Part shown: in pieces, positions 1 to 64,000 of the stretch
Layout: the number at the start of each line of letters is the position of its first letter
Numbering within the stretch: the first letter of the stretch is position 1
Sequence record: PP968062.1
Reading direction: 5' to 3' (one strand)
Source of the DNA: Pseudomonas phage HPP-Temi
DNA: 64,000 nucleotides
Made by a program: the position numbers and the translations under genes
The notes under the pieces: generated by a model
Databases searched by the model: none
What the model was told of the DNA's origin: nothing
The model's input: only the letters and a program-made list of their open reading frames with translations

Positions 1-1464
1 GGTGAAGCTACCGATACCAAGAACTACGTTGCTAGAAGCGAAGCCTTTACGTTCCAGGCGAGACATGATCTGCTCGGTACGGTCTACAGTGATCGAGTCA
101 CCATAGATCAGGCCAACGTATTCGTTCAGGCACTTGAAGCCTTTACTGTTCTCAGTACCACCGAAGGAGTCCCACAGGACTTCAATTGCACCGCGTACTT
201 CCACCTCAGGGATTTCAGTCTCAGAGAGGAAGTTAGACAGACTGACAGCGAGGTCGTTGATCTCGTAGTACTTACCACCTACGCTAACAACTTCGTAACC
301 AGCGTACTCAATGGAACCGTATTCGGCAATGTGTTTCTCGAAATCAACACGATCAGCGAATTTAATCGGATAAGCCATGTAGCCAGTGATGACTTTAACC
401 GGATCACCAGAGTCAGGACGAACAACAACTTTCGCCAGACCCAGCTCGTTCTTCAGACGACTTTCGATTTCTGCACGGATGCTCGGGAGAACATCAGAGA
501 TAACACCCCAGAAGTCGAAGGAATCACAGACCAGCGAAATAATGCCTTCCGGGACTTTCTGAAGAATGATCTCCAGGATGTAGTCACGTTCAGCTTCCAA
601 CCGCAGTTGGTCATGTAGTTCCGGAGTGATCACAGTACCTTCCTCTTGGAGGAAGTTGATCTTCATTTGCAGACGGTACAGGATGTTGGTTGTGGCGACA
701 GCGTGTTCAGTTGCAGTAACTGATGCACCCAACAATTCAGTATCACTGTTAGCACCGTAATACATCTCAGCGTAATCGAGAGCCGGGATGGTATCGGTAC
801 CAGCGAAGCTAGTCAGGTGAGCTGTACCAGAACGCATTGCATCTTCAGGACCACTCATACCACGGAAGCTGAAGTCGTGTGCCTGGAACTTGACGTGCTC
901 ACGGTTATCGCAGGTGCGGTCAGCGTAGTGGTTCAGTACACGCTGATACTCAGCTGCAATAGTTGCGTTACAGATCATCTTCCAGTTGTAGGCACTGACG
1001 ATGGTTTCCAGGTAGTTCACCAGCCAGTAGTGATCATCGTCATCCAGGCTGTTGTAAACCACAAAGGTAGGTACGCCAACATCTACACGTTCGCCTTCGT
1101 CAATAGCCAGCACCGTCAGAGGCAGGTAGCCCAGAGCATGCAGCTTGTACAGACACTCGTGTTTGATAACGCCTTTACCGCACATGTTGTCGAAACGACG
1201 AGCAGCGCGTTTAACAGCGATTTCACGAGGCAGATTGAAGAAGGTACGATCCCACAGTTCTACCAGTTCGTGCCAGGTACCTTGCAGACCGAAGTTAACG
1301 ACTTTGTTGTCGTAGAACGCAGAACAAGACTTCGACCGCAGGAACTGCTTAGCAGAACGCGGGGTGAAGTTTGCATACTTACGTTCAGTACCTTTCGGAT
1401 ACAGAGCGCCATGGCCAGGTTTATAGCAGTCAGTAGCAGTTGCTGCATAGAGAGCATTAGACAT
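1..1464 (-). CDS. nadV: Nicotinamide phosphoribosyltransferase (NAMPT/NadV-like); 3' end cut by window edge
   Basis: Minus-strand frame open from ATG (complement of 1462-1464, preceded by GAGG SD) to position 1. Translation begins MSNALYAATATDCYKPGHGALYPKGTERKYANF... and ends ...RLERKGFASSNVVLGIGSF, which matches the NAMPT family. Not in the ORF track because it runs off the window. Confidence 0.8.
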   Translation of the reverse strand, partial: MSNALYAATATDCYKPGHGALYPKGTERKYANFTPRSAKQFLRSKSCSAFYDNKVVNFGLQGTWHELVELWDRTFFNLPREIAVKRAARRFDNMCGKGVIKHECLYKLHALGYLPLTVLAIDEGERVDVGVPTFVVYNSLDDDDHYWLVNYLETIVSAYNWKMICNATIAAEYQRVLNHYADRTCDNREHVKFQAHDFSFRGMSGPEDAMRSGTAHLTSFAGTDTIPALDYAEMYYGANSDTELLGASVTATEHAVATTNILYRLQMKINFLQEEGTVITPELHDQLRLEAERDYILEIILQKVPEGIISLVCDSFDFWGVISDVLPSIRAEIESRLKNELGLAKVVVRPDSGDPVKVITGYMAYPIKFADRVDFEKHIAEYGSIEYAGYEVVSVGGKYYEINDLAVSLSNFLSETEIPEVEVRGAIEVLWDSFGGTENSKGFKCLNEYVGLIYGDSITVDRTEQIMSRLERKGFASSNVVLGIGSFT

Positions 1465-1480
1465 ATTTTTGATCCTCGGA

Positions 1481-2368
1481 TTAGAAAACAGAATGGGAGA
1501 AGAATTTCGGGTCACGTACACCATCATGCCGATAATCATTTACAGCGTTAGGATGATAGGTGTTAGTGGTCTGGATATAATCGTAGTATTCGTTCAGTTC
1601 GTCGAAACCCTTGGAGAAAATACCATGGGTTACAAACAGACCCAGTTGATCTACGATGCACTGCTCGTGGATAACCTTAGCAAGTTCAATGAACGTGCGG
1701 CCACCATCACAGATGTCATCGATAACCATCAACTTAGCTAGTCGAGGAACTTCATGGGCATTCAACAGCGACGTGTGGGTGATCTTACCAGTCGACAGTT
1801 CACGGTTCTTACAAGCGTACAGTACGCCAGCAGCACCGATCTCTTTCGCAATGGCTTCGGTCTTTTTACGTGCACCTTCATCAGGGGCAACCAACCACCA
1901 GTCACTCGGATTTTCCAGAAGTTGCCCTTCGACACACACCCAGCTTTTGATGATATCTGCTTGGGTAATCTCGCGGCAATTGTTGATGAGTGGCAGCGAC
2001 ACATTACTGTGAGGATCGTACAGGCATACAGACGTAGCGTCCAATGCATTGATCAAACCAGTCATCACACTAATCGACAGAGGTTCACCTTCATCGCAAA
2101 CACGATCTTGTCGTGCGTACGGCAGATAACCAATAACCAAGTGTATTTCAGGACGAATACGCTGGCGACGAATAGCGTCGAATACCAGGAACAGTTCCAT
2201 GATATCGTCACTATTACGAAGCCAAGCATTGATTATGAATCGTTCGCCTTTCTTTCTGAGATCTTTCAGAGGGATCTTGATACCGATCTCACCGCCAGGG
2301 AATTTAAAGGGTTGACAATCGTAGTGATCTGCCAAGCCGTTACCGTGAAGCTGAGTAATTCGAATCAT
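1481..2368 (-). CDS. prs: Ribose-phosphate pyrophosphokinase family (Prs-like; possibly ADP-ribose pyrophosphokinase Adps)
   Basis: 295 aa. Prs motifs are present: ...GYLPYARQDR... and the PRPP-binding loop VIDDICDGGRTF. AGGA SD before the ATG. Confidence 0.8.
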   Translation of the reverse strand: MIRITQLHGNGLADHYDCQPFKFPGGEIGIKIPLKDLRKKGERFIINAWLRNSDDIMELFLVFDAIRRQRIRPEIHLVIGYLPYARQDRVCDEGEPLSISVMTGLINALDATSVCLYDPHSNVSLPLINNCREITQADIIKSWVCVEGQLLENPSDWWLVAPDEGARKKTEAIAKEIGAAGVLYACKNRELSTGKITHTSLLNAHEVPRLAKLMVIDDICDGGRTFIELAKVIHEQCIVDQLGLFVTHGIFSKGFDELNEYYDYIQTTNTYHPNAVNDYRHDGVRDPKFFSHSVF

Positions 2369-2393
2369 TTATTTTTCCTTTAGGAAAGAAGTT

Positions 2394-2416
2394 GGGGACC
2401 GAAGTCCCCGTTCGGG
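2394..2416. terminator. GC hairpin ggggac-cgaa-gtcccc plus second small hairpin
   Basis: Inverted repeat seen directly; lies between the prs start and the rtcB stop. Confidence 0.5.
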
Positions 2417-3670
2417 TTAGCCCTTGACGCAAACAATCTGACGCAGGGTGTGGACGATCTCAATGAGGTCATCCTGAGCAGCCATTACGTCTTCAATGTT
2501 CTTATAAGCCTTTGGAGTCTCGTCGATCACGTCAATGTCTTTCCGGCATTCTACACCGGCAGTATCACGAGCATGATCTTCAAGAGTGAAAGTCTTAGCG
2601 GCTTGGGTTCGGGACATGACACGTCCTGCTCCGTGCGAACACGAACAGAAGGACTCGCGGTTCCCTTTACCTTTCACGATGAAGCTCTTAGCGCCCATCG
2701 ATCCAGGGATAATACCGTACATGCCTTCATCTGCACGCACAGCGCCTTTACGAGTTACGGATACTTTCGCACCGAAGTGGTTCTCGAACGACACGTAGTT
2801 GTGGTGACAGTTTACAGCAGTAAGGCTAGTGTTGATAGGCCGACCCATGTAGTCAGCCACAGCCTCGATTGTTGCACGCATCATGATCGTACGGTTGAGA
2901 GCAGCGTAACGCTGTGCCCAATGTACAGCCTCGATGTAGTCGCTGTAGTACTTGGTACCTTCCGGCAGATAAGCGAGGTCCTGATCAGGCAGATTGATGT
3001 GGTAAAGCCGCATCTCCTCTTTTGCTTTCTCGATAAAGTACCGACCAATTGCGTTACCGATTCCACGAGAACCCGAATGGAGCATGATCCAAACTCGATC
3101 TTGTTCATCCAGACAGATTTCTACGAAGTGGTTACCAGTACCGAGAGTACCTGCGTGGTTGAAAGCACGGTTAGCAGCCTTACCCAGTTTCGGGTGTTTA
3201 GCCACGATGAGCTTCAGTTCCTCTTCAAGCTTCTTAACCTGAGCTTGGAGCTCCGGTTCGAGTTTCTTGTAAACGAGGTTGAAGTCACTCCATGCGCCAC
3301 GATCATTCGGTCCGCCATTGTCAGTACGACCATGAGGGATCCGAGACTCAATACGGTAACGCAGATGTTGCAAGCCACGAGTCATGTCGTTAGCTGTCAG
3401 ATCAGTCAACTGTGCTGCCATTCCACAGCCAATGTCAACCCCTACCGCAGACGGAATGATTGCACCCCGCGTAGCGATTACGGAACCGATGGTTGCACCG
3501 GTACCAAGGTGGACATCAGGCATTACAGCCAGATGCTTATAAATGAACGGGAGTCCCGCAATGTTCTTCAGCTGACGTTTTGCATCAGCTTCAACAGGGA
3601 CGCCTTTAACCCAAGCTTTAATTGGGAATTCATTTTGTTCGTTCAGCATAACGTATTTTTGAGTAGTCAT
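2417..3670 (-). CDS. rtcB: RtcB-family RNA ligase (3'-phosphate/5'-OH)
   Basis: 417 aa. RtcB signatures HAGTLGTGNHFVEI, HSGSRGIGN, NCHHNY and SHGAGR are all present. Confidence 0.85.
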   Translation of the reverse strand: MTTQKYVMLNEQNEFPIKAWVKGVPVEADAKRQLKNIAGLPFIYKHLAVMPDVHLGTGATIGSVIATRGAIIPSAVGVDIGCGMAAQLTDLTANDMTRGLQHLRYRIESRIPHGRTDNGGPNDRGAWSDFNLVYKKLEPELQAQVKKLEEELKLIVAKHPKLGKAANRAFNHAGTLGTGNHFVEICLDEQDRVWIMLHSGSRGIGNAIGRYFIEKAKEEMRLYHINLPDQDLAYLPEGTKYYSDYIEAVHWAQRYAALNRTIMMRATIEAVADYMGRPINTSLTAVNCHHNYVSFENHFGAKVSVTRKGAVRADEGMYGIIPGSMGAKSFIVKGKGNRESFCSCSHGAGRVMSRTQAAKTFTLEDHARDTAGVECRKDIDVIDETPKAYKNIEDVMAAQDDLIEIVHTLRQIVCVKG

Positions 3671-3806
3671 TGTAGACGCTCCGAGAGTTTTAAGGTTTAG
3701 GAATTCAACGAGTTAACGTTGTGCCAAGGTCGGGATCGCAGAATTCCATGGACAGGTAGAGTAATGTCATGCCTGTCCGTATTAGATAAGACTTTTGAGT
3801 AAATTG

Positions 3807-4391
3807 TCATCGGTCCGATTCAACGGACATAGATAACTCTTTATGTTTTCTTCGCCTTTCGACATCGGCGAACCAAGGTCTTACACTGAGCCACATTGCA
3901 GGCCAACTAAGAATAGCAGCTATAGCCATCCATACTGCGCTGAGTAATACCCATGCATCGTTACCATCATCAACATCGCGTGGAGCTATGTCTAGTTGAT
4001 AACCGGTTCCAACGGGGACATGGTGATATGTGTAATCACCGAGCTTGGTTTCGTATACGAAGGGAACACCTTTCATTTTCCCTTCCCAACGACCCTTTAG
4101 CTCGGTATAAACACCGTTCTTGTACTTGTGAGATTCTTCCCATTTCCAGGTCAGTACAACCTGGGTCTTACGTTTGGTAACGTAGTCAGAGAAGAATGAG
4201 TTGTAGACTGCACCACCCATAAATGCTAAGCAGATTAGGTAGAGTACCACACAACGCAGTTTAACCCACTTGGAGATTGGTACATACGGCTCTTGTTTCA
4301 TGGTTATCGTACAGCCGGTTGCGTTTGCATAACCCAAGGGATTCCTTGTGGCCATTGCATATATTGCAGCTGCCTCCGGAGTTATATTCAT
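3807..4391 (-). CDS. hypothetical membrane protein
   Basis: 194 aa with two hydrophobic predicted TM segments (LICLAFMGGAVY..., AWVLLSAVWMAIAAIL...). Confidence 0.4.
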   Translation of the reverse strand: MNITPEAAAIYAMATRNPLGYANATGCTITMKQEPYVPISKWVKLRCVVLYLICLAFMGGAVYNSFFSDYVTKRKTQVVLTWKWEESHKYKNGVYTELKGRWEGKMKGVPFVYETKLGDYTYHHVPVGTGYQLDIAPRDVDDGNDAWVLLSAVWMAIAAILSWPAMWLSVRPWFADVERRRKHKELSMSVESDR

Positions 4392-5215
4392 TTAGGATTC
4401 CCATGGATAAGCTGGAACGTGTCGAACTTGTATTGATCAACGAAGTACCATGCGAGTTCACTCAGCTTAAAGATATCCGGACGTTCGTATTCACCGAAGT
4501 CGGGTTTCTCTTTAGCCAAATGGAAATCGATGAAACGGTCCAATACAGGACAACGATCGATCAAGTCTTGTTCAGTGGAACCTACCTTACAGTTGACCAG
4601 TTCCTGAATACGTTTGTACAGGGTAGGATCAGACAGAATCGGTAGGAGTTCATGGAATACCATCGGTGGATGTTCACGACTAGTCTCAACCCACAATGCT
4701 GCTAACAGTGGACGGAGAGCATAGAAGTATTTCTTCATGCGGACTTTCTCATCCGACAGCCAACGCATCTTGGTTTGCTTGGCCATGGAGATATAGTGCA
4801 TGAAGCTCGATTCGGGAATGAAGTGCTTGATAGCGTAATCACGAATCAGTTTGTAATCCCACTCGATCTTACGGTAAACGATCGGGGAGTTCAACCATTC
4901 CAACAGAGTCGGGTTAGACTTGTAAGCCAGTTGAAGTGTCTTGGTGATACTCCAACCAGCCAGATCGAGTTCCTTGGAAACCATCTCTTCGATGGTGTCA
5001 CGACCTTCGTTATCAACCCGGACATAATGGCTCGGATGGTTAACGTAGATGAAGCGAACATCGTAGTCGCTATTAGTAGAAGCGAAACCCCAACCACGAC
5101 TACCGGACTCACAGGCGTAAATGATCTTTACACCATACTTCTGTTCGATACGAGTTAACTCGGCGTCTATAACTGCACGCATCTCATCACTAACAGGGTG
5201 ACGTGGATCCATCAT
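4388..5215 (-). CDS. Pol-beta-superfamily nucleotidyltransferase (GS-x9-DxD)
   Basis: 275 aa. N-terminal motif YACESGSRGWGFASTNSDYDVRFIY fits hG[GS]x9-13Dh[DE]h of minimal nucleotidyltransferases. Start overlaps the upstream stop (ATGA-type coupling). Confidence 0.5.
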   Translation of the reverse strand: MMDPRHPVSDEMRAVIDAELTRIEQKYGVKIIYACESGSRGWGFASTNSDYDVRFIYVNHPSHYVRVDNEGRDTIEEMVSKELDLAGWSITKTLQLAYKSNPTLLEWLNSPIVYRKIEWDYKLIRDYAIKHFIPESSFMHYISMAKQTKMRWLSDEKVRMKKYFYALRPLLAALWVETSREHPPMVFHELLPILSDPTLYKRIQELVNCKVGSTEQDLIDRCPVLDRFIDFHLAKEKPDFGEYERPDIFKLSELAWYFVDQYKFDTFQLIHGNPK

Positions 5216-5619
5216 TTACCTACCTTTTCAAGTTTGAGTTTCTCTTCATTGCCCGTGTCCAAATACATGAACATCGAATTTCCCAGTAGGTTGTAATACA
5301 TCCAACCTTCCTTAACCACTTGATCGCCATACGTCAGAGGAATGTTCAATTCGTAAATGGCGTCATAAGGGATGACTACAGGATCTTTGTCAGGCTTGTT
5401 GAGGATGAGTGCATCGTCAGTAAGCTCAAGCCATTGCTTACGACTGATGACCCCAAGACCGATACTGAATTCGCTACCTGGGTCTTTCCCATTGAAAATA
5501 CCACAACGGACAGCAGGGTCAACGCGGTCACCAGCGATACAGATTTTCAACGGTTCGGGATTCACACCCATGAGTTCAACAACCAGTTCCAGTTGACGCT
5601 TGAGTTCAATCTTGTTCAC
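5212..5619 (-). CDS. hypothetical protein
   Basis: 135-aa ORF, translationally coupled to its neighbours. Confidence 0.4.
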   Translation of the reverse strand: MNKIELKRQLELVVELMGVNPEPLKICIAGDRVDPAVRCGIFNGKDPGSEFSIGLGVISRKQWLELTDDALILNKPDKDPVVIPYDAIYELNIPLTYGDQVVKEGWMYYNLLGNSMFMYLDTGNEEKLKLEKVGK

Positions 5620-6226
5620 AGTGTAAATTCCTTCGTGTTGTATTGACGTGCAGAGTCAGTCCACCATGTAGGTGTCTGTGCGTAGTAGTACTCACCAAAG
5701 ATACAAGTGGCTAAGGTTTTATCCAAAGCTTCCTGATAAGACAGCTCGCCATCTTTAGTAGCGAAGTGAACCATGTTGTTGAAGCAGGTGATAATGTCAG
5801 CGTTTTCTTTTGTGGAGAAAACAACAGTACCCTTGGCTCCCACTTCGGAATGGATCATCGAGCTCCACGGACGAACACCGCGATCAGTGACCAGATAGAT
5901 ATCTTGTACAGCTGATACGGAAAAGAACGTACGAAGAAGGTTGCTGTAATCGGGTAGGTCTTGCTCGAACAGAATATCGAGGATCTTACAGACCTTATCG
6001 ATCTTCTTCATTTTCTCGGTGTAACGTGCACCGCCATCATTCTCAGTGCAACCGATATTGAAGATGATACTGTAAATGGATTCCACAAGCTTACAGCATT
6101 TGTAGACGTACGGAGTTCCCTTTACTTTAGGAGTCCATACGAAAAGATTGCTCTTTCCTGGATTAGGTTGCTTGAACTGATGGATGCGGTACGGAATACC
6201 TTTTTCAAACAGCAAGAAGTCCATTA
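5616..6226 (-). CDS. hypothetical protein (start moved to the internal Met after the terminator hairpin)
   Basis: The ORF track gives 5616..6383, but that N-terminus reads through the 6252-6275 hairpin. MDFLLFEKGIPY... at 6226 is preceded by GGAGAAAATA-ATG. Confidence 0.45.
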
Positions 6227-6251
6227 TTTTCTCCAAAGGAAATAAGGAAAT

Positions 6252-6275
6252 AAAGCCTCCCCGAAGGGAGGCTTT
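6252..6275. terminator. hairpin aaagcctccc-cgaa-gggaggcttt, bidirectional
   Basis: Perfect 10-bp stem, 4-nt loop, T-run after it on both strands. Confidence 0.6.
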
Positions 6276-6282
6276 TATGTTG

Positions 6283-6543
6283 CTAACGATGCCCTTCGTG
6301 AGTATCGAACTCCAGATCCAATACCACGTTGGTGAATTCCTCCAGCGTACCTTCATCGAAGATACGAGGTTCACTGTCGTCACGATGCATCATACCGACA
6401 GGAGTCTGGTCCCGAAACACCATTAACAAGTCGTGTTTTACCACGACATGGTGATCTTCCCCTACGGAAAGATCTTGGATACGCTGCCAGCGGCTGCGCA
6501 GTAAGCTGCAAGCGACCCATACGGATTTCAAACGTTCAGCCAT
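6283..6543 (-). CDS. hypothetical small protein
   Basis: 86-aa ORF lying between two terminator hairpins. Confidence 0.35.
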   Translation of the reverse strand: MAERLKSVWVACSLLRSRWQRIQDLSVGEDHHVVVKHDLLMVFRDQTPVGMMHRDDSEPRIFDEGTLEEFTNVVLDLEFDTHEGHR

Positions 6544-6609
6544 TGTATTGCCCTCTTGGTTATTGAATTCATGTTGGTGATATAGGGCTAAGATACGTTA
6601 GAATATAAA

Positions 6610-6627
6610 GCCTCCCCGAAGGGAGGC
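6610..6627. terminator. hairpin gcctccc-cgaa-gggaggc
   Basis: Directly 3' of the thyA-like stop. Confidence 0.6.
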
Positions 6628-6634
6628 GTTTATG

Positions 6635-8068
6635 TTAAACAGCAACTTTACCAGCAATGTGCGGATGGAACTGGTAATCCAGGATCTCGTAATCTTCACG
6701 AGTAATATCCAGGAACGGCTTACCTTTGGCCTCAGGCTTGAAGCGGATGGTAGGAGTAGGATAAGTATTGCGGGAACGTTGCAGTGTAACTTGTTCTTCA
6801 TGGTTACTGTAGATATGGCAATCGCCACCAGTCCAGATGAACTCTTCTGCTACCATGTTAAACTGATTCGCCAACTGATGAGTCATCAACGAATAGAACG
6901 TGATGTTGAACGGATTCCCAAGGAAGTTATCGGAAGATCTTTGATAGAGCTGACAGCTGATCCCACGGGAAGGAGCTTTATGCTCATCCAACCAAGCTAC
7001 TACAGCCTCATCAGTAGCGGCCGCATCACCACGCCAAATCCTCAGATGGGCTTTGACTTGTTCTGCGTTACCGAACGGAGGTTGACCACGAGTAGTTCCA
7101 CCACTGTGTTGGTCGTGATAAGCATCCTCTTCGAATTGGCTTTGATCCAGAGCCTGCACTCTTTCGTCTACGGTCAGCTTACGAGTCCAGAACTGAATGA
7201 AGGCATGACACGGAGGCAATGCTTGATCTTCAACCAGACGAGGATCCCAGGCGCAGATGATAAGACGACGACTATCTGGGTTATGTTTAAGTTGCCACAG
7301 AAGTTCTTGAACCTGATCCACACGGCGACGGATAACACATTCATCTTTCGTGTAGTCTTCGCCAGGTACGTCAACTACGAACTTAAAGCCGCGCTTCTCG
7401 TAATTAGCCCAGTCTACTTTAGGAATGATACGAACATCATCGATATCACGCCAGGTTTTACCATAGACCGGACCAAGATCACCGCCAACTAAACGGAAGG
7501 CAGACAACAGACCATCGCTGTCTTTAATCACGATCTTTGCATCACCGATGACAATACGATATACACGTAGAGCCATTCCATAGTAGTCGAATGCATCGGG
7601 ACCAGGACCGAAACGACTTACATCGGCCCACGTCTTCAGATTAATTAGAAGTAGTGCCGGTTTGTCCTGTTCAGGATCAATCCACTTCCAATCGATATCA
7701 CCGATCTCATTGCTGAAATGCATCTCAAACGGAATGTTCTTGAACTTCTTCTGAACAGCTGTAGTCAGCCATTCGTCGGAAACGCGTTCGAATACTTCGG
7801 TACCCGGTTTAACCCATTCGTTCCAGATGGTGACGTTCTTGCTCAGGAGATATTCTAGGCGAGTGTCACCAGACTTCATCCAGTTGAGTTCTTCTTCAAC
7901 GGAAGGCAAGTGGATCTTCTTGGTGGTTACTACCGGAAGGTTTCCGTTACGGAGATCATAACGGAACTGCCTACCGAACAGAGAGGTCGTACCAGTGCCG
8001 GTACGATCCCCTTTGAATACACCGTACTTCTGTGTATCTTCCAGTAACTGTAGGTATTGATGCATCAA
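6635..8068 (-). CDS. thyA: Thymidylate synthase family (ThyA or dUMP hydroxymethylase-like) with three large insertions
   Basis: 477 aa. DRTGTGTTSLFGRQFRYDL, LPVVTTKK, DLGPVYGKTWR, PPCHAFIQFW (catalytic Cys), SCQLYQRSSDNFLGNPFNI and TGGDCHIYSNH align with E. coli ThyA. About 112 aa, 25 aa and 72 aa are inserted relative to the 264-aa enzyme. Confidence 0.8.
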   Translation of the reverse strand: MMHQYLQLLEDTQKYGVFKGDRTGTGTTSLFGRQFRYDLRNGNLPVVTTKKIHLPSVEEELNWMKSGDTRLEYLLSKNVTIWNEWVKPGTEVFERVSDEWLTTAVQKKFKNIPFEMHFSNEIGDIDWKWIDPEQDKPALLLINLKTWADVSRFGPGPDAFDYYGMALRVYRIVIGDAKIVIKDSDGLLSAFRLVGGDLGPVYGKTWRDIDDVRIIPKVDWANYEKRGFKFVVDVPGEDYTKDECVIRRRVDQVQELLWQLKHNPDSRRLIICAWDPRLVEDQALPPCHAFIQFWTRKLTVDERVQALDQSQFEEDAYHDQHSGGTTRGQPPFGNAEQVKAHLRIWRGDAAATDEAVVAWLDEHKAPSRGISCQLYQRSSDNFLGNPFNITFYSLMTHQLANQFNMVAEEFIWTGGDCHIYSNHEEQVTLQRSRNTYPTPTIRFKPEAKGKPFLDITREDYEILDYQFHPHIAGKVAV

Positions 8069-8403
8069 ACACCCCCGTCGTTAGAGGCTACTACCAGATC
8101 ACCCGGAAGACCCAGAGCTTTATGAGTGGCTGCTTCAACAGCTTTCAAGAGAGTCTCCATGTTGTTGGTAGGATGTCCGAGGTGAGGGTCAGTGAGGAAA
8201 CCGATCTCGAACTTTTGGGGTACCTGATCGATAGCTCCGAAATCTACATCGGGACTATTAACCGGATAACCGAGATGGATACCTTTGATCACTTTACGGT
8301 CATGACCGATAGCAATGAAATCCATAGTGGCGCGGTTATGGACTACTGCCCAGGCACCAGTGGATTGCAGTAGGTTACGAGTTACGATTTCAGAAATTGC
8401 CAT
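8065..8403 (-). CDS. hypothetical protein
   Basis: 112-aa ORF, tightly packed. Confidence 0.4.
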   Translation of the reverse strand: MAISEIVTRNLLQSTGAWAVVHNRATMDFIAIGHDRKVIKGIHLGYPVNSPDVDFGAIDQVPQKFEIGFLTDPHLGHPTNNMETLLKAVEAATHKALGLPGDLVVASNDGGV

Positions 8404-8788
8404 CTTCTACCACCTTCATGAACTTTGCGGTTACTTGGAGAACGATACCAGATTCGGCTCGGTCAGTGTCGCCATCGGATACGTAATGGATCTTACCGGC
8501 GTCTACCCAAACACGGGCGCCGTTAAGAGGGAAACCATCGGTAGCCATGTAATGGACTTCAGTGAAATCACCAACACTGTTCTCAGTGCGGGCTACACCC
8601 ATCAGGTGATCAACACCCATACTGGGAAGACCCATACCAGCGTTGTCGAAAGCCTTCACTTCAGTGAGACCCGTGATGTAATAACCACGACCGAGTGCAA
8701 CGGACATCTCGTAGTTATTAAAGGGAGTCAGGATATACCTGACTTCGTTGTCTTGAGGAAGCTTGATTGCATTACCCATTTTAAGCAC
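8390..8788 (-). CDS. hypothetical protein
   Basis: 132-aa ORF overlapping its neighbour by 14 nt. Confidence 0.4.
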   Translation of the reverse strand: MLKMGNAIKLPQDNEVRYILTPFNNYEMSVALGRGYYITGLTEVKAFDNAGMGLPSMGVDHLMGVARTENSVGDFTEVHYMATDGFPLNGARVWVDAGKIHYVSDGDTDRAESGIVLQVTAKFMKVVEDGNF

Positions 8789-9086
8789 CTTTGAATTTTA
8801 CAGCTTGGCCACTGAAAATGAATTCGTAGTTATCGGCATGCTTCCGTTCAGTCAGAAGCCGCGCCGAGTTACTGAATTCATCGTATTTAACAACAGCGAT
8901 GATCATGTTGTTACGTTTGTCGTAATACTGGATGGTGTTGTCATCGGTCTCGATGGAACCGAGATCAATAACTTCCTCACCATGTTTGATGGAAGTCAAT
9001 GCACGACGAACAGGAGTAACGCCGAAGTCGACTTTGTATTTAGCCAACGCATCGTCTGCGGTGCTTTCAACTACGTAACTAATCAT
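8781..9086 (-). CDS. hypothetical protein
   Basis: 101-aa ORF. Confidence 0.4.
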   Translation of the reverse strand: MISYVVESTADDALAKYKVDFGVTPVRRALTSIKHGEEVIDLGSIETDDNTIQYYDKRNNMIIAVVKYDEFSNSARLLTERKHADNYEFIFSGQAVKFKGA

Positions 9087-9349
9087 TTCTTTACCTCAGG
9101 GTCGTAGGACTTGGGAATACCAGCTGCCTCGTAGAAGTGATCCCAATAGGGACTTTCATCGCGACGATGCATATTGAAATTCTGGTAATCCGTACAGATG
9201 ACATTAAAGCCATTAGCTGTAACCTCAATCACCGGCATGTTACCAGTGTGAGTATTGTCGATGATGAAGTTGATGTTGTTGTTTTGCTTATACTTCAGAT
9301 CGAATTCCCGCTTACGTTCAGCAGGACTGTAACTAACCAAGGAAGCCAT
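9083..9349 (-). CDS. hypothetical protein
   Basis: 88-aa ORF, coupled. Confidence 0.4.
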   Translation of the reverse strand: MASLVSYSPAERKREFDLKYKQNNNINFIIDNTHTGNMPVIEVTANGFNVICTDYQNFNMHRRDESPYWDHFYEAAGIPKSYDPEVKK

Positions 9350-9351
9350 GT

Positions 9352-10101
9352 TTATTCCTCAAGACGGAGTTTCCAGAACCCGCCTTCCTCTTTCCACGTT
9401 TCACGAATAGCGTTGTCAGTACGTTGGCCGTCCTTAAACAGCTTCTCTACATTGGACGGGTGAGTATAGTTGTACAACGCAATTGCGAATTGAGCTACGG
9501 CTACACGAGCTGGAATAACACCAGTACCCGTACCCATCAGACAGCCGAGTACACGGAAGGAGTTTTTCTTACCGTACCATTCACAGCCAGCAATGCCGTC
9601 CAGGGCTGCCTTAGAGGCCAGATAAGGAACATCTGAACCTTTGGGTAACCTACGAGGAACACGCATTGTAGGAGTGTACAAGAGCGTTGCAGTGATGCCA
9701 TTAAGCTTAGTGAACTGTACGCATGCACAAACACCTACGTTTAGTTCACCGTTGTGGAAACGATTGATATCGTGTACCACGTTCTTCTGCATGTTTACAA
9801 AACGAGCAGCCAGTGCTCCGTCATAACCACCGGTCATATGCCCGTACGAGTTACCCGCAGTCATGTAGTAGTCGAAGTCATCCGCGATGTCTTCAAGATC
9901 ATCAAGGGAACCATGGAATACTTTTAGATCATGTCCAAGGTCCTTGACGAAATCGGAAATGGCGATGAGCTCTTGGAACTCTTCATAGCTGGGGGTGCAA
10001 AATACGAACTCCAATGGTTTTCGTCCGACATCCGACAAACTAAGAGTAATGCCGTCGGCAATCTCTTTGTGGATACGGGACATTACGAGTGGAGATGTCA
10101 T
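9352..10101 (-). CDS. Macro-domain-like protein (ADP-ribose binding/processing)
   Basis: 249 aa. TAGNSYGHMTGGYDGALAARF resembles the macro NAAN..GGGVDGAIHRAAG motif. GTGTGVIP resembles the C-terminal G(I/V)(Y/F)G.P motif. Confidence 0.5.
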   Translation of the reverse strand: MTSPLVMSRIHKEIADGITLSLSDVGRKPLEFVFCTPSYEEFQELIAISDFVKDLGHDLKVFHGSLDDLEDIADDFDYYMTAGNSYGHMTGGYDGALAARFVNMQKNVVHDINRFHNGELNVGVCACVQFTKLNGITATLLYTPTMRVPRRLPKGSDVPYLASKAALDGIAGCEWYGKKNSFRVLGCLMGTGTGVIPARVAVAQFAIALYNYTHPSNVEKLFKDGQRTDNAIRETWKEEGGFWKLRLEE

Positions 10102-10132
10102 TTTTATACCTCACGACAAAAAGAAAATAGAT

Positions 10133-10152
10133 GGAGCTCCCGAAGGAGCCCC
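10133..10152. terminator. hairpin gctcc-cgaa-ggagc (weaker)
   Basis: Intergenic, after an A-tract. Confidence 0.4.
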
Positions 10153-10185
10153 GGTGCGCTGACCTTTACGATCAACTACATAATA

Positions 10186-10434
10186 TTACAGTGAAACACA
10201 CGACATTTCGCGACGAATGTTTTTACTACTGAACTTGTATTCTAGGACTACGCCAGATTGGGTGCGAGTAACTTTAACCTCGGTTCCGTTTGCCGCAGCC
10301 GTATCTTGGATAGCACCTACTGCTTTCCAGCAGGAATCGATGCTTTCCATTTTGGTAGCGGTTTCAGAAGCGCCTCCAGCGTAGACACCGGAGACGATAG
10401 TGCTGCTGAGTAGAAGTGCACCTGCAAGACTCAT
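10186..10434 (-). CDS. small protein with signal-peptide-like N-terminus
   Basis: 82 aa. Starts MSLAGALLLSSTIVSGVYAGG... Confidence 0.35.
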   Translation of the reverse strand: MSLAGALLLSSTIVSGVYAGGASETATKMESIDSCWKAVGAIQDTAAANGTEVKVTRTQSGVVLEYKFSSKNIRREMSCVSL

Positions 10435-11231
10435 TATTTCTTACCTCCTTTAATTACGGTGAGCTTCGGCTTACCTTTATAACGAGATGGGCCAACATTG
10501 ATCGGCGTACCCGGAAGATCGCCAAAGTCGAGAAGGGGTTTATCAACAACCTTCAACTCGGGAGCCTTCTTAGTCGGACTAACTTCCACGCCAGGTTGGT
10601 TAGCAATGAAATCTTCAGCTTCTTCCAGCTCTTTTAGTTTCCGAGTATTTGAACGTTCGGAAACATAAGACAAGAACTGCGAGAACATATCGTCGTCATT
10701 GCTAACCATGTGCTGTACATGTTCGAGCGCTTTCTCTACAGGAACGTCAGTAATTCCCTTCTCTGCCAACCAAGCCATTACATCAACGATATCGATACTT
10801 ACAGTGCCAGGGGCACCATTGGCAATATCACGGAAGGGATGGACATACGTCGGATTCTCCGCATCAAACAGAATCCGATCGACATTAGGGAACGGAGAGA
10901 ATACGCTTGCATTCTCAGAGATCTGTACATTAACACCAATGAAAGAATGCCACGGTAGATGCAGACGGGTAGGCATACCCGAGAAAGCAATCTCACCATA
11001 GAAGCAATCGCCCGAATAATCAATGTGACGGCAAGCATTTACCGACAGATTGAGAACGATGGTACCATTAGTGGCGTTGAAATCTTTCGAACGCATCATG
11101 ATTTTACGGAGCGGTTCAGCCAGATAGCCAACATCGATAACACAATCGAAACGATACATGTTGTTATCGGCGTTCCAGCTGTAATACGCTTCGATCAGTT
11201 TTTGGTTCAGAGCGGAAGTAAGCTTGAGCAT
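10434..11231 (-). CDS. hypothetical protein (possible sliding-clamp-like? very weak)
   Basis: 265 aa. The N-terminus is only vaguely reminiscent of T4 gp45; no firm motif. Confidence 0.4.
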   Translation of the reverse strand: MLKLTSALNQKLIEAYYSWNADNNMYRFDCVIDVGYLAEPLRKIMMRSKDFNATNGTIVLNLSVNACRHIDYSGDCFYGEIAFSGMPTRLHLPWHSFIGVNVQISENASVFSPFPNVDRILFDAENPTYVHPFRDIANGAPGTVSIDIVDVMAWLAEKGITDVPVEKALEHVQHMVSNDDDMFSQFLSYVSERSNTRKLKELEEAEDFIANQPGVEVSPTKKAPELKVVDKPLLDFGDLPGTPINVGPSRYKGKPKLTVIKGGKK

Positions 11232-11245
11232 TTTGAGTCTCCAGA

Positions 11246-11680
11246 TTAAGGGAATCGTTCAGCGATAGTGGTGATCAGTTTCTTCTCTTTATTAAAGGAA
11301 GACATGTGATCCCGGTATTTCTTGAAGTAACCCACATCTTCAGGGCCAGTTGCCAATTTGGGATTGGCCGAGAGGATATGATGGATCTGGGTACCCGTAT
11401 AGACACTGATAGTCCAGGTCTTGGATTCCGAGATGATTTTCTTTACAGCAGTTTCTGATTCTTCGCTATCCTCAATGAGGTAAGCATCGATCGATTGTCC
11501 AACAGCTCGACTGAATTCATCGAGTGCACTCAGATCACCTTTAGGGAGACCAGCGTGCATTTCTTTGAGTTCTTTCAGAGTCTTTGGCACTACACCCGGA
11601 ACCCAACGATTGGTGATAACACCGTTATCATCGAGCTCATGTCGAGGATGCAGTTCACCGGGTTTTTGAAATGGGTACAT
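11246..11680 (-). CDS. hypothetical protein
   Basis: 144-aa ORF. Confidence 0.45.
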   Translation of the reverse strand: MYPFQKPGELHPRHELDDNGVITNRWVPGVVPKTLKELKEMHAGLPKGDLSALDEFSRAVGQSIDAYLIEDSEESETAVKKIISESKTWTISVYTGTQIHHILSANPKLATGPEDVGYFKKYRDHMSSFNKEKKLITTIAERFP

Positions 11681-11687
11681 AGCAACC

Positions 11688-12221
11688 TCAGCTGAAGAAG
11701 GACTTTACACCACTCCACAGACGGGAGTACCACGGAACCTTATGTTTATCGACAACAATTTCGCTATGGTAACGATTCGTACCACCCGGTTCACGGAGAT
11801 CTTTCAACCATTGTTCTTCGGAACCGACGTAACCATTCTCAACGGCCAACTGATAAGCGGATTTATGGTCGACAGCCGCCGCTTGTTCTTGCAGTTGACC
11901 AGTTGGGTAGCTAACTGGGTAAAGGTCTTCGCGATCCAAGCGTTCGAACACGTCGTTAATTAACAAAGTGATATCGAGATCGAGCTTTTCCAGATCTTTG
12001 TCGAAATCAGATGCATCGCGATGAATGACTGGTGCCTCAGGAGTTACCCGTGGACGGCCATTGAAAGAGAAGCAATCGTAACGACAGCTTACTCGATTGA
12101 ATACTTCGCTGAACAGGAGTAGTCCCCGGCAACGCTGAGCTTGCAGAGCTACCAAGCGTTGTTTCTTCAGTTCCTTATAGAACTGCCAATTAGTAAAAGA
12201 CTCAGCCGATATAAAAGACAC
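11688..12221 (-). CDS. hypothetical protein
   Basis: 177-aa ORF. Confidence 0.45.
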   Translation of the reverse strand: MSFISAESFTNWQFYKELKKQRLVALQAQRCRGLLLFSEVFNRVSCRYDCFSFNGRPRVTPEAPVIHRDASDFDKDLEKLDLDITLLINDVFERLDREDLYPVSYPTGQLQEQAAAVDHKSAYQLAVENGYVGSEEQWLKDLREPGGTNRYHSEIVVDKHKVPWYSRLWSGVKSFFS

Positions 12222-12315
12222 TGTATTTTCCTCGTTGGTGTTGGTATGGCTTCAAACACATGATGTAGATCTGAGATATTTTTTAGCGTATGCTAAAAAA
12301 GAAAGACGACATAAA

Positions 12316-12335
12316 GCCCTCCCCGAAGGGAGGGC
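12316..12335. terminator. hairpin gccctccc-cgaa-gggagggc
   Basis: 8-bp perfect stem with a cataaag left arm. Confidence 0.55.
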
Positions 12336-12346
12336 CAAATGTACCA

Positions 12347-12718
12347 TTACCTAATCACGACCATTTTGCCGTAATCTTCAGACATGCATGAATCAAACGA
12401 TGCCATGTATGCGTCTCGCGGACTATCTTTACTGACGTAGATATCACGAACGTCTTGGATAGCTTTGGGCAGGATTTTGTAAAGAACGTTATCTTTGTCC
12501 TTCACACCGTATCCCTTTAGGGCAGAGAGGTTCTGTTTCCATTTTGCGATGGGTTCAGAACGGCCGCGGGCTTCTGCGGTAGCATGGGCAGCTAGTGCCA
12601 GTGCTTCACAGTAAACCTCATCGACACGCACCTCTGTTGTAGCTTTAGCTTGCAGCGGAACCATTAAGGCTACCACTACAACCATCAGCCGCATTACGTG
12701 TGTTAAACATTGCATCAC
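12347..12718 (-). CDS. secreted/periplasmic small protein (signal peptide)
   Basis: 123 aa. N-terminus MMQCLTHVMRLMVVVVALMVPLQAKA is a typical signal peptide. Confidence 0.45.
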   Translation of the reverse strand: MMQCLTHVMRLMVVVVALMVPLQAKATTEVRVDEVYCEALALAAHATAEARGRSEPIAKWKQNLSALKGYGVKDKDNVLYKILPKAIQDVRDIYVSKDSPRDAYMASFDSCMSEDYGKMVVIR

Positions 12719-12773
12719 GTTGGTACCTTTGGTTGTTAGGTCAGAATATAATACACTGTAGCGTATCTTATCC

Positions 12774-13268
12774 TTACTTAGGATGGGCTTCGTTCACATC
12801 GATAAGAACTATGGAATACACCTTAGTCCCTTCAGGAGTTCCATCGGTAGCGAACTCAATGAACGTATTTTCATCCCCGAATACAACCCCGGAGTTATTA
12901 CTCTCGAAATATTCTTTAACATGAGCAACCATCGAATGGATGGCATGATCAGTTAGAATACCTCGACCATTAGTCCCGTAGAGTTGACTCACCGTTTCAT
13001 AAACGATGTGGCCAGGATCACTGTAACCAGCTACATCGGCAGTAACCATGAACTTGATTTGTTCAGGACTTACCTTAGCTTCGGAATTGACCCACTCGCA
13101 ATTGCTGTTGAACCATTCAACGAACTGAGTATACAACTGAGTACCCTTCTCGATAGAGATGGTATTAGCCTCAGTGTGTTGTTGCATGAAAGCGATCAGT
13201 TTGTGATACTGAATGACAGCAGAACTGAACGTGTGACCATACGAAAAATGGCTCTTTGTCACGGTCAT
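12774..13268 (-). CDS. hypothetical protein
   Basis: 164-aa ORF. Confidence 0.45.
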   Translation of the reverse strand: MTVTKSHFSYGHTFSSAVIQYHKLIAFMQQHTEANTISIEKGTQLYTQFVEWFNSNCEWVNSEAKVSPEQIKFMVTADVAGYSDPGHIVYETVSQLYGTNGRGILTDHAIHSMVAHVKEYFESNNSGVVFGDENTFIEFATDGTPEGTKVYSIVLIDVNEAHPK

Positions 13269-13276
13269 AGGCTCTC

Positions 13277-13441
13277 CTAGGGTTTGCGGTTAACTTTACG
13301 CTTCAAAGCATCGATTGTGCTTTGTTGGCGCTGGATTGTCTTTCGCGAGTCACCTAACAGCTTTACGATGTCTGCGAATTGAATTACCAGGTCGTCTAAA
13401 CGCTGCTCTAATTGAGCTATACGTTCGTTCTTATCACCCAT
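13277..13441 (-). CDS. small coiled-coil protein (54 aa; below the ORF-track cutoff)
   Basis: The ATG (13441-13439) overlaps the upstream TAA (TAATG). Translation is MGDKNERIAQLEQRLDDLVIQFADIVKLLGDSRKTIQRQQSTIDALKRKVNRKP. Confidence 0.25.
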   Translation of the reverse strand: MGDKNERIAQLEQRLDDLVIQFADIVKLLGDSRKTIQRQQSTIDALKRKVNRKP

Positions 13442-13890
13442 TAAAGTTTACCTTTGTATTGGGAATCACCATGATGGGTATTGTTCCGGAATAGCAAGGC
13501 CGGATCAGGTTCCCTGTTTGCGATAATCAAGTTGAACTCCATCGTGAAACGGTTTTTCATATACCGCTCGGCGACTTCGACAACATAAGTATCATCATCG
13601 GCGTTGATTTTTACAACGGCTACTTTCTTGGGAATGCTGTTACGTAGCTTATCCCAAACTTCGAATTCCAGATTACCCTCATACTTAGCCATAGTCGGGA
13701 TTGTCTTGAATTCAAATACGTTCAAGCCGTCCGGTGTGAATACAGCTACCGGTACAAGCCAGAATACTTCATCAGGTTTCAGGTTGCCATCACGGGAATA
13801 GAAGAACTGTTTAAGGTTCCCTCTTACTCCTTGGTACATCGGGATAATGACGCGTTGTGCCGACATTATAATTGCTCCGATCCTTGCCAT
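13441..13890 (-). CDS. hypothetical protein
   Basis: 149-aa ORF. Confidence 0.45.
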   Translation of the reverse strand: MARIGAIIMSAQRVIIPMYQGVRGNLKQFFYSRDGNLKPDEVFWLVPVAVFTPDGLNVFEFKTIPTMAKYEGNLEFEVWDKLRNSIPKKVAVVKINADDDTYVVEVAERYMKNRFTMEFNLIIANREPDPALLFRNNTHHGDSQYKGKL

Positions 13891-14261
13891 TTACGTTTGG
13901 TCGTATCCTGACTAATCTTCAGACGAAGTTTAAAGTTAGGTATGTTCCATCGCGTAATAGGCTTTTTCCAATAGATACGTTTCTTATCAAGTTCAACATG
14001 TAACTCTACTAAGACCCGGTTTCGTTTTTCTTCGAAGATGGTGAAACAGATATGTCTAGGTTTCTCTAGCCATGTCTCTTTGTAAAACTTAATTGTGTCT
14101 GCATCTTTTTGTTTATCACCACTAACAATCCACTCGATATCAGCGTCCGTAAACTCCAGTGCTTCGATGCCATGTTTCAACAATGACTTAAAGCGTTCTG
14201 AGTAAGTTCCACGGAAGTAATAATCGAGGTCTACAAACACGGTATTTAATCGAGTACTCAT
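13866..14261 (-). CDS. hypothetical protein
   Basis: 131-aa ORF with 25-nt overlap onto the downstream gene. Confidence 0.4.
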   Translation of the reverse strand: MSTRLNTVFVDLDYYFRGTYSERFKSLLKHGIEALEFTDADIEWIVSGDKQKDADTIKFYKETWLEKPRHICFTIFEEKRNRVLVELHVELDKKRIYWKKPITRWNIPNFKLRLKISQDTTKRKWQGSEQL

Positions 14262-14319
14262 ATATCCTCAGATTGTAATAATCTACAGGATTGGTTAGTA
14301 AAATAAAAAATGGCATAAA

Positions 14320-14337
14320 GCCTCCCGTTAGGGAAGC
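14320..14337. terminator. hairpin gcctccc-gtta-gggaagc (1 mismatch)
   Basis: aaaaaa tract 5', cataaag arm. Confidence 0.45.
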
Positions 14338-14660
14338 CGTACGCCAGGGGGTGTTTGAATGTGGATAAACCGCTTTCTCAACCCAGGAAGGAAGAAAGGG
14401 TCACCTGCAAAACGGCCGGTTACAGAGTTGTAACGGAACCAGTAGCGTTTGAACTTGAAGCAACGTCTACATCCTGGTTCAGCTTGAATAGTCACTAACC
14501 ATTCATCATCGAAAAGGTCATCCATCTCGACGGTGATTGAGTAAGCATTATCTATACGCCCTTTACGGTCCCGGACTGTAATACAATCCGAGAGGTTTCC
14601 GTATTTGAAGATGACATGTTCGAAATTGTTATCTAGTCTAAGTGGGATCGTTAGTTCCAT
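14328..14660 (-). CDS. hypothetical protein (start trimmed to MELTIPLRL)
   Basis: The track ORF 14328..14756 overlaps the upstream gene by 118 nt. The internal Met gives a 22-nt overlap instead. Confidence 0.35.
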   Translation of the reverse strand: MELTIPLRLDNNFEHVIFKYGNLSDCITVRDRKGRIDNAYSITVEMDDLFDDEWLVTIQAEPGCRRCFKFKRYWFRYNSVTGRFAGDPFFLPGLRKRFIHIQTPPGVRLP

Positions 14661-14988
14661 CTTCAACCTCCAACTCGAATGTAACCGAGATATAGCGAGA
14701 ACGATAGTTAGGACTAACGAACGTTTCAAAATGGTTCGACCCATATTGAAGTTCAACGTAGGCTACAACAATACCTTGCTGATCACGAGGTGTAATGTAG
14801 ATGGTATCAACTAACCCATCCACATTCTTCGAACGATTAACAGACCAACGGAATTCGTCAGTCTGCTGATTCTTGGATAGGATCTCTATCCCAGTGATCA
14901 CTTGGGGTAATGTGAGATCCAGGTTTTCTACAAAGAGGGATTTGAGTTTCCCTCGATATACAGAGAAAAGATCGATATGCGTTTGCAT
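14638..14988 (-). CDS. hypothetical protein
   Basis: 116-aa ORF. Confidence 0.4.
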   Translation of the reverse strand: MQTHIDLFSVYRGKLKSLFVENLDLTLPQVITGIEILSKNQQTDEFRWSVNRSKNVDGLVDTIYITPRDQQGIVVAYVELQYGSNHFETFVSPNYRSRYISVTFELEVEDGTNDPT

Positions 14989-15034
14989 GGCTGAGTCCTC
15001 AATAACTTATTATAGTGCCCAGCCGTAGCTGGGG

Positions 15035-15217
15035 TTATTCTTGTGCAGCAGCGATCCATTCGTGCATTCGGTTAGTGGTGAAGTACCCACAACGCGAATG
15101 ACGGATTTTTCGTTTAAACTCTTTTACTGCTTTTTGTTTCAGTTTTTCCGTGGGAGAATTCTTGTAAGCTGTAATGAAGCACGTGTAGGCATCCCACGCT
15201 TTGTCACGTTTGTTCAT
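15035..15217 (-). CDS. hypothetical small basic protein
   Basis: 60-aa ORF. Confidence 0.3.
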   Translation of the reverse strand: MNKRDKAWDAYTCFITAYKNSPTEKLKQKAVKEFKRKIRHSRCGYFTTNRMHEWIAAAQE

Positions 15218-15232
15218 TTTACGGCACTGGCG

Positions 15233-15427
15233 CTAGCTGTAACAGGTATAGCGATAAGGTCTATCTTTAACCTTAATCTCACACTCGTCGTCAGCAGACG
15301 TAATGTATTTCGGATAGGTCTCGTTGATTGGAATATCGACAGCATCTTTGAAAGCCATGCTGCCGATTAGAGCTTGTGCTGCTGCTCTGCCCAGATCACC
15401 GGTACCAACGATAAGTACGTCTCTCAT
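15233..15427 (-). CDS. hypothetical small protein
   Basis: 64-aa ORF. Confidence 0.3.
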   Translation of the reverse strand: MRDVLIVGTGDLGRAAAQALIGSMAFKDAVDIPINETYPKYITSADDECEIKVKDRPYRYTCYS

Positions 15428-15813
15428 AGCGTGCCCCCCATGGCTACGCTAACGTAGTGATTCATGAGCGGTGCTTTGAAGTACATGTTGTTGCCCTTCA
15501 TTTTGTTTTTGAATTGCTCAATGATGAGACGCTCGTCTTCACCGTTGGATTCGACCAGATACATCCGAAGATCGTAAACCCACTTCAGGATAGCATCTTG
15601 GTCTTTTTCTTTCTTATGTCGCTTTTTACCGATACGCTTCTTCAGGAAGATTGCACTACGACGAACCTTGAATATCTGGATTGGTTGACCCGTGTAGACG
15701 TTACCGTCAGCATCGGTCACTTTCATCCCAGCTACAACCTCGCTCATGTAGTAGTCATTGTGCATGGCGATACGTTGATGCATATTAGCCATTGCTTCTT
15801 TGTGATCGTACAT
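15424..15813 (-). CDS. hypothetical basic protein
   Basis: 129-aa ORF. Confidence 0.4.
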   Translation of the reverse strand: MYDHKEAMANMHQRIAMHNDYYMSEVVAGMKVTDADGNVYTGQPIQIFKVRRSAIFLKKRIGKKRHKKEKDQDAILKWVYDLRMYLVESNGEDERLIIEQFKNKMKGNNMYFKAPLMNHYVSVAMGGTL

Positions 15814-15899
15814 TCCTATTTTCCTTTGATGCCATAAACAACATATTACCCCAACCGATCAGGAAGGAGTAATATGCCATTTCGGTTTGAGGGTGTTGC

Positions 15900-16388
15900 T
15901 TACAAATTTGCTTCCCAGGGCGACAGTTCTGGTCGACCCTTGCCAAGCTCATGCAGTTGTTTCCTAACTGCAAAACGCGCTCGACTATACCATAGGTACA
16001 CATTTTCAGGCATAAACGTCGACAATTCTTTCGCTAGAATAATCGCATGACGTTGTGCCATGAAGTTATCTTGCTCAAACAAACAGTCGATTACACGCTT
16101 GGTTACGTCAGTGTTACGATGCCAATGGCGAAGCTCACGAGAGATGATATCGTAGTTACGGTTGTCACCGATACTCTCTATCAAATACGTTACGAACTCT
16201 CTACCGAACCCAGACTGGATGTCAGTCAAGAAGTCAATCAGAGCGATAGACTCCTTCATCTTACTGGGATTAAACAGCTTACGTTTAGGATCACAGCGTT
16301 GCAGTCTAAACCACATTGCTTGTGTACCTTCACGATGAACTGGATGTACTTGACGAAATCCCCACCACGTCTTAATTAAACCGATCAT
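15900..16388 (-). CDS. hypothetical protein
   Basis: 162-aa ORF followed by a terminator hairpin. Confidence 0.4.
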   Translation of the reverse strand: MIGLIKTWWGFRQVHPVHREGTQAMWFRLQRCDPKRKLFNPSKMKESIALIDFLTDIQSGFGREFVTYLIESIGDNRNYDIISRELRHWHRNTDVTKRVIDCLFEQDNFMAQRHAIILAKELSTFMPENVYLWYSRARFAVRKQLHELGKGRPELSPWEANL

Positions 16389-16407
16389 CAGGACCTCACG
16401 GAATAAA

Positions 16408-16427
16408 GCCCTCCCTGAAGGGAGAGC
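16408..16427. terminator. hairpin gccctccc-tgaa-gggagagc (1 mismatch)
   Basis: Intergenic. Confidence 0.45.
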
Positions 16428-16432
16428 TATTC

Positions 16433-16642
16433 TTATTTGGAAGCACGGGCAAGGTTGTAGTCCGCATGGAAGTTAGCGTCAGCCAGCTTCCACTCAAACG
16501 TACGATCTACGGGTTTGCTATAGAAGCCAGCACGCCGAGCTTTTGCTTGCACGATAGGATCAACTACATGGACACGGGCAATGAAGAGTATCACCCAAAA
16601 TATCCGTTTAGCTATTACCTTAACCAATCGCAGCTTGTTCAT
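16433..16642 (-). CDS. hypothetical small protein
   Basis: 69-aa ORF. Confidence 0.3.
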   Translation of the reverse strand: MNKLRLVKVIAKRIFWVILFIARVHVVDPIVQAKARRAGFYSKPVDRTFEWKLADANFHADYNLARASK

Positions 16643-16673
16643 TGTTAGGACCTCGATCGACGACGGAATAAGA

Positions 16674-16928
16674 TTACCGCAGCGCTTTCAACGCTTGCTG
16701 GTGTTCCCATACCATGGTCCGGTATTCGAGTTCCAGATCCAGGCGATCATCATTGGAAATAGATACGCCTTCAACGTAGCCCACGACTTTGTTCTTGCGA
16801 ACAGTCAGGCCCCACTGATCGATACGGTTCAGGAAGGCTTTAACATCTTTACGATGCTGTTCTTCCAGGTTGGCGATACGGATTGCATTGATGTGGTTAC
16901 GGAACCAGGTGACGAGTTTGGCAAACAT
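16674..16928 (-). CDS. hypothetical protein
   Basis: 84-aa ORF. Confidence 0.35.
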   Translation of the reverse strand: MFAKLVTWFRNHINAIRIANLEEQHRKDVKAFLNRIDQWGLTVRKNKVVGYVEGVSISNDDRLDLELEYRTMVWEHQQALKALR

Positions 16929-16945
16929 TGGAGTCTCCTCGGGAA

Positions 16946-19535
<2,590 letters not shown>

Positions 19536-19603
19536 AAAAGAAATCTCCAGAGATTATACATTTTGATAATGTAGATCTAAGAAAAAATAAAAAGAAAGCG
19601 AAT

Positions 19604-19625
19604 GCTCCTACCCGAAGGTAGGAGC
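19604..19625. terminator. hairpin gctcctacc-cgaa-ggtaggagc
   Basis: 9-bp perfect stem. Confidence 0.55.
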
Positions 19626-19633
19626 AATATGCC

Positions 19634-20095
19634 TTAGCGCTTGACGCGGAACTTGGAGTCGTAGAGTGCTTGGAACTCTTTGATCTTTTCCCGTTGGGTC
19701 GGAGTCTCAGTCGCGTTGCTGAAGAACTCGTCAGCGAATTCTTTCTTCTTGCGAACTTCACAACCGAACAGTTCCAGACCGATCATGTCCAACTGGTTCT
19801 TGAAATGACCCAGTTCACTCATGCCGGTTTGATCCGGCTTGGAGACTTCCTTCACGCCAGCAGGCTTGATGCGGTAGTCTTGTACTTCAGCGTAACGGAT
19901 ATCCTTGGAAGGAACCGGACGAGGACCAGCTTTCTTTTTCTTCACTCGCTTGGGGATCACCGGCATGGGAAGATCCGTTTTCGGAGCCTTCGCCGGTTCG
20001 ACCTTTTGTTTTTCTTGCTTGGGTGCCGGTACAGTTGCGATCGGACCCTGAGCCGCGATGAGGTCTTTGAGCGAGTTGAATTTTACGCGTGCCAT
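19634..20095 (-). CDS. Lys/Pro-rich basic protein (possible nucleic-acid-binding)
   Basis: 153 aa with the KPAKAPK..KKKKAGPRP low-complexity basic region. Confidence 0.4.
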   Translation of the reverse strand: MARVKFNSLKDLIAAQGPIATVPAPKQEKQKVEPAKAPKTDLPMPVIPKRVKKKKAGPRPVPSKDIRYAEVQDYRIKPAGVKEVSKPDQTGMSELGHFKNQLDMIGLELFGCEVRKKKEFADEFFSNATETPTQREKIKEFQALYDSKFRVKR

Positions 20096-20120
20096 GCTTG
20101 TATTCTCCTATTGGTGGTTT

Positions 20121-20142
20121 GTAATTCACATTTGTAATATAG
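20121..20142 (-). promoter_or_regulatory. candidate phage promoter motif CTATATTACAAATGTGAATTAC (minus-strand reading)
   Basis: Plus strand reads gtaattcacatttgtaatatag. A near-identical 20-mer recurs at 61131-61150. It sits ~37 nt upstream of a minus-strand start in an AT-rich gap. Confidence 0.4.
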
Positions 20143-20184
20143 CCTTTAAAAGGCTTTAAATGTAAACCTAACCACCTCGACAAG

Positions 20185-20829
20185 TTATACCCGTGGCAGA
20201 ATAACCTTATCTGCCTGTTTCATGTACTTACCACCACGATCAGCATAGGACGTTTCACAGTCTTGGTCGAGATCATGGAATACCAACTGCAACACGCCTT
20301 CATGCGCATAGAACACGTTAGGACGGTTAGTTGTATTCTGGAACTCAAACGTGATGTGTCCTTCCCAACCCGGTTCGATCGGAGTGCACAGGCAATTCCA
20401 GCCGGCGCGAGCGATGGTTGATTTACCGATACACATTGCGATTACATTCCGAGGCATACGGACGTACTCTTTCGAGTGAGTCAGCAGGAATCCGCCCGGA
20501 GGAACCACAACCTTGTCACCGTAAACAGTGTCGAACAGATCTGGACTGATGTTCTTGTAATCCAGTACAGGATGTTCAAGTTCTTTACCTGTTACCCAAG
20601 CTTTAAAACGTTGCCAGAAAGTGAACTTAGGTAGAGGCTTGAATACTTTAAACTCAGTACCTGCACGAAGATCATAACCACCAGAAGACAGTCCATAGGA
20701 AGCGATACGCTTACCTTGACTATCTTCCTTTACGGACATACCGTGGAAAGGTTCGATCATGGGACCATGAGCACCAACCATTGCGCCTTCGCAATATTCA
20801 CGGATTGTTTTATCAGAAAGAACGGTCAT
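20185..20829 (-). CDS. dcd: dCTP deaminase family (Dcd / dCTP deaminase-dUTPase-like)
   Basis: 214 aa. Motifs SYGLSSGGYDLR and IEPGWEGHITFEF match the Dcd/dUTPase beta-clip family. Confidence 0.7.
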   Translation of the reverse strand: MTVLSDKTIREYCEGAMVGAHGPMIEPFHGMSVKEDSQGKRIASYGLSSGGYDLRAGTEFKVFKPLPKFTFWQRFKAWVTGKELEHPVLDYKNISPDLFDTVYGDKVVVPPGGFLLTHSKEYVRMPRNVIAMCIGKSTIARAGWNCLCTPIEPGWEGHITFEFQNTTNRPNVFYAHEGVLQLVFHDLDQDCETSYADRGGKYMKQADKVILPRV

Positions 20830-20875
20830 TTTAATTTACCTGTTGGAGACGTACACTATTAGCGTGGTCAGTAAA

Positions 20876-21559
20876 TCAACACTCGACCAGAGTCTCTTCG
20901 TCTGATTTATCGGTCAGACTTGCGACATATTGCTTCAGAGCAGCTGCACGATCTTGCTCTTGTTTACGCAGGTCATACGGACCATTTTCTTTTACCATGT
21001 ATTCACGGAATTGCATTACGCCTTGAACATAACCTTCCGGGAGAACAGTAGTCAGACTATCGGCAGTTACTTTACGGGTGCGAATAGCCTTACCAGTTTC
21101 AAGAACATGGTGGATACGAATTAGCTGACGGTTGGTGTCAATACGTTCCGATACACACGGGAAGTAAACGGGATCTTCACCCTGCTTACTATTACCCATG
21201 TCCACTTCAGCGTATAATGTCTTACCATGATTAGCTTCAAAGAAAGCACGGGCTTCCTTGATGCGAATGGTGCGGAGCTTTTCACCTTCGCGTACCAGCT
21301 TTTGATGAGCTGGTTGCAGATGAGGGTTCATCTTTCGAACATGACGACGAATCAAACGGGTATCGTAACGAGAAGAAGCGTTAGCCATAGCAACAAGATT
21401 GTTATATGCTTCGATGGACATGATAACTTGTTGCGGATCATTATTGCGCTGCATGGGAATCTCCGTTAGTGGTAAAGTAATGTTTCTTAAGGTGGTCCGG
21501 ATTAAACTCTGCTTTACGGAATTCATATTTCTCAGCGAGTTTAATGATTGGATTTTCAT
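20876..21559 (-). CDS. hypothetical protein
   Basis: 227-aa ORF. Confidence 0.4.
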   Translation of the reverse strand: MKIQSLNSLRNMNSVKQSLIRTTLRNITLPLTEIPMQRNNDPQQVIMSIEAYNNLVAMANASSRYDTRLIRRHVRKMNPHLQPAHQKLVREGEKLRTIRIKEARAFFEANHGKTLYAEVDMGNSKQGEDPVYFPCVSERIDTNRQLIRIHHVLETGKAIRTRKVTADSLTTVLPEGYVQGVMQFREYMVKENGPYDLRKQEQDRAAALKQYVASLTDKSDEETLVEC

Positions 21560-21755
21560 CTCCTTTCATTGACAGTTTGAGTTTCCGACGAACCCAATCC
21601 TCAGATGCTTTAATTGTCACGGCTTTTCTCCAATTGATAGGTGGGAGCTCTCTTTCCAAAGATACTTCTCCGGCAAACGAAGCATCCACAACGAGTGCCC
21701 GTCGGTTCCGACCCATCGCACGAAAGAGCTTGTTGCAGCAGACGTTCATAACCAC
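21441..21755 (-). CDS. hypothetical protein (start uncertain; overlaps downstream gene)
   Basis: 104-aa ORF. Confidence 0.3.
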   Translation of the reverse strand: MVMNVCCNKLFRAMGRNRRALVVDASFAGEVSLERELPPINWRKAVTIKASEDWVRRKLKLSMKGDENPIIKLAEKYEFRKAEFNPDHLKKHYFTTNGDSHAAQ

Positions 21756-22032
21756 CTTCTATGTCATTACCCATTAAGGCTTCTTCAGCCAGGACTAGTT
21801 CGATATTGGCAAGCATCATCTGGTCATCCATTGGACGACGATGGTTGTCATGCCACTGGACCGGAGCTTTAGCCGAGTCCAGGATCTCTTTGATCTTACC
21901 CAGTGAATAGGTTTCACCAGTGTTTCGATGAAGTTGCTTGTGGAACTCAAGCGGATCGATAGGGGAGTGTTTGAATATAACTCCTTTAATCGAAGTCAAG
22001 GAGTCGGGGATCTTTTGGGTGATGGATTGCAT
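21610..22032 (-). CDS. hypothetical protein
   Basis: 140-aa ORF. Confidence 0.35.
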   Translation of the reverse strand: MQSITQKIPDSLTSIKGVIFKHSPIDPLEFHKQLHRNTGETYSLGKIKEILDSAKAPVQWHDNHRRPMDDQMMLANIELVLAEEALMGNDIEGGYERLLQQALSCDGSEPTGTRCGCFVCRRSIFGKRAPTYQLEKSRDN

Positions 22033-22642
22033 GCCAGTTAATCTCTTCGTAGGGATAGTCCAATTCGTAACGATCTAAGAATTGGATTACCCATTCCAGA
22101 ACGTCATCGTAGTAGAGGTTCTTACGAATAGGAACATTCGCATTAACACTCAAACGAACAGCTGTGTTGGTGCCACCATTTACAATCTCGTTCTCACGCT
22201 TACCTTTCGGTTCAGCGTAATAGAAGATACCAGAAACCAACTCAGCCAGGGTGTGTCCATGGATCTGGAAAACATTTCGAGTATGGAGCGCTTTACCGTA
22301 GTCATCTAACCCAGCAAAGCTACCACGAGCCAACGCGGCCATGCTAGCCGCTGTAGTCCACGTATCAGTGAACTGTGATGCATCTATAAAGAAGTCATTG
22401 TCACGGATACGATAGAAGCTACTACCTCTACCACTAGCAAGGTATATACGGGCCCCTACCTCGCTATAGGAGCGAGATTGCCTCGCCCCGTACCAACCAG
22501 CCCTGTCTGAATCGAACGCATCGCCAGAGCTTATAGCCCAGCCATAATCGGTTAGAGTACGGCCAAGCCTGATCATTACTTCCAGCACCCATTCAGGAAC
22601 CTTTCGTGACCCAACGATAGCCATGTATCCTCTAGCCTGCAT
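21986..22642 (-). CDS. SLOG/DprA(Smf)-like Rossmann-fold protein
   Basis: 218 aa. MAIVGSRKVPEWVLEVM...GWAISSGDAFDSD resembles the DprA/SLOG GSR...SGxAxGxD signature. Confidence 0.4.
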   Translation of the reverse strand: MQARGYMAIVGSRKVPEWVLEVMIRLGRTLTDYGWAISSGDAFDSDRAGWYGARQSRSYSEVGARIYLASGRGSSFYRIRDNDFFIDASQFTDTWTTAASMAALARGSFAGLDDYGKALHTRNVFQIHGHTLAELVSGIFYYAEPKGKRENEIVNGGTNTAVRLSVNANVPIRKNLYYDDVLEWVIQFLDRYELDYPYEEINWHAIHHPKDPRLLDFD

Positions 22643-23108
22643 AACGACTCCTAGAAGGATCCCAGTTGATGGCTGCCAGTTCTTGAGGAGTCCAGGTATC
22701 TTTAGGCTTGGTAATCGAGAGGAGATCTAGTGTAACGTTGCGTTCTCCAACACGTGTTCCCAATTCCTTAACACGGATCTTAGTACGATCATCCAGATAA
22801 ACCGAAAGGACCTTAACTGGGATAACCACGTATTCGTCATAACGAAGATAGGCTACCTGACCACCGTGCAACCCAACGAATTGTTTGACGGCTTGTTTCT
22901 CACGAGCATATTCACGACGAGCTTCCGCTACTTCACGCATGTGTTTATCACGCAACCAGGTATTACGCTTACGTGCATGTTTGTAGAGAGAATCAGCCTT
23001 ATCTGGACAACCAGCTTCCTCAGTGCCGATACGAGCATAAGCGAGGAGTTCCTCAAATGCGTTCGTACTCAGCACAACGATTGATTCGTCTTTGTTCTTG
23101 TCGGTCAT
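22632..23108 (-). CDS. hypothetical protein
   Basis: 158-aa ORF. Confidence 0.4.
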   Translation of the reverse strand: MTDKNKDESIVVLSTNAFEELLAYARIGTEEAGCPDKADSLYKHARKRNTWLRDKHMREVAEARREYAREKQAVKQFVGLHGGQVAYLRYDEYVVIPVKVLSVYLDDRTKIRVKELGTRVGERNVTLDLLSITKPKDTWTPQELAAINWDPSRSRYAG

Positions 23109-23111
23109 TTT

Positions 23112-23861
23112 TTAATGCCTCGGGATTCTATAGTAGTCAGGACCTGCTTGGTTATAGACGTAGTGATTGTGGTCTTTATCGTTAGGACCAGGGAATCGTT
23201 CCTGTGGATTACGATACGGGATCAATGCACGTCTTGCTGTGGCAAATACAGTTTCCTTGTGACGAGCTTTGTATTCACTGAGAACACGGGTCATGGTAAT
23301 ACAGGGCTTACATAACCCGCAGTGTTTATCACCAACCGGTGTCTCACATATCCAGATGTCGTTCAGTACTCTCTTATCCAACTCACGAAGGATATCGACT
23401 TTGTTCATACCGAGAAGAGGGAACTCAACTGGGATAGGGTCGTTAACACAGGCCACCTTTTGCAGATTGTACCAGGCGTCTTCGATGTAGCGTAGGTGGG
23501 ATCCGAAGTATGCACCGTCGTCAGCCACATAGCCGATTACGAGCTTACTATGTCTCGCTGAATCAGCAATAGCTAACGCACCAAACAACCAGGGTGCAAC
23601 TTGACCCCACTTGGTGTTATCACCTGTAAGCTGCGTACTCTTCAAACGTTCATATTGAGCTTGAACTTTATGCGGATAGAACCCAGCAAACTTCTCAAGG
23701 ATCACTTGACGCTGCTTAAGTTCTTGTGTCATCTTTTCTTCTTGTTGACCAGCATTGATGTACATGACATCCACCGGACCTTCTTGAAGAAGCTGTTGGA
23801 GCATGTAGGTGGAATCCAAACCACCAGAAAAGAGAATCAATGGGTTCATCGCTATTTCCAA
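23112..23861 (-). CDS. queC: QueC-like PP-loop ATPase (7-cyano-7-deazaguanine synthase family)
   Basis: 249 aa. PP-loop ILFSGGLDST is present, plus a C-terminal zinc-type cluster CETPVGDKHCGLCKPC as in QueC. Confidence 0.65.
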   Translation of the reverse strand: MEIAMNPLILFSGGLDSTYMLQQLLQEGPVDVMYINAGQQEEKMTQELKQRQVILEKFAGFYPHKVQAQYERLKSTQLTGDNTKWGQVAPWLFGALAIADSARHSKLVIGYVADDGAYFGSHLRYIEDAWYNLQKVACVNDPIPVEFPLLGMNKVDILRELDKRVLNDIWICETPVGDKHCGLCKPCITMTRVLSEYKARHKETVFATARRALIPYRNPQERFPGPNDKDHNHYVYNQAGPDYYRIPRH

Positions 23862-23876
23862 AAAAGAAATAAAAAA

Positions 23877-23892
23877 GGGAGCCGAAGCTCCC
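23877..23892. terminator. hairpin gggagc-cgaa-gctccc flanked by A6/T4
   Basis: aaaaaaGGGAGCcgaaGCTCCCcgtttt; bidirectional. Confidence 0.6.
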
Positions 23893-23900
23893 CGTTTTAG

Positions 23901-24062
23901 TTACAGCTTGTTTACTTCTTTTCGAACACCGGCTTTAGCCTGTGCACGTTCGATCCGATGGCACTTCACCTTTGCCCATTTGCAGGAAGTGAAGTAACGC
24001 ATTGGACGACGGCTCCAGAACTCTTTGGTCCATTGGTGTTTCGAATGATTGCTACGCGACAT
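23901..24062 (-). CDS. small basic Cys/His protein (53 aa; not in ORF track)
   Basis: Minus ATG at 24062-24060. Translation is MSRSNHSKHQWTKEFWSRRPMRYFTSCKWAKVKCHRIERAQAKAGVRKEVNKL. A hairpin+T-tract terminator lies downstream. Confidence 0.25.
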   Translation of the reverse strand: MSRSNHSKHQWTKEFWSRRPMRYFTSCKWAKVKCHRIERAQAKAGVRKEVNKL

Positions 24063-24133
24063 GAGAGTGCCTCCTTTGGCTCTACGTTAATAAAGCCAGG
24101 AAACACTTGGTTGTAAACAGGCATGTTAAGACC

Positions 24134-24559
24134 TCATTGCTTTTTAATTACGATCGATTGAATACAGTGAGATTCATCAAAGAAATTCCCACTCCAGTTC
24201 ATACGGTACTCGAATCCATCTGGCAGCTGATCGATATGCAAGAACTTGGATGCCTTAGCGGCCAGAATCTTAGCAGCCATGGTTATAGCAAAACCATAAC
24301 CTGCACCTTCATTGTTCACTGCTTCAAGGAACAGGAAGTCACCTGCACGTTTGAAGTCGATCTTGAGCTCATCGCCCATCTCATTCATGACCGGACTATC
24401 ATTGTGCATGATAGTCCACTGACCATTCCGTTCTTCGAGATGGACGAACATGTCACCTTTGCCACGACCGATGTTTTTGAGCACTACATCTTTAAGCTCA
24501 ATATCCAAGCCATTGAGGGTGACAGTAACGAGTTGCTTTTGTTGCTTCTTCTTTGCCAT
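24134..24559 (-). CDS. hypothetical protein
   Basis: 141-aa ORF. Confidence 0.4.
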   Translation of the reverse strand: MAKKKQQKQLVTVTLNGLDIELKDVVLKNIGRGKGDMFVHLEERNGQWTIMHNDSPVMNEMGDELKIDFKRAGDFLFLEAVNNEGAGYGFAITMAAKILAAKASKFLHIDQLPDGFEYRMNWSGNFFDESHCIQSIVIKKQ

Positions 24560-24873
24560 TAGTAATATCTCCGAGCGCGGATCGGAAGAGTCCCTTCAAG
24601 GTAGCGACGTTGGAATGAACCGCCTCTAACTGTGATGTCGTTCTTCCTTTGTACAGACAAATGGAAAGGTCGATGTCCGTGTGCAGAACACTTAGAGCTG
24701 TATCGACGAATCCAAGGAGCCTTTCTTTTTGACTGGCACTCAAGCCGATATCTAAGGCCACAGGTTTCATAGAGTAGATCATGGAGTACACCTACCAGAG
24801 CATCACGAAGTTCGAGGGTTTTGTGATTATACGATTTCACTACTTGCAAGAGATCAATCGTTTCAGTCAACAT
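24498..24873 (-). CDS. hypothetical protein; two overlapping frames (24559..24873 and 24498..24791), possible frameshift
   Basis: The first ~45 aa of frame A (MLTETIDLLQVVKSYNHKTLELRDALV...) and most of frame B look protein-like. Frame A then degenerates into Arg-rich sequence. Confidence 0.25.
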
Positions 24874-25337
24874 TAATACAGTCCTTCTGAGAACAATTCA
24901 TCACGAGTGCAGTGTTCAGGGAAACGAAGTTGACCAGTCTTCTTGACTTGCTCCAGTGCATCAGAGCGAGTCCAGAATACACCGTACTGATCGATGAAGC
25001 CTTGTTCGTAATCATCGCCTGCATACGCTCTGAGTGCGTCCATACCGATCAAATCGATTTGGGCATTCATGGATGCACAGTAATGACGAGAACCCGTTAC
25101 AATGTAATCTTTGTAACGGTTAGCTGCACAGACGATGTAACGAGTCTTGTTGTACTTATCCCAACGCCAACCCGTAAAACCATCTTCATCGTTCTCAATC
25201 CAGCAACGTTCGTTAATGGTTTCCTTATGTTTGCGTACAGCTGCTTCGATGATCTTGAGACGAATCTCAATTGGTACGATCGCCAGGGTGGCTTTTACCT
25301 CGCCCCATGCGCATTCGAATTCATCACTGTGTGCCAT
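24873..25337 (-). CDS. hypothetical protein
   Basis: 154-aa ORF. Confidence 0.4.
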   Translation of the reverse strand: MAHSDEFECAWGEVKATLAIVPIEIRLKIIEAAVRKHKETINERCWIENDEDGFTGWRWDKYNKTRYIVCAANRYKDYIVTGSRHYCASMNAQIDLIGMDALRAYAGDDYEQGFIDQYGVFWTRSDALEQVKKTGQLRFPEHCTRDELFSEGLY

Positions 25338-25630
25338 TAGGACTTAACCTTCAGAATGATTCGCCATTGATACTCATTGTGACCGATCTGTTGGTTAGAC
25401 AGTTCGACCATATCCCAGCCAGCTTTTTCAAGTTCAGCGGATAGCTTCCGACGCTCGTCCGCTCTTTCGGGAGCCTGACCAGCCATCATGAAAATATAGC
25501 GATCGCCGTTGAAAGCTTCTCTCACGGTTCTATCACAGCGAAGCTTCATGGAGAGTTCCATCGAAAACGATGTGTACGCGGCGGATTCTTTGCTGGTTAC
25601 TGCTTCTACTTCTTTTGCGCTACGAAACAT
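25337..25630 (-). CDS. hypothetical protein
   Basis: 97-aa ORF. Confidence 0.35.
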   Translation of the reverse strand: MFRSAKEVEAVTSKESAAYTSFSMELSMKLRCDRTVREAFNGDRYIFMMAGQAPERADERRKLSAELEKAGWDMVELSNQQIGHNEYQWRIILKVKS

Positions 25631-25639
25631 ATTTGCTCC

Positions 25640-26740
25640 TTAGAAACCAATACGGTTTGCTTTACGGGGAGAACTAGCTGCATCAGTGTTCAATGCTTCA
25701 GCCAGAGTGAAGTTATTACCAACGAAATCCACAGGCTCAAGACCGTTAGCAATACGAGCATCGTTTGCTTGTTCAGCCGTAAGGGTCTTAAAGGTGAGGA
25801 TATCGAAAGCACGTCCAGGACGAACCAGAGCCTCGTCAACATCACGAAGAGTTGGGAGGTTAGTAGAGATGATGATCTTGGTTTTGGTAGACACAAGACC
25901 AGCAGTCGCATTCAACAGACCTGCCATATTACTGTTACCATCCTCGCGCTTGGCAACCATCTTATCAGAGTCTTCAGTAATAATCAGCGAGTTATCCTCG
26001 ACACCACGAATAAAGCTGGTGAGATCACCATGACTCAGTACGGAGTCTTGGTCAGCCAGATAGACGTTGCGATCTTCATAACCACGAGCACGGACCATCT
26101 CGTTGATGAAGTTCGACTTACCAGTACCAGGCGGACCAATCAACAGAAGTACGTTGGCCTCAGATGCTGCAAACTCAGCCCAGGTTTCAGCCGGAGAACG
26201 ATCCAGGAACGGATACATATCCATCAGCTTCTCGTTGTAATCACGAGTAGCGATTACTTCACTCCATGCATAGAGTTCGTCTTTCTGGCGATTCAACCGG
26301 ATACGCTTGATGCTTGGCGGTTTGGTCTGATCGAATACCGATTCGAACATCTCTTTAAACTTGGTAGAGAAGTCTTCAGTAGAGTAGATAGAGAAACCAT
26401 GGCAGGTCGCTTCCTCCATACCCTCGATAAGGAAACCGAGAATACCTTCGTCGTCCAACAACGCCCAACCACCACTGATACCAAATGCATGGAGATTGAA
26501 CTTGGCGATGACCTTGTCCTTAATCTCCCGTATGCGTTCTTTGATGTACACTTCACGATCTACACCGAACGTGTAATAGATGCGAAGTTTCTCACTGGCT
26601 GATTCCAGACCTTGTTCGTTAAGAGTGAAATGGTAAGCGCTGTAACGGTTACCTGCCTGGATTGCCTTCATGCACAGATGAGTATAACGCTCAATCCAAT
26701 ATTGCTGGTTAGGATTAAGTTTAGGGCCACGATAAGACAT
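25640..26740 (-). CDS. AAA+ ATPase
   Basis: 366 aa. Walker A LLLIGPPGTGKSNF, Walker B-like IITEDSD, and a sensor-2-like region EALVRPGRAF. Confidence 0.7.
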   Translation of the reverse strand: MSYRGPKLNPNQQYWIERYTHLCMKAIQAGNRYSAYHFTLNEQGLESASEKLRIYYTFGVDREVYIKERIREIKDKVIAKFNLHAFGISGGWALLDDEGILGFLIEGMEEATCHGFSIYSTEDFSTKFKEMFESVFDQTKPPSIKRIRLNRQKDELYAWSEVIATRDYNEKLMDMYPFLDRSPAETWAEFAASEANVLLLIGPPGTGKSNFINEMVRARGYEDRNVYLADQDSVLSHGDLTSFIRGVEDNSLIITEDSDKMVAKREDGNSNMAGLLNATAGLVSTKTKIIISTNLPTLRDVDEALVRPGRAFDILTFKTLTAEQANDARIANGLEPVDFVGNNFTLAEALNTDAASSPRKANRIGF

Positions 26741-26773
26741 TTGATTTTCCTTTTAATGAGAGATGGCATAAAG

Positions 26774-26789
26774 CTCCCCGAAGGGAGCA
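26774..26789. terminator. hairpin gctccc-cgaa-gggagc
   Basis: cataaag arm; intergenic. Confidence 0.5.
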
Positions 26790-26794
26790 GTATG

Positions 26795-27154
26795 TTAGTC
26801 AGGTTTCTTAGCGACTACTAGACGAGACCACTTTGTAGAGGAGTTACCTTCACCTTCAACATTGAAGATTCGGTCCTGGCTATTAGGTGGCATGCGACCA
26901 GTAATACTACTGAGGTCTTTAATAATGAAACCAGCTTCGCCCAGATCTTTAATAAGTTTGGTGATTACGTCGGAATCAGTAATGTGACCCATTACGTGGA
27001 ACTGGAAAGTACTACGACCGTTAACCAGTCGATGACCAGCCTTTACCTTATTGGAATCGGCCATGTCTGCTTCAAGAGCAGCTATAACACCTGCGGAGTC
27101 GACATCATCGGCTTTGACGATATCAACCAGGTCCTCAAACTTAGGGAATGCCAT
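26795..27154 (-). CDS. hypothetical protein
   Basis: 119-aa ORF. Confidence 0.4.
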   Translation of the reverse strand: MAFPKFEDLVDIVKADDVDSAGVIAALEADMADSNKVKAGHRLVNGRSTFQFHVMGHITDSDVITKLIKDLGEAGFIIKDLSSITGRMPPNSQDRIFNVEGEGNSSTKWSRLVVAKKPD

Positions 27155-27183
27155 AATGCACCTTCTTGTGTATAGACATATCG

Positions 27184-27600
27184 TTAAGCAGTTTTGGGGA
27201 TACGACCGATGCTGATGCTACGGAGCATGCCATAAACACGTCCATTAGCCAGATCCATTTTACCATTACAGAAACGATCGGTCTTGACTTCCCAACCGAT
27301 ACCTTGAAGGAACTTAGCAACAGCTGCACTACGAGAAATGCCTGCTTCACAATGAACGATTAGAGTTTCACCATCGGGAACCTTATCAATGAAGGTAAGG
27401 ATCTTATCGGCATGAACGTAATCGAACATCTGATAGCGATTGTCCACGTAGTCTTCGACATCATCAAAGATCAACACGAGGATGTCTTTATGTTCACGAA
27501 CGAACTTCACCTCTTGTCCAGGACAACGGATAGAGATGATGTAGCTTTCTTCGGTTAGAGCCTGAGCAGCTAAACGAGAATAGAACTTAACCTTCTTCAT
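27184..27600 (-). CDS. Dual-specificity / tyrosine protein phosphatase (CX5R)
   Basis: Active-site signature VHCEAGISRSAAV (HCxxGxxRS). Start trimmed to MKKVKFYS, which forms an ATGA overlap with the upstream stop at 27597-27599. Confidence 0.6.
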   Translation of the reverse strand: MKKVKFYSRLAAQALTEESYIISIRCPGQEVKFVREHKDILVLIFDDVEDYVDNRYQMFDYVHADKILTFIDKVPDGETLIVHCEAGISRSAAVAKFLQGIGWEVKTDRFCNGKMDLANGRVYGMLRSISIGRIPKTA

Positions 27601-28403
27601 ACGTCTACCTTTCGATGTAACATCAGACGAGTCCAGGAAGCCGAACCCTGACCAGTAACAGCTGTGGATACACCGCTCCAACCTTGCTCACTGAGCTCAG
27701 CGTGGAGCTCATGCATTACCTCGACGTGGATAACGCCATTAATACCGAACTCGTAAACCAGGTGTTGTTTCTTTTGACGGACAGCATGTTGACCAGCAGC
27801 TCGCACCTTCTCGGCGTTCTGCCATTCGTACGTACGAAGCATAGTCAGAACATCGTCTTTGGTGAGGATGGTGAATCCTTCAAAGAAGTCAGGTCTGATA
27901 CCTTTATTCAGCTGCTTGCTAACGGAGACATCGACTGCCTCGCTAGCCGGTATATCTAGGATAGGAGAACTGGGTTTAATGCCTTCTTCAGCGACTCGGA
28001 GAATAGAAGGATGTACATAACCATCAGTAATGGTTCCTTCTTTCTTGACTACAAAACCAGCTCGGCGTGAATCATCGTAACGTAGTTCACACGGTATGAG
28101 TTCCATCACCCATTCACCAACCCAAGCTGGGTAATCCATGTCACTGGATACAACCGCTGACTGACTTGTACGCATGATGATCTGATTGTAAGCAAGTTTG
28201 ACAAAGAAGCGAATATCGTCTTTGTCACTGTTGAACAGGAATGCCTTTCGATGGTTACGGGTAAGGTTTACACCACTCAGATCGTGAGTGACATAGAAAC
28301 GTTGTCGCTCACTGTCATCTAGAATTTGACTGAAGCAGATCACATAGAAAGCGTTGGGGTCTAGGCCTTTTAGAAGGTCAAGACCCTTTTCATTGAAACT
28401 CAT
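27597..28403 (-). CDS. hypothetical protein (first gene of the minus-strand array)
   Basis: 268-aa ORF. Upstream is a long AT-rich non-coding region carrying the promoter-like motif. Confidence 0.45.
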   Translation of the reverse strand: MSFNEKGLDLLKGLDPNAFYVICFSQILDDSERQRFYVTHDLSGVNLTRNHRKAFLFNSDKDDIRFFVKLAYNQIIMRTSQSAVVSSDMDYPAWVGEWVMELIPCELRYDDSRRAGFVVKKEGTITDGYVHPSILRVAEEGIKPSSPILDIPASEAVDVSVSKQLNKGIRPDFFEGFTILTKDDVLTMLRTYEWQNAEKVRAAGQHAVRQKKQHLVYEFGINGVIHVEVMHELHAELSEQGWSGVSTAVTGQGSASWTRLMLHRKVDV

Positions 28404-28430
28404 TTTTATTCTCCTTTAGAAGAAAGATGT

Positions 28431-28447
28431 TCACTCAGGTAATATAG
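28431..28447 (-). promoter_or_regulatory. related motif ttcactcaggtaatatag (CTATATTAC on minus strand)
   Basis: ~36 nt upstream of the first minus-strand gene (start 28403). Confidence 0.35.
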
Positions 28448-28509
28448 ATGTAAGATATTTTTTATTGGGCAATCTTATGAATTTCTTTTCAAACAGAGGA
28501 TTCCTAATA

Positions 28510-28656
28510 TGTTTGAGATAATGCTAAACATCGGAACCGGTGGGAAGGACCTTAACTTTCCAGATTCAGGTCCAGGTCCCAAAAAAATTAATACAATGCG
28601 GGCAAGTAATAACGCTATTGTCTGGCGTCCTATTCTCGAAGTTGTTGGTAGTTAAC
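28510..28656 (+). CDS. small ORF (48 aa) with good SD, followed by a hairpin
   Basis: GAGGATTCCTAAT-ATG; translation MFEIMLNIGTGGKDLNFPDSGPGPKKINTMRASNNAIVWRPILEVVGS. The hairpin at 28664-28682 is directly 3'. Confidence 0.3.
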
Positions 28657-28663
28657 GACATAA

Positions 28664-28682
28664 GCCCGGCTCAAGGCCGGGC
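28664..28682. terminator. hairpin gcccggc-tcaag-gccgggc
   Basis: 7-bp GC stem in the divergent non-coding region, 3' of the 48-aa plus ORF. Confidence 0.45.
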
Positions 28683-28833
28683 GTTATGCCTGCTTGGATT
28701 AGATAGTCCTAGCATCGTCGTCAAGGCACCGTAGTTAGATACTCGTCTTTGCTCCCGCAAATACTTTAACGTATCATGTTAAAGAATCGGCTGGATCACC
28801 CCCTTAAAGTGCAGCGCTATGCGCGACTGCCTT

Positions 28834-28853
28834 GACTATATCATTACAACAAG
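28834..28853 (+). promoter_or_regulatory. degenerate plus-strand copy gaCTATATcaTTACAAcaag upstream of the helicase gene
   Basis: Similar to the motif above but with a 2-nt insertion. Lies 70 nt upstream of the ATG at 28921. Confidence 0.25.
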
Positions 28854-28920
28854 TGTATTCTTTTTCTAAATCTTACACGAAGGCCAATTCTATGAATTTA
28901 CCCCATAAGGATACAACTCC

Positions 28921-31035
28921 ATGTTAGACTCATTCCGCTCTCTGTTTGGTGGACTAACAGTTAAGGAAACTGAAACAGAGATCATCATCTCTGGAGTGAG
29001 AGGTTTTGATATTGTCCGTGATATCAGTAAGCACTGGAAGACATCCAAGATTACAACTAACCTTTTCAACTCGATCAACAGAAACTCTCTGAGCTTCTAT
29101 AAGTTCTTTGCTCCTGAAGTAATGTACATGTTGGAGAACATCGTCTACTATCGTTCTCGTTACACTTCGGTGAAAATGATTGCAGCGATCAAAGATGCTC
29201 TACTCCAAAACACTTGGTTAGCCTCTACTAAAGTAGTAGATAAGAACTCCGTACCAGGACGTTTGAACTTTGCTAATCTGACTCGACTCAAATTCGATCC
29301 GAAACCGTATCAATTAGAGTATTTCAAGAACTATACCTATCGACTAGATCAATACAATCTAAATGGCGATTTAATTGCCGCGGCGGCCGGTACGGGTAAG
29401 ACATATCTTACTTCAGCTATTGCTGAGATGCTTGATGCAGAACTCATTGTTGTAATGTGTCCTAAGAATGCTCTGGATCTTGTCTGGTTAGATTCTCTAA
29501 AAGAGATGTTTCATAAGCCGCAAACAGTTTGGCACACCTTCGAACCCAATATGTCTTATAAAGGGCAACGTTGGATTGTTTGCCATTATGATGCAATGGA
29601 TAAAGTTGTAGAGCTTCTGAGAAATCGTAATGTGGTTGGGACTAAACGTACTGTGACGATTCTTGATGAATCACACAACATGAACGACCCGAACTCAACA
29701 CGGACTAAACTTTATCAACTGATCGTTAAGATGGTTGGTTCTCGTAACAACTTGCTGGCTTCCGGTACTCCGGTTAAAGCTCTGGGCGTAGAACTGATCA
29801 ACCTGCTTCGTATTGTGGATCCTCTGTTCACTCCTCAAGTAGAAGAACGTTTCCGGAAGATGTATGGTAAAGAGGCTTCTAAAGGTCTCGACATTATCCG
29901 ACATCGTCTGGGTCTGGTTTCTTACAAAGTAGAGAAACAAGAACTCGATCTGCAACCTCCGATCATGCGTCCTTATCCCATCAAGATTCCGAATGGAGAT
30001 GACTTCACTCTTCCTACTATCCGCAAGGTGATGGAGGAATTCATTCGTGAACGCTGGGCTTATTATAAGAAGCGGAGACCTGAAGATGACAAGTTCTGGA
30101 ACGAACTCTGTAACCTCCACAGAAAGACCCTCCGAACCTCAGAGCAAGAACGTGCCTTCAAGTCCTACTTGGATTTGGTCAAGTATGTTCAACAGATCCC
30201 TGATCCGCGCTTTGCAGGAGAGGAAATCAAAGCAACGAACCAATACGAGAAATTAGTATTTGGTCCGTCGTTGCCGAAACATTTGATTCATCAATTCCGT
30301 GATGTCAAATCGATTATCAAGTATACCAACCTGAAGATCCAAGGTGAATGCCTAGGTCGTGTACTGGGTGGTAAACGAATCGAATGTCACGTTGCAATGG
30401 TTCCGTATGTCGACTGGGTAGGGATTACTGAATCCACTCACAAGAAGACAATCATGTTCACTAGCTTTGTAGAGGCGGTAGAGCTCGCTGACGCACATTG
30501 CGTTAAGTTGGGTATGAAGCCATTAGCTGTGTACGGAAAGACCACCAACGAGCTTGCAGGCATCGTTAAACGGTTTGATTCCAGTAAGGAACTGAATCCA
30601 CTCAACGCTACTTATGCTTCTCTGTCCACTGCTGTCCGTCTAACCATGGCTGACACACTAATCCTGCTGAATAGTCCATTCCGTGCTTACATTCTGGAGC
30701 AGGCTATTTCCCGTGCTTATCGCTTGGGTCAGGATTCTCAAGTTGTTGTTTACCAGTGCACACTCGATACTGGAGAGATCCCTAACATTTCTACTCGTTC
30801 GGCTGATATCCTTAAATGGAGTCAGGATCAGGTAGAGGCTATCATGGGTATCAAGTCTCCGTTTGAAATCGGTGAGGCAATGGAAGACTATGGTGATCAG
30901 ACAGAGTTTGACGAGAACAAAGTAATGCACCGCGTTCTTCAGAAAGCGTTTGAACAATTCGATATTGAGATTTCGTTGGCTGACTTCGAGATCCCACCTA
31001 AACCCAAATCTAATGTTCCCGCTTATCTGCGGTGA
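28921..31035 (+). CDS. SNF2-family helicase / DNA-dependent ATPase
   Basis: 704 aa. Walker A AAAGTGKTYL, motif II ILDESHN, and C-terminal helicase motif VI ILEQAISRAYRLGQDSQVVVYQ (QxxGRxxRxGQ). Confidence 0.75.
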   Translation: MLDSFRSLFGGLTVKETETEIIISGVRGFDIVRDISKHWKTSKITTNLFNSINRNSLSFYKFFAPEVMYMLENIVYYRSRYTSVKMIAAIKDALLQNTWLASTKVVDKNSVPGRLNFANLTRLKFDPKPYQLEYFKNYTYRLDQYNLNGDLIAAAAGTGKTYLTSAIAEMLDAELIVVMCPKNALDLVWLDSLKEMFHKPQTVWHTFEPNMSYKGQRWIVCHYDAMDKVVELLRNRNVVGTKRTVTILDESHNMNDPNSTRTKLYQLIVKMVGSRNNLLASGTPVKALGVELINLLRIVDPLFTPQVEERFRKMYGKEASKGLDIIRHRLGLVSYKVEKQELDLQPPIMRPYPIKIPNGDDFTLPTIRKVMEEFIRERWAYYKKRRPEDDKFWNELCNLHRKTLRTSEQERAFKSYLDLVKYVQQIPDPRFAGEEIKATNQYEKLVFGPSLPKHLIHQFRDVKSIIKYTNLKIQGECLGRVLGGKRIECHVAMVPYVDWVGITESTHKKTIMFTSFVEAVELADAHCVKLGMKPLAVYGKTTNELAGIVKRFDSSKELNPLNATYASLSTAVRLTMADTLILLNSPFRAYILEQAISRAYRLGQDSQVVVYQCTLDTGEIPNISTRSADILKWSQDQVEAIMGIKSPFEIGEAMEDYGDQTEFDENKVMHRVLQKAFEQFDIEISLADFEIPPKPKSNVPAYLR

Positions 31036-31047
31036 TTGGAGTTAACA

Positions 31048-31437
31048 ATGAGTGATACAAACAAGGGCATGATTGCCGCTATCAACAAATACCTGCAAAA
31101 GGTTGAAGACCTGATTAAAGGTGGCGGTTCTGGTGGCAGTGGTGGTGCAGCGGCCATCATCTACGAGAGTACGACGGTACAGGCAGGCGGAACTATGACG
31201 TATGATCTTGTTCCTTTGATCCCAGCTGGTTCAGAGGTACCCCGCGCAGCGTCTGTCGAAGTAAAGATTAGAGATACTGTAACCGGTTCTCTCACCAAAG
31301 ATTGCTACATCGACGCATCTGCTGTATTAACCTGGGGTATTAAAGATGATGGTACGTTAGTTATTGCTAACCCGTCGTCTGCCACTGTTGAATACATTGT
31401 CATTGTCAGAGCACCCCATAAGAAAATCGTACCTTAA
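31048..31437 (+). CDS. hypothetical protein with Gly-rich linker
   Basis: Start moved to MSDTNKGM after GGAG. Contains GGGSGGSGG. Confidence 0.45.
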   Translation: MSDTNKGMIAAINKYLQKVEDLIKGGGSGGSGGAAAIIYESTTVQAGGTMTYDLVPLIPAGSEVPRAASVEVKIRDTVTGSLTKDCYIDASAVLTWGIKDDGTLVIANPSSATVEYIVIVRAPHKKIVP

Positions 31438-31449
31438 TAGGAGCTTGAA

Positions 31450-34400
31450 ATGGCATATGCTAACCCTGACAAACAACCTGGGGCCTATCCTAGTACCCAG
31501 GTTGTAAAATGGACATTTGATTCTAATGTCGCTACTAATGGTGTCGCGTATTCTGTTAATGGTTTACCGCCAGTCGTTTCTGAGTATATCGCTTACGATT
31601 CTTTAAGCCCACCTACTCCATTCATTGCCGTTACCCAAGATGGTAACGGCAACGTTGTTTACGATGGTGGTTTTCCAAAATTCATGAATCCACAGGCAGC
31701 AAACATTTCCATGACTCAGGGAGTTCTAGATTTCTCAGCTAGACTACAACCTGATGCAAACGGTCTAAACCTTTTCTACTATGAAGTAATTAACAATAAG
31801 ACTTACATTGTTAAAAGTGGAGATGTTCTTGTCTATGATCACTATGTGTTCGATGACGCATATTTTGGTTTAGACTGTACCGTTTATGATGAAACTGGTA
31901 ATAATCCTGTTAGATTTAGGGACTACAGTCCCGTAATCAAAGACAATGGTAACCCCGCTACTGCAACACATCCAGTTATGTGTGGAGAAAGGTCAGAATG
32001 GAAAAACAAATGGGTAACACGTACAGTCCCATTGGAAGCCATTGTTGGTAAGCGGTTATCGACTTGGACTGTGGCATTTGAGAATGATGCCGACCCTACC
32101 CTTGCAAAAGAGTATCGTGGGCAACTGAGAAATGCACGGATCCTTAATGGAACAACTGTTGCTTTCGATGTCATGACAAACAGTCTTGTGGTTAACCCAA
32201 CAACACCGCAGGATTGGATAGGTAGTTGGACTGTTACCCGTAAACGTTATCTCGGTCCAGGTAAAAACCTAAACTCTAGTCAGACATATTTTAAGAACTG
32301 TCTTGACTTTATTGCTAACCCTGTAAAAGTTGCTAGTGGTAATAAAAACATTCTTGTCCTGGGTGATGCAACTACTGGTAGCTATGCACTGAAGACCGCG
32401 TTCAATGAATACATTACTAAGGTTGCAGGCGCTGGTGGCTTTACATGTACTCTGAAAGATCAAACCGATTATGGTGGAACCCATTTAAATCCAACCTTAA
32501 CGGAATTAAATAATTACGCAGGGATGGTATTTGTTGGTTCTTTAAGTGATCCGAATCAATCGGTTAACGGTAAGTTCACGCAAACTGCGATTCAGGATAT
32601 TCTTACATATCGGAAAGCTGGCAATGGTATTTTCATATTCACCGACCATGGTCCAGCTGTTAACAGTATTGAAGAAGCATATCCGGTTCCAACTGCAACT
32701 AACTGCTTCTTTGTTACTGCTAACCAGCTTTCTGTAAACTTCAACGCATATTTCAGTGGTTCTGTCAACAGATCAAATGTGAATGTTGGATTTATACGAT
32801 CGACTCATGGGGATCATGTTCTTTATAATGATCTAACCGATGGCGATTTTATCGTAGCTGGTGATAGTGAATCGAGTGTAGTCGTTAAAGAAGTTGTTTT
32901 CCAAAAGAAGGATCCAGTAACACTGACCCTCAACCCTGGAAAACATACTGTTAACTTCTTACTGAAGCTTACTAATGGCAATGTCGTTCCAATGACGTTT
33001 GTCTACTTGATCGGTGCCGGTAAGTACGTTATATTCCGGGATAACAAGGGAGTTGAAATTACACAACTACTCAATGACATTTCTGATATCGCTGATATCG
33101 TAGTTGAATTGGATGGAACAAGTGTTGGCTCCATGATGGCGGATATCTTCCGTGTAGACATAACTAAAGTAGATCCATTTAGAGATATTAAAGTAGGTAC
33201 TGTTATTTACGATCCGGCAACTGGAAGTCATCAAACAATCTATCCCGTTGATGGTATCTACGTTAACAACGCAGATCTCATTAAGGTACGTATCACTCAA
33301 CCGTTCACTTATGAAGCAACTCTTCCTGTGACTCGGTATCAACCTCCGATCGCTGGTAAATATAGTCGTGCCGAGAATACCCTTCCGTTAATGCCGCGAT
33401 ATAAGACGGGTGGTACCACTACAGAGCCAATCTACTCGGTTTCTCATATCCAAGTTCCACGGAAAATCATTGAAGAGATCCAAGTTGTTCGGCCTGTGTA
33501 CAACCTTACTTCAATCACACAGAGTGTAGCTGATCACTTCAAAAATATCATTGGTTACTTTGCTGGTGAGCTTCCTCGGAACGAAGGGCAAGCATTTGCC
33601 TATAAAACTGCTGCTGACACAAGTGCAGCGCTAGCTCGACTGTCTCCACCGACACCTAAGCAAATCTTCGATACATGGGATCGTTTCTATGCTGATGAAT
33701 ATTTCACTAAAGGTCAAGGTATCCCACCGTTCCTTCCCGATGGGACTACCCCTCATCCAGCGGGTCGTTGGTATTGGGACGATACGATCAAAGCTGCTGT
33801 AATGCCTGACAATACAAACTCCATTACTGGTTTCCTTTCAGATGAAGAACCAGAGCAATATACACTTGAAGTTACATGTCAATCTAACAATGGTGACGAC
33901 GACTTCTTGGGTGTGGTTCTGGCGTTTGTTAAAGAGGGCGATCAAAGCCATCATTTGACACTCGCATTGTCTCGTAGTAGCTCGAACGGAACTGGTCGAG
34001 GTAATGAAGCACAGAACATCATCTACGATTTGAGTATGGGTGCCAGGCAGAAGATCATTTCTGTTAACACTGGCGATTATTCTAATCAAGGTTGGAACGG
34101 TGCCTTCAAACGAGTTAAGATTATTAGGACTGGTGATATATTTAACATCAGTATCTCCAAATGGGGAATGACCGAATATGATCCAACTCTGTCCATGACA
34201 GTCGACCTGAACAGTGATCCACTATTGGCTAAGTTTAAAGGTCCTAAGAAATACGGTTACATGGCCTTCTCGCAACCGCAATCGTATTTCAAAGACATCG
34301 TTTATACTGGACTTCCACGTAACATTGTTTGCGATATGGGTTCCAATAAAGTGTATTCTTGGAATGGTACCGGTTGGGTACTAATGCAGAATACAACACC

Positions 34401-34500
34401 TAAAACGATTTACGGTGCCCCACGGGTAATCAGAAGTTTTGAGGACCCAACACAAGCTTGGAGAATTCCAGTTAATGGAATTCCAGTACCTGTGCCATAA
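31450..34500 (+). CDS. large hypothetical protein (1016 aa; possibly structural/tail-associated)
   Basis: Long uninterrupted ORF with a good start context. No recognisable catalytic motif. Confidence 0.5.
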   Translation: MAYANPDKQPGAYPSTQVVKWTFDSNVATNGVAYSVNGLPPVVSEYIAYDSLSPPTPFIAVTQDGNGNVVYDGGFPKFMNPQAANISMTQGVLDFSARLQPDANGLNLFYYEVINNKTYIVKSGDVLVYDHYVFDDAYFGLDCTVYDETGNNPVRFRDYSPVIKDNGNPATATHPVMCGERSEWKNKWVTRTVPLEAIVGKRLSTWTVAFENDADPTLAKEYRGQLRNARILNGTTVAFDVMTNSLVVNPTTPQDWIGSWTVTRKRYLGPGKNLNSSQTYFKNCLDFIANPVKVASGNKNILVLGDATTGSYALKTAFNEYITKVAGAGGFTCTLKDQTDYGGTHLNPTLTELNNYAGMVFVGSLSDPNQSVNGKFTQTAIQDILTYRKAGNGIFIFTDHGPAVNSIEEAYPVPTATNCFFVTANQLSVNFNAYFSGSVNRSNVNVGFIRSTHGDHVLYNDLTDGDFIVAGDSESSVVVKEVVFQKKDPVTLTLNPGKHTVNFLLKLTNGNVVPMTFVYLIGAGKYVIFRDNKGVEITQLLNDISDIADIVVELDGTSVGSMMADIFRVDITKVDPFRDIKVGTVIYDPATGSHQTIYPVDGIYVNNADLIKVRITQPFTYEATLPVTRYQPPIAGKYSRAENTLPLMPRYKTGGTTTEPIYSVSHIQVPRKIIEEIQVVRPVYNLTSITQSVADHFKNIIGYFAGELPRNEGQAFAYKTAADTSAALARLSPPTPKQIFDTWDRFYADEYFTKGQGIPPFLPDGTTPHPAGRWYWDDTIKAAVMPDNTNSITGFLSDEEPEQYTLEVTCQSNNGDDDFLGVVLAFVKEGDQSHHLTLALSRSSSNGTGRGNEAQNIIYDLSMGARQKIISVNTGDYSNQGWNGAFKRVKIIRTGDIFNISISKWGMTEYDPTLSMTVDLNSDPLLAKFKGPKKYGYMAFSQPQSYFKDIVYTGLPRNIVCDMGSNKVYSWNGTGWVLMQNTTPKTIYGAPRVIRSFEDPTQAWRIPVNGIPVPVP

Positions 34501-34510
34501 CGGCATAAAT

Positions 34511-34528
34511 GCCTCCCTTCGGGGAGGC
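34511..34528. terminator. hairpin gcctccc-ttcg-gggaggc (convergent-gene terminator)
   Basis: Lies between the plus block end (34500) and a minus gene stop (34538). cataaa/tttatg arms. Confidence 0.65.
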
Positions 34529-34537
34529 TTTATGTTG

Positions 34538-35233
34538 TCAACCCTTACTAACACCCCAGATGCGTTTACGCTGATCCAGAAGCAGGAATGCATTCTGTGT
34601 AAGGACCAGATGGAAACGACGCTTACGGAGAGAAGTAGCGATGGTTTCTACCACACCTTCAAAGTCAAGGTTGGTGTCAATAGCAGCTTGTTCGGTTTTA
34701 GCTTTACGGCGGTCAGATTCACGATAACGACACTTCCAAGAAGTAGTCGCAATCTCTGTACCACGTTTCACTTTAACCTGAGAACGATAGAACACTTCCA
34801 GTAGTTTAACCGCGAGTTGTTCAACGTCTTCAAGACGATCATCTGCATTGGATAGAGTCACACAAGAACTAGCCATGTGTTCATGTGTGTCTACGCTGTC
34901 GTTCAGGGCACGCATTGTAGGATCGAAGTCCAGTCGCTTAATGACGATGTTAATAGTGTCACCATCGCGACGGATCTCAATACAGCGAATGAAATCGAAC
35001 ATGTCGAATTCTTTTTCCAGGTTACGCATCAGTACAGCTAGTTGTTCAAGCGATTCTACGTCATCTGTCCCAGAGTGCTTAGTGAAAGCAAAAGTTAGAT
35101 CCGATAGAATTGTCTGTGGATAACTTGTGGAGATCAGAAGACGTAACAGAGATTCGCCTCGGCATTTACGACCGGGTTTACCCGTCATCTGTTCAAGTAC
35201 GGTTGTCATTTCTATTTGTCCAAATGGTTTCAT
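34538..35233 (-). CDS. hypothetical protein
   Basis: 231-aa ORF, convergent with the plus block across the hairpin at 34511-34528. Confidence 0.4.
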   Translation of the reverse strand: MKPFGQIEMTTVLEQMTGKPGRKCRGESLLRLLISTSYPQTILSDLTFAFTKHSGTDDVESLEQLAVLMRNLEKEFDMFDFIRCIEIRRDGDTINIVIKRLDFDPTMRALNDSVDTHEHMASSCVTLSNADDRLEDVEQLAVKLLEVFYRSQVKVKRGTEIATTSWKCRYRESDRRKAKTEQAAIDTNLDFEGVVETIATSLRKRRFHLVLTQNAFLLLDQRKRIWGVSKG

Positions 35234-35661
35234 GTATAGCCATTCTTCTTAAGCCAGTCCTCACGGGTCGCTCTGGCATCGAATAGCGCATTGTGCAAAA
35301 GTTTAGACCCTTTGCCACTGAGATTGTCATCAATATCGAAGGTCAGTGGTTGAATCATAATCCATTTACCTTTCTCCCCAAGCAGGGCTTTATTAAAGTA
35401 AATGACATCGTTAGGATGGTTTACGATTATGTTCATGCCAGCGAACTGAGATACGAATTTCTCAAGGCGAGTCTGGAATTCTTCAAAGCTGATTGGATCC
35501 TTTTGAAGAATAGGAATGACGTTTGCCTTTACCCAGTCGTCTTGAATATGCTTATGTTCGAGTACCTCATAGAACTCACGGTTGCCATCCTCAGATACAA
35601 TGGCAAGTGAGATCAAACTGTCTGTAGGTACGTCAAATTCTGCATCACAGAAGAAGTTCAT
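35230..35661 (-). CDS. DEDDh-type 3'-5' exonuclease (small)
   Basis: 143 aa. Exo I-like DAEFD near the N-terminus and Exo III-like HNALFDA near the C-terminus. Confidence 0.5.
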   Translation of the reverse strand: MNFFCDAEFDVPTDSLISLAIVSEDGNREFYEVLEHKHIQDDWVKANVIPILQKDPISFEEFQTRLEKFVSQFAGMNIIVNHPNDVIYFNKALLGEKGKWIMIQPLTFDIDDNLSGKGSKLLHNALFDARATREDWLKKNGYT

Positions 35662-35719
35662 AGGGAGTGAGCCTTTACGATAAGGAAGTCATAAGAATAA
35701 GGGATTTCACGAAATAAAA

Positions 35720-35735
35720 GGAGCCCGAAGGCTCC
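35720..35735. terminator. hairpin ggagcc-cgaa-ggctcc
   Basis: Intergenic. Confidence 0.5.
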
Positions 35736-35737
35736 AG

Positions 35738-36226
35738 TTATTTTGATAAACCACGGATATTGCGAAGGATCTGACAACTAGCAATAATCTTACCACGAGA
35801 TACCTTAGAATGATATCCCTGAGATTCCAGATACTTCTTCGGATTCTCTTCTGCAAGGGCTTGCTCTAGAATGAATGTATCAATACCGTAATTAGCTAAT
35901 ACGAACTGTGCCACCTCATGATCCCACCGCTTAGCTACAGTGGAACTAGCCTTTAGATAAACCTGAGCCAGTTGCTCAGAATAACCTAAAGCTACTAACC
36001 ACGCAATTCGACCAGCAGCATAAATAAGTCTAGTGCGTGTATTCGATGGAACTGCTACGATATACCCTGTACCAGGGGATCTTTGTTCTTCTATTGTCCT
36101 GATGTTCCAGTCATCGATCATACGAGGAATCTGCGAGAGATCATCCCCTTTACCGAAGTAACCAATAGAGAATCCCTTGGCAACTTGAACGTCAATTTCA
36201 GCAGCAGTATTTTGACTAATAACCAT
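35738..36226 (-). CDS. hypothetical protein
   Basis: 162-aa ORF. Confidence 0.4.
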   Translation of the reverse strand: MVISQNTAAEIDVQVAKGFSIGYFGKGDDLSQIPRMIDDWNIRTIEEQRSPGTGYIVAVPSNTRTRLIYAAGRIAWLVALGYSEQLAQVYLKASSTVAKRWDHEVAQFVLANYGIDTFILEQALAEENPKKYLESQGYHSKVSRGKIIASCQILRNIRGLSK

Positions 36227-36306
36227 CTTCCCCTCCTATAGGGGCTACGGTCTCTTCCACAACTCGAAAGCATATATCCTTATACTTTCATGAGATAAGG
36301 CATAAA

Positions 36307-36324
36307 GCCCGCCCTAAGGCGAGC
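36307..36324. terminator. hairpin gcccgcc-ctaa-ggcgagc (1 mismatch)
   Basis: cataaag arm. Confidence 0.45.
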
Positions 36325-36331
36325 TCTGTGC

Positions 36332-36694
36332 TTATTCAACGATCTGTTGCAGGAAGTCAAATTGGTAAGCCAAGAGGATTACCCAAAGTACCTTACACCC
36401 GATATGAATCCATTGGTCAGTATGGAATCCAATCTTACCCGCGCATTTCAGATAATCTGTAATACTGTGGGCAATTGTTTCAGCCGCACCTAGAACAAAA
36501 CTACCCGTGACTACGTATACCCAGCCACCATGGATTAAACCATGTGCAGGCAGAACGTAGGGCCAGTAGGTCTTACCTAGTTCAGTAGTGTGGTTCTTTG
36601 CAGCAGCCATGAAATCATTCTGTAATGCGTAATCGCAAACAGCATGACCGACGAGCAAAATGAAGAGCAGTTCTATAAGGGAGAGTATTTCCAT
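36332..36694 (-). CDS. hypothetical membrane protein
   Basis: 120 aa with several hydrophobic helices. Confidence 0.4.
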   Translation of the reverse strand: MEILSLIELLFILLVGHAVCDYALQNDFMAAAKNHTTELGKTYWPYVLPAHGLIHGGWVYVVTGSFVLGAAETIAHSITDYLKCAGKIGFHTDQWIHIGCKVLWVILLAYQFDFLQQIVE

Positions 36695-36760
36695 GGCGTT
36701 GTTCCGGGCGGTGGGTATGGGGCTTGTAGACTTCGCTACATATTGTTACAACTTAAGTAT

Positions 36761-37243
36761 TTAACTACGACGAACGTTGAAACCAGAGATATTTTGGCGA
36801 CGACCTTGACGACGTTTTTCAAAAGTTCGCATGGTTTGAATACCAGAGATAGTGGGTTCTGGTGATAACAGATCATGTACCAAACGACCTAGTAATTCTT
36901 TCTGCTCAGGAATGAATTCGAAGTGTTCATCTGGCGGTAACCCTTGCCGGGAACCTTCTAGCCAAGCACGATCGATTGGATGGGTAATGCCATTCAAACT
37001 ACCAAACTCTAGGAAAGGAATATCGGATGCATTAGCATTAAACTCAGCCGCCAACTGACATGCTTTGCTATGTGCGACGTATAACTTTACATCAGCTTCC
37101 CATTCCGTCATTTCACTCATGTGCCGAACTACAACTTCAACACCGAGATCCTTCAGGAAAGAAGTAACCTCAGCGTAATACTTTTCAGATAGCTCGACTT
37201 TACCAAACTTAGGGCTACCTTTGATGATGACTACTTTAACCAT
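36761..37243 (-). CDS. hypothetical protein (Arg-rich C-terminus)
   Basis: 160-aa ORF. Confidence 0.4.
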   Translation of the reverse strand: MVKVVIIKGSPKFGKVELSEKYYAEVTSFLKDLGVEVVVRHMSEMTEWEADVKLYVAHSKACQLAAEFNANASDIPFLEFGSLNGITHPIDRAWLEGSRQGLPPDEHFEFIPEQKELLGRLVHDLLSPEPTISGIQTMRTFEKRRQGRRQNISGFNVRRS

Positions 37244-37303
37244 GATAGTGTCTCGAATGCTGGATTATAGGATTGAGAGCAAAAAAAAAAGAAAGAAGAG
37301 CAC

Positions 37304-37323
37304 GGAGTCCCCAAAGGGACTCC
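37304..37323. terminator. hairpin ggagtccc-caaa-gggactcc after A10 tract
   Basis: aaaaaaaaaa at 37281-37290 then a perfect 8-bp stem. Confidence 0.6.
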
Positions 37324-37332
37324 ATTATGTCG

Positions 37333-38052
37333 TCATTTGATCCCATCGTAAATATCACGACGAGCTGGATTAATACCGGCAACTTGAGACTTCCGGTTAT
37401 CGATGTAACACAGGTAGTCATCACAGGTGGCAGTCTTGACGAAAGGAATCAGCTGAGCGAGTTCCAGCAGGGTCCATTCTTTACCGAGATAACTGCAACG
37501 CTCCATCTCTACGTTGCAATACACATTGTAAAGGGTCTCAGTAAAACGCAGATCAAGAGTTTCACCATCCGCCTTCTTATCGTTGTATTGGGAAGGCATC
37601 AGATCACGGATAGGGAACTCATGTTTCAGAGAACCATTACCATACTTAATAGCAGTGAACGTATTCTCAATCATGGTTAGGTAATAACCACGAGGTAGAC
37701 CCCAGTAGGTAGTACCCACATGACCACGTACAATCCCAACGAGTTGACCATAGGTATCATGACAGTATTCGTTAATGCAGATGGCTTCTACATTACCGTT
37801 AGTTGGGTAGCTATAAACCTCGGTCGGTTTAGAGCGCTTGGCGACCACTACAGTGATTTCTTCAGGCCAAGTCTTCCAGCCGCACACTCCATGGCGAGAA
37901 TCGTTGTCAAAGAAGCACGGTGCAACTTGTGGGGTAAAAGTGGAATAGAACAACGGAGTCTGTGCATAGATCAGTGGTTCTTTTATATCTTGAGCCAGTG
38001 CAGGGAAAGCAATAGCCAGTAGAGCGAGTACAGCAACCTTGATAAAGCGCAT
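37333..38052 (-). CDS. secreted Cys-rich protein (signal peptide)
   Basis: Start at MRFIKVAVLALLAIAFPALAQ (cleavable signal peptide). The mature part has about 10 Cys. Confidence 0.45.
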   Translation of the reverse strand: MRFIKVAVLALLAIAFPALAQDIKEPLIYAQTPLFYSTFTPQVAPCFFDNDSRHGVCGWKTWPEEITVVVAKRSKPTEVYSYPTNGNVEAICINEYCHDTYGQLVGIVRGHVGTTYWGLPRGYYLTMIENTFTAIKYGNGSLKHEFPIRDLMPSQYNDKKADGETLDLRFTETLYNVYCNVEMERCSYLGKEWTLLELAQLIPFVKTATCDDYLCYIDNRKSQVAGINPARRDIYDGIK

Positions 38053-38079
38053 TTGAAATATCCTCTTAGATGACATAAA

Positions 38080-38097
38080 GGGTTCCCGAAGGAACCC
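38080..38097. terminator. hairpin gggttcc-cgaa-ggaaccc
   Basis: cataaag arm. Confidence 0.55.
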
Positions 38098-38111
38098 CTT
38101 ACGTTTACGAC

Positions 38112-38333
38112 TTAAGGAGCGAGTTGATAGTACTTACCAAACTCAGCACGAGGTAGGGAGAAACCATCTTGACGGTCACCCATGCGTTTCAGATAGACTT
38201 TGTTGGTCTTGACCTTATCCAACGTAACAGCGGTAGTGATACCGTTGCGTTTCACAATAAACGTACGACCGATGTAGTCAGCCAGAGTATCGTCGATTTC
38301 CGATGCTTGGATGTAGCGTTTCTCAGACATCAT
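38112..38333 (-). CDS. hypothetical small protein
   Basis: 73-aa ORF. Confidence 0.3.
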   Translation of the reverse strand: MMSEKRYIQASEIDDTLADYIGRTFIVKRNGITTAVTLDKVKTNKVYLKRMGDRQDGFSLPRAEFGKYYQLAP

Positions 38334-38340
38334 GTTTCCT

Positions 38341-39411
38341 TTATTCGTCGACAGCCGGAGTTTCAGGTTCTACCGGTTCATCTTTGTTGATCAGATCTTT
38401 CCAATCTTGCAGCCGTTCATGGAAGTGGAACAGCGAATGGATTTCGCGGTTCAGCTCACCAACACGCGCCGGATGGAAGATAGTCTCGTCATTGGTCTTT
38501 TCGAAGATCTTACGTACAATCTTCTTGGCCAGGTCTTTGTAATACGGCAGGAGTTCTTCTCGACCCAAAATCACCTCTTTGATAATTTGGGTTTCAGCGT
38601 ATTGCTCCAGTGCCACTTCCAGATCAAAGGCAGCCGGTTCAACAGGTTCTTCGTCAACAGAAGATTGTTGTACAGCATCGCCGCTTTCATCGTGCTCTTC
38701 CCCAGGGATAGTTTCCGGAGGAAGATGGCCGCTGTCCTCGGCTTTCTCTTCAAGTACATCTTTAGCTCGCAGAGCTTCGTGGGCTTGAACAGTATCAATG
38801 ATGAATTGAACTTGTTCATCAATGGGAGCCGCGCCGTCAATTACCTTAGTCGAAGGACTAAACTTAATCTGAGCGTATGCGTTGTTAACACGAGTTTGGT
38901 AAACTTCGTCAGCTTCATAACGATCCAGAGAACGACCACTGTTAACCATACGTTCTTTCCGTACTTCCTCAGGAGTTTCCAGATAGAAGCACAGCGGTTC
39001 AGGAACACCATCACCGATAACATGCGGCATTATACCCATGAACAGATCTGCCAGATTCGGATTGGTGTCCAGATAAGGAGCTACGTTCAAGCACCAAGTA
39101 GAGAAAACAAAGCGATCAGATACAACCCATTTACCTTCATTCAGAGATGGCTTGACGATATTCTGGATATTCTGTCGGCGATATGCCATATGCAGGAAAA
39201 TATCTGAAACTGGGTCAATCTTTTCTTCACGATGTTTCAATAGAACAGTGCGAATCTCTTCAGCCATTTCCGTTCCACCCGGTTCACGAAGAGCCACGTG
39301 GTCGATACCATCAGCTTTGAGTCGTTCAATAAGAGCACGATGCAGAGTGGATTTACCAGAGAACTCGGGGCCTTCCAGTACGATGAAATTGCGGCTAGCG
39401 GTTTGGGACAT
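38341..39411 (-). CDS. tmk: Thymidylate (dTMP-family) kinase with ~150-aa acidic C-terminal extension
   Basis: Start moved to MSQTASRNF (AGGAAAcaaa-ATG). P-loop IVLEGPEFSGKST, LREPGGT and the lid region align to Tmk. The C-terminal half is acidic and low-complexity. Confidence 0.8.
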   Translation of the reverse strand: MSQTASRNFIVLEGPEFSGKSTLHRALIERLKADGIDHVALREPGGTEMAEEIRTVLLKHREEKIDPVSDIFLHMAYRRQNIQNIVKPSLNEGKWVVSDRFVFSTWCLNVAPYLDTNPNLADLFMGIMPHVIGDGVPEPLCFYLETPEEVRKERMVNSGRSLDRYEADEVYQTRVNNAYAQIKFSPSTKVIDGAAPIDEQVQFIIDTVQAHEALRAKDVLEEKAEDSGHLPPETIPGEEHDESGDAVQQSSVDEEPVEPAAFDLEVALEQYAETQIIKEVILGREELLPYYKDLAKKIVRKIFEKTNDETIFHPARVGELNREIHSLFHFHERLQDWKDLINKDEPVEPETPAVDE

Positions 39412-39451
39412 TTTGTTTCCTGTATTTACACAAAAATGAATTGGAAAGAGT

Positions 39452-39469
39452 GGGGCTCCGTAGAGCCCC
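39452..39469. terminator. hairpin ggggctc-cgta-gagcccc
   Basis: 3' of the virion-block gene, 5' of tmk. Confidence 0.5.
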
Positions 39470-39475
39470 AATCGA

Positions 39476-39895
39476 TCAGGTATTTACTTCTTCGAACAGC
39501 TGGTTGATATGAGCGCACACACGCTTCATCTCAGCCGAGTTGGTCTTGGTTGCAACAGTAACGACAGTGTGGTCTTTACCTTCACGACTGAAGATGCCAG
39601 CCACCGTGGAATTGGTGGTACCCATGTTGTAGTTAAAGCCGATCTCAGAAAGATCCGGATTTTCCTTCATGCGAGTTGCAGCTTGTTCACCAGCAACCAG
39701 GGTAACGCCTGCCAGGAGTTCACCCTCCAGACGTTCTTTCTTCTTCAGCTGATCAAGGCTGATACCAGCGCCACCCAGGACAACCGACTCGTAGAGATCC
39801 GAGGGGATGTCGAAGGTATTGGCTTCACCGAGAATCACCTTCTCGCGGAGTTTGTGTTCTTCGATGAATGCAAAGCTCTTCAGATCTTTAGACAT
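39476..39895 (-). CDS. hypothetical protein
   Basis: 139-aa ORF. Confidence 0.4.
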   Translation of the reverse strand: MSKDLKSFAFIEEHKLREKVILGEANTFDIPSDLYESVVLGGAGISLDQLKKKERLEGELLAGVTLVAGEQAATRMKENPDLSEIGFNYNMGTTNSTVAGIFSREGKDHTVVTVATKTNSAEMKRVCAHINQLFEEVNT

Positions 39896-39954
39896 GTGAG
39901 TATTTCCTTGTGAAAGTTTGATGTGTTGGTTTTGAGGGGTGGTTCAAATACAAC

Positions 39955-40155
39955 CTACTCTACTGTAAATTCCTTACGGTCATGAGAGGCTGTAAGAGAA
40001 GCCATTGTATTACGCTCATCGAAGATACGCCTGGACATCGCGACCAGTTCTCCAAGTCGAGGTAGAGGCATCATACGCATGTCCGATTCATCGAACTTCG
40101 CGCCGCCTCCAAGACAGGGAGTTTCCCAACAACAGGAGCAATCAGAGAGAGCCAT
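39955..40155 (-). CDS. hypothetical small protein
   Basis: 66-aa ORF. Confidence 0.25.
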   Translation of the reverse strand: MALSDCSCCWETPCLGGGAKFDESDMRMMPLPRLGELVAMSRRIFDERNTMASLTASHDRKEFTVE

Positions 40156-40164
40156 AACGATTCC

Positions 40165-40659
40165 TTAGACCATACGTGCCGGAATACCGAAACGAGTAAT
40201 CAACCTGACCGGTTGATCGATGTCTTCCACTACATGTACATCCACGCTGACGTAACCGTCGTATTGCAGACGTTCATAAACGCTCTGGGTGATCAACGGC
40301 CAGAACTTCTTATCGGCTCCGAACAGAGTCTCGATATGGAAGGTCAGCCGGCCATTATTACCAGTTGCCCAGTTTTCGGGTTCGGCCATTGCACGACCGA
40401 TCTTACCCATGATGCCTTCAAGCATATTGTAGAAACATGGAACAGTTGCGCGGAGCAGACGAGTGGCGGTAGACGAATGGCATAAGCCGTGAATACCTTC
40501 TTCGATGTGTTCCACTTTGGCTTTGCCTCCTGTACCAACGGCATAGTCTATCTGTTCTTGCAGAGTGTCACCGAGAGTAGTATGTACATGCATGTTGCCT
40601 TCGGAATCACTGACCACGTAAGTATAAGGTTTATTGTGGTCGATATTCTGTTCTTTCAT
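40165..40659 (-). CDS. hypothetical protein
   Basis: 164-aa ORF. Confidence 0.4.
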   Translation of the reverse strand: MKEQNIDHNKPYTYVVSDSEGNMHVHTTLGDTLQEQIDYAVGTGGKAKVEHIEEGIHGLCHSSTATRLLRATVPCFYNMLEGIMGKIGRAMAEPENWATGNNGRLTFHIETLFGADKKFWPLITQSVYERLQYDGYVSVDVHVVEDIDQPVRLITRFGIPARMV

Positions 40660-40818
40660 TTTTTACTGCCTTCTATTAAAAGGAATTAACTTGTCATTTA
40701 CGATATCATTCTCGCGAATGGATAGATTGTTAGCTGTTACATGATGATACCCTCAAGATATTAATCTCTAATGCATAACTGTGATATAGATTTCAAATTA
40801 TTTTTAATGGAACATAAA

Positions 40819-40836
40819 GCCTCCCCGAAGGGAGGC
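40819..40836. terminator. hairpin gcctccc-cgaa-gggaggc
   Basis: Identical core to the 6252, 6610 and 43928 copies. Confidence 0.6.
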
Positions 40837-40843
40837 ATTTATA

Positions 40844-41428
40844 TTAGTTACCTTCGTAGGTGCCTTCAGTGCCTTGTTCTTGGCGACGAGCCAGGCGAGC
40901 ACGAATCACTTCACGAGCAGCCTTCATGTGGAACAGAGCCTTCTCGTTTTCTTCACAGGCGAACTTACCTTCTTGGAAACCTTCGAACACGATGATCGAA
41001 GCAGTCAGCAGGTCTTCGACAGTTACGCCGTTAACGCCAACTTCCGGGATCACACCATTCTGAAGCAGGATTACCAGTTCCAGTTTATTATCACCCGGTT
41101 CAGCAGCTTTGTTGCTAGCTGCATCGAAACCAGAGATCACGATACGCTTAGGAGCACCAGACAGTTCATCAATGCCGTAAGCATCGATAGTCTTGCCACC
41201 GGAGCTACCCGATACCTGACCATCTTCCATTTGTTCAACGGAGATGTCGATAGTGGTGCTTACACCAACGCCATCGGGTTGCGATTCAGCATTAGCATTG
41301 TCTACATCCAGATTGCCTTGGTCGAGGTCTTTAACCTCGGTTTCAGATTCAACCTTAGTGACGTCTACCGGTTGGGCAACGCCGTCCTGGCTCTCTACAC
41401 CGAGAGCCCATTCCAGACCTTTCATCAA
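40844..41428 (-). CDS. hypothetical acidic protein (possible virion protein)
   Basis: 194-aa ORF. Confidence 0.4.
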   Translation of the reverse strand: MMKGLEWALGVESQDGVAQPVDVTKVESETEVKDLDQGNLDVDNANAESQPDGVGVSTTIDISVEQMEDGQVSGSSGGKTIDAYGIDELSGAPKRIVISGFDAASNKAAEPGDNKLELVILLQNGVIPEVGVNGVTVEDLLTASIIVFEGFQEGKFACEENEKALFHMKAAREVIRARLARRQEQGTEGTYEGN

Positions 41429-41434
41429 TTCACC

Positions 41435-41977
41435 TTAGGAGTAGCGGACTTTAACGAGTTGCAGAAGCAGCTCTACAGCGTAGTTACCGTCGGCTTTGGC
41501 GATACCCGGCATTTGTGCACGGATGCCAGCCATGGCGGCAGCTTTGCGCTTCAGAATATTGCGTTCTTTGCCGTTCTCGATTTCAGCTACCTCGTAGATC
41601 AGTGTATTGACGGCGACGTTCTCAATGGAAGCATTGATACGAGCACCGGCGGTGTATTTGCGAACCAGTTTGCGCAGTTCAGCCTCCAGGTTCTGGCCAC
41701 GATATTGCTCGGCGTCCAGATAACCAGTTGCCAGTTCAGCGAAATTACGAACACCCGATTTACCAACCAGGAGATTGGTCAGGGTATCGACAGGCAGAGT
41801 GGCAGCCAATTGAGCCAGGTCGTTACCTTTTACTTCAGCGCGGGCCAGTTCCAGAACGGAGTCAACACCGAGGAGTTTCAGAGCGATTTTACGAACGATA
41901 GACATTATTGCGTTTCCTTTGTTAGAAGCGATCAGAAGTTTGTGCGAAGGAAGAGACCGTACGAGCGACCTCACCAT
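41435..41977 (-). CDS. hypothetical protein
   Basis: 180-aa ORF. Confidence 0.4.
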
Positions 41978-43898
41978 CGAGAACCCAAGACATCAGGTTC
42001 GAAGGACTACGCCAGGATTTGAAACTCTGCACTGCACGAGTCAGGTTCAAGTTCAAACGTTTACCAGCGTAATAGAAGTCAGCCCAGGATTGTGAAGTTA
42101 GAGTCGACACGTAATCTTGGAACAGACTTTGTTCATCCCACACCGCTCCATCAGTAAGAGCAAGCGCAGTAGCAATACCACCGTCACCACCTACAGCTTC
42201 ACCAGCCGTTGCTGCTACAGCACGACCAGCAGTACCCAACCAGCTCGGACTAGCAAAGCCAGCCTTAAGAGGGATGTGCATCAGCTTAGATAGATCTTTA
42301 ACGCTGAAGGTAACTTCACAGCCAAGCATCTCATGCTCGGCGTTCCAACCTACGTTACCAACACCACGACGGATTTGAATACTGTCTACGATCCCCAACT
42401 GTCTCTGCACTCGACCTTTATGGAAGATCTGACAGATGAACGGAGATGTGTAGGCACTTCGACCAGCTGACCTTGGTAATCCCATTGGGAGAATCATGGC
42501 AAGTGGTACGTATATGTTCATGAACCTGGATATTTTATTTCCATACGGGGAGATCAACTGTACCGTGTAGGAAGCAGATGGTAGAGATGCCATCGCGGAT
42601 TCCCAGTATTCAGGAGCATCTACGAATGCTGCGCCTGCAAGGGTTTCTAGACCAGACAAGTTAACTGAGTCTAACGCGCCAGAAACAAAACTTTTAACCA
42701 TTTCAGTAACTGCACCAACCCCTTCAGTAATGTTACCACCCATGAAGTCGAAGGATGCAGCGCGACCTTCACCTACTTTCGTGTTCAGTGTTTGTACAAC
42801 ACCTACGTCACGAGTAGTGTTAGTGAAGGATTCGGAAACTTCGCCATTATAGTCAACACGGAATGTAACGAACTGAGAGCCGTCACGTTGTGCACCTACA
42901 ACGAAGTCGTATACGTTTTTGAGTTCACCCCAACTGGAGAAAGACTCGGTATCAATCACACCATTCTTTTCAGAAGGCTTCTTATCAGCTTCAAGATACT
43001 TCAGGAAGTAATCACGAGAGTCAGCGCCAGGTCGTGGGTCGCTAACAGCTTTAGCCATTTCCGATTCAATGCCACTACGAAGCTCCGCTAGAGTACGAGC
43101 TTTCTCAGCCATTGCTCGCATGGACTTCTGCGCTTGGTCAGACATCCGCTGCGTACGGCCAGCCAAAGACATTACGTCTACACCGCCATCAGGACGGAAG
43201 AACCCAGGGAAGATCTCATGCATACGCCTAACGTCATCCAACCCTACACGATGACCAGGGTCTTCAAGAGGACGTTGGGTATCATCGAGGATACGGGGAA
43301 CCATACCCATGGCAATTGCAAATTCGTTAGCCAGTGTGTTTACGGCAGACCAATACGCGTGCATAGTTGGTTTGAAGTAGAACCACTTAGAAGGCTGTGA
43401 TTTAGTCAAGAAGCTAATAACTCGGGATACGCCAGTTACCCCAAGGATGAACGGTTGCAGCGGCAGAGTGATGAAATAACCAGTAACGTTACCTAGGTTA
43501 TACCAAAGGTCAGACGTAACGCCAGTGTTAGCTAAGCCAGCTGCGGAGCGATCGTAGAAGTTGGTGAAGAACGATAGCCAGCTCGAATAACGAGGGACAC
43601 CGAACGACATATGGACTTCTTGTTTGGTATCATCATGAGCTTCGGAATAATACCGACCCATACCCAAGAAACGATCTTCATAAGTGCGTCCCCGACCCGG
43701 TTGACGGATATCGGCGTAGCGAGTGTACTGTGGGAGCGGGTTAATAGCGTAGCTACCACCCAGCGACGTGTTTGTGAATTTGAAAGCAGCCGAGTTAGCA
43801 TAGCGCCGTTTGGTTTGAGAACCGTAAGAGTTCTTGTTATCGTTGATCGGTAACAAGAAGGCTTGGCGCAACCAAATAGGCTTAACATCTGTTGCCAT
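41922..43898 (-). CDS. large hypothetical protein (658 aa; possible virion/internal protein)
   Basis: Long ORF adjacent to the giant lysin-domain protein. Confidence 0.45.
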
Positions 43899-43927
43899 TT
43901 TGATTTCCTTTTTAAACGGAAAATAAA

Positions 43928-43945
43928 GCCTCCCCGAAGGGAGGC
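43928..43945. terminator. hairpin gcctccc-cgaa-gggaggc
   Basis: Lies between the 658-aa gene and the 2263-aa gene stop. Confidence 0.6.
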
Positions 43946-43952
43946 TCCATGA

Positions 43953-46900
43953 TTAAGTTAACGAGAGTGGCGACGGACGATTACTCGCGGGCGCCGATCT
44001 CATCAACGTGGAGGTCATACTATTATTTCCCCCACTACCGGTTTTTGCAGTCTCTTGCGTACCACTGGACTTTTGTTCGTTCAATTGTACCAGACGCTTG
44101 AGATGATCACGCATCTCAAGCAACGTCTTCAGTTGTTCAGCTTGGATGTCATCTACCTGCTGAGCCTTCTCGTTATTACGACGTATTTCGGCTTGACGTG
44201 TAGAGTTCTGTTGCTGGGCAACTTGCATAGCTGCTTCTTGTTGAGCTTGGACTACTGTGTTACCCGAATCGGCAGATGGGTTAGCGCCACTTGTAGTAGC
44301 ACCACCAACTGGCGACATCGGTGTAATACCTGGCAATACCGGAGTCTGCGCAGCAGCGCCGGTAGCGCTGTACGCTTCCTCACGAGCAACAGCATCTTTA
44401 CCAGCCTGACCGTTGTCTTCACTATTCCAGAGTTCAGCAGCAGATGCCTTAGCGTTAGCTTTGGCTTGTTCCTCTGTTGCCTCCTCAGTAGTCATGTTCT
44501 TACCAGCTTCTTGCGTGGCTACAGAGCTACCTTCTGCACCACCACGATGCTTCGCAATCTTCTCTTCGAACATCTGGTAGATTTCCCCGAGGGTACGAGG
44601 TTGGCCACCTTTCTTGTAGAAGATAGGACGGTTAGCGGATGCAGCTTCAGGGAATACCGATGCACCAATAGTGTCTTGATTACGAGTCAAGAACTTACGA
44701 GCGCCGCCAGGACCCATGAAGTGAGCAATGTACAGGTCTACGTCTGTCGGATCACGACCCAGTGCATCTTTCAGGAAGGTGTAGTTATCCTTAATGAAGC
44801 ACGCACCCATCAGGGCGTTGATACGTGGATCAAGACGTAGGCTACGAGCACCGTCGTCTGGCGGAATACCGAACTTGGAGCCATGTTTCTTCAACATTGC
44901 GTCCCAGGTATCATTGATAAACTGGAACCAGCCGGTAGCAGACGATGTCTTAGCTTTGACGGTGTAGTCGAAGTTAGACTCAAGAGATGCGAAGATGAAC
45001 AGGAGTTCTACAGGGATACCAACCATAGCTGCAACAGCTTGGAAGGTTTCGGCAGCAGCCTGACGAGACTTATTAGCTTTCGGATACGGAATCTGTTCCC
45101 ATGCACCACCGTTACCCTTCGTCAGGGTTCCGTAGGTTTTACCTGTAGCAGATACTTCACCGGCCAGACCAAGTTTGTACTTAGCACTTGCAGCAGAATC
45201 AGACACGTAGTCTATCGCTTCAGATGCTTTCGCCTTGGTGCTACCCCATGCATTACTTACGGTCTCTTTAGCAGAATCCCAAGTATTCGAAATGGATGCC
45301 ATTGCCCTCTCGGCAAAGCTACCACCTGCTGCGGCACTTTGAGTACCAGCTGCTTGGTCACCCGCAGATTGAGTTGGCGTAGACATGATGTCTTTGCTTG
45401 CATCTTTCTTGAGTTGTTCCAAGTCGGCTTCAGCCATTTTCTTGAGATCGTCTTTACTTCCTTTAACGGGGAAGAGGGAATCAACCTGCCATACACTGGC
45501 ACCATCTGTGTTAGTGGTACCCAGTACAGCATTACCTACAACAACTGCATCACTAGGCTTGAGTTTAGATTCCATGTTCGCAATGGTAGTACCTTGAGTA
45601 GTCCCGCGCATAGCACCGTAATAGGCACGTGCAACAGGCATGAAGCGACCAACGAACCAGTTGTAGTACGTTGCACGATCTTCATCATTACCCACGATAT
45701 CTTTACCAAACAGCGGAGCCGTTTCTTGCAGGATCGATTCTAGGTCACCACGGAACTCAGGAACACCTCCCTGCATGGATAGACCATTGAACACCATCGA
45801 TTCAGCATTCAACAGCGGATACACGTTGAAGAAGCTAAGTACTTCTAAACCGTAAGCACGCATCCGAATGGATTGTAATGCAGTCAGCTTAGTAGTAGCA
45901 GCTGCGGTAGCAACAATAGGAGCACCAGTAGAACCACCTAACCCAGGGAATGCTTTCTTAGCAGCAGCCAGAGGCATACTAGCTTTGGAAGGATCCATTG
46001 GACTAGGAGCGGTCTTACCAGTTGCAGTGTCAGCAGCTTTCTTAGCAGCGTCTTTAGCTTTATCAGCTACAGTCGTACCAGCGGCACCGCTTACATCCTT
46101 ACCTTCTTTCTTCTCGCCCGCTTTATAACGAACAAACAATGCTTTCCAAAGTTGATCAGCTGCCGGAATGGTATCTTCCAATTCACCTTCTTCAGAGAAC
46201 GGATCAACACGGTACTGCATCGGCGTATCACCCGACGTAGATACCTTAACAGCTTTAACCAAAGCACCTTTCAGTTCCTGAGGGAACTTATCATCGATCT
46301 CAACGAGTTTAATTTCATTCTTCTTGAGCTTAGCTAGAGCCTTAACCCAGGTCAAGAAGATCGGACGGAAACGAAGTTCCATCCAACGAGACATCCGCAT
46401 TACTTGGACGTCATTCTTAACATCGATGCCGAGGATATCTAGGATCGCTTTACCACCGACACCATTGATATTGAAATCAGGTTGTTCAGTGCGTTCGGTT
46501 ACCCGATCGAAAGCATCTTCCAGAGCTTGTACTTTTTGCTGTTGGTCGTGATCAGTGATACCGTATTGCAACATGCGAAGACGTCGGAACTCTGCCTTGT
46601 TATCGTTCATTTGACCGAAGATCGGTTTCAGAATGTAACGAGATGTCAGTTGGCCCAATGGGTTAAGACTCAGAGTAGTCAGGAGACCCGTCTGTTTAGC
46701 GTCCATCCCATCTTTGCTATAACCGTAAGCCATAGCGCCTGTACCAACCGCAGCAGCTGTACCACCAAGTAGCCAAGGAGCAGCACGTTTGGCCAGACCC
46801 ATAAGTCGACCTTTAGCACCACCCTTCATACCGCCGCCCATCAGTACGTCAAACGCACCCGAGCCTTCTTCGCCTTCAGTACCAGTAATCTTACTGAAGA

Positions 46901-49900
46901 TGCCTTTCAGTCCATCTGACAAACCTTTCAGAACTTTGTTTTGAGCTTTCTCAGATCCATCTTCTTTACCCTTCAGCTTATCCATCAAGCCACCAACGCC
47001 TTCTTTGGCTTTAGCAGCTTTATCCTGCCAGCTACCAACACGGAGCTTCTCAGGAACTTGGGTTTGCAGAGTTTCAAGGATACGTCCGAGCAACATCTGA
47101 TCAGTAGTTTCAAAGTCTTCGTAAGGAACCCGTTCGAATAGACGACCGAGAACCGAACCACCGGCATTTGCAAAACCACCGAGTACTTTCTTAGCAGCGC
47201 CGCCGTAGAACTTACCAGTCTTCTTCATTGCCCAACCCATGTACTTCATGGAAGCATCGATGTACTTGGAGCGAGCAGCTCGGAAGCCACGCCAGATCGT
47301 CCGACGGAAAATCCCTTTGTTCTTAGCGAGGATGTGTTTAGTACCATCGTAGTTACGGAGTTCTTTGTACTGAGACGGATCTAGTACAGGTTCACCCTGT
47401 TCGTTGTAGATGGGACCGTAAACGTCACCGAAGTTTTCGATAACCCTACCTTTCTCATCGAAGTACTTACCAGCGTTAACTAGTCGACGTTCGAGTACAG
47501 GTACGTTATCTCCGGGAAGGTAGGCATTTTGTGTTTCGATAGCGAAGTTGAACAGAGCCGAACCCATACCGATGGCAGTCTTAGCACCAAACTTCAGTGC
47601 AGACCAAGCCAGAGTGGAAGTGTTCGTAGCCATGAACTTAGCGCCCCAGCCCATCGCGTTAGCCAGACGACGACCAGTCTTAGTCAAACGCCAGCGTTTA
47701 CGAGTAGCACGGGACCAGAGTCCACTAGCCAGTTCTTTAGCCGTAGCTAGAATAGAACCGTTCTTATCCAACAGATCACCCTTGATGTCTTGCATCGAAG
47801 TAATCTGTTCACCGTCGGAGTTATAGTACTCACCATTCTTCAGGCCTTTAGCCGTAATAATGGGTTCTTGTTCTCCATCTAAGTGCCAGTCAAACTTATC
47901 GTCTTCAGTAGCTTGTTGTTGCTGAGGTGTAGTACCCTCAGAGAACTGCTGAGCAGGACTGTTCTGTTGGCCCATCAGAGCACTACGGATTTTAGCCGCG
48001 GCATCCATCATAAAGGCAGGAAGCTCTAGACGCATTCCTTTACTATCGAACAGACCTTGAGCAGCTTCAGAAGCAGTCAGAACTGTTACGCCGGTTGCTG
48101 TCACTACTTTACCGGTAATGTCTTGGACAGATTCAATAACCTTCTTGGTATTAACGTCTACCAGGTTACCCTGAATAAAATCGATACCTTTAATGATCGG
48201 TTCAGTTGGATTGAACTTCGTGAACACGTCCATGATCTTGGCTTTCTGTCCAAGCGCGAACTGGGTAGGATCCTGTTGGAACTGATCCATATGTTCCCCA
48301 AACTTAGCCTTAGACTTAGAATAGAGATCCTGGCCCATGATACTCGCATCATTCCAAGCACCTTGCATACCAGCTACATACGGACCGAATTGACCATTCT
48401 GCATGTTGCTTGCAAAGTTCTGGAAGCCTTCACCGTATTTACCCTGCATGTATTGGAACTTGCCTTGGGCGATACGACTATAGCGAGAGAGTTCTTCTTT
48501 GACACGAGCTTCTTGAGGAGCATGCTTATTACGGAAGCGGCGCATTGCATTCAGAGCGTTAGCTTTGGCTGCGCCAGGATAAGCCGGACCATAGAAGTTC
48601 TTGTCGTTCACGTCACCTGATGCTTCCGGCTGGTATCCACCTTCCGCCCATGGGTTAGTATCAGTTACGCCAGAGCGCATGATTTCCCAAATGCGGTTAT
48701 AGTTGATACGGTCCTGTCCCTGTTCAGTGACAATGATACCAAGCATCCGAAGAGGCTCAGTTTGACCAGCGTTGATCAGGCGATGTACTTCTTTAACAGG
48801 ATCACGGCTTACCGAACGAATGTCCAGGAAGGCACGAGAGTATTCATCCCGTAGACGATGGTTGTCAGCATTGTCTGCCATCTTACCTTTATCGTCGAAC
48901 TGGAACTTACCTTTAAAGAAACGTTGTAGTTCATCAGTGATGTTAATGTCAAGACCGTCCATATAACCACCAGAGCGGATGTAAGCTTCTGGATCGAAAC
49001 GACGGTTAGTGGACGCATCCCTCAACATACGTTCAGCAAGGGCCTTACGAGCATCAGGGGAGAGTTTTCCTTCCTCATCCATCTGATCGATAGCATCGTT
49101 AATAGCGCCGCTAGCACTGCGGATAGAGGCAGCAGGAATGATCTTCTTCTGGAGACGATCATCTGCTTGCGATTGTACTTCGAAACGACCTGTAGTGATG
49201 TCAAAGACTTCACGCTCAATATCGTCACGACCAGTACGGATCATACGCAGTTCTTGTAACTGACGAGACAGGTAACCAGGGATGACTTCAACGATACTAC
49301 GTTGGGTCAATTGGTTAAAGGCCGCACCTTGATCAATTGTTTGATAGTTTCCGTTTTCCAGACGATCATTCAGATGGAACTGAGGAACGAATGGCATAAT
49401 AGCATCGCGCAATACACCGCGGATACCGTAAGTGTTCTGGTAGTTGTTAACGTATTCTTGCAGGAATGCCGGAACGTTGTCCAGTGCATAACCTACCTGA
49501 TGATGACGTCCACCGAAACGGTTGGAAAGCTTTTCCATGGTAGGACGTACTTGACGACCAGCCCACGGTACAACGGACGACTTGAGGAAATCTGCACCCA
49601 GCTCGCCAGCGAACTGACCAGCAATGCTGTAACGATTATCCCAAGCAGAACCACCTGCCATATCACCCATTCGAAGACCGGCCACGATCTCAGAGAGACG
49701 ACTACCGATGTTCTTCGATACACGATCGTTAACTTGGTTACCATAACCACCTAGGAAACCATGAAGGCCTTGAGCAGCACCTAGACCCAACCGGCCTAGC
49801 ATATTGCCACCACGACCTTTCGCACCGAAGTTAGTCAGTTCACCAATATTACCTTTCTTATAGTCAGGTAGACCAGTGTTACGGACCAATGCTTCAAATG

Positions 49901-50744
49901 CCTTATTCTGCAATTCAAGGTTAGCTTCTTGAACTTTAACCAGATCACGGATACCCATGTAGGTACGGAACTGGAGCTCAAGACCTTTACGTTGAATTCC
50001 ATAGTTGACTTGTTCGTTATATCCTACAAGACGAGTTAGACTGTCTACAGCCATGCCCATCGAGCGGGACATAAAGTCGAAGCGCCCAGCGCTAACTTTA
50101 TCACGAATACCACGTTCTGCACGTTCAACCGCAGCTCGCGATATTGCACCCTGTTCACTACGCTGGAAGTTTTCTTTACTTACCAGTGTGTTTTGATCCA
50201 GAGCGGCTTTAATTACGTTTGCATCATCCTGTTCTTGACGACTGCGACGAATAGCGATTTGATCCCGTTGGGAATCAACCTCGTATTGGTACTGCTCAAC
50301 TTTCCGATTAAGACTATCGGAAATATTATCGTACAAGGCGTTTGGAATGCGATCTTTTAACTGAGGTAGATAATCCTGTGCTTTACGACCAAGATAGTCA
50401 AGGTCGGATGCATTAACTCGTTCAACCGTATCTTTGATATCGGTTACAGAAGCCATTACATCGTCATAGGCGCCAAACAAACGTGCAAAGCCATCCGGCG
50501 CAGCACTGCGCAAGAAGTTTCTTACGATGTCTTTGGTTTTCAATCCACCGAGGAAGCCCTCTTTCAGACCCGATTTGAATTCGGTAATTGGATCGCCAGG
50601 TTTGGCTCCAGGACCGAGATCATCAAACAGGTCATCCAGCTCATTCAGGTCAAGTACGCCAATTCGCCCCTGGGCATTTGTCCCAGCAGGTTTAGGCAAC
50701 CTGGTCTTTCTTGTAGCCATGGTCAACTCCATCGATATAAACAA
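43953..50744 (-). CDS. giant virion-associated protein (2263 aa) with C-terminal lytic transglycosylase (SLT) domain
   Basis: The SLT motif [22 protein letters not shown]...[12 protein letters not shown] lies near residues 1880-2050. Long Ala/Gly/Lys-rich low-complexity segments. The true start may be MATRKTRL at 50717. Confidence 0.75.
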   Translation of the reverse strand: [2263 protein letters not shown]

Positions 50745-50787
50745 TCATATCGTTTAGCTTTTTGTAACCCCTAAGAGGAAATTTGAA

Positions 50788-52440
50788 ATGAAGAAGGCTC
50801 TAGTCCCTTTCAACATTGACCTACTGATCCCCACAAAGGCTCAGCTTACAATGTTGGGGCAAGTAACTAGCCATGAGATCTTCGAAGGTACCGGTGGTAA
50901 CTTTCACGAGAAAGGTCTGTTCTCCGTAGAAATCTTCGGACGAATTGGATCCTCTGAACGTGAAGGTCGCTTCGGTTATATCAACATGGGTCTTGAAATT
51001 ATTCACCCGGTCATCTATCGTAACCTCATTAAGTTGAAGGCATTCTACGAAGATATCATCCTGGGTAAAGCTTTTGCTGTATTTGATCCGTCGATTAAAG
51101 ATTTCGTTCGTTCTAACGAGCTCGAAGGTAGAACTGGCTATGCCTTCTTCTTTGATAATTGGAAGAAGATCGACTTCGGTGAAACTAAGTCCTCTATTCG
51201 TCGTGTACGGGTTGAGCTGATGAAGAAGTACATGAGTAACTGTACCTTCAAGAACCTGCTCGTTATTCCCGCTGCATATCGTGAGGCCGAGATCGATGTT
51301 GATGGTCGTGTATCCATGGACGAGGTTAACGAACACTATCGTTACATGTTGAACCAGTCTTACGGTGTACCTGAATACTTCGGTCCCAATGATGACCTGA
51401 GCATTTATGACCGTAAACGGACTTCAATGCAGTTGACTGCTCTGGCGATCTATAACCACTACGAAAACCTGTTGTCTGGTAAAGGTGGATATATTCAACA
51501 GAAGTGGGCATCTCGACGTGTATTCAACGGTACTCGTAACGTTATCAGTTCGTTGGATACTAACGCAGCTGATCTCGACCAACCCAACCGTCCCAAGTTT
51601 AAAGATGCTGTAGTCGGTATTTATCAAGCAGCCGTATCGGTTAAGCCTAAAACTATTTATCATCTCCGGAATGGTGTTGTAGGTCAGGTATTCGACAGTC
51701 TGTCTAACCGTGTAGAACTGATAAACAAAAAGACCCTGAAACTTGAATGGGTTAACATCAGTAACGAAGAGATGGACCTTTGGGGTACACCAGAAGGTCT
51801 GGAACGTGTTATCGGTGAACTGAAGGTAATTGAGAAGCGGTCTCGTGCTATTGAGATCGGTGGTTATTACCTGGCTCTCGTGTACCTCGATGACAAACAG
51901 AACTTCAAGGTCTTCCGTGACATCACTGAAATGCCTAAGAATTTGGATCACAAATTCGTTCGTCCTATCTCTTATGCAGAGTTGATTTACCTGAGCGGAT
52001 TACCTATGTGGAAAAGAAACTCCGCATTCGTAACTCGTTATCCCGTTGAGAACTATAACAGTTCTATCCCTGTCAAGATGTACGTTAAGACCACCGTTAA
52101 AGGTGAGATGCGTTATCCACTGGGTTGGGATTGGGAACGTGATACCAATGCCGAAATCGCTCTTGAGTATCCGATCATCACTATCAACGAGCCTGCACAA
52201 TGGCACGACTCGACATCTATCTCTCCGTCCATTCTTGCTCCTCTTGACGCAGACTTCGACGGTGACACTGTGTCGTTCAACGCCGTGTATTCCAAAGAGG
52301 CAATTGAAGAATCTGATAAGTTCTTCAAATCTCGTCTAGCCTATATAAAGGCTGGTGGTGGTCTCGCATTCAGTGTCAACATCCACACGCTTAACCTAAC
52401 TCTCCGGTACATGACTGGGGAACCGAAAAGTAGGGATTAA
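50788..52440 (+). CDS. multisubunit RNA polymerase beta-prime-like subunit, N-terminal fragment
   Basis: 550 aa. NEPAQWH (like NRAPTLH), LDADFDGDTVSFNAV (like NADFDGDQMAVH) and ASRRVFNGTRNVISS (like GKRVDYSGRSVI) are present. Confidence 0.6.
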   Translation: MKKALVPFNIDLLIPTKAQLTMLGQVTSHEIFEGTGGNFHEKGLFSVEIFGRIGSSEREGRFGYINMGLEIIHPVIYRNLIKLKAFYEDIILGKAFAVFDPSIKDFVRSNELEGRTGYAFFFDNWKKIDFGETKSSIRRVRVELMKKYMSNCTFKNLLVIPAAYREAEIDVDGRVSMDEVNEHYRYMLNQSYGVPEYFGPNDDLSIYDRKRTSMQLTALAIYNHYENLLSGKGGYIQQKWASRRVFNGTRNVISSLDTNAADLDQPNRPKFKDAVVGIYQAAVSVKPKTIYHLRNGVVGQVFDSLSNRVELINKKTLKLEWVNISNEEMDLWGTPEGLERVIGELKVIEKRSRAIEIGGYYLALVYLDDKQNFKVFRDITEMPKNLDHKFVRPISYAELIYLSGLPMWKRNSAFVTRYPVENYNSSIPVKMYVKTTVKGEMRYPLGWDWERDTNAEIALEYPIITINEPAQWHDSTSISPSILAPLDADFDGDTVSFNAVYSKEAIEESDKFFKSRLAYIKAGGGLAFSVNIHTLNLTLRYMTGEPKSRD

Positions 52441-52442
52441 CC

Positions 52443-55400
52443 ATGCGTTTGAAAATTCATCAGTTTCTGAAGAACTACAGCCTTCGAAACTCCGGCGAAC
52501 TATTGCGTCCGCGTTTGTTCCCGTTAGCGAAGCTGGAACTGCCTCTTGAGGTAGTATATCAGTTCCTTGATGACAACGCTGCTGTAAAGGGTCCGAGTCA
52601 ATCGGACCCCCTCTTTGCCAAGCTGCAAGGAAAGGTGTTCATTGAGCACGTTACACAGCTGGAGACTCTTGATGGTAACGCTCGGCGTACTTCGCTTATT
52701 CCGACTACCCTTGAAGCAGACTTCCGTCGTCAGCACCGTTTCTTCAAACCACTGCGTAAAGATGCGGCTGTAAAGCTTAACACACAGAACGTTGCTGTAG
52801 TCAACTACAGCATGCTGAACCCGCTTTGGAAATACCAAGCCAACTTCAAGTCGAACTGGTATCGCTGGAGCAACAATACTGCTACCTTCTGGAAAGGTGT
52901 AGCAGATATGCATAAACGTTTCGGCTGGAACCAATTCATCGAACTCCATATCCCGGAATCCATTCCGACGTTTAACGAGTTCAAGATGTTGGAGCGTGGT
53001 ACCACTCAGGCATTGCTTGAGAAGTTCCGTACCAATGCAGCACTGAACGTTTTTGATCTGTATCGTTTCCTCGGTGAAAACCGTGCTTCTTCTTATCTGT
53101 CTACTTTGCCGAAAGAAGCATACGAGAAGATTAACTTCCTGATTCGTGTACAGAACAACTTCTTCGTTATTAACCTGGGTCAACTGGAACAATGGCGCGA
53201 TGCTCCGGAAGTTATTGCCGAGCAAGAAACTGTAGCCACTGAAAGCTTCGTTGATGAACTGGGTCTTGAAGTCTTCTATAAACCTGACGTATTACAACGT
53301 CGCATGATCAGCCTGTTGACTACTCTCGTTGAGTACAACAATGGTAACGATACTCTCATGGAGGTCGAACCAGAGGCACCTAAGATCACCGATATGGTTG
53401 AACCCGAAGACAAGTCCACTGACGAAGAAGAAGAAGCTGAAGAAGTTACTGAGCGTGCAGAAGAAGCTGAGGAAGGTGTCGATACAGATGCTATCGATGA
53501 TACATCCGAATCTGGTTCTAATGTTAGCTCCCTGCTTGACCTGGGTATGCTCGAAGTTGTATTTGAGCCGCCACCCGAGTCCGAGCTTGAGAAGACTACT
53601 CTTGTCATCGAGAAAGATCCGCTTGAGACAGCAGAAATTGCTAAAGCACCTACTCTCAAAGTAGAAACTGCTCCGGTAACTAAATCGATTATCCCAGCTT
53701 TCAGTAGCGGTGATGCGTTGGTTGATCCGGTTGGTCAGAAAGCTTATGACCTGTACCAAGTCGGTATGATCTCTGCCCGTGCATTTGAACAGGCTGTAGA
53801 TGACTCGGCTATGTATAAGTCTATTCCGGATCCGTTTGGTTCGGGTAAGACTATTGCAGAAGCAATGACATATGAAAAATCTGACTTCGTAATTCCATCT
53901 GAACAATTCGCTGACAAAACCACCATCACTGACAAGTCGATGCTGGGTGCAGTTCACAAAGCGATGATGCGCAAGTACACGAAGACTCTTCTACCGAAAG
54001 ACATCATGCAATCTATCCTGTCCATTCAGGCTCAGGGTGTAGCTGTTACTGATGTGCGTATGGAAGAAGTCCGTGATGCGATGAACCACTACCAATCGTT
54101 CACTGTTACTGTGAAACCGATTCGTGGTCGTCCTTCTCAACTGCGTTTCCGTATTCCGGTTATTGACCGGGATGGTCGTTTCCGTTCCAATGGTGTTACT
54201 TATCGTCAACGTCTGCAACGCGCGGATATTCCGATTCGTAAAGTCAACCCACTTAAGGTTGCACTCACCAGCTATTACAACAAGACTTTCGTAAATCGTT
54301 CTGAGCGTGCTGAGAACAACTACGATACTTGGCTGATCCGTCAGATCGGTGTACGTGCTCGTGATAACAATGACGTGTCGGTAACTGATGTACGTTATGC
54401 TGAACTGGACCAAGCTCAATTCGTTCTGCCTCGGGTATACTCTGCTCTGGGTCGTGCTTACCGTTCGTTCAAGAATGGTGCGAATGAGTTCTACTTCAAG
54501 TTCGACGATCATGCCGAGTACTTCCACAAGACCTACGGGATTTCCGTAGAAGCGCTTGAGAAGGATGGAATGGTTGTTGTGGGTTCCCATAACCGTCTAC
54601 CGATTTTGGTTGACCAAGGTTCTCAGTTCTACGTTAAAGAAGGTAACGATCTCGAACCGATGGGGACGATGATTGATATCCTGGGTCTGAACCAAGTGAA
54701 AGCTCCTCTGGAAGCAATCCTTGTTTCTGTGGCCAACAAAGAACTACCCCTCGGTTTCATCTTGGGTTATCGTCAAGGTCTGTCTGGTCTACTGGATACG
54801 CTTGGCGTTCAATATCAAAGTCATCCTCGTGGTACTCGTATTAGCGTTAGCCCCGATGACTACACTCTGGCATTCTCTGACGAGATCCTGGTGTTCAGTC
54901 GTCAAGACTACCGTGCTACTCTGGTACTCGCTGGCTTGAAGCGTTATCATCAATCTCTGAAGAAGTTCTCTCGTTGGGATTTCGATCGACGTGACGTCTA
55001 CTTCCGTCTACTAGAGGAAGCTGGTCTCTCTGCACGTTATACTCGTGAGATCGATGGCCTGTTTACTTCCTTCGTTGACCCGATCACTAAAGGTCTGCTT
55101 GAAGAGATGGGAGAGCCGACTGATTTCCAAGGTCTGCTATACCGCTCTGTAGAGCTGCTGACTAATGACTGGTCTCCTGCCGAGGTAGACGGTGCATACA
55201 TGCGCTATCGCGGCTATGAACGTATGGCTGGGGCTATCTATGGCAGTCTGAACCGTGCTGTTCGTATATACAACAACCGTGAAGGTTCTGCCGATCAACA
55301 GATCGTCATGGATCAACACGAAGTATGGCGTAAGATTGCATCTGACCCGACCGTTGCTACTATTGAAGACTCGAACCCTATCGCTAACTTGCGCGAGCAA

Positions 55401-55664
55401 GAAGCCATGACCTACCGTGGTGATGGTGGCCGTGGGCCGGACTCGATGGTTGCCCGTACACGTATCTATCACGAGTCTGATGTGGGCGTTGTATCTGAAT
55501 CTACTGTTGACTCTGGTGACGTGGGTGTAATTGCCTATCTGTCTCCTGATGCCAACTTCAACAGCATGCGTGGTACTACCCGTATGTTCGAGAAAGGCAA
55601 AGACGGTACGGCTAAGATGTTGTCTACTGGTGCACTCACTGGTGTAGCTACAACCAACGATGAT
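52443..55664 (+). CDS. RNA polymerase beta-like subunit, exon 1 (ends at the intron)
   Basis: Translationally coupled to the upstream gene (TAAccATG). The C-terminal TYRGDGGRGPDSMVARTRIYHESDVGVVSESTVDSGDVGVIAYLS aligns to beta region D ([39 protein letters not shown]). Has an acidic insertion. The 3' boundary is approximate. Confidence 0.5.
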
Positions 55665-56003
55665 TGAGGTTATTGAATCGGAAAGTCTTTTCAGATTTGA
55701 GAAACCTTTGGTCCCAATGAATAGCGATATTCATTTGGAATCTCCCTTAATTGCTGGAACCTCCTTAGAGCTAATCTAACCACTGCGAGTCGAAAGACAA
55801 AGCCAAGGTTTGAAAATAGATTAGATTGGACAATCAGCAGCCAAGCTCCGTATAGGAGAAGGTTCAACGACTAACCGCTTATCACGGTGTACCTGCCAAG
55901 TGGTGGGGAAATAGGGAGCCTCTCAAGTAGAGGAAGATATAGTCTCCTCTTTAGGGAAACCTAAAGCAGTCGAAAGACGGAATTGATCTAACGAATCAAT
56001 TTG
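55665..56003 (+). ncRNA. group I self-splicing intron (about 340 nt, no internal ORF)
   Basis: Core elements: P aattgctggaa (~55757), Q aatcagcagcc (~55840), R ggttcaacgactaa (~55867), S aagatatagtctcc (~55934). P with Q and R with S are mutually complementary. Boundaries are approximate (+/-20 nt) and were chosen so that the length is a multiple of 3, the 5' site follows a U and the 3' site follows a G. Confidence 0.75.
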
Positions 56004-57152
56004 AAGACAAGGCCGAAACGTATCAACTTCGTTTCTATTCAGCAACAGCAAGGTATCTATGCAGACGGTTACGAGGTTACTCCTCTCCGTACTGGCTACG
56101 AGCAGATCATCGCTCAACGCACTAGCTCTATCTTCGCATCCGCTGCTGAACAAGATGGTGAAGTTATTGCTGTAGATGCTCACGGTATTACCGTCAAGTA
56201 TGCCGATGGGGAAATCTTCAGTTCTCAACTGGGTACCGTTCATGGTACCGCTGCGGGTGTAAACTATCCGCACACTCTGACCACTGGCCTTAAGAAAGGT
56301 GATAAGTTCAAACGTGGTGATACTCTGGCTTTCAATAGCAAGTATTTCACTGAGGACCGCTATACTCCTGGACAGGTTCTGTGGAAAGCAGGTGTGATGG
56401 TTCGTGTTGCATTCTGCGATAACCTTGACACGCTTGAAGACGGATCGGTAATCAGCCGTGACGTAGCGATCAAGCTGAATACTCAGACTACTGACATTAA
56501 GAACATCACTGTTCGCTTTGATCAGGCAATCGAGAATTTGGTCAAGGTTGGGGATCACGTAGACTTGGATTCAATTCTATGTACTATTCAAGACCCCGAA
56601 ATGGCCAAGAACTCTCTGTTTGGTGCCGCGAGTATTGAAACCCTGAAGAAACTTTCCGCTAACGCTCCGCGAGCGAAAGTTGTAGGGACTATCTCTAAGA
56701 TCGAATGTTACTATCATGGTGACATCGAAGATATGTCTGACAATCTTCAGAAGGTAGCTCGTGCTTCTGATAAAGAGAGAGCCGATAGGGCCAAGTCGTT
56801 GAACGAACCGGAATTCACTGGTGAAGTCGACGCATCCTTCCGTGTTAAAGGTCAGATGCTTGAACCTGACAACATGGTTATCCGAATCTACATCGACCAT
56901 GATATCCCTTGTGGTACTGGTGACAAAGGTGTAGTTGCGAACCAGATGAAAACTGTGTTCTCTCGGGTAATGGATGGTCGGAACGAGTGTGAAGATGGTA
57001 CTCCGATTGGTCTGATCTTCGGTAACACATCGGTCGAAGAACGGATGGTCATGTCCCCTAAATTGATTGCGACTACCACAATCTTGCAGCAAGCACTTTC
57101 TCAGCATATAGCTGCGCTCTATCGAGGAACCACAAATGCAAAATCAAAGTAA
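56004..57152 (+). CDS. RNA polymerase beta-like subunit, exon 2
   Basis: Same reading frame as exon 1. Contains AFNSKYFTEDRY (like AFMPWNGYNFEDSI) and GTGDKGVVANQ...ECEDGTPIGLIFGN...RMVM (like [33 protein letters not shown]). Confidence 0.5.
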   Translation, partial: KTRPKRINFVSIQQQQGIYADGYEVTPLRTGYEQIIAQRTSSIFASAAEQDGEVIAVDAHGITVKYADGEIFSSQLGTVHGTAAGVNYPHTLTTGLKKGDKFKRGDTLAFNSKYFTEDRYTPGQVLWKAGVMVRVAFCDNLDTLEDGSVISRDVAIKLNTQTTDIKNITVRFDQAIENLVKVGDHVDLDSILCTIQDPEMAKNSLFGAASIETLKKLSANAPRAKVVGTISKIECYYHGDIEDMSDNLQKVARASDKERADRAKSLNEPEFTGEVDASFRVKGQMLEPDNMVIRIYIDHDIPCGTGDKGVVANQMKTVFSRVMDGRNECEDGTPIGLIFGNTSVEERMVMSPKLIATTTILQQALSQHIAALYRGTTNAKSK

Positions 57153-57330
57153 CAACGTAGTACTCAGTCAGAACATCGCCGTTCTGACTGCTGCTGCCGA
57201 ACTTGGAGCCGAAGCTTTGCTTCGCTCCATCGGCGGCGACACCTCGGCAGCTACTCTAGAAGGTGAGTATCTGACCAAAGAAGATATCCAGGCGGCTATC
57301 GTTGCCCGTATGTGCAAATACCTCGGTTAA
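57136..57330 (+). CDS. hypothetical small protein
   Basis: 64-aa ORF overlapping the exon 2 end by 17 nt. Confidence 0.25.
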   Translation: MQNQSNNVVLSQNIAVLTAAAELGAEALLRSIGGDTSAATLEGEYLTKEDIQAAIVARMCKYLG

Positions 57331-57342
57331 TTAGGAGTCAAC

Positions 57343-59043
57343 ATGTTTAATCCCGAAACTCTGGACGCTGTCCGTGATGCGGCCCAAGCGTTCACTGAAC
57401 AAGAACGTGTTCTGACTATTCCGAACCCCGAGTTCCCTCTGGCTGTCTATGCTGACGGTTTCAACTGTGAATCCGAAGGCAACAAAGTTGCAATGTCCGA
57501 TGAACTGGCTGCTTCCGTAGAGTCTCACTTCATCGAAAGCAACGTAGAAGCTCCCGAGAACGTGAACGAAGAGCGCGAAGCAATCATCAGCAATATGCAC
57601 ACCGCTATTGCTAAGATTCAGTTCAACACTCAGAACGTTATCATCCCGGCTATCAAAGCCATGGCTACCGATTACGCTAGCCGTCAAAACGTAAGTGGTC
57701 AAGCAGACTGCGACGTTAGCACTTTCAACTACGATCCGATCCACAACGATCCTCGTCTGGTGAACCACATTCAGACCCGCTATGCCAAAGTACGTCCTCT
57801 TCCGGAATATCGTACTTTCATGCTGCGTCCTATTGATGCCGCTGCTATCATCGAGATGGTATCGATCAATAACCCGCACCTGGATCAAGAGCAGGTTACT
57901 GAATGGGCTCTGAAGATCCCGGCTCAACGTGTAGAGAACGTATGGAGTGAACTGTTCGGTACCGCTCGTGGTCTGACTGTTTCTAACCTGAGCTTCATTA
58001 ACCCGAACGCCTTCCCGTTCAATCTGGATGAACTGACCCTTGGTTACTTCATCTGTGGTCACTACATCGACAATCCTCAGGAAGTTCCTGGTGAGTCTGT
58101 GACTTCTGATGAATGGGAGCAAACTGTACGTCTGCTTCACGAAATGCTCGGTTTCTACATCATCCGTGCCTATGAGAATCGTCTGGAGATGCGTGAGTCC
58201 AATACTCTCGTTCTGCGTTACGAAGCTCATCGTCCGGTTGAGAACCGTCGTGTACTCGTTACTCTGAACGGTGACGTAGCTGAAAGCTGGCTGGTTAAAG
58301 GTGGTAGCGTAGAAGCTCTGCTGGGTGCTGCTATTGATGGCGGTAACGTTGTTCATGCTCAAGGCATTGATGCCCGTGCTGAACATTACATCCGTCGTTG
58401 GACTGCTACCTACCCGCTGATCAAACAGGCTGCTCTGGACTACGCTGAAAGCCGTCGTCGTCAAGACGTAATCGATACCTTCCTGACCCATTGCGGTGAT
58501 GGTCCTCTTCGTGAGATGAACATCGGTAACGTACGCGAGATTCTGGCTGCTGCAATGCGTTTCGTTCGTAGTGAAGACCTCGATAATCCGTACTGTGTAT
58601 TCAGTAACCTGATCTGCCGTACCTATTACACTGAGCCGATGTACAAAATGTACCTCGACACTATCGATGAGTATGGTCAGAACTTCCCTGCCGCTGAACT
58701 GCGTGAGCTGAACACCCAGGCTCTGATCTCTCTGATCGCTATCTTCCAGGCTCAGCAGATCAAAGTAGAAATGTTCAATCCTGATGTTGATCCTAACGCT
58801 ACTCTTCCTCAACCGGAAGCTGTTCCGGAAGAACTCTCTGAACCGACTGGTGAAGAAGTATCCGAAGCAGTAGGTGATGCTATTGAAGGTGAAGGCCCTC
58901 TGGCTGAAACTCCGGAAGTAGAAGACGAAGAAGATCCTTACGCTGACACGCCTGCTGAAACCGAGACTGAAGTAGTCGAAGTAGAAGAGGAAAAAACCAG
59001 TGAAGAAGAAACTGAATCGGAAACTGAAGAAGAACAAGCTTAA
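57343..59043 (+). CDS. hypothetical protein with highly acidic C-terminal tail
   Basis: 566 aa. AGGAG SD. The C-terminus has an EEVSEAVGDAIEGEG...ETEEEQA acidic repeat region. Confidence 0.45.
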   Translation: MFNPETLDAVRDAAQAFTEQERVLTIPNPEFPLAVYADGFNCESEGNKVAMSDELAASVESHFIESNVEAPENVNEEREAIISNMHTAIAKIQFNTQNVIIPAIKAMATDYASRQNVSGQADCDVSTFNYDPIHNDPRLVNHIQTRYAKVRPLPEYRTFMLRPIDAAAIIEMVSINNPHLDQEQVTEWALKIPAQRVENVWSELFGTARGLTVSNLSFINPNAFPFNLDELTLGYFICGHYIDNPQEVPGESVTSDEWEQTVRLLHEMLGFYIIRAYENRLEMRESNTLVLRYEAHRPVENRRVLVTLNGDVAESWLVKGGSVEALLGAAIDGGNVVHAQGIDARAEHYIRRWTATYPLIKQAALDYAESRRRQDVIDTFLTHCGDGPLREMNIGNVREILAAAMRFVRSEDLDNPYCVFSNLICRTYYTEPMYKMYLDTIDEYGQNFPAAELRELNTQALISLIAIFQAQQIKVEMFNPDVDPNATLPQPEAVPEELSEPTGEEVSEAVGDAIEGEGPLAETPEVEDEEDPYADTPAETETEVVEVEEEKTSEEETESETEEEQA

Positions 59044-59112
59044 TTGATAACCTCCGGTATCCTTCGGGGTACCGGAGTGTGTCAACTTTCCTTTTTCTAA
59101 GAAGAGACTTAT

Positions 59113-59835
59113 ATGAACGTTAGGCAATTAACTCGTGATGCTCAACGTGTCAACGCGAATCTGATTGAACTGGAAGATGGTGGTATTGCTACTAACCTTC
59201 CATGCAAGATCCAGATCCCTGAACGTTTTGCTGCAAAGAACCTAGCTGTGCTGGGTAGTGAAGTCTTCATCTTCGGGTTCTTCCCGATTATCATGAATGA
59301 AGAGTTCTATGCGGTGAACAACACCATCGCCATGATGCGCATTCTCCCGAGCTCTACTGAACGAGTTGTTGTGGAGAATGAACCTTACTACGAATTCAGT
59401 TTCGAGAAAGGGGACAAAGTTTTCTATTCGACCCATCTGGTAGTTAACGATACGTTGACTTACTACATGTACGACGAGTTCGTATCTAAAGGAAACATTC
59501 CTTGGTACATGAACTACTACGACATGGCTAAGATGTTCGAGACTGCGAAGGAACACGCAGATACCTTCATTGGTGGTCGTTCTATCATCGAGTTGATTAT
59601 CTCTACTATCGCTCGTGATCCGGATGATATGACAAGATTGTATCGCCACATTCTGGCGCGACATGAAGACGTTAAAAATAAACCACCGGTAACCGTGCCT
59701 TTCCGTTCGGTTATCTGGAACACCTCTGATACCACCTCGAAACTTAACGGTGCTTACTTCAGTGACGCTATTAACTCCGCTCTGGTGAACCCCAGCGAGA
59801 AGGTAGAAGTAATTGAAGAACTGTTGAGGACGTAA
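59113..59835 (+). CDS. hypothetical protein
   Basis: 240-aa ORF. Confidence 0.45.
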   Translation: MNVRQLTRDAQRVNANLIELEDGGIATNLPCKIQIPERFAAKNLAVLGSEVFIFGFFPIIMNEEFYAVNNTIAMMRILPSSTERVVVENEPYYEFSFEKGDKVFYSTHLVVNDTLTYYMYDEFVSKGNIPWYMNYYDMAKMFETAKEHADTFIGGRSIIELIISTIARDPDDMTRLYRHILARHEDVKNKPPVTVPFRSVIWNTSDTTSKLNGAYFSDAINSALVNPSEKVEVIEELLRT

Positions 59836-59850
59836 CACGGAGTTGCAGCA

Positions 59851-60684
59851 ATGCATCCTTTGGCACAATCTTCTTTTGGTGTCCAAAATTCTCCGCAGAA
59901 CCAAGTTCGTATCGGTTGCACCATGCTAGCCGGTACAGACAAAAAAGGAATTCTTGCGCCGAATGCGGACGGTTATTACACTGTAGTTCTGGGTGCCTAT
60001 GGTACACATAACTCCGCTGGTATGTTCTATGACGAAGCCAGTGGCGTTGCCATGTTCGATCCGAACTCTTCTTTGATGCGGCGCCTTAAGAAAGGTGTAC
60101 TCTTCATGGAGTTCAAACATCCGGAACCGTTTACAGATCTGATGATCGATGGTCGCGTTGTTCGTCAACCGATGGATGATCGTCAATACCTACAACGTAT
60201 TCGTATGATCGACGATAACCGGGTATGTGCACACATCCGTGCTCTGACTATTGTCCCCGGTAAGAATGAGAATGGTAAGACCGTTAAGATGGTCGTAGGC
60301 GAAGTTAAGCCTTACGGTCCCTTCGGTCACATTTTCAAAGAGTCGCTGGATAACCCGAGTATCAATACTTATTGCTCCGTACGTTCTATCACTCAAGATG
60401 ATGTAATGCGTGGCATCAAGTACACTCGTGAAATCGCCACATGGGACTTCGTAGGTGAAGGCGGTATCTACATCGCTAACAAGTATACCTCTCCTGCACT
60501 GGAAAGCTTCTCTGATACTGAAGTCATCATCACTCCCGCTACCCTGTGGAAGATGGAAGACGAAGCTAAGAAGCGTGCTAACATCGGTATGGAATCTGAT
60601 CCTAACCTTGATGTTACTGACCTGATCCAACAACTAGGTTGGTCTCGTCGTAAGCCTGTACGTGTACCTGCTTACATGCGATAA
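59851..60684 (+). CDS. hypothetical protein
   Basis: 277-aa ORF, last of the plus block, followed by an A-tract+hairpin terminator. Confidence 0.45.
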   Translation: MHPLAQSSFGVQNSPQNQVRIGCTMLAGTDKKGILAPNADGYYTVVLGAYGTHNSAGMFYDEASGVAMFDPNSSLMRRLKKGVLFMEFKHPEPFTDLMIDGRVVRQPMDDRQYLQRIRMIDDNRVCAHIRALTIVPGKNENGKTVKMVVGEVKPYGPFGHIFKESLDNPSINTYCSVRSITQDDVMRGIKYTREIATWDFVGEGGIYIANKYTSPALESFSDTEVIITPATLWKMEDEAKKRANIGMESDPNLDVTDLIQQLGWSRRKPVRVPAYMR

Positions 60685-60702
60685 AAAAAAACAAAGCATA
60701 AA

Positions 60703-60724
60703 GCCCTCTCCAAACGGAGAGGGC
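60703..60724. terminator. hairpin gccctctcc-aaac-ggagagggc after A9 tract
   Basis: Convergent terminator between the plus block end and a minus gene. Confidence 0.6.
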
Positions 60725-60733
60725 GATATGTTG

Positions 60734-61045
60734 TCACGCTACGAAGCCATAAGCTTCTTCATTAACAGGTGGCCAACGTACAAGTGTATGTTTTCCGTTG
60801 ATCTGTTCTTCAGTTACATCTTGACCGTCCAGGTAGACTGATCTCCCGAACACACCTTGGGTTATAAGTTCACGAGCTTTGTTTAAAGCAAGTTTATACT
60901 TATCGACCGAATTATATGCGAGAGTATTACTCACATCATCCAGTGTTATACCTTCAGGTGTAAGGTAATATTCCCGCCCTTCATCAATTGAGAAGATCCT
61001 TATTAATCTCCGGAAGTTCTCGTTAATGAAAGGCCATTTTTTCAT
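60734..61045 (-). CDS. hypothetical protein
   Basis: 103-aa ORF with the promoter-like motif upstream. Confidence 0.4.
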   Translation of the reverse strand: MKKWPFINENFRRLIRIFSIDEGREYYLTPEGITLDDVSNTLAYNSVDKYKLALNKARELITQGVFGRSVYLDGQDVTEEQINGKHTLVRWPPVNEEAYGFVA

Positions 61046-61130
61046 AGGTTCTATCCCATGTGAAGAAAGTCTGAGTTTAACCGAATCAGACGTATCGCAA
61101 ACAGGGTCTGGATGCTGTCACATCCTTCCC

Positions 61131-61150
61131 AATTCACGTTTGTAATATAG
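61131..61150 (-). promoter_or_regulatory. candidate phage promoter motif CTATATTACAAACGTGAATT (minus-strand reading)
   Basis: Plus strand reads aattcacgtttgtaatatag, 19 of 20 identical to 20123-20142. Confidence 0.4.
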
Positions 61151-61182
61151 TTCTCAATTAAGTTAGATTAAGACGGCATATT

Positions 61183-61203
61183 GCCCTCCCTTCTGGGGAG
61201 GGC
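61183..61203. terminator. hairpin gccctccc-ttctg-gggagggc
   Basis: ctttatg arm on the right. Confidence 0.55.
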
Positions 61204-61212
61204 TTTATGTCG

Positions 61213-62337
61213 CTATTGAATAGCAGCATCCGGATAGAACGACTTGATCAGTTCTACAGGATTTTCCATCTTGTAGAAAGGAGCGGTCAGCATTGCTTCA
61301 CGATGAACCTCGCTACTAAGGATCAATGTGTTCGCATCTTCAGAAGCATAGCTTAAGAAGTACAGGTTCCATACCGGCAGACCTTGACGACGAGTAATAA
61401 ACCAATCGGGTTTAAGTTGATTCAAGATACGTACCAAGGTAGCCATCTGGTCAGCGTAATTAGGTCGCTCTTGAGCGCCAGTTGGATCAGGGATAGCTGG
61501 ACCAGTTGGGTTAGCCGGATCAGGAATCATTTTAGGGAATGGACCACCAGGAACACATTCCTCAGGGAAAACGTAGTTCTGTAGCAACTGGGCTGGGAAG
61601 TTAGGGTTCTCAGCAATCAATGCCGATACACCGCCGTGCAACATCAATCTTTCGATTGTGGCAAGGTCAGTACTAGGGCTAATGCCAGCAGAAGCTCGCT
61701 TAACAACAGAGAATCTGAAATCATCATCATAGTCATATTCATACTTGTTGTCCACCCATTTAGCGCCGAATGTTTCATCGACCAGGTCAGGAATACCCCA
61801 AGCCGTAACTTCTTCTACTATACCTTTCATCAGGGCAGCTTCTGCACCCAAATCGAATACACGTAGCAGGGAGTTATTAGTCAGGTCACCCATGAATCCG
61901 ATGATGCTATTCACACCACCGAAGTTACCATCGCGGAAGTAATAGTCCTTTTGATTAAGGACCATCTTCACGCCATCGAGCATGTCTGTAGCTTTGCGTA
62001 CGTAGCCTGTCCCTGTATCCTCGCCTGTGAGCTCTTCCATGATGGATCGCTCAACTTCCGATGCGAGGCCAACGATAGAACCACGAGAGCCTTTAAGCGC
62101 GTCCTGGATGCGGTTACGGGCCATATTCAGATCTATGCCGTTAGACATGATCTTACTACCGATACCTTTAACTACACCAAGAGACTTTTGAATCAGTTCA
62201 TCTGCACCTACACCGAACGCAGTAATCTTAGAAGCCAGTTGGTTCTTCAGATCAGCATTTTGTTCTGTATAGGCATCTACCTCTTTTACTGCGGCATCCG
62301 GCAAACCTGTAAAAGAAGGAATCGCTAGTTGTACCAT
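61213..62337 (-). CDS. hypothetical protein (374 aa)
   Basis: Long ORF with a hairpin 3'. Confidence 0.45.
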   Translation of the reverse strand: MVQLAIPSFTGLPDAAVKEVDAYTEQNADLKNQLASKITAFGVGADELIQKSLGVVKGIGSKIMSNGIDLNMARNRIQDALKGSRGSIVGLASEVERSIMEELTGEDTGTGYVRKATDMLDGVKMVLNQKDYYFRDGNFGGVNSIIGFMGDLTNNSLLRVFDLGAEAALMKGIVEEVTAWGIPDLVDETFGAKWVDNKYEYDYDDDFRFSVVKRASAGISPSTDLATIERLMLHGGVSALIAENPNFPAQLLQNYVFPEECVPGGPFPKMIPDPANPTGPAIPDPTGAQERPNYADQMATLVRILNQLKPDWFITRRQGLPVWNLYFLSYASEDANTLILSSEVHREAMLTAPFYKMENPVELIKSFYPDAAIQ

Positions 62338-62383
62338 TTGAATTTCACCAAAAAAAAATAAGAGTCATACAATGATCGCCATC

Positions 62384-62405
62384 GGGCTCCCCGTTAAGGG
62401 AGCCC
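62384..62405. terminator. hairpin gggctccc-cgttaa-gggagccc after A9 tract
   Basis: Intergenic. Confidence 0.5.
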
Positions 62406-62417
62406 AAGGCAATCGGT

Positions 62418-62795
62418 TTACATACTTGCAGCTACACGCTTAACGATGTTCACCCACTCCTCTTCAGCAGGGGTAATCCCATAAGCAGTCCACACAATCT
62501 GAGTTCGCTTATTCAGCTTGAGTTTCAGCAGAGGATACTTAGCAATACATACGCGCAGGGTCTCCTCCATCTTCTCGTATAGATCAGGGACGTACTTATA
62601 TCGGCTCTCAACACCAGCCTCATCTAGGTTAATCCCACTCAAATACTTGGGATGTGCCTTGTCTGTAATCAGGTACAGACGGAAACCGTTCCAGCTATAG
62701 AAAGCCGTACCGGTCACTGTATACTTAAGCACTGATGAATGGAACTGAAGGACTTCAGGACATTGAGCCGAGCTTAGGTCGATACAGTTTTCCAT
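62418..62795 (-). CDS. hypothetical protein
   Basis: 125-aa ORF. Confidence 0.4.
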   Translation of the reverse strand: MENCIDLSSAQCPEVLQFHSSVLKYTVTGTAFYSWNGFRLYLITDKAHPKYLSGINLDEAGVESRYKYVPDLYEKMEETLRVCIAKYPLLKLKLNKRTQIVWTAYGITPAEEEWVNIVKRVAASM

Positions 62796-62799
62796 TCTT

Positions 62800-63555
62800 T
62801 CACTCCACGATTACAGGATCAGTGATGGTGATCTTGTGGACCGAGTCAGGTAGCGATTCTCTCACCACCGGATCATCAGACCACTTAAGGGTCAGAATGT
62901 ATTCTTCTTTAGCAGGGCGCAGCAAGTGCACACCGCGGCGGAAGTTATTCAGAGATACCCTTGGATCAAGCAGACAACGGCGAAGCGTGTTCACAGCTTG
63001 GTTGATTTCTTTCTGCGACAGGCCTACTACGTTAACAGGGTTTTTCGTATAGTCGTCGAACAGCTTTTCCCACCATGCCTTGATGTCCGGTTTATCTTTC
63101 CCTTCCATTGCAATTACATGCCTGAAAAGATGGGTCATCAAAGTGCCGGCGGGTTTAGCCCCCTCGAATACTTTACAGTCTTCCCACGGGAAACTGTTGG
63201 TAGTCAGAACGTCTTCAGCTTCCTGTGGATCCATGATGATCACATAGGAACTTACGCGCTCATCACGCCAAGTCAGTTTAACCTCAAGCGTCGCGTGAAT
63301 CGGGTTAAGGAAGTCGATTGCCTTCCGGAATGCCGACCATTGCATCGTATCAGACTTCAACGCTTTGTTGAGGTTCCCTTTGTCCTGGTTCCCTTTGTTC
63401 CAGGGCTTCTCAAAGAAAGCATCCTGACGACGGTTCCAGGTACGTTGGTTTACCTTACGCCACAAGAGAACTTCACGGAACAAATAACACGGAATGTCAG
63501 AAGCTCGGAGAGTTCCCTTAAGGGGATCGGAAAGAAGATCTTGTACAGAATCCAT
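62800..63555 (-). CDS. hypothetical protein
   Basis: 251-aa ORF. Confidence 0.4.
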   Translation of the reverse strand: MDSVQDLLSDPLKGTLRASDIPCYLFREVLLWRKVNQRTWNRRQDAFFEKPWNKGNQDKGNLNKALKSDTMQWSAFRKAIDFLNPIHATLEVKLTWRDERVSSYVIIMDPQEAEDVLTTNSFPWEDCKVFEGAKPAGTLMTHLFRHVIAMEGKDKPDIKAWWEKLFDDYTKNPVNVVGLSQKEINQAVNTLRRCLLDPRVSLNNFRRGVHLLRPAKEEYILTLKWSDDPVVRESLPDSVHKITITDPVIVE

Positions 63556-63608
63556 TTTTCATTTACACCTACGGTGATTGGAGAAAGGTTTTCGTGGGTT
63601 CGGTAGAT

Positions 63609-64000
63609 TTACTTCATGGTATCTTCCTTCATGTTTTCAACCAGAGTCTGAGTCAGTACGAGAATGTCATGATAGACACGTCCAAGTACACGACGATAGA
63701 AACTGCTTGTTTGGGTTTCAAGAATCATTGCGTGTTTATCGAGATACGTTTTCAGTTGTGTCAGAGATTCGATCACGTCAACCGAATAGCCCCGAGCATC
63801 TGCAAAGTACTCATCCAGGTTCACTCGGCCAAACTGAGTGAACTCATTCTTACAGATGTGCTCCAATACAGTCTGGTCTCCGGTGGATACCATTGTGTTA
63901 ATTGAATTCATCTGCTCGATCAAATGGGTAATGTTGTTATGCCGTAACTCCATATTGATCGCCATCATGTCTCGTGGAGTAATGGAACGGAATGCTTCCA
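63609..64000 (-). CDS. hypothetical protein, 5' end beyond window
   Basis: The frame stays open upstream of the annotated Met to the window edge. Confidence 0.35.
   Translation of the reverse strand, partial: EAFRSITPRDMMAINMELRHNNITHLIEQMNSINTMVSTGDQTVLEHICKNEFTQFGRVNLDEYFADARGYSVDVIESLTQLKTYLDKHAMILETQTSSFYRRVLGRVYHDILVLTQTLVENMKEDTMK

Follow-up and report, generated by a model that had tools for sequence, protein, structure and literature searches.

Two pathways by which phages supply NAD+ are the closest described systems to the locus analysed here. NAD+ reconstitution pathway 1 (NARP1) pairs a Prs-like ADP-ribose pyrophosphokinase (Adps) with a NAMPT-like nicotinamide ADP-ribose transferase (Namat). 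It was validated in vivo for Bas63 (Escherichia phage JohannRWettstein; 10.1101/2024.02.11.579819) and in vitro for the Bacillus phage SPbetaL1 (Adps WIT26982, Namat WIT26983; 9w5x, 9w5w). NARP2, known from the Vibrio phage KVP40, consists of the Nampt NadV and the Nmnat NatV, whose genes are not adjacent to each other. No phage with both NARP1 and NARP2 was found by Osterman et al. (2024; bioRxiv 10.1101/2024.02.11.579819). A namat gene stands beside adps, on the same strand, for 97% of the Adps-clade genes.

We analysed a 64,000-nt stretch of the Pseudomonas phage HPP-Temi genome (PP968062.1), hereafter the window, which is 96.5% identical to the phiKZ-like Pseudomonas jumbo phage PA1C. A gene pair at its left edge is very probably a two-gene NARP1 module of a phiKZ-like Pseudomonas aeruginosa jumbo phage. 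The finding as such is already known and adds no new biology: the pathway, the diagnostic motif and the listing of the PA1C/PS119XW/phiLBG22 group have all been published.

Arrangement and conservation of the gene pair

The preliminary description had claimed a co-oriented pair of NAMPT-like and Prs-like genes with a 16-nt gap, and this arrangement was recovered as two minus-strand ORFs (Table 1). The first gene of the pair, adps, starts with ATG at 2368 and ends with TAA at 1483–1481. The ATG of namat occupies 1464–1462, and its ORF leaves the window at nt 1. The NAMPT-like gene is therefore incomplete, with 488 of its 588 codons in the window; the full-length protein measures 588 aa in PA1C, BRkr and other close relatives. 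On the coding strand the spacer reads TCCGAGGATCAAAAAT, with a GAGGA Shine–Dalgarno sequence 9 nt ahead of the namat ATG. Together the two genes make up a tight unit. In Pfam, the NAMPT-like protein matched NAPRTase (9.6e-23) and NAMPT_N, and the Prs-like protein matched Pribosyltran_N (7.3e-11). The corresponding PHROGs matches were phrog_448 (7e-175, with the full-length PA1C protein as query) and phrog_619 (6.5e-80, with the window protein as query).

Table 1. Coordinates of the gene pair and adjacent elements in the window
Feature	Position	Strand	Remarks
adps, predicted Prs-like ADP-ribose pyrophosphokinase (ADPR-PP synthetase)	1481..2368	-	complete ORF, 295 aa
spacer between adps and namat, 16 nt	1465..1480	-	read from sequence
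namat, predicted NAMPT-like nicotinamide ADP-ribose transferase	1..1464	-	codons 1-488 of 588; 3' end beyond window
terminator-like hairpin GGGGAC-UUCG-GUCCCC	2394..2409	-	terminator scan; marks 5' boundary of pair

A hairpin had been said to bound the pair downstream. The hairpin exists, but it sits upstream of the pair by the direction of transcription and outside 1–2368, 8 nt past the rtcB stop (2417) and 26 nt ahead of the adps start (2368); we assign it to rtcB as a terminator-like element. When folded, the 57-nt rtcB–adps intergenic stretch (2366–2422) gave a minimum free energy of -15.9 kcal/mol (z = -2.25), and the hairpin with its flanks is the same in PA1C and phiHQ except for one base. 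A matching downstream hairpin is found in PA1C, where GGGGAGC-UUCG-GCUCCCC and then a U-tract directly follow the namat stop; here that position falls past the window edge. No copy of the phiKZ early-promoter motif TATATTAC was found ahead of the pair, and its three copies in the whole window are not above chance.

The arrangement was unchanged in PA1C, phiHQ, HHBS36_1, BRkr, phiLBG22 and PS119XW, with 90.6–96.5% DNA identity over rtcB–adps–namat, and their pairs showed strain-level differences only. Tables S1 and S2 of Osterman et al. list the PA1C, PS119XW and phiLBG22 proteins as Adps and "Adps-associated" Namat, and Table S1 records "Namat within 10 genes: Yes" for the PA1C Adps. The order adps-then-namat was also seen in Bas63 (genes 79–80) and SPbetaL1 (genes 190–191), canonical operons that the window pair resembles in gene spacing too, and in the jumbo phages RP31, D6 and Phabio. 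Bas63 shares both the order and the short gap with the window pair, although it is a Felixounavirus of E. coli and the window phage a phiKZ-like jumbo phage of Pseudomonas.

The Prs-like protein and the Adps family

To place the Prs-like protein we compared it with curated models, with profiles of our own and in a tree. It fell below the cut-offs of all 11 curated NCBIfam Prs models. On TIGR01251 it scored 104.6 bits (cut-off 113), near the validated Adps of SPbetaL1 (106 bits), Bas63 (138.5 bits) and FADO (96.5 bits), whereas the Prs of M. abscessus reached 395 bits on this model and 604 on its own equivalog. On the Prs equivalog models the window protein obtained 40–90 bits against cut-offs of 296–536.

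The listing in Table S1 of Osterman et al. was rejected as proof of membership in the Adps clade. The table also includes ordinary bacterial Prs, and we therefore built our own profiles and tree. With the query left out of model building, the window protein scored 257 bits on the Adps-clade HMM (true Prs, 85–138), 149 bits on an HMM made from three validated Adps (Prs, 38–81) and 51 bits on the Prs HMM (Prs, 505–550). In neighbour-joining trees, bootstrapped with a custom distance and neighbour-joining routine, Prs separated from a Namat-linked clade that includes the window protein in 176 of 200 bootstraps (88%), the sister of the window protein being a protein of the Ralstonia jumbo phage RP12. 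Clustering with housekeeping Prs, which the preliminary description had named as speaking against NARP1, did not occur. The profile and tree comparison that it had proposed for telling Prs from Adps thus came down on the side of Adps.

Individual positions pointed the same way. The window protein has the Adps-type residue at all seven alignment columns discriminating between Prs and the Adps clade (G94, P119, S121, V123, G194, G222 and V246). It reads DPHS where Prs has DLHA, and DDICDGGRTF where Prs has DDMIDTGGT. The latter PRPP-loop sequence is identical in the Bas63 Adps and is replaced by DDLSSFGGTF in that of SPbetaL1. The catalytic K187 aligns with K162 of SPbetaL1, and H120 and D217–D218 are conserved in the alignment. 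The window protein and E. coli Prs (b1207) have in common the phosphoribosyltransferase-type fold, a catalytic Lys and His, and the DD motif. Missing from the window protein are the N-terminal beta-alpha unit and the C-terminal helix found in Prs, and its ribose-5-phosphate loop residues differ. The fused Adps–Namat family phrog_12872 matched the window protein (5.9e-39) and gave no match to E. coli Prs. As a discriminator between Prs and Adps, phrog_619 was set aside as weak, with E. coli Prs matching it too (193 bits).

Identity to the nearest validated Adps was 26–37% by BLASTP and 34–36% by tblastn, including only 37% for Bas63 and about 30% for SPbetaL1; the PA1C copy is 99% identical in amino acids. 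By sequence, the Prs-like protein groups with validated Adps and not with Prs.

The NAMPT-like protein and the Namat family

The namat product was 44% identical to the Namat of SPbetaL1, 42% to that of Bas63 and 32% to KVP40 NadV. When the PA1C copy was searched against the PDB, the best match was SPbetaL1 Namat (9w5x, 9w5w; 3e-101), with human NAMPT at about 1e-45. The BRkr protein, which has 93% identity to the window fragment, gave an AlphaFold model (pLDDT 93.4) whose best fold match was 9w5x (TM 0.93); the model is a monomer, and the adenine clamp forms across the dimer interface. SPbetaL1 is hence the best solved-structure match in both sequence and fold. On the Namat half of phrog_12872, the PA1C copy scored 220 bits, SPbetaL1 262, Bas63 225 and KVP40 NadV 79.

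Several comparisons did not separate Namats from Nampts. By overall similarity, H. ducreyi NadV (9ke8; 316 bits) came close to SPbetaL1 Namat (343 bits), and phrog_448 contains Namats and KVP40 NadV alike. The protein also passed the PRK09198 "nicotinate phosphoribosyltransferase" model (442, cut-off 405). Since overall similarity fails to tell Namat from NadV, the assignment depends on three other features: the clamp motif, an Adps partner and the lack of a nearby NMNAT.

One half of the clamp, SCH, has the published Namat motif GSxPhixPhixPhiTRD (PMC12774641). The window protein ends inside it (G485-S486-F487-T488, nt 1–12), and clamp positions 5–11, like the last 100 residues of the protein, were read from relatives that are 93–99% identical. 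The PA1C copy, with 99% identity to the window fragment, has the complete motif GIGSFTYQYNTRDT (GSFTYQYNTRD); that of BRkr reads GSYTYQYNTRD. The SPbetaL1 motif (GIGSFTYQYNTRDTFG) is identical to that of the PA1C copy, and Bas63 has GSYTYQYMTRD. The Namat motif was absent, in the alignment, from KVP40 NadV (GGGLLQQLDRD in the corresponding loop), human NAMPT (GSGGGLLQKLTRD) and H. ducreyi NadV (GAQTYQRNTRD); these Nampts are without its aromatic residues. Among the best 120 homologues, 117 carried the Namat-type motif.

The catalytic positions D12, Y14, F198, R201, D224, H254, R349, D351 and G455–D456 were invariant in the alignment, and S457 aligns with A362 of SPbetaL1. The catalytic residues of SPbetaL1 Namat that we compared (F189, R192, D215, the catalytic His, R306 and D308) are conserved in the window protein.

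The SCL loop spans S37–N53 (nt 1306–1356) and begins S37-A38-K39-Q40-F41, followed by 12 more residues. According to the published rule, the third residue is Arg, or else Lys or Tyr with a stacking fourth residue. The loop departs from this rule, with Lys third, Gln rather than an aromatic residue fourth, and an aromatic residue fifth. Bas63 shares the S-x-K-x-F start, but its fourth residue is Trp (S-D-K-W-F). The window loop is five residues longer than that of Bas63 and nine longer than that of SPbetaL1, in which Arg40 stacks. Like the window protein (588 aa), the Bas63 Namat is of the long form (593 aa), and both have an insertion after the RPDSGDP strand; the first insertion is longer here than in Bas63. 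SPbetaL1 Namat (491 aa) lacks both insertions. In the AlphaFold model of the BRkr protein the two inserted subdomains fold confidently.

Taken with the nearest solved relative and the clamp motif of the PA1C copy, the comparison of NadV with Namat suggested earlier supports assignment of the NAMPT-like protein to the Namat type.

Neighbourhood, alternative readings and predicted role

The pair is flanked by RtcB and, at its opposite end, by two unassigned small ORFs (132 and 68 aa in PA1C). Genes for thymidylate synthase, dCTP deaminase, thymidylate kinase, RtcB and RlaP lie nearby. The order RtcB–Adps–Namat, followed further on by a PHA02142-type RNA ligase and with RlaP nearby, is found both in PA1C-group phages and in RP31, a distant jumbo phage of Ralstonia.

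A search for an NMNAT gene near the pair had been proposed as a check on classical salvage. We ran Pfam and motif scans over ~79 kb, namely the 64 kb window and the 15 kb that adjoin its left edge in PA1C. Among the matches listed for the 71 window ORFs, which covered 25 of the 26 Pfam families hit, and for the 32 PA1C ORFs to the left there was none to CTP_transf_like or NUDIX, and neither an HxGH motif nor a Nudix box was found in any frame of these sequences. The absence of NMNAT from this region disfavours classical salvage. The same two sets of ORFs had no Macro or RyR domain among the matches listed, even at E values up to 1, and the small ORFs that follow namat in PA1C likewise gave no Macro or RyR match. 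The locus has no Macro-domain phosphatase or RyR glycosidase within about two genes, as NARP1-AP (Adpp) or RyDEP-coupled NARP1 would have.

By analogy with the validated homologues of SPbetaL1, Bas63, FADO, Vibrio phage Gary and DyoEdafos, Adps would pyrophosphorylate ADP-ribose (ADPR) on its terminal ribose at the expense of ATP, giving ADPR-PP. Namat would then replace this pyrophosphate with nicotinamide, yielding NAD+ directly, without an NMN intermediate or NMNAT. NAD-cleaving effectors (SIR2, TIR and similar) release ADPR and nicotinamide, so the pair would restore NAD+ in infected cells, and phage replication could go ahead in the face of Thoeris, DSR1/2, SIR2-HerA and related systems.

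The main competing explanation is classical NAD salvage, in which the Prs-like protein makes PRPP, the NAMPT-like protein makes NMN and the host finishes NAD+, feeding the phage's NAD-dependent DNA ligase. The ligase gene reported at 16946–18994, 15 kb off, is real (Pfam DNA_ligase_aden, 2.7e-68, with OB, HHH and BRCT domains). LigA splits NAD+ to AMP and NMN, not to ADPR and nicotinamide; therefore, the pair would not recycle the ligase's own products. Both proteins do bear the Pfam and NCBIfam labels of salvage families, PRK09198 included, and the NAMPT-like protein has high overall similarity to H. ducreyi NadV. Namats also still convert some PRPP to NMN in vitro (PMC12774641), so the pair may also contribute to ordinary salvage. 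Against this stand the failure of the Prs-like protein at every curated Prs threshold, its Adps residue at each discriminating position, and a validated Adps homologue that lacks Prs activity. KVP40 NadV, the NARP2 enzyme, shares the NAMPT fold, the catalytic core and the outcome of NAD+ supply, but it has a Nampt-type loop, prefers PRPP and needs an Nmnat, and 94% of the phages with KVP40-type Nampts encode one. The window protein, by contrast, is nearer to Namats (42–44% identity) than to KVP40 NadV, has a Namat-type clamp and an Adps partner, and is accompanied by no Nmnat in the ~79 kb scanned. The computational tests that we ran (profiles, tree, discriminating columns, clamp motif and NMNAT search) all favour NARP1 over Prs plus NadV salvage, which we consider very improbable as the explanation of the pair.

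An equally small probability attaches to NARP1 chemistry that serves mainly to keep up NAD+ in general over the course of a long jumbo-phage infection, salvaging ADPR and nicotinamide whatever their source, and not to counter defence. The position of the pair amid the nucleotide-metabolism and RNA-repair genes named above would suit such a role, as would the lack of an attached defence-specific partner (Macro-domain Adpp or RyDEP). In Bas63, however, ADPR-PP was detected only with an NAD-depleting system active, and deletion of the pair mattered only on defence-carrying hosts; ADPR and nicotinamide accumulate mainly after NADase activity, and the pathway is almost confined to phages. Least probable of all, to the point of being barely credible, is a variant pathway in which the longer, atypical SCL lets Namat work with another ADPR derivative or donor. 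The extra length relative to SPbetaL1, the Gln where an aromatic residue is expected and the confidently folding subdomains would fit it, but SPbetaL1 has an identical SCH half, accepted Namats differ from one another in the length and sequence of SCL, and the in vivo validated Bas63 Namat has both insertions along with its S-D-K-W-F loop.

A NARP1 module at this locus may also have a wider context. Nucleus-forming phiKZ-like phages keep their DNA out of reach of DNA-targeting immunity, so NARP1 may belong to a conserved cytoplasmic counter-defence block that joins NAD+ reconstitution with RNA repair, a proposal that we hold to be rather unlikely. If true, the block would be co-selected against two kinds of abortive-infection effectors that still reach these phages, NADases and RNases. 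In a lesser version of this proposal, the long, atypical SCL loop and the two inserted subdomains may tune the Namat to another donor or to a partner protein.

The analysis confirms, by sequence, a complete NAD+ reconstitution module in P. aeruginosa jumbo phages of a group with therapeutic relevance. Phages with this module would be expected to withstand Thoeris, DSR, SIR2-HerA and similar NAD-depleting defences, a prediction of use when host ranges are forecast and phages chosen. Public records of the PA1C-group phages still mislabel both genes, and the GenBank entries of the relatives name them ribose-phosphate pyrophosphokinase and nicotinate/nicotinamide phosphoribosyltransferase.

Gene arrangement, relatives and earlier records

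At its left end, the window has genes on the minus strand only. The preliminary description had reported a NAMPT-like and a Prs-like gene, co-oriented and separated by 16 nt, and this arrangement was recovered. The full-length NAMPT-like protein of the Pseudomonas jumbo phage PA1C has 588 aa and matched phrog_448 at 7e-175. A hairpin had also been placed at the downstream end of the pair. The hairpin exists, but its place is the gap that separates the Prs-like start from the rtcB stop (2417), which puts it upstream of the pair and beyond the interval assigned to the module. The 57-nt intergenic stretch that holds it folded with an MFE of -15.9 kcal/mol.

Features of the NARP1 locus and related genes (window coordinates unless PA1C is named)
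Feature	Position	Strand	Details
namat (NAMPT-like ORF)	ATG 1464 to nt 1 (window edge)	minus	488 codons inside window; Pfam NAPRTase and NAMPT_N
adps-namat spacer	1465-1480	minus	16 nt; coding strand TCCGAGGATCAAAAAT; GAGGA ribosome-binding site
adps (Prs-like ORF)	2368..1481	minus	295 aa; Pfam Pribosyltran_N; phrog_619 6.5e-80
Hairpin GGGGAC-UUCG-GUCCCC	2394-2409	minus	between rtcB and adps
RtcB	2417-3670		immediately upstream of the pair
RlaP nucleotidyltransferase	4388-5215		two genes further upstream than RtcB
NAD-dependent DNA ligase	16946-18994		adenylation, OB, HHH and BRCT domains
PHA02142-type RNA ligase	PA1C L001:12650-14005 (outside window)		three genes downstream of the pair

The first 3.7 kb of the window was 96.5% identical to PA1C (305 kb) and 90.6-92.3% identical to phiHQ, HHBS36_1, BRkr, phiLBG22 and PS119XW, and the rtcB, Prs-like and NAMPT-like arrangement was common to all six phages. 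As phiHQ is classified in Chimalliviridae, Phikzvirus, the phage of the window is a nucleus-forming P. aeruginosa jumbo phage. The window and PA1C are not strictly collinear: the ORF at 5616-6383 encodes 255 aa, its PA1C counterpart (L001:20616-21224) encodes 202 aa, and downstream coordinates are offset by several hundred bases. The window thus represents a distinct isolate of the PA1C group.

Judged by sequence, the pair has been correctly recognised as an already catalogued module, NAD+ reconstitution pathway 1 (NARP1), and is not a new one, since counterparts in close relatives appear in the supplementary tables of the discovery paper and NARP1 features in later annotations. In those tables (Osterman et al.), the NAMPT-like proteins of PA1C, PS119XW and phiLBG22 are marked 'Adps-associated', and their Prs-like proteins carry the entry 'Namat within 10 genes: Yes'. 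The later annotations of NARP1 cover P. aeruginosa phage panels and jumbo phages. Homologues of the window Adps were found in 1546 phage records, of which Pseudomonas phages account for 194.

Assignment of the two enzymes

The profile and tree comparisons suggested in the preliminary description favoured Adps over Prs for the first enzyme. On the NCBI curated Prs models, the window protein scored 104.6 bits against TIGR01251 (cut-off 113) and 40-90 bits against the Prs equivalog models (cut-offs 296-536). Validated Adps proteins scored 106 (SPbetaL1), 138.5 (Bas63) and 96.5 (FADO) on the same models, and a true Prs from M. abscessus scored 395 on TIGR01251 and 604 on its own equivalog. Custom profiles were built from sequences of the Osterman et al. 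supplement and E. coli Prs. With 19 Namat-linked sequences, from which the window protein was left out, the profile gave it 257 bits (true Prs 85-138); with the three validated Adps it gave 149 bits (Prs 38-81), and with Prs sequences only 51 bits (Prs 505-550). In a neighbour-joining tree, five Prs were split from all Namat-linked proteins, including that of the window, in 176 of 200 bootstraps, and the window protein was sister to that of Ralstonia jumbo phage RP12.

At all seven columns separating the Prs and Adps groups, the window protein carried the Adps-type residue; these include DPHS (DLHA in Prs) and the ribose-5-phosphate loop DDICDGGRTF (DDMIDTGGT in Prs). The active-site lysine mutated in SPbetaL1 Adps, K162, corresponds to K187. 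Two elements of cellular Prs, the N-terminal beta-alpha unit and the C-terminal helix, are absent from the window protein. The family phrog_12872, in which Adps and Namat are fused, matched the window protein at 5.9e-39 and had no match to E. coli Prs.

For the NAMPT-like protein, overall similarity was not decisive: the PA1C copy scored 343 bits against SPbetaL1 Namat (9w5x/9w5w; 3e-101) and 316 bits against 9ke8, which is H. ducreyi NadV according to Foldseek; human NAMPT matched at ~1e-45. What discriminates is the adenine 'selectivity clamp' described in a structural study (PMC12774641), formed by a loop (SCL) and a helix (SCH). The window stops at ...GIGSFT, with the first clamp aromatic alone inside, and the remaining positions were taken from PA1C, whose copy shares 99% identity with the window fragment. 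Here the comparison of pocket residues, also proposed earlier, pointed to Namat. The PA1C SCH motif, GIGSFTYQYNTRDT, is the same as in SPbetaL1, with GVGSYTYQYMTRDT in Bas63 Namat, and differs from the equivalent segment of PRPP-preferring KVP40 NadV (GMGGGLLQQLDRDT), human NAMPT (GSGGGLLQKLTRD) and H. ducreyi NadV (GAQTYQRNTRD). The Namat-type motif was present in 117 of the 120 best homologues from a 5.8-billion-protein collection, many of which come from contigs of ~300 kb.

Residues contacting nicotinamide and ribose phosphate (D12, Y14, F198, R201, D224, H254, R349, D351 and G455-D456) were all conserved. The AlphaFold model of the BRkr protein (93% identical; pLDDT 93.4) had SPbetaL1 Namat as its top structural match, with a TM of 0.93 over the target. 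The SCL (S37-N53; window 1306-1356) fits less cleanly. Its sequence starts S-A-K-Q-F..., in which the third residue is Lys, as in Bas63, and the fourth is Gln, where the published rule expects a stacking aromatic; the loops of validated Namats are shorter by 5-9 residues. Variability of the SCL among Namats is noted in PMC12774641. Relative to SPbetaL1 Namat, there are two insertions, at window 565-684 (aa 261-300) and 208-381 (aa 362-419), for which AlphaFold confidently gives a helical hairpin and a small alpha/beta subdomain (block pLDDT ~90-97). Bas63 Namat also has the second, and its version of the first is shorter.

Predicted pathway and the ligase alternative

By homology to validated systems, Adps would move pyrophosphate from ATP onto ADP-ribose and Namat would swap it for nicotinamide, giving NAD+ directly. 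The net effect would be to reverse NAD+ cleavage by SIR2- and TIR-type defence effectors.

A Pfam census of the 71 window ORFs detected RtcB, RlaP, thymidylate synthase and kinase, dCTP deaminase, QueC, DSPc phosphatase and other domains, as well as those of the NAD-dependent ligase noted earlier. With this ligase present, the pair could instead belong to ordinary salvage supplying it with NAD+. This is unlikely, because the first enzyme of the pair is assigned to Adps, not Prs, and the pathway would not use the ligase products: LigA consumes NAD+ to AMP and NMN, neither a NARP1 substrate, and NMN would need an NMNAT, which is missing from the window and from 15 kb to its left in PA1C. NAD+ restored by the NARP1 pair would, of course, also serve the ligase.

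An NMNAT beyond the window had been proposed as a mark of salvage; none was found in PA1C over the 15 kb that adjoin the window on the left. Matches among the 32 annotated ORFs there were limited to an RNA ligase, a GNAT acetyltransferase, an HD domain and a few weak hits (E 0.001-0.01). GxFxPxHxGH, loose HxGH and Nudix-box motifs were absent from every frame of the window and this stretch. No CTP_transf_like, NUDIX, Macro or RyR domain was among 25 of the 26 families of the 71 window ORFs, the other one having E 0.0003-0.001. According to Osterman et al., Nmnat is encoded by 94% of the phages that have a KVP40-type Nampt, and the two pathways were not seen together in any phage. In PA1C, neither of the two small ORFs directly 3' of namat (132 and 68 aa) had a match, and the module is therefore plain NARP1, neither the form with a Macro-domain phosphatase (NARP1-AP) nor the RyDEP-coupled one.

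RNA-repair neighbourhood and possible transcription boundaries

RNA-repair genes surround the NARP1 pair. Ralstonia jumbo phage RP31 (L007 3774-10246) has the same gene order, RtcB-Adps-Namat-(376 aa)-RNA ligase, despite a Namat identity of only ~48%. In D6 and Phabio, adps is again followed by namat, but the RtcB link is missing. The order shared with RP31 is the sole mildly new observation, a contextual one. It may mark a counter-defence block that joins RNA repair to NAD+ repair, or may be no more than inherited synteny.

A second UUCG hairpin, GGGGAGC-UUCG-GCUCCCC with a U-tract, directly follows the namat stop in PA1C (L001 ~14640-14695), beyond the left edge of the window. Terminator-like hairpins thus bracket the pair on both sides, the 5' one alone lying in the window. 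In PA1C the hairpin is followed by AAAAAGATTTCAAATCTATATTACTCT, which resembles the phiKZ early-promoter motif TATATTAC; together they suggest a transcription-unit boundary. In the 136-nt gap upstream of rtcB, an inverted repeat GGACAGG...CCTGTCC (window 3735-3780, minus strand) surrounds ATGACATTACTCT, a sequence resembling the TATATTACTCT element after namat in PA1C. This repeat may be a promoter or regulatory site.

Over its whole length (e.g., 6635-8068, 20185-20829), the window carries a nucleotide-metabolism set of thymidylate synthase, thymidylate kinase and dCTP deaminase, an SNF2/ResIII helicase, a QueC-like protein and a protein with a dual-specificity phosphatase (DSPc) domain, together with the phiKZ structural proteins S80 protease and gp244.

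Follow-up and report, generated by a model that had tools for sequence, protein, structure and literature searches.

The window analysed here is a 64,000-nt stretch of Pseudomonas phage HPP-Temi (PP968062.1) that is ~90% identical at the DNA level to the Pawinskivirus phages phiHQ, PA1C and PS119XW. It encodes a phiKZ-type virion RNA polymerase β subunit, and its virion proteins are 68–77% identical to those of PhiPA3 and phiKZ-like phages. The source is a phiKZ-like jumbo phage of a Pawinskivirus-like genus, a genus other than that of phiKZ. Non-coding DNA makes up 10% of the window. A fold scan followed by curation yielded 24 GC hairpins, all of them intergenic and located at gene 3′ ends in the sense orientation, with 23 lying within positions 6252–62405. 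The hairpins (hereinafter designated by their first coordinate) and three early-promoter-like motifs are as follows:

2394–2409, minus strand: hairpin GGGGAC-UUCG-GUCCCC between two minus-strand ORFs, without a TAT tail; conserved in phiHQ and BRkr
6255–6272, minus strand: identical-core hairpin GCCUCCC-UUCG-GGGAGGC, tails UUUAUUUCC (sense) and TTTTATGTTG (antisense); left-hand member of a hairpin duplication around an inserted gene (6255/6610)
6610–6627, minus strand: identical-core hairpin just past the stop codon of gp274 (thymidylate synthase), tails UUUAUAUUC (sense) and GTTTATGTT (antisense)
10133–10152, minus strand: hairpin GGGGCUCC-UUCG-GGAGCUCC, G·U wobble on the sense strand only
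12316–12335, minus strand: hairpin GCCCUCCC-UUCG-GGGAGGGC followed by UUUAUGUCGU
14320–14337, minus strand: hairpin GCUUCCC-UAAC-GGGAGGC followed by UUUAUGCC, sense-only G·U wobble
15018–15033, minus strand: hairpin CCCAGC-UACG-GCUGGG without a TAT tail, bordering a 300-bp indel seen in comparison with PS119XW and phiHQ
16408–16427, minus strand: hairpin GCUCUCCC-UUCA-GGGAGGGC followed by UUUAUUCCGU
19566–19578, minus strand: AGATCTACATTAT, an early-promoter-like motif located 25 nt past hairpin 19603 in the sense direction and ahead of gp252
19603–19626, minus strand: 10-bp hairpin with UUCG loop, antisense tail ATATGCC
23877–23892, minus strand: hairpin GGGAGC-UUCG-GCUCCC followed by UUUUUUAUUUC, a classic U-tract
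26773–26788, minus strand: hairpin GCUCCC-UUCG-GGGAGC, flanked on either side by TATG, as UUUAUGCC (sense) and AGTATGTT (antisense)
28664–28682, plus strand: hairpin GCCCGGC-UCAAG-GCCGGGC with TATG on both sides; follows gp232 in relatives and here marks the edge of a 1.8–4.5 kb deletion
34511–34528, either strand: putative two-way terminator with identical core between gp229(+) and gp228(−), UUCG on plus, TTTATGTTG on plus, ATTTATGCC on minus
35720–35735, minus strand: hairpin GGAGCC-UUCG-GGCUCC followed by UUUUAUUUCG, antisense side AGTTATTTT
36307–36324, minus strand: hairpin GCUCGCC-UUAG-GGCGGGC followed by UUUAUGCC, sense-only G·U wobble
37304–37323, minus strand: hairpin GGAGUCCC-UUUG-GGGACUCC, antisense tail ATTATGTCG, loop variable among relatives
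38080–38097, minus strand: hairpin GGGUUCC-UUCG-GGAACCC followed by UUUAUGUCA
39451–39470, minus strand: hairpin UGGGGCUC-UACG-GAGCCCCA without a TAT tail
40781–40793, minus strand: AAATCTATATCAC, an early-promoter-like motif located 26 nt past hairpin 40819 in the sense direction and ahead of gp218
40819–40836, minus strand: identical-core hairpin followed by UUUAUGUUCC
43928–43945, minus strand: identical-core hairpin followed by UUUAUUUUCC, between gp214 and the virion protein gene gp215
59052–59077, plus strand: 11-bp hairpin with UUCG loop on plus, in the plus-strand array from gp210 to gp209, sense strand more stable
60703–60724, either strand: putative two-way terminator between protease gp208(+) and gp207(−), GATATGTTG on plus, TTTATGCTT on minus; loop AAAC here, CGAA in PS119XW, TTCG in BRkr
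61142–61154, minus strand: AGAACTATATTAC, an early-promoter-like motif located 29 nt past hairpin 61183 in the sense direction and ahead of gp207
61183–61203, minus strand: hairpin GCCCUCCC-CAGAA-GGGAGGGC with TATG on both sides
62384–62405, minus strand: hairpin GGGCUCCC-UUAACG-GGGAGCCC without a TAT tail, indel-variant stem in relatives

The family is real and far above chance. Perfect GC tetraloop hairpins with stems of at least 6 bp occur 12 times, compared with 0.61 ± 0.69 in 100 dinucleotide shuffles. The exact 18-mer GCCTCCC-CGAA-GGGAGGC (GCCTCCCCGAAGGGAGGC) is present in five copies (plus strand at 6255, 6610, 40819 and 43928, reverse complement at 34511) compared with none in the shuffles, one more than the four of the original prediction. 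The ~22 intergenic hairpins proposed there agree with the curated set, and the convergent gene ends it placed at 34511–34528 and 60703–60724 fit the gp229/gp228 and gp208/gp207 junctions exactly. Its term "near-identical" is an overstatement, as the 24 hairpins have 19 distinct stems.

The loop had been described as CGAA, a sequence that is indeed present, but the transcribed strand actually reads the complement, UUCG. Among the 21 one-way hairpins, 13 have this tetraloop on the sense strand and none has it on the antisense strand (p = 2.4e-4). All 24 hairpins have a C-G closing pair, and each of the five wobble pairs reads G·U, never A·C, on the sense strand. Folds computed with ViennaRNA are more stable on the sense strand in six cases and less stable in one; the program assigns equal energies to CUUCGG and CCGAAG loops, so the evidence for an added stability of UUCG comes from published experiments rather than from these folds. 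Hairpins of the C(UUCG)G type are of exceptional stability and stop 3′ exonucleases. Several Watson–Crick pair types occur per stem position among the distinct stems, and compensatory stem changes separate orthologues at 16408 (where relatives rebuild the stem as GCCTGTCC/GGACAGGC), 38080 and 62384. The strand-specific UUCG and the sense-only G·U pairs show that selection acts on RNA rather than on duplex DNA.

Such RNA-level selection argues against DNA-level repeats, whether small REP/MITE-like mobile palindromes or sites of recombination, with genome rearrangement as their main role. The five identical cores, the hairpin duplicated around the inserted gene and the indel edges at most 11 nt from hairpins 15018, 28664 and 6610 would fit repeats of this type. 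However, the hairpins keep stable, orthologous positions in four phages, they have neither terminal repeats nor target duplications, and the enrichment of indel edges is modest after allowing for intergenic location, making this explanation extremely improbable.

Directly after the stem, nnTAT(G/T)YY is found on 17 of the 24 sense sides and 12 of the 24 antisense sides, including both strands of both convergent sites. On 13 of the 17 motif-bearing sense sides, TAT(G/T)YY starts at position +3 after the stem; the sense side is without a TAT tail in seven hairpins (2394, 15018, 19603, 37304, 39451, 59052 and 62384). The form nnTATG occupies +3 to +6 on 19 of 48 sides, each time followed by YY, whereas a background TATGYY rate of 0.00085 per position-strand predicts ~0.1. 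The fourth base alternates between G and T, with TATT on 10 of the 29 motif-bearing sides. The conserved CATAAAG and CTTTATG arms proposed earlier never occur together as an exact pair, and the real arms are the looser nnTATG at +3 to +6. Similarly, the claim that TATG follows in either direction holds for those 19 sides, but TATG stands on both sides of only five of the 24 hairpins (26773, 28664, 34511, 60703 and 61183). Relatives retain the tail while spacer bases differ, and retain TATG even where the flanking T's are lost, thereby keeping the register to the stem without a U-run. The U-tract is short (UUUAU) and on several sides replaced (agUAUG, gaUAUG, aaUAUG), unlike the U-run of a textbook terminator.

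The phiKZ late promoter consists of just TATG, with the start at G (Yakunina 2015, PMC4666361; PMC12809450), and these bases adjoin many HPP-Temi hairpins on either strand. The original prediction suggested that they may be phiKZ-type late promoters; in that model one transcript would end at the element and the next, made by the non-virion RNA polymerase, would start at G, possibly on both strands. The fixed offset and excess of TATG, its persistence despite the loss of flanking T's, and the ~21–90 nt that separate the G from the following start codon, giving room for 5′ UTRs with Shine–Dalgarno sites, are in keeping with this proposal. Yet none of the 130 phiKZ starts compared (P001–P130 of 149) lies on the G of a hairpin-adjacent TATG, and this includes the first 50 kb, in which over 15 such sides were located. 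Instead, mapped phiKZ RNA 3′ ends lie on or 1–2 nt past that TATG (...UUAUG[U/C]) in the −60 to +40 strings compared (about one third of the terminator table, position 60 taken as the termination site), with the proviso that ONT 3′ ends are accurate to a few nt and cannot fully separate termination from 3′ trimming to a stable hairpin. Moreover, any single TATG substitution strongly reduces late-promoter activity, whereas the HPP-Temi tail alternates between G and T and continues as YY, which late promoters do not. In one-way arrays TATG is just as frequent antisense, where it would have no gene to drive; P119L, the reference late promoter, lacks an upstream hairpin; and the hairpin preceding virion gene gp215 carries TATT, not TATG. 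We consider late promoters at these positions very unlikely and infer, by analogy with phiKZ, that the hairpin-adjacent TATG would mark transcript ends rather than late starts in HPP-Temi.

The phiKZ terminator consensus, BCCYCCCCHWWDGGGRRGGBYTTATKYYGT, derives from 61 mapped terminators (Putzeys et al. 2024, PMC10914365). The ONT method asks for a read drop of at least 20% across a site, most motif-bearing phiKZ sites were classed as intrinsic terminators by ARNold, and phiKZ transcription units are delimited at terminator-motif sites (TU table). A scan of the window with this consensus, allowing at most three mismatches, gives four matches versus zero expected, and hairpin 12316 departs from the 30-nt consensus by two mismatches. 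The HPP-Temi elements share with the phiKZ terminator and with 'motif A' of 201phi2-1 (PMC11512511) a CCYCCC-type G+C stem, a 4-nt loop and a YTTATKYYGT tail. Like these, they stand at the 3′ ends of genes and take a two-way form where genes converge; the two-way pairs in the part of the phiKZ table compared are 32 nt apart. The identical 18-mer core with TTTATGTTGT is found in phiKZ too, at position 23527 (GCCTCCCTTCGGGGAGGC + TTTATGTTGT). The two sets differ in stem length (mostly 7 bp in HPP-Temi, 8 bp in the phiKZ consensus) and loop (mainly UUCG versus HWWD), and RNA ends have been mapped in phiKZ whereas the HPP-Temi elements are known from sequence alone.

With a probability of roughly 80%, we propose that the hairpins are intrinsic-type terminators for the phage's own multisubunit RNA polymerases, representing the Pawinskivirus-lineage version of the phiKZ terminator motif. 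Both termination in HPP-Temi and the identity of the polymerase that would be stopped are inferred from homology of motif and context. The transcribed RNA would fold into a 6–11 bp G+C stem with a C-G closing pair and usually a UUCG tetraloop, and would be released inside the tail UUAU(G/U)YY, ~5–9 nt beyond the stem. About half of the elements have a tail on the other strand too and could stop transcription both ways. Two-way stopping would be needed at convergent gene ends; elsewhere the second-strand tail would plausibly limit antisense read-through, the late promoter being only 4 bp. The earlier suggestion of termination on both strands is supported by the location at gene 3′ ends, the two-strand tails at convergent sites and the phiKZ motif match, several elements being probably two-way.

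In bacteria, bidirectional intrinsic terminators are G+C hairpins with A-rich sequence 5′ of the stem and U-rich sequence 3′ of it, and can work on both strands, and phage T4 has intercistronic C(UUCG)G hairpins, with C-G-closed UUCG tetraloops used at gene ends. Unlike these, the HPP-Temi tail is the word UAU(G/U)YY rather than a U-run of at least five, and the polymerases are non-canonical phage enzymes. The stability of C(UUCG)G hairpins and their block to 3′ exonucleases would also suit 3′-end stabilisers or processing stops, with read-through, a downstream cut and trimming back to the hairpin. The RNA-level strand asymmetry fits such a function as well as it fits termination, and the read drop that the ONT method asks for is only 20%. 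A protective hairpin, however, needs neither a conserved tail nor its presence on two strands at convergent sites, and the ARNold classification and the transcription-unit boundaries of phiKZ likewise speak for termination, so we regard stabilisation as highly unlikely to be the main function.

Some of the putative terminators are followed by a promoter-like element. An AT-rich early-type motif (…CTATATTAC) follows only a subset of hairpins: it lies 25–33 nt beyond 19603, 40819 and 61183, with a weaker case at 6610. The cassette idea of the original prediction survives in that terminator and promoter share one module, but the promoter is of this early type and not the adjacent TATG. The layout of phiKZ early promoters is alike: among the starts compared, the 50 nt preceding early starts open with hairpin tails, and two late starts use a second GCTATG, 11–13 nt after a terminator stem. 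In HPP-Temi, terminator and early-type promoter may form one intergenic module at gene gain/loss junctions. PeSL cassettes of T4-like phages (Arbiol 2010, PMC2839356; Comeau 2014, PMC4122927) similarly place a stem-loop terminator and then an early promoter in one short intergenic module, at indel or gene-swap junctions between close relatives. Their sequences are unrelated to those of the HPP-Temi modules, not all HPP-Temi hairpins have a promoter, and the promoter would be used by the phage virion polymerase rather than by the host sigma-70 enzyme. A recombination role for the HPP-Temi modules is only suggested.

A mechanistic extension of the terminator explanation concerns the tail itself. 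TAT(G)YY could be a sequence-specific pause/release signal, read by the same pocket of the non-virion polymerase that binds promoter TATG. In phiKZ, the pocket of the β-like GP123 binds single-stranded non-template TATG with the G at the active-site register, and in the terminators compared the 3′ ends lie on or 1–2 nt beyond that G. UAU|G further agrees with the Y(−1)G(+1) consensus for pausing by multisubunit polymerases in general, and the register of TATG to the stem is constant even without a U-run. The accuracy of ONT 3′ ends limits this argument, T replaces G on 10 of 29 motif-bearing sides and the published consensus has K there, and early transcripts come from the virion polymerase, a different enzyme. 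We therefore view a dedicated pause/release signal as unlikely; if it were true, one 4-nt word would serve both initiation and termination.

A scan that folded 32-nt stretches of both strands, followed by curation, yielded 24 intergenic GC hairpins (hereinafter designated by their start positions), close to the approximately 22 of the original prediction. The family is less uniform than the term near-identical had implied, with 19 distinct stems among the 24 hairpins. The 18-mer GCCTCCCCGAAGGGAGGC is present in five copies, four on the plus strand and one reverse-complemented in hairpin 34511, and is absent from shuffled sequences; there are 12 perfect G+C tetraloop hairpins where 0.61 would be expected. 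The hairpins combine a G+C-rich stem of the CCYCCC/GGGRGG type with a loop of about 4 nt (a tetraloop in 20 of 24), and the closing pair is C-G in every one. The conserved CATAAAG and CTTTATG arms that had been described exist in a looser form, and the exact pair never co-occurs: searching the window for CATAAAG-N(10-40)-CTTTATG returned no match.

To judge by sequence, these hairpins represent, in another genus, the known phiKZ-type terminator. ONT-cappable-seq of phiKZ defined 133 termination regions, and a motif common to 61 predicted intrinsic terminators, BCCYCCCCHWWDGGGRRGGBYTTATKYYGT, was described as a stem-loop with TTAT after it (Putzeys et al. 2024, PMC10914365); a very similar motif dominates the terminators of 201phi2-1 (PMC11512511). 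The 30-nt IUPAC consensus has four matches in the window at no more than three mismatches and none in shuffled sequences. Copies with a 7-bp stem require a gap to align with it, but the 18-mer core and the tail that they carry also occur at phiKZ position 23527. The same family is present in the first 50 kb of phiKZ, including GCCTCCC-TTCG-GGGAGGC-TTTATGTTGT at that position, and convergent sites in this region also bear CATAA...ATTATG arms. The consensus matches and the shared family thus support the identification.

Positional evidence comes from the phiKZ start-site and termination tables with their sequences (supplement to bioRxiv 10.1101/2023.10.13.562163), in which nucleotide 60 of each listed string was taken as the termination position, with an uncertainty of ±2 nt owing to OCR length errors. 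Among the entries covered, T034-T076 of the 133, termination positions fall on or just after the hairpin-adjacent TATG, as in ...UUUAUG[U] and UUAUG[C] (±2 nt), and pairs of two-way terminators lie 32 nt apart (T051/52, T059/60 and T070/71). Anatomy and homology to these mapped elements support well the earlier proposal that the hairpins terminate transcription on both strands, so that two-way action is predicted in the window as well. A generic terminator scanner applied to 26-46 kb finds only some of the hairpins (22 matches versus 15.3 expected); their tails typically read UUUAU followed by G or U, as against the canonical criterion of at least five U in eight. Rfam contains no family covering the hairpins.

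The sole Rfam match in the window is a group I intron (RF00028; 55681-55966, 70.5 bits, E = 7e-16) in the virion RNA polymerase beta-subunit gene, the homologue of PS119XW gp212 (phrog_3148). The intron occupies 55665-56012 (+) as a precise 348-nt insertion, with exon 1 ending at 55664 (aa 1074) and exon 2 starting at 56013 (aa 1075). It is absent from PS119XW, phiHQ and BRkr, and contains no endonuclease ORF.

The strand on which each hairpin is transcribed follows from the gene map, for which the annotation of PS119XW was carried across by tblastn. PS119XW, phiHQ and PA1C, Pseudomonas jumbo phages of the genus Pawinskivirus, share about 90% DNA identity with the 64 kb window, and the virion protein gp215 is 77% identical to that of PhiPA3 and about 68% identical to those of phiKZ-like phages.

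Gene blocks of the window
1-28403 (-), minus-strand array, mostly nucleotide-metabolism and replication genes
28921-34500 (+), plus block, tblastn-transferred annotation
34538-50744 (-), minus block, tblastn-transferred annotation
50788-60684 (+), plus block, then minus-strand genes again, tblastn-transferred annotation

Convergent gene junctions lie at about 34500/34538 and 60684/60734. Among the genes of the window is that for a phiKZ-type virion RNA polymerase beta subunit (phrog_3148, E = 0), so the phage should share the host-independent transcription of phiKZ. Host polymerase was considered as the relevant enzyme and rejected, because sigma-70-like promoters are rarer than chance (19 matches versus 30.6 ± 5.5 in shuffled sequence, window 26000-45999), a deficit that fits a phage not using that polymerase.

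Asymmetries between the strands show that selection acts on the sense transcript as RNA. In one-way arrays the sense strand carries a UUCG loop in 13 of 21 hairpins and the antisense strand in none (p = 2.4e-4), and two further hairpins carry UACG in the sense direction; TTCG lies on the plus strand in hairpin 59052 of the plus-strand array and in the convergent hairpin 34511. The CGAA loop originally described is the complement of the actual RNA loop, as most arrays are on the minus strand. All five non-Watson-Crick stem pairs are G·U on the sense strand and none is A·C; the sense RNA folds more stably than the antisense RNA in six hairpins and less stably in one. ViennaRNA energies do not separate UUCG from CGAA loops, and differ between strands only for the G·U-containing stems. 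The gene map, the 13:0 bias of UUCG and the beta subunit together place the hairpins in sense orientation downstream of genes, in a phage with its own multisubunit polymerases, as for the phiKZ terminators.

Hairpin positions are conserved throughout the comparison with PS119XW, phiHQ and BRkr, and the stems covary, with several Watson-Crick types per position among copies. At 16408 the stem GCCCTCCC/GGGAGAGC becomes GCCTGTCC/GGACAGGC in orthologues, and compensatory changes also occur at 38080 and 62384. Loops flip or drift among close relatives while stems stay constant. At the convergent terminator (loop 60712-60715) the sequence is AAAC in the window, CGAA in PS119XW and phiHQ, and TTCG in BRkr; 19613-19616, 37312-37315 and 61191-61195 behave likewise. 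Such flips suggest template-switching inversion or shifting dominance of one strand.

Directly 3' of the stem, position counts on the sense strand read T-T-T-A-T-(G/T)-Y-Y. Of the 24 sense sides, 17 carry the motif TAT(G/T)YY, with its first base at +3 from the stem on 13 of them, as do 12 of the 24 antisense sides, leaving seven hairpins without a sense tail; on the 17 sense sides it matches the YTTATKYYGT tail of the phiKZ terminator. Among the 29 motif-bearing sides the fourth base is G in 19 and T in 10. TATG, always followed by two pyrimidines, thus occupies 19 of 48 sides, compared with about 0.1 expected (background 0.00085 per position). The motif is found on all six sides of hairpins 34511, 60703 and 28664, and relatives keep TATGYY at these three and at 19603 while two spacer bases change. 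The arms do not act as a stem extension, being unable to pair at 6610 and 12316 and separated from the stem by unequal spacers; they are two independent signals.

The TATG that follows the stem had been proposed to serve as a phiKZ-type late promoter. The analogy is reasonable, as the late promoter of phiKZ consists of TATG and transcription starts at its G, every single substitution strongly cuts promoter activity, and the beta-like subunit binds the non-template TATG (Yakunina 2015, PMC4666361; PMC12809450). The phiKZ maps speak against it. None of start sites P001-P130, from a list of 149, coincides with the G of a TATG next to a hairpin, so by this proxy the G is not a primary 5' end, and more than 15 such TATG sides in the first 50 kb of phiKZ fall within the comparison; the 3' ends map there instead. 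The reference late promoter P119L has no hairpin upstream, 10 of the 29 motif-bearing sides carry TATT in place of the four promoter bases, and in one-way arrays TATG is equally frequent on the antisense and sense sides. For the portion of the phiKZ tables compared, these observations argue that TATKYY would be a site of release in termination rather than a start site. Hairpin 28664, which lies in a divergent region, was also considered as a two-way promoter with nothing to terminate; this was rejected, as it follows gp232 in a one-way array in PS119XW, and its divergent context in the window results from a deletion of 1.8-4.5 kb.

A further reading, which we consider unlikely, takes TATG as a dual word for the non-virion polymerase: alone it would be a late promoter, and where a stable RNA hairpin ends 2 nt before it, it would signal pausing and release, both contexts being recognized by one non-template-strand pocket (in the beta-like subunit GP123 in phiKZ). 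Such a pocket would explain the fixed register on both strands, the survival of the motif without a U-run and the phiKZ 3' ends on TATG. Away from hairpins, intergenic TATG shows no enrichment (28 sites over about 12 kb of strand, near background), and sequence alone yields no late-promoter map. A stand-alone CGATATG at 50743-50746 (-) lies in the 43-bp divergent gap between gp214 (2256 aa) and gp213, 26 nt upstream of the gp214 ATG with a GGAG ribosome site between, and is a plausible candidate for a genuine late promoter; the plus strand of this gap offers no TATG for gp213.

The proposed terminator-promoter cassette survives in altered form: a subset of hairpins appears to belong to such modules, in which the promoter would be a separate AT-rich early element and not TATG. 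Among the phiKZ start sites covered, many 50-nt regions upstream of early starts open with a terminator tail (e.g., P001, P012, P017, P028 and P099), placing the early promoter (...AGATCTATATTAC) about 30-35 nt past the hairpin. Late starts P049 and P075 use a second GCTATG 11-13 nt past the stem, and P006, P016 and P054 start 25-30 nt downstream of it. In the window, motifs resembling AGATNTATATTAC with at most two mismatches lie 25-29 nt downstream, in the sense direction, of hairpins 19603, 40819 and 61183, with a weaker one at 6610; hairpins with such a motif are those that a long gap separates from the next gene. Taken as a whole, the pattern shows no enrichment relative to shuffled sequences (8 matches versus 5.2). 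These modules resemble the promoter-early stem-loops (PeSLs) of T4-like phages, terminator stem-loops closely followed by an early promoter (Arbiol 2010, PMC2839356; Comeau 2014, PMC4122927), a likeness confined to the subset. The best early-promoter-like match without a hairpin, ACATCTATATTAC at 28439-28451 (-) with one mismatch, precedes the gp236 start by 36 nt in the divergent region, at the beginning of the long minus-strand array.

Hairpins 6255 and 6610 duplicate each other exactly and flank a 324-bp insert with an 86-aa gene (6286-6543 (-)) for a genuine phage protein (phrog_23594, E = 6e-47). Only one hairpin occupies this locus in PS119XW, BRkr and phiHQ, and the segment 6255-6627 resembles a cassette of gene and terminator that entered by recombination at the hairpin. 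Edges of indels fall no more than 11 nt from 6255/6610, 15018 and 28664 and 41 nt from 23877, while other indels lie away from hairpins; the enrichment of edges at hairpins is no more than suggestive, since an indel the size of a gene will end between genes in any case. At these loci, a 300-bp insert (15044-15345) starts 11 nt from 15018, the 1.8-4.5 kb block missing just left of 28664 (28516-28655) corresponds to gp232-235 of PS119XW, and a QueC-like gene absent from phiHQ (23127-23836) ends 41 nt from 23877. Separately, the DarB-like/SNF2 helicase gene (29397-29403) lacks about 1030 bp relative to PS119XW, phiHQ and BRkr; its protein has 704 aa versus 1049 aa, and the N-terminal part is also divergent.

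The phiKZ terminator word, a hairpin followed by UUAUKYY, is thus conserved across genera, and a TATG next to a hairpin does not warrant annotation as a late promoter. The hairpins provide, ready-made, a map of the boundaries between transcription units for a phiKZ-like phage that is unannotated and a therapeutic candidate. The fixed-register TATKYY, kept on both strands even without a U-run, offers a testable handle on termination by the non-canonical jumbo-phage polymerases, and modules of terminator and early promoter located at indel junctions hint that genes of jumbo phages may be shuffled by a PeSL-like route.

Follow-up and report, generated by a model that had tools for sequence, protein, structure and literature searches.

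The interval from 50788 to 57152 of the window, which is the whole 64-kb stretch of DNA analysed here, very probably encodes two subunits of a virion-packaged RNA polymerase (vRNAP): a 550-aa N-terminal half of beta-prime (beta-prime-N) and a 1453-aa beta-like protein, the gene for the latter being split by a 348-nt group I intron. We place the probability of this reading at about 0.88. An earlier note on this DNA had counted three polypeptides. There are two instead: the reading frames called ORF2 (52443-55667) and ORF3 (56001-57152; 383 aa, TTG start) contain the exons on either side of the intron, so that ORF3 is no gene of its own. The wider proposal of that note, a phiKZ-like jumbo-phage multisubunit enzyme with a split beta-prime, holds, the two genes being orthologues of phiKZ gp180 and gp178. 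The enzyme has already been described, as has the intron site, and existing knowledge of jumbo-phage transcription is unchanged. For annotation, the interval should carry two genes, with beta as a joined CDS (52443..55664, 56013..57152); the three-gene call introduces a false "extra split" of beta. The features are listed in Table 1.

Table 1. Features of the RNA polymerase interval (positions in the window).
Feature	Position	Strand	Details
Beta-prime-N subunit gene of vRNAP (orthologue of phiKZ gp180, PhiPA3 gp212 and 201phi2-1 gp275)	50788..52440	+	550 aa, uninterrupted; phrog_2986, Foldseek
DADFDGD codons, catalytic Mg2+-binding loop of beta-prime	52246..52266	+	aa 487-493 of 550
Beta-like gene, exon 1 (phiKZ gp178 orthologue)	52443..55664	+	codons 1-1074, ends ...TTNDD; phrog_3148 positions 2-1050 of 1424
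GAT GAT, invariant aspartates D1073 and D1074, directly 5' of the splice site	55659..55664	+	invariant in two homologue alignments
Group I intron, 348 nt	55665..56012	+	Rfam RF00028; no endonuclease ORF; starts with in-frame TGA, ends with G
Intron core elements P/Q/R/S	55749-59, 55832-42, 55862-73, 55934-44	+	located in sequence
Beta-like gene, exon 2	56013..57152	+	codons 1075-1453 and stop, starts PKRINF...; phrog_3148 positions 1051-1423 of 1424
GDKGVVANQMK motif, exon 2	56919-56951	+	sequence

The first gene encodes the N-terminal half of beta-prime with its catalytic loop, as had been proposed. The family profile phrog_2986 matches ORF1 end to end with 733 bits (aa 1-543 on profile positions 1-538 of 539), and 618 homologues were found, most of those listed being about 550 aa long. 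The canonical Mg2+-binding loop of beta-prime reads NADFDGD. In an alignment of 22 ORF1 homologues, D489 is invariant and F490, D491, G492 and D493 are kept in at least 90%. A profile built from these homologues and searched against PDB sequences matched beta-prime-N of the AR9 non-virion RNA polymerase (nvRNAP; 7s00/7s01) with an E value of 1e-14, as well as residues 448-516 of E. coli beta-prime, with DADFDGD aligned to the bacterial NADFDGD. Foldseek with an AlphaFold2 model of ORF1 (pLDDT 78) returned 7s00_d (E 5e-17) followed by bacterial and cyanobacterial beta-prime chains, the top matches being all beta-prime. The two further signatures that had been named are also present in ORF1, SRRVFNGTRNVI at aa 242-253 (51511-51546) and NEPAQWH at aa 467-473 (52186-52206); NEPAQWH does not stand as a family signature, however, as its columns are not conserved among the 22 homologues.

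PHROG profiles, custom profiles against the PDB and AlphaFold2 models all agree in placing these proteins in the RpoB/RpoC families, so the refuting outcome named in the earlier note did not occur. The basis of this assignment is phage-specific (PHROG) and custom profiles together with predicted folds of low global TM-score (0.2-0.5); Pfam gave no relevant match for ORF1, ORF2 or ORF3, and a single-sequence phmmer search of ORF1 against the PDB gave none. The rest of beta-prime lies outside the window as far as the search reached: PHROG scans of 20 more ORFs, which took in every non-overlapped window ORF of at least 249 aa, gave no further RNA polymerase match, and no other polymerase gene is annotated in PA1C 175000-224900, roughly equivalent to window positions 14900-64000. 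The stop codon of ORF1 (TAA, 52438-52440) is separated from the ATG of ORF2 at 52443 by a spacer of 2 nt, with AGGGA upstream, which makes translational coupling of the two genes plausible.

The second gene is beta-like, strongly diverged and carries an acidic insert, as anticipated. Its two exons match consecutive parts of a single family, phrog_3148, and exon 1 is colinear with the uninterrupted PA1C protein QBX32367.1. The acidic low-complexity insert occupies approximately aa 300-420 of exon 1, with 24 D/E among the 50 residues that begin at aa 307 and AlphaFold2 pLDDT below 50 at aa 302-368. A homologue profile matched the beta subunit of T. thermophilus (E 2.6e-14), aligning aa 1049-1174 to residues 535-656 (FLEHDDANR...) and aa 1357-1424 to residues 822-891 (GDK...NKG). 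With the AlphaFold2 model of exon 1, Foldseek found AR9 nvRNAP 7s00_c (E 1e-6), chain E of the phiKZ nvRNAP (9rjs/8que; about 2e-6) and E. coli beta (2e-4). Judging from these alignments, the beta-like subunit carries the beta-side catalytic motifs, NDD-PKR as the equivalent of HDD-x-NR, and GDK-x7-K.

Removal of the 348 nt rebuilds ...TTNDD-PKRINF... in frame, including the invariant DD-x-KR motif, and the peptide that spans the junction in the spliced product is MLSTGALTGVATTNDDPK. This product of 1453 aa, with an estimated mass near 160 kDa, is 93.7% identical to PA1C QBX32367.1 with zero gaps. Over both exons, amino-acid identity to PA1C (93.7%) exceeds nucleotide identity (about 85%) and there are no frameshifts; both exons are clearly under purifying selection.

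The boundaries of the intron were set by alignment to the intron-less PA1C gene. Rfam RF00028 matches 55681-55966 over the full model (1-253) with 70.5 bits against a gathering score of 50 (E 1e-17), and this is the only such match in the window. Among 12 related introns, compensatory changes occur at 49 of the 72 consensus pairs, with strong support from P2.1 through P9.2; in the window intron itself, 67 consensus pairs were checked, of which 64 form standard pairs. In the minimum-free-energy fold, P1 forms a 7-bp helix (CGAUGAU/UGAG/GUUAUUG) in which U55664 and G55669 form the closing U.G pair. U occupies position -1 of the 5' splice site, and the last intron base is G56012. The intron also has helices P7.1 and P7.2, which we take to indicate an IA-like subgroup. 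Apart from the exon ORFs and an antisense ORF, no ORF that touches the intron exceeds 58 aa, and none encodes an endonuclease. The antisense ORF, of 211 aa, starts at 56558 and ends at 55923, overlapping the 3' end of the intron. Comparison of the exon flanks with PA1C gave no signal of a co-conversion tract: both are 84% identical, as is the gene elsewhere.

An intein or a programmed frameshift at the break between ORF2 and ORF3 is ruled out, because the 348 nt contain stops in all three forward frames and a complete ribozyme. A very improbable alternative is that the beta-like subunit is itself split and made as polypeptides of 1074 aa and 383 aa, each translated on its own, so that the interval would encode three RNA polymerase fragments. 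ORF2 does stop at 55665-55667 and a TTG-start ORF does open at 56001; several database records call two genes, for example PhiPA3 genes 211 and 209, and exon-1-sized proteins occur in 11 of 45 homologue clusters. The sequence between the coding parts is, however, a complete group I ribozyme scoring above the Rfam curated threshold, with covariation-supported helices, and its removal restores DD-x-KR in frame, matching the uninterrupted PA1C gene residue for residue. The TTG at 56001 sits within intron helix P9.2 and has no GGAG/AGGA-type ribosome-binding sequence upstream, and a protein break at this point would lie where beta is most strongly conserved, within the HDD-x-NR motif. The orthologue in 201phi2-1 argues in the same direction: its gp273/274 are annotated as a joined CDS, mass spectrometry detected the protein, and in two long reads the 201phi2-1 intron is precisely spliced out.

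Under the preferred reading of an interrupted beta gene, we infer the course of splicing, packaging and expression in the source phage as follows. The pre-mRNA would fold into the ribozyme, and exogenous guanosine would attack after U55664, which the guide sequence GUUAUUG holds in P1. Once released, the 5' exon would attack after the terminal G56012, with in-frame ligation of the exons; translation of unspliced RNA would end at TGA, the first three bases of the intron. By analogy with phiKZ, the two subunits would assemble with C-terminal beta-prime and beta pieces (orthologues of gp80 and gp149, encoded outside the window), and the complex would be packaged in the capsid, injected, and used to transcribe the early genes.

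By orthology and by synteny with phiKZ gp181, gp180, gp178, gp177, gp176 and gp175, the enzyme is predicted to be the virion-packaged polymerase. In phiKZ, the vRNAP is made up of gp178, gp149, gp180 and gp80, and its injection serves early gene expression (PMC8287921). Annotation notes of PhiPA3 and 201phi2-1 equate the two genes with phiKZ gp180 and gp178, and 201phi2-1 gp275 is annotated as "identified using mass spectrometry". The same annotations tie the flanking genes to phiKZ gp177, gp176 and gp175. It is even less probable than a split beta subunit that these genes belong to the non-virion (middle/late) polymerase. Both enzymes of phiKZ-like phages are built of split beta/beta-prime fragments, and the solved structures that match best are those of non-virion enzymes (AR9 and phiKZ nvRNAP), because the PDB search gave no vRNAP chain among the matches listed. 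These AR9 and phiKZ structures (7S00/7S01; 7OGP, 8QUE, 9RJS) are the closest solved ones and share the split beta/beta-prime architecture, but they represent paralogous enzymes of only 10-14% identity, which are not virion-packaged and have a fifth, sigma-like subunit. Moreover, against the 733 bits of phrog_2986 for ORF1, the second beta-subunit family, phrog_2987, reached only 27 bits; the phiKZ proteins noted as equivalents, gp180 and gp178, are both vRNAP subunits (PMC11620839); and the neighbours of the polymerase genes are virion and head genes, namely a gp181-like 2263-aa transglycosylase protein, a virion structural protein and a head maturation protease.

Least probable of all is a decaying, splicing-dead intron that leaves the beta gene a pseudogene or a source of only a truncated 1074-aa product: loss of the endonuclease is the stage before intron decay in the homing cycle, and the predicted introns of phiKZ were not seen to splice by ONT-cappable-seq under the conditions tested (PMC10914365), so that activity among related introns is not a universal finding, yet the core elements are all intact with nearly all checked pairs standard, both exons are under purifying selection, and exon 2 carries the catalytic GDK...K motif, presumably indispensable to the enzyme.

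The source is a phiKZ-like (nucleus-forming) Pseudomonas jumbo phage related to the PA1C/PS119XW group at about 85% nucleotide identity. All 44 nucleotide matches to the interval were Pseudomonas jumbo phages, and the interval is 84.5-84.7% identical over 95% of its length to PA1C, PS119XW, BRkr, phiHQ and others. The genomes of the PA1C group (PA1C, PS119XW, BRkr, phiHQ, HHBS36_1 and phiLBG22) are the closest, and their gene order is identical to that of the window. A scan of 50500-57600 for sigma-70 promoters and intrinsic terminators returned counts at or below chance and was uninformative, which is what one would expect of a phage with polymerases of its own. In PA1C, the beta gene was checked directly and is uninterrupted, with GAC instead of GAT as the codon equivalent to the end of exon 1. 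The six other closest records align with the interval over 95% in two pieces, like PA1C, and the intron thus appears to be absent from the seven closest phage records. The intron-less version of the window's own locus, with the exons joined, reads AACGATGATCCGAAACGT.

Introns at the same site are known from more distant relatives. PhiPA3 has the same two genes in the same order (gp212, then gp211/gp210/gp209), and its vRNAP beta gene contains a group I intron at the identical point, immediately 3' of the GAT GAT aspartate codons; the HNH homing endonuclease gp210 is encoded within this intron (Birkholz et al. 2024, PMC11620839). Over 297 nt, the two ribozymes share about 75% identity. The gp210 ORF lies close to the 5' end of the 1352-nt PhiPA3 intron, where the 348-nt window intron has a short P2 hairpin; neither an endonuclease ORF nor a remnant of one was found in the window intron, and its positions 1-46 have no similarity to PhiPA3. 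As it has no homing endonuclease, the window intron is not self-mobile. In 201phi2-1 (gp275 and gp273/274; GenBank EU197055), an ORF-less group I intron of 336 nt (Rfam 87.4 bits) occupies the same site in the same gene. Its P2 region shares sequence with the stretch flanking the PhiPA3 endonuclease ORF; unlike the window intron, it has no long P5 extension, and the 201phi2-1 coding sequence is only about 70% identical to the window at the nucleotide level. In phiKZ itself, gp178 has no intron.

Among 78 IMG/VR loci, the site between aa 1074 and 1075 is occupied in 15, by five ORF-less insertions (336-375 nt) and ten of 1.1-1.4 kb. The Rfam group I model scored above threshold in 7 of the 11 loci scanned; at the gathering threshold there was no match for the roughly 1.4-kb insertions of loci L141, L186, L196 and L197, nor for an insertion at aa 595/596 in locus L138. 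Exon 1 ends with the codon GAT in 13 of 14 alleles that bear the intron, compared with 29 of 62 that lack it. As a tracer of relatives, the 18-mer GGACAATCAGCAGCCAAG of the intron core was also tried and discarded, since it matched more than 120 unrelated viral contigs and represents a core sequence generic to group I introns of phages.

During co-infection, the PhiPA3 intron endonuclease acts at the DD site of the vRNAP beta gene (PMC11620839), and PhiPA3 uses such interference competition against phiKZ. The window intron occupies the site that gp210 recognises in intron-less alleles. An endonuclease-free intron might accordingly be kept because it pays, splitting the gp210-type recognition site and making the vRNAP beta gene immune to PhiPA3-style interference competition without the cost of a nuclease; we regard this as a doubtful explanation, although, if true, the clade would offer a natural intron-plus and intron-minus pair for testing a "disarmed" intron as a shield against competitors. 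Irrespective of that, a disarmed intron whose nearest relatives are apparently intron-free is useful for studying the cycle of homing-intron gain and loss in nucleus-forming phages, and it adds one allele to an experimentally tractable system in which armed or disarmed introns hold the site in the 15 occupied loci.

The ribozyme of the window intron is a mosaic. Its P5 extension is nearer to the intron of the phiKZ genus than to that of PhiPA3, whereas the remainder resembles PhiPA3. A 111-nt stretch (55741-55852) is 88% identical to the intron of PA7, a member of the phiKZ genus. The intron of that genus lies in a different gene, nvRNAP beta-prime-N (gp55/gp56 region), between the N and ADFDGD of the catalytic loop, and carries an HNH ORF. 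This patchwork hints at recombination between introns living in different polymerase genes.

The interval 50788-57152 of Pseudomonas phage HPP-Temi is explained, with a probability of about 0.88, as the beta-prime N-terminal gene of a virion-packaged RNA polymerase (vRNAP) followed by a beta-like gene that a group I intron interrupts. The ORF1 stop codon (TAA) is separated from the ORF2 ATG by 2 nt, with AGGGA upstream, while a gap of 333 nt without a long ORF lies between ORF2 and ORF3. Reverse-strand ORFs of the interval, all of which overlap long forward ones, were treated as spurious. Searched by megablast against 50,697 phage records, the interval matched Pseudomonas jumbo phages exclusively; PA1C, phiLBG22, BRkr, phiHQ, HHBS36_1, and PS119XW came first (two alignment pieces spanning 95% of the query at 84.5-84.7% identity), and PhiPA3 and 201phi2-1 covered its 3' part. 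The surrounding genes are the counterpart of the phiKZ gp181-to-gp175 block. Within it, the gp181-like transglycosylase protein is a single ORF in the window versus two overlapping CDS in PA1C (189064-195833), where a frameshift or sequencing error may be responsible.

Features of the polymerase interval and its neighbourhood
Feature	Position	Strand	Details
gp181-like, transglycosylase-bearing protein	43953-50744	-	2263 aa
ORF1	50788-52440	+	550 aa
ORF2	52443-55667	+	1074 aa
Exon 1 end	U55664	+	...AAC GAT GAT
Intron	55665-56012	+	348 nt, TGA first, G last
ORF3	56001-57152	+	383 aa, TTG start
Exon 2 start	C56013	+	CCG AAA CGT...
gp177-like protein	57343-59043
Virion structural protein	59113-59835
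Head maturation protease	59851-60684

ORF1 matches phrog_2986 from end to end (733 bits), and its nearest homologue cluster in the public protein collection shares 89% identity. A Pfam scan returned no match for ORF1, ORF2, or ORF3. A custom profile of 22 ORF1 homologues matches the beta-prime N-terminal subunit of the AR9 non-virion polymerase (nvRNAP; E 1e-14) and bacterial beta-prime near NADFDGD (E. coli 448-516, E ~3e-5). Foldseek with the AlphaFold2 model (pLDDT 78) retrieved beta-prime chains exclusively, led by 7s00_d (E 5e-17) and including the cyanobacterial beta-prime N-half, a naturally split protein. The proposal in the earlier note that ORF1 is the N-terminal half of beta-prime is thus borne out. 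The three motif strings quoted there are all present (aa 242-253, 467-473, and 487-493), but one of them, NEPAQWH, shows no conservation across the 22-homologue alignment. ORF1 is uninterrupted in the window. In 3 of about 70 relatives (L182, L198, and L158), the orthologous gene is interrupted at aa 489-491, within the DADFDGD loop; the L182 insertion (L182:2406-2734) is a 398-nt group I intron scoring 90.7 bits in Rfam.

The beta-like protein is divided between the two downstream ORFs, ORF2 corresponding to positions 2-1050 and ORF3 to positions 1051-1423 of the 1424 in phrog_3148. An exact copy of its exon-1 part is absent from the public protein collection. A profile of 16 full-length homologues matches Thermus thermophilus beta (E 2.6e-14), aligning query residues 1049-1174 with beta 535-656 (FLEHDDANR...) and 1357-1424 with beta 822-891 (GDK...NKG). 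The exon-1 model (pLDDT 77) retrieved AR9 nvRNAP chain 7s00_c, phiKZ nvRNAP chain E, and E. coli beta in Foldseek. A D/E-rich segment of ORF2, with 24 such residues among the 50 that begin at aa 307, is predicted by AlphaFold2 to be disordered, in agreement with the diverged, acid-inserted beta-like gene described earlier. The polymerase reading of the earlier note was to fall if profiles failed to place these proteins in the RpoB/RpoC families; custom-profile and Foldseek matches put both ORF1 and the beta-like protein there, and the assignment therefore stands.

The count of three polypeptides does not hold, as ORF3 is an exon. A complete group I intron (RF00028, 55681-55966, model positions 1-253) scores 70.5 bits (E 1e-17), above the gathering score of 50, and is the sole Rfam match in the 64-kb window. 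Alignment to the uninterrupted PA1C gene fixed its boundaries, and the spliced ORF is colinear with that gene, with 1453 aa in both, 93.7% identity, and zero gaps. Helix P9.2 of the intron contains the ORF3 'MKTR' start, which lacks a ribosome-binding sequence of the GGAG/AGGA type upstream. Across 12 related introns (window, PhiPA3, PA7, 201phi2-1, and eight from IMG/VR contigs), RNAalifold predicted 72 pairs, 49 of them with compensatory double changes, forming P2.1, P3, P4, P5, P5a, P6, P6a, P7.1, P7.2, P8, P9, P9.1, and P9.2. In the window intron, 64 of 67 pairs checked are standard, the three exceptions being alignment offsets. The P, Q, R, and S core elements are present, with P7 strands ACGACUA at 55867 and UAGUC at 55940, and the MFE fold gives P1 as CGAUGAU / UGAG / GUUAUUG with a U.G pair at the splice site. 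The intron contains no endonuclease ORF; excluding the exon ORFs and a 211-aa antisense ORF overlapping its 3' end, the longest ORF touching it has 58 aa.

PhiPA3 carries an intron at the identical point, directly after two invariant aspartates (5' splice site confirmed after GATGAT; Rfam 67.8 bits). Its ribozyme is about 75% identical to the window's across intron positions 47-343, whereas the first 46 nt show no similarity to PhiPA3, whose endonuclease ORF sits there. The product of that ORF is gp210, an HNH homing endonuclease; it nicks phiKZ gp178, a gene without the intron, and favours PhiPA3 when the two phages co-infect (PMC11620839). In phage 201phi2-1, the PhiPA3 insertion point is occupied by an ORF-less 336-nt intron (87.4 bits). 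GenBank gives the gene there as a joined CDS 'interrupted by a mobile...' element, and this is backed by two long reads in which the intron is spliced out, as well as by earlier proteomics (PMC11512511). The PA1C beta gene lacks the intron, and the two-piece alignment of six other closest records over 95% of the interval points to its probable absence there as well. A related group I intron with an HNH endonuclease ORF occurs in the phiKZ-genus phage PA7 (~3951-5346, 85.3 bits) in a different polymerase gene, the non-virion beta-prime-N gene, cut exactly at the N/ADFDGD junction; the P5 extensions are near-identical (88% over 111 nt, window 55741-55852).

Among 78 IMG/VR loci encoding gp178 homologues, 15 have an insertion at aa 1074/1075, ten of 1.1-1.4 kb and five of 336-375 nt, and Rfam scored above threshold in 7 of the 11 scanned. 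The final exon-1 codon is GAT in 13/14 occupied versus 29/62 empty alleles (Fisher p = 0.002), an excess in keeping with the U at -1 that group I splicing requires. One locus (L201:7323-7623) bears, besides its intron at aa 1074/1075, another group I intron of 353 nt in GDKG, before its final G (aa 1378/1379; 74.3 bits). Three loci (L138, L140, and L165) carry an insertion of about 1.55 kb at aa 595/596, between LQRAD and IPIRK. It may be a mobile element of a different kind, since the L138 copy (L138:4704-6252) has no Rfam group I match at the gathering threshold. Units of the form CPxHG...C..C recur in its 384-aa ORF, whose C-terminal stretch (YRYDFFLP...IEYQGQQHF) looks like a Vsr-type endonuclease.

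PhiPA3 and 201phi2-1 annotations equate the two genes with phiKZ gp180 and gp178, and the 201phi2-1 orthologues are annotated as detected by mass spectrometry. In phiKZ, gp178, gp149, gp180, and gp80 make up the virion polymerase, which is injected for early-gene expression (PMC8287921; PMC12908238). From these points, together with the mere 27 bits of ORF1 against phrog_2987, a second beta-subunit family, we conclude on comparative grounds that the enzyme is the virion polymerase. GTP would start self-splicing of the intron, and ribosomes on unspliced RNA would terminate at its TGA; the two subunits would join the gp80 and gp149 orthologues in a polymerase that is packaged and then used in early transcription. 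As a caution, splicing of the predicted phiKZ introns went undetected in one transcriptome study (PMC10914365). The gene pair adds an ordinary example to a system that is already well studied. The earlier note had its outline right and its finding is real; the intron is the sole thing it missed, and both its site and its kind are already published. A role for this endonuclease-less intron as a shield against intron-endonuclease interference seems rather unlikely.

As the earlier note stated for beta-prime, the C-terminal pieces of beta-prime and beta appear to lie outside the window. Among 20 other window ORFs scanned against PHROGs, a set that takes in every non-overlapped ORF of at least 249 aa, none matched a polymerase, and PA1C annotation 175000-224900 (approximately the counterpart of window 14900-64000) lists no other polymerase gene. 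The matches were to helicase, ligase, thymidylate synthase, RtcB, kinases, and structural proteins. Genes for an RtcB RNA ligase (2417-3670, -), an NAD-dependent DNA ligase (16946-18994, -), and a ribose-phosphate pyrophosphokinase-like protein (1481-2368, -) lie elsewhere in the window. No Rfam intron was found in the thymidylate synthase ORF (6635-8068, -; 477 aa), where PF00303 positions 1-154 are spread across aa 3-295, which implies about 140-200 aa of additional sequence within the enzyme.

Follow-up and report, generated by a model that had tools for sequence, protein, structure and literature searches.

The vRNAP β gene of phage PhiPA3 contains the gp210 intron (gp211/gp209), which lies immediately after two conserved aspartates (Birkholz et al., Science 2024, PMC11620839). 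The intron is 1352 nt long and has between P2 and P2.1 the coding region of gp210, a 330-aa HNH/NUMOD protein. A second phage, 201phi2-1, which belongs to a different genus and infects P. chlororaphis, carries a short intron (336 nt) without an endonuclease at the same site in gp273/274 (NC_010821). In that record gp273/274 is one joined, MS-detected protein, said to be "interrupted by a mobile..." element. The introns of phiKZ gp55/gp56/gp56.1, Litunavirus (PAP02, VL1, YH6) and the E. coli phage nepoznato, all of which score 75-93 bits on the Rfam model RF00028, are of the same ribozyme family but are located in other genes (nvRNAP β′ between N and ADFDGD, N4-like RNAP, tape measure), most of them with an adjacent endonuclease gene.

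The DNA analyzed here, a 64-kb stretch referred to as the window, belongs to a jumbo phage of Pseudomonas that forms a nucleus and has PA1C and PS119XW among its relatives. The gene for the virion RNAP β subunit of this phage, the homologue of phiKZ gp178 and PhiPA3 gp211, is very probably split by a 348-nt group I intron that has no ORF and is predicted to remove itself from the transcript. The intron is real, yet it is a further example of a known thing, as introns at the same site were already known from PhiPA3 and 201phi2-1, and knowledge of group I introns in general is unchanged. It is, however, the third occupied allele, and the second without an endonuclease, at a known battleground site of co-infecting nucleus-forming phages.

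Two ORFs were found in one genomic frame, 52443-55667 and 56001-57152, with 333 nt from the stop of ORF 1 to the TTG of ORF 2. A preliminary description of this DNA had noted the gap as ~340 nt; the gap is present, but the true intron measures 348 nt. The same description took the ORFs for two exons of one gene, a view borne out by several comparisons. PHROG 3148, "RNA polymerase beta subunit" (length 1424), was covered by exon 1 at positions 2-1050 (E 0) and by ORF 2 at 1051-1423, so that both ORFs tile one profile end to end. Excision of 55665-56012 gave a CDS of 4362 nt (1453 aa), equal in length to that of PA1C and free of indels at the junction, and exon 1 was colinear with the uninterrupted PA1C CDS. 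Moreover, Thermus RNAP β aligned straight across the junction, with NDD-PKR opposite HDDANR. A profile of the spliced protein built from 13 sequences matched Thermus β (E 5.7e-15) in three colinear blocks, one in exon 1 (Thermus β 396-464) and two in exon 2 (HDDANR and GDK...DGTP). Among the β regions named earlier, D (NPL..GPGGL..ETPEG, exon 1) and H (GDK..DGTP, exon 2) were recovered in this search, but F was not specifically recovered. The homology to RNAP emerged only from the PHROG and 13-sequence profile searches; Pfam recognized an RNAP domain neither in the exons nor in the C-terminal part after splicing, and a single-sequence phmmer search of the PDB with the C-terminus of exon 1 gave nothing relevant.

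A scan with the Rfam covariance model, suggested in the preliminary description, returned RF00028 (Intron_gpI) at 55681-55966 with 70.5 bits (gathering score, 50 bits), E 7.3e-16, over model positions 1-253 of 253. This was the sole Rfam match across the window. The boundaries were set by alignment to the intronless PA1C allele, and they are fixed because the closest phages, which are PA1C-like (84% nucleotide identity), carry one uninterrupted 4362-nt gene, exactly 348 nt shorter. Exon 1 ends ...ACC AAC GAT GAT (TTNDD), the 5′ splice site follows U55664 and the first intron codon is an in-frame TGA, so that unspliced RNA could yield only a truncated product. The last intron base is G56012 (omega-G), and all five introns compared end in G. 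Alternative 5′ sites after U55661 or U55665 and 3′ sites at G56011 or G56006 were rejected: each broke the frame, lost the terminal G, or gained or lost residues relative to PA1C. An exact search of IMG/VR with 29 nt from the intron 5′ end gave 0 matches, and exact matching of three proteins of the window to a collection of 15 billion proteins likewise gave none.

The absence of a homing-endonuclease ORF from the intron, claimed at the outset, held up. The longest ORFs lying in or mostly in the intron were 39 aa on the plus strand and 58 aa on the minus strand, neither with a Pfam match at E<=1, while PhiPA3 gp210, the positive control, matched HNH_3 and NUMOD1 in Pfam. A tblastn search of the whole window with gp210 gave nothing meaningful and revealed no gp210-like sequence. 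Lacking a homing endonuclease, the intron is unable to home by itself.

The four core elements that had been recognized in the preliminary description, P (AATTGCTGG), Q (AATCAGCAGCC), R (GTTCAACGACTAA) and S (AAGATATAGTC), were present in that order at the positions given in Table 1, and the two pairings claimed for them were correct, UGCUGG with UCAGCA in P4 and GACUA with UAGUC in P7. The core was recovered independently by RNAalifold on six related introns, with compensatory changes in 44 of 72 pairs. When the structure was made explicit, 94.5% of cells were paired, as opposed to 35-44% in slid controls, and none of 500 shuffles attained the observed value on any measure. Compensatory change backs P2.1, P3, P5-P5c, P6, P7.1, P7.2, P8, P9, P9.1 and P9.2. 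P4 was invariant in the six introns, so that covariation speaks neither for nor against it, and P7, the R/S pseudoknot, was 100% paired but likewise invariant in all six, which makes covariation uninformative. The 3′ tail was also backed by covariation; P9.1 and P9.2 were 100% paired, with compensatory changes in 8 of 10 pairs across five introns. At the place equivalent to P2, a hairpin beginning AAGUCU is present in PhiPA3 and 201phi2-1.

Table 1. Positions of the exons, the intron and its structural elements in the window.
Feature	Position	Strand	Description
Exon 1, virion RNAP β gene	52443..55664	+	1074 codons
Group I intron	55665..56012	+	348 nt, no ORF; RF00028 match and PA1C alignment
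Exon 2	56013..57152	+	379 codons plus stop; begins CCG AAA CGT (PKRINF...)
P1 (proposed)	55658..55675	+	exon CGAUGAU (55658-64) / guide GUUAUUG (55669-75), loop UGAG, U55664.G55669 wobble
P2 hairpin	55688..55703	+	UUUUCA / UGAGAA, loop GAUU; MFE fold
P2.1 hairpin	55714..55738	+	CCAAUGAAUA / UAUUCAUUUGG, loop GCGA; compensatory 8/10 pairs (RNAalifold helix 1)
P3 5′ strand	55742..55747	+	CUCCCU; partner 55913-55918; compensatory 5/6 pairs, 100% paired
P element / P4 5′ strand	55749..55757	+	AAUUGCUGG; Rfam alignment; 55752-57 pair 55834-39
P5 and extension	55762..55830	+	P5, 55762-64/55828-30
P5a	55771-78/55817-24	+	compensatory 6/7 pairs
P5b	55779-81/55807-09	+	
P5c hairpin	55789-98	+	GUC-GAAA-GAC
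Q element / P4 3′ strand	55832..55842	+	AAUCAGCAGCC; Rfam alignment and pair counts
P6 and P6a	55840..55863	+	P6, 55840-42/55861-63
P6a	55846-49/55855-58	+	loop GUAUA; compensatory 4/4 pairs
R element	55862..55874	+	GUUCAACGACUAA; P7 5′ strand GACUA 55869-73
P7.1	55874-77/55885-88	+	compensatory 3/4 pairs
P7.2	55892-97/55902-07	+	loop AAGU; compensatory 4/5 pairs
P3 3′ strand	55913-18	+	AGGGAG; alignment of related introns (helices 2 and 14, together with P8)
P8 hairpin	55919-23/55929-33	+	CCUCU / AGAGG; alignment of related introns (helices 2 and 14, together with P3)
S element	55934..55944	+	AAGAUAUAGUC; P7 3′ strand UAGUC 55940-44
P9	55949-55/55960-66	+	GAAA loop; MFE fold
P9.1	55969-71/55976-78	+	GAAA loop; MFE fold
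P9.2	55981-87/55995-56001	+	MFE fold

The pairing of P1 with the internal guide sequence had escaped the first inspection, and the candidate that can now be proposed, with a U.G pair at the 5′ splice site, is weak. It was present in the MFE fold of 55650-56025, but taken alone it comprises 7 bp, three of them G.U pairs, at -3.2 kcal/mol (z about 0), and shuffled sequence does as well. PhiPA3 and 201phi2-1 allow equivalent pairings if a 1-nt bulge is admitted, but the exon side is the same in all three phages, so that covariation says nothing about P1. Three other registers were discarded: pairing of exon CGAU with AUCG 55677-80 leaves the splice site without a U.G, that of GAUU with GAAUC 55675-79 puts A opposite the splice-site U and is not kept in PhiPA3, and that of GAU with GUC 55685-87 gives only 3-4 bp. 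A search for P10 gave none that was convincing, since the CCG that opens exon 2 can form at most 1 bp with the P1 loop. For covariation between guide and exon, the 5′ splice sites and guides of the phiKZ gp55, nepoznato and PAP02 introns could not be located by eye.

The intron is probably of subgroup IA (IA2-like), to judge by its helix architecture; Rfam covers all group I introns with one model. The peripheral pair P7.1/P7.2 is typical of subgroup IA. The IA2 intron of T4 td likewise interrupts a protein-coding gene of a phage, has P7.1/P7.2 and P9.1/P9.2 and an in-frame stop just past the 5′ splice site. Its P1 is short and has a loop closed by U.G, as in the pairing proposed here, but it carries the I-TevI endonuclease in a peripheral loop, where the intron described here has none.

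The ribozyme is homologous to that of PhiPA3, with 75% identity across 85% of the intron, and shares with it the proposed P1 guide region, P7.1 and the P9.2 loop CUAACGA. In contrast, identity to PhiPA3 in the P5abc and P6 domain is only 52-67%. The 201phi2-1 intron is 85% identical to it in P7.1-P7.2 but lacks the entire P5a-c extension, and the exons of the two phages are only 65% identical. The phiKZ, Litunavirus and nepoznato introns are 80-88% identical to it in P3-P6 and 76-96% in P5abc plus P6. The ribozyme is a mosaic, with a central domain like those of phiKZ and Litunavirus and flanks like those of PhiPA3 and 201phi2-1.

The insertion directly follows the codons for the two conserved aspartates in the β HDDANR motif. 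The junction reads ...AACGATGAT followed by TGAGG in the window, ...AACGATGAT followed by TGTTA in PhiPA3 and ...CACGATGAT followed by TGTGT in 201phi2-1, the introns of all three phages following the same GAT GAT codons. The distribution is sporadic: an intron is present at the site in these three phages, absent from seven PA1C-like records and absent from 15 of 17 other IMG/VR relatives, which read through DDxKR. A fourth apparent occupied allele, L107, was rejected as the IMG copy of 201phi2-1. No co-conversion tract was visible; identity in flanking 60-nt windows was 80-88% with PA1C and 68-77% with PhiPA3, which does not differ from the rest of the gene.

The window intron may either derive from the PhiPA3 intron at the same site, which bears an endonuclease, or have been its precursor. 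One explanation for its retention, which we consider possible although unlikely, is that it is more than a passive selfish element: it splits the target of gp210-like HNH enzymes and would so confer immunity to the "intron weapon" of PhiPA3-like phages. The intron occupies the exact site targeted by PhiPA3 gp210, which nicks intron-minus alleles, and phiKZ escape mutations lie 2-3 nt upstream of the site (PMC11620839). PA1C-like sister phages keep an empty, conserved site, and all these phages infect P. aeruginosa. Occupancy is, however, no guarantee of protection, because some HNH intron endonucleases, such as I-HmuI and I-HmuII, cut intron-containing DNA as well. Furthermore, the phage nucleus may already keep foreign nucleases out (Birkholz et al., PMC11620839). 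A fuller version of the proposal, more doubtful still, would make the intron a protective "scar" without the cost of a nuclease, its mosaic ribozyme having arisen when introns of Pseudomonas phages recombined during co-infection. If true, it would mean resistance, in the essential virion RNAP gene, to the endonuclease of co-infecting PhiPA3-like phages. With its closest relatives empty at the site, the phage offers a natural intron-plus/intron-minus pair for the question of whether occupancy protects against gp210-like nucleases.

It is far less probable, indeed very improbable, that the element is a splicing-dead relic and that the two ORFs are separate polypeptides assembling into the polymerase, like the naturally split β/β′ of jumbo phages. 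Although RNAP subunits of jumbo phages are often split, and the alignment with the C-terminal chain of AR9 nvRNAP β (7s00_C) begins about 20 residues upstream of the junction, a break at this position would split the invariant DD/xKR motif, and the gene is continuous in the closest relatives. ORF 2 has neither an ATG nor a visible Shine-Dalgarno sequence, and its nominal TTG at 56001 sits within helix P9.2. The predicted phiKZ introns gave no spliced reads under the conditions used (Putzeys et al. 2024, PMC10914365), so that in this phage group prediction is no guarantee of detectable splicing; here, however, every element of the catalytic core is intact and the score exceeds the Rfam threshold by a wide margin, and in 201phi2-1, which has an intron of the same kind, the homologue is annotated as one protein. 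That the group I likeness of the spacer is due to chance or to another RNA element is effectively refuted by the match over the full model (E 7e-16), the extensive covariation with homologues and the precise 348-nt presence or absence relative to PA1C, and all that speaks for it is that splicing is something we infer rather than observe.

In the splicing pathway that we favor, the β gene would be transcribed as one pre-mRNA, in which the intron would fold into the P3-P8 core with the P7 pseudoknot, together with P2, P2.1, P5a-c, P7.1, P7.2, P9, P9.1 and P9.2. An external guanosine would attack after U55664, held by P1 in the U.G wobble, the terminal G56012 would enter the G site, and exon 1 would be joined to C56013. 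Ligation would restore ...TTNDD-PKRINF... in the conserved HDDANR motif and produce a single 1453-aa subunit. In the annotation, the two ORFs should be merged as join(52443..55664,56013..57152), one virion RNAP β subunit. The locus also provides a ribozyme that is compact, at 348 nt, and belongs to a phage that transcribes away from ribosomes.

When the complete 64-kb window was scanned with all Rfam families, a single match exceeded the threshold: RF00028 (Intron_gpI), at 55681-55966 on the plus strand, with a score of 70.5 bits (gathering score, 50 bits; E 7.3e-16) and coverage of model positions 1-253 of 253. The preliminary description, made from the sequence alone, had placed the four classical group I elements P, Q, R and S in order between two ORFs. 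All four were located (see table), and the P4 (GCUG/CAGC) and P7 (GACUA/UAGUC) pairings proposed there were the pairings in the Rfam model alignment. The group I element between the ORFs is real, far beyond chance, and was confirmed by this match.

Features of the RNA polymerase β gene, its intron and its neighbours (window coordinates unless marked)
Feature	Position	Strand	Description
gp180 homologue	50788-52440		neighbour of RNA polymerase β gene
ORF 1	52443-55667	+	1074 aa
P element	55749-57	+	AATTGCTGG
Q element	55832-42	+	AATCAGCAGCC
R element	55862-74	+	GTTCAACGACTAA
S element	55934-44	+	AAGATATAGTC
ORF 2	56001-57152	+	383 aa, nominal TTG start; same frame as ORF 1
gp177.1 homologue	57136-57330		neighbour of RNA polymerase β gene; 64-aa ORF
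gp177 homologue	57343-59043		neighbour of RNA polymerase β gene
Profile block 1	Thermus β 396-464		exon 1; NPL..GPGGL..ETPEG ('region D')
Profile block 2	Thermus β 534-655		spans junction; HDDANR
Profile block 3	Thermus β 821-882		exon 2; GDK..DGTP ('region H')

The nearest public genomes, with about 84% nucleotide identity, were those of the PA1C-like P. aeruginosa jumbo phages PA1C, PS119XW, BRkr, phiHQ, HHBS36_1 and phiLBG22. All of these aligned with the gene in two pieces, with a span of 4362 nt versus 4710 nt in the window. The PA1C gene is annotated as a single uninterrupted CDS of 4362 nt, in which Rfam found no intron. The window/PA1C alignment showed that exon 1 terminates with ...ACC AAC GAT GAT at U55664 and that exon 2 starts with CCG AAA CGT at 56013. 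Consequently, the intron extends over 55665-56012, and its 348 nt equals the length difference exactly. The first codon of the intron is an in-frame TGA and the last base is G56012. The joined exons comprised 4362 nt encoding 1453 aa (...GVATTNDD/PKRINFVSIQQQQ..., the slash marking the junction), with zero indels relative to PA1C. Shifted boundaries were rejected, as they disrupted the frame, gave up the terminal G or the U at the end of exon 1, or gained or lost residues.

The phrog_3148 profile (RNA polymerase beta subunit) matched ORF 1 on positions 2-1050 and ORF 2 on 1051-1423 of 1424. This contiguous coverage and the uninterrupted PA1C CDS bear out the earlier proposal that the ORFs are exons of one gene. 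According to the records of PhiPA3 and PA1C, the gene is the homologue of phiKZ gp178, the β subunit of the virion-packaged RNA polymerase (Birkholz et al. 2024, PMC11620839). The final 17 nt of exon 2 also belong to the 64-aa ORF downstream, and the PA1C annotation notes similarity of its counterpart to PHIKZ177.1. Just upstream of the RNA polymerase genes, the minus strand has an ORF of 2263 aa (43953-50744), for which there was no Pfam match.

It is highly probable that the ordinary group I splicing pathway operates here, which would join the exons and restore one β subunit. The ligated RNA junction would read ...AACGATGAT/CCGAAACGT..., 348 nt shorter than the genomic sequence, and the single polypeptide would give the junction-spanning tryptic peptide MLSTGALTGVATTNDDPK. 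The value of the intron lies in the correct annotation of the gene and in a natural intron-plus/intron-minus comparison.

This exact site is already known to carry introns, both with an endonuclease and without one. The PhiPA3 intron (3966-5317 of the PhiPA3 sequence, L002; 1352 nt) follows the same GAT GAT codons and, unlike that in the window, carries an HNH/NUMOD endonuclease, gp210, between P2 and P2.1. Phage 201phi2-1 has an ORF-less intron of 336 nt in the same place as that in the window, and its annotation describes gp273/274 as joined, MS-detected and 'interrupted by a mobile...' element. The preliminary description was correct that the intron lacks a homing-endonuclease ORF: the longest ORFs within or mostly within it, of 39 and 58 aa, did not match Pfam, and no gp210-like sequence was found anywhere in the 64 kb. 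The intron would now be immobile unless an endonuclease were supplied in trans. Of the 17 exon 2 relatives in IMG/VR, the copies of PhiPA3 and 201phi2-1 were the only ones with an intron, and DD-x-KR was read straight through in the other 15. Such a sporadic distribution is what a mobile element should show. There was no co-conversion tract, the flanking exons being PA1C-like, not PhiPA3-like, as in the remainder of the gene. Occupancy of the site might also protect the gene from gp210-like nucleases of co-infecting phages, a role that we consider conceivable and rather doubtful. In PhiPA3 (L002 3990-5024), the gp210 ORF directly follows a strong P2 hairpin, in which its ribosome-binding site, GGAGG, is sequestered, and the gp210 stop codon is in the 3' strand of P2.1, so that ORF and ribozyme overlap.

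In a single-sequence search, NDD/PKRINF..QQQ aligned with Thermus HDDANRALMGSNMQTQ, which places the junction inside a universally conserved β motif. A profile of 13 sequences, the spliced protein and its intronless relatives, matched Thermus β in three colinear blocks (E 5.7e-15). Of the β regions named in the preliminary description, D in exon 1 and H in exon 2 were recovered by the profile; F was not specifically recovered. With Pfam-A, neither of the exons nor the C-terminal half after splicing showed an RNA polymerase domain, even with the threshold relaxed to E<=10, and the β identity was recognised by PHROGs and the custom profile only. ORF 2 lacks both an ATG and a visible Shine-Dalgarno sequence, and its TTG sits inside helix P9.2. 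That the ORFs are two separate polypeptides is very improbable, since the catalytic core is intact, ORF 2 is missing a translation start, the break would fall inside an invariant motif and the gene is continuous in the closest relatives, even if slight plausibility is gained from the C-terminal chain of AR9 nvRNAP β, which in a profile comparison starts about 20 residues upstream of the junction, and from the lack of spliced reads for predicted phiKZ introns, including the one adjacent to gp56 (Putzeys et al. 2024, PMC10914365). In Bacillus phage AR9 this chain (PDB 7s00_C, residue 11 of which aligned with profile position 327) begins about 20 residues before the DD motif; the intron site is thus near a point where the subunit is naturally split.

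The ribozyme structure was examined in an alignment of six Rfam-delimited introns, from the window, PhiPA3, 201phi2-1, phiKZ (downstream of gp56), the E. coli phage nepoznato and the Litunavirus PAP02. Unguided RNAalifold recovered P2.1, P3, P4, P5, P5a-c, P6/P6a, P7.1, P7.2, P8 and P9, with compensatory changes in 44 of 72 pairs. When the P7 pseudoknot was included, standard pairs occupied 94.5% of cells versus 35-44% in controls whose 3' partners were displaced by 1-3 columns, and 44 pairs had changes on both sides versus 3-19 when slid; the observed value was reached by none of 500 shuffles on any measure. P4 and P7 were invariant and are therefore compatible with the structure, yet uninformative by covariation. 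The Rfam model stops 46 nt before the 3' end of the intron, and the tails of five introns were aligned separately. P9.1 and P9.2 were 100% paired in these tails (8 of 10 pairs compensatory), the P9.2 loop (C/A)UAACGA was conserved and all five ended in G. The unconstrained minimum free energy (MFE) fold of 55650-56025 (-103.5 kcal/mol, z = -2.6) reproduced nearly all of these helices. GAAA tetraloops cap P5c, P9 and P9.1. The 11-mer AGTCGAAAGAC occurs twice, at 55788-55798 (P5c) and 55968-55978 (P9.1), each copy forming a 3-bp hairpin with GAAA. T4 td and other phage introns of subgroup IA2 typically have a P7.1/P7.2 and P9.1/P9.2 periphery, and on these architectural grounds only the intron would be assigned to IA2.

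The preliminary description had found no P1. A candidate, proposed and not established, is the pairing of CGAUGAU at the exon end (55658-64) with GUUAUUG (55669-75) across a UGAG loop, in which the splice-site U55664 would form a U.G wobble with G55669. The hairpin was present in the MFE fold of the whole intron; alone, it had just -3.2 kcal/mol, no better than shuffled sequence. An equivalent pairing, with one bulged nucleotide, is possible in PhiPA3 (GUUUAUUG) and 201phi2-1 (GUAUUG). The exon is identical in all three same-site introns, so that covariation offers no test. UAUUGAAU overlaps the proposed guide in these three introns (window 55672-55679, L002 ~3976, 201phi2-1 sequence L004 ~4326) and also precedes the endonuclease gene of the nepoznato intron (L005 ~1100), and exon 1 of phiKZ gp55 ends with AUUGAAU (L003 ~2955). 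Because of this recurrence at nepoznato and phiKZ, P1 is called tentative. No convincing P10 pairing was found. With refined boundaries and this tentative P1, the earlier group I interpretation is supported.

No database intron was closely similar over the full length, and no exact match to the 5' end was found in IMG/VR. P5abc and P6 (55771-55863) shared 87-96% identity with the intron at phiKZ gp56, 76-96% with those of PAP02 and nepoznato, and just 52-67% with that of PhiPA3; the 201phi2-1 intron lacks P5abc altogether, and its P6 is 46% identical. In the segment 55874-55933, by contrast, P7.1-P7.2 were nearest the same-site introns (PhiPA3 77%, 201phi2-1 85%, others 49-56%), and P2.1 (72%) and P3'-P8 (81%) were nearest PhiPA3. 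This mosaic similarity suggests that domains may have been exchanged among Pseudomonas phage introns. At least 120 viral contigs contained an exact copy of the near-consensus R...S pair, and the ribozyme family is therefore common. The phiKZ intron adjoining the gp56 endonuclease gene (L003, the phiKZ sequence AF399011, ~2960-4320) splits the gene of the non-virion RNA polymerase β' exactly at its catalytic motif, gp55 terminating in ...GQLN and the downstream exon gp56.1 beginning ADFDGDQLN. The intron family is thus repeatedly located in RNA polymerase active-site motifs.
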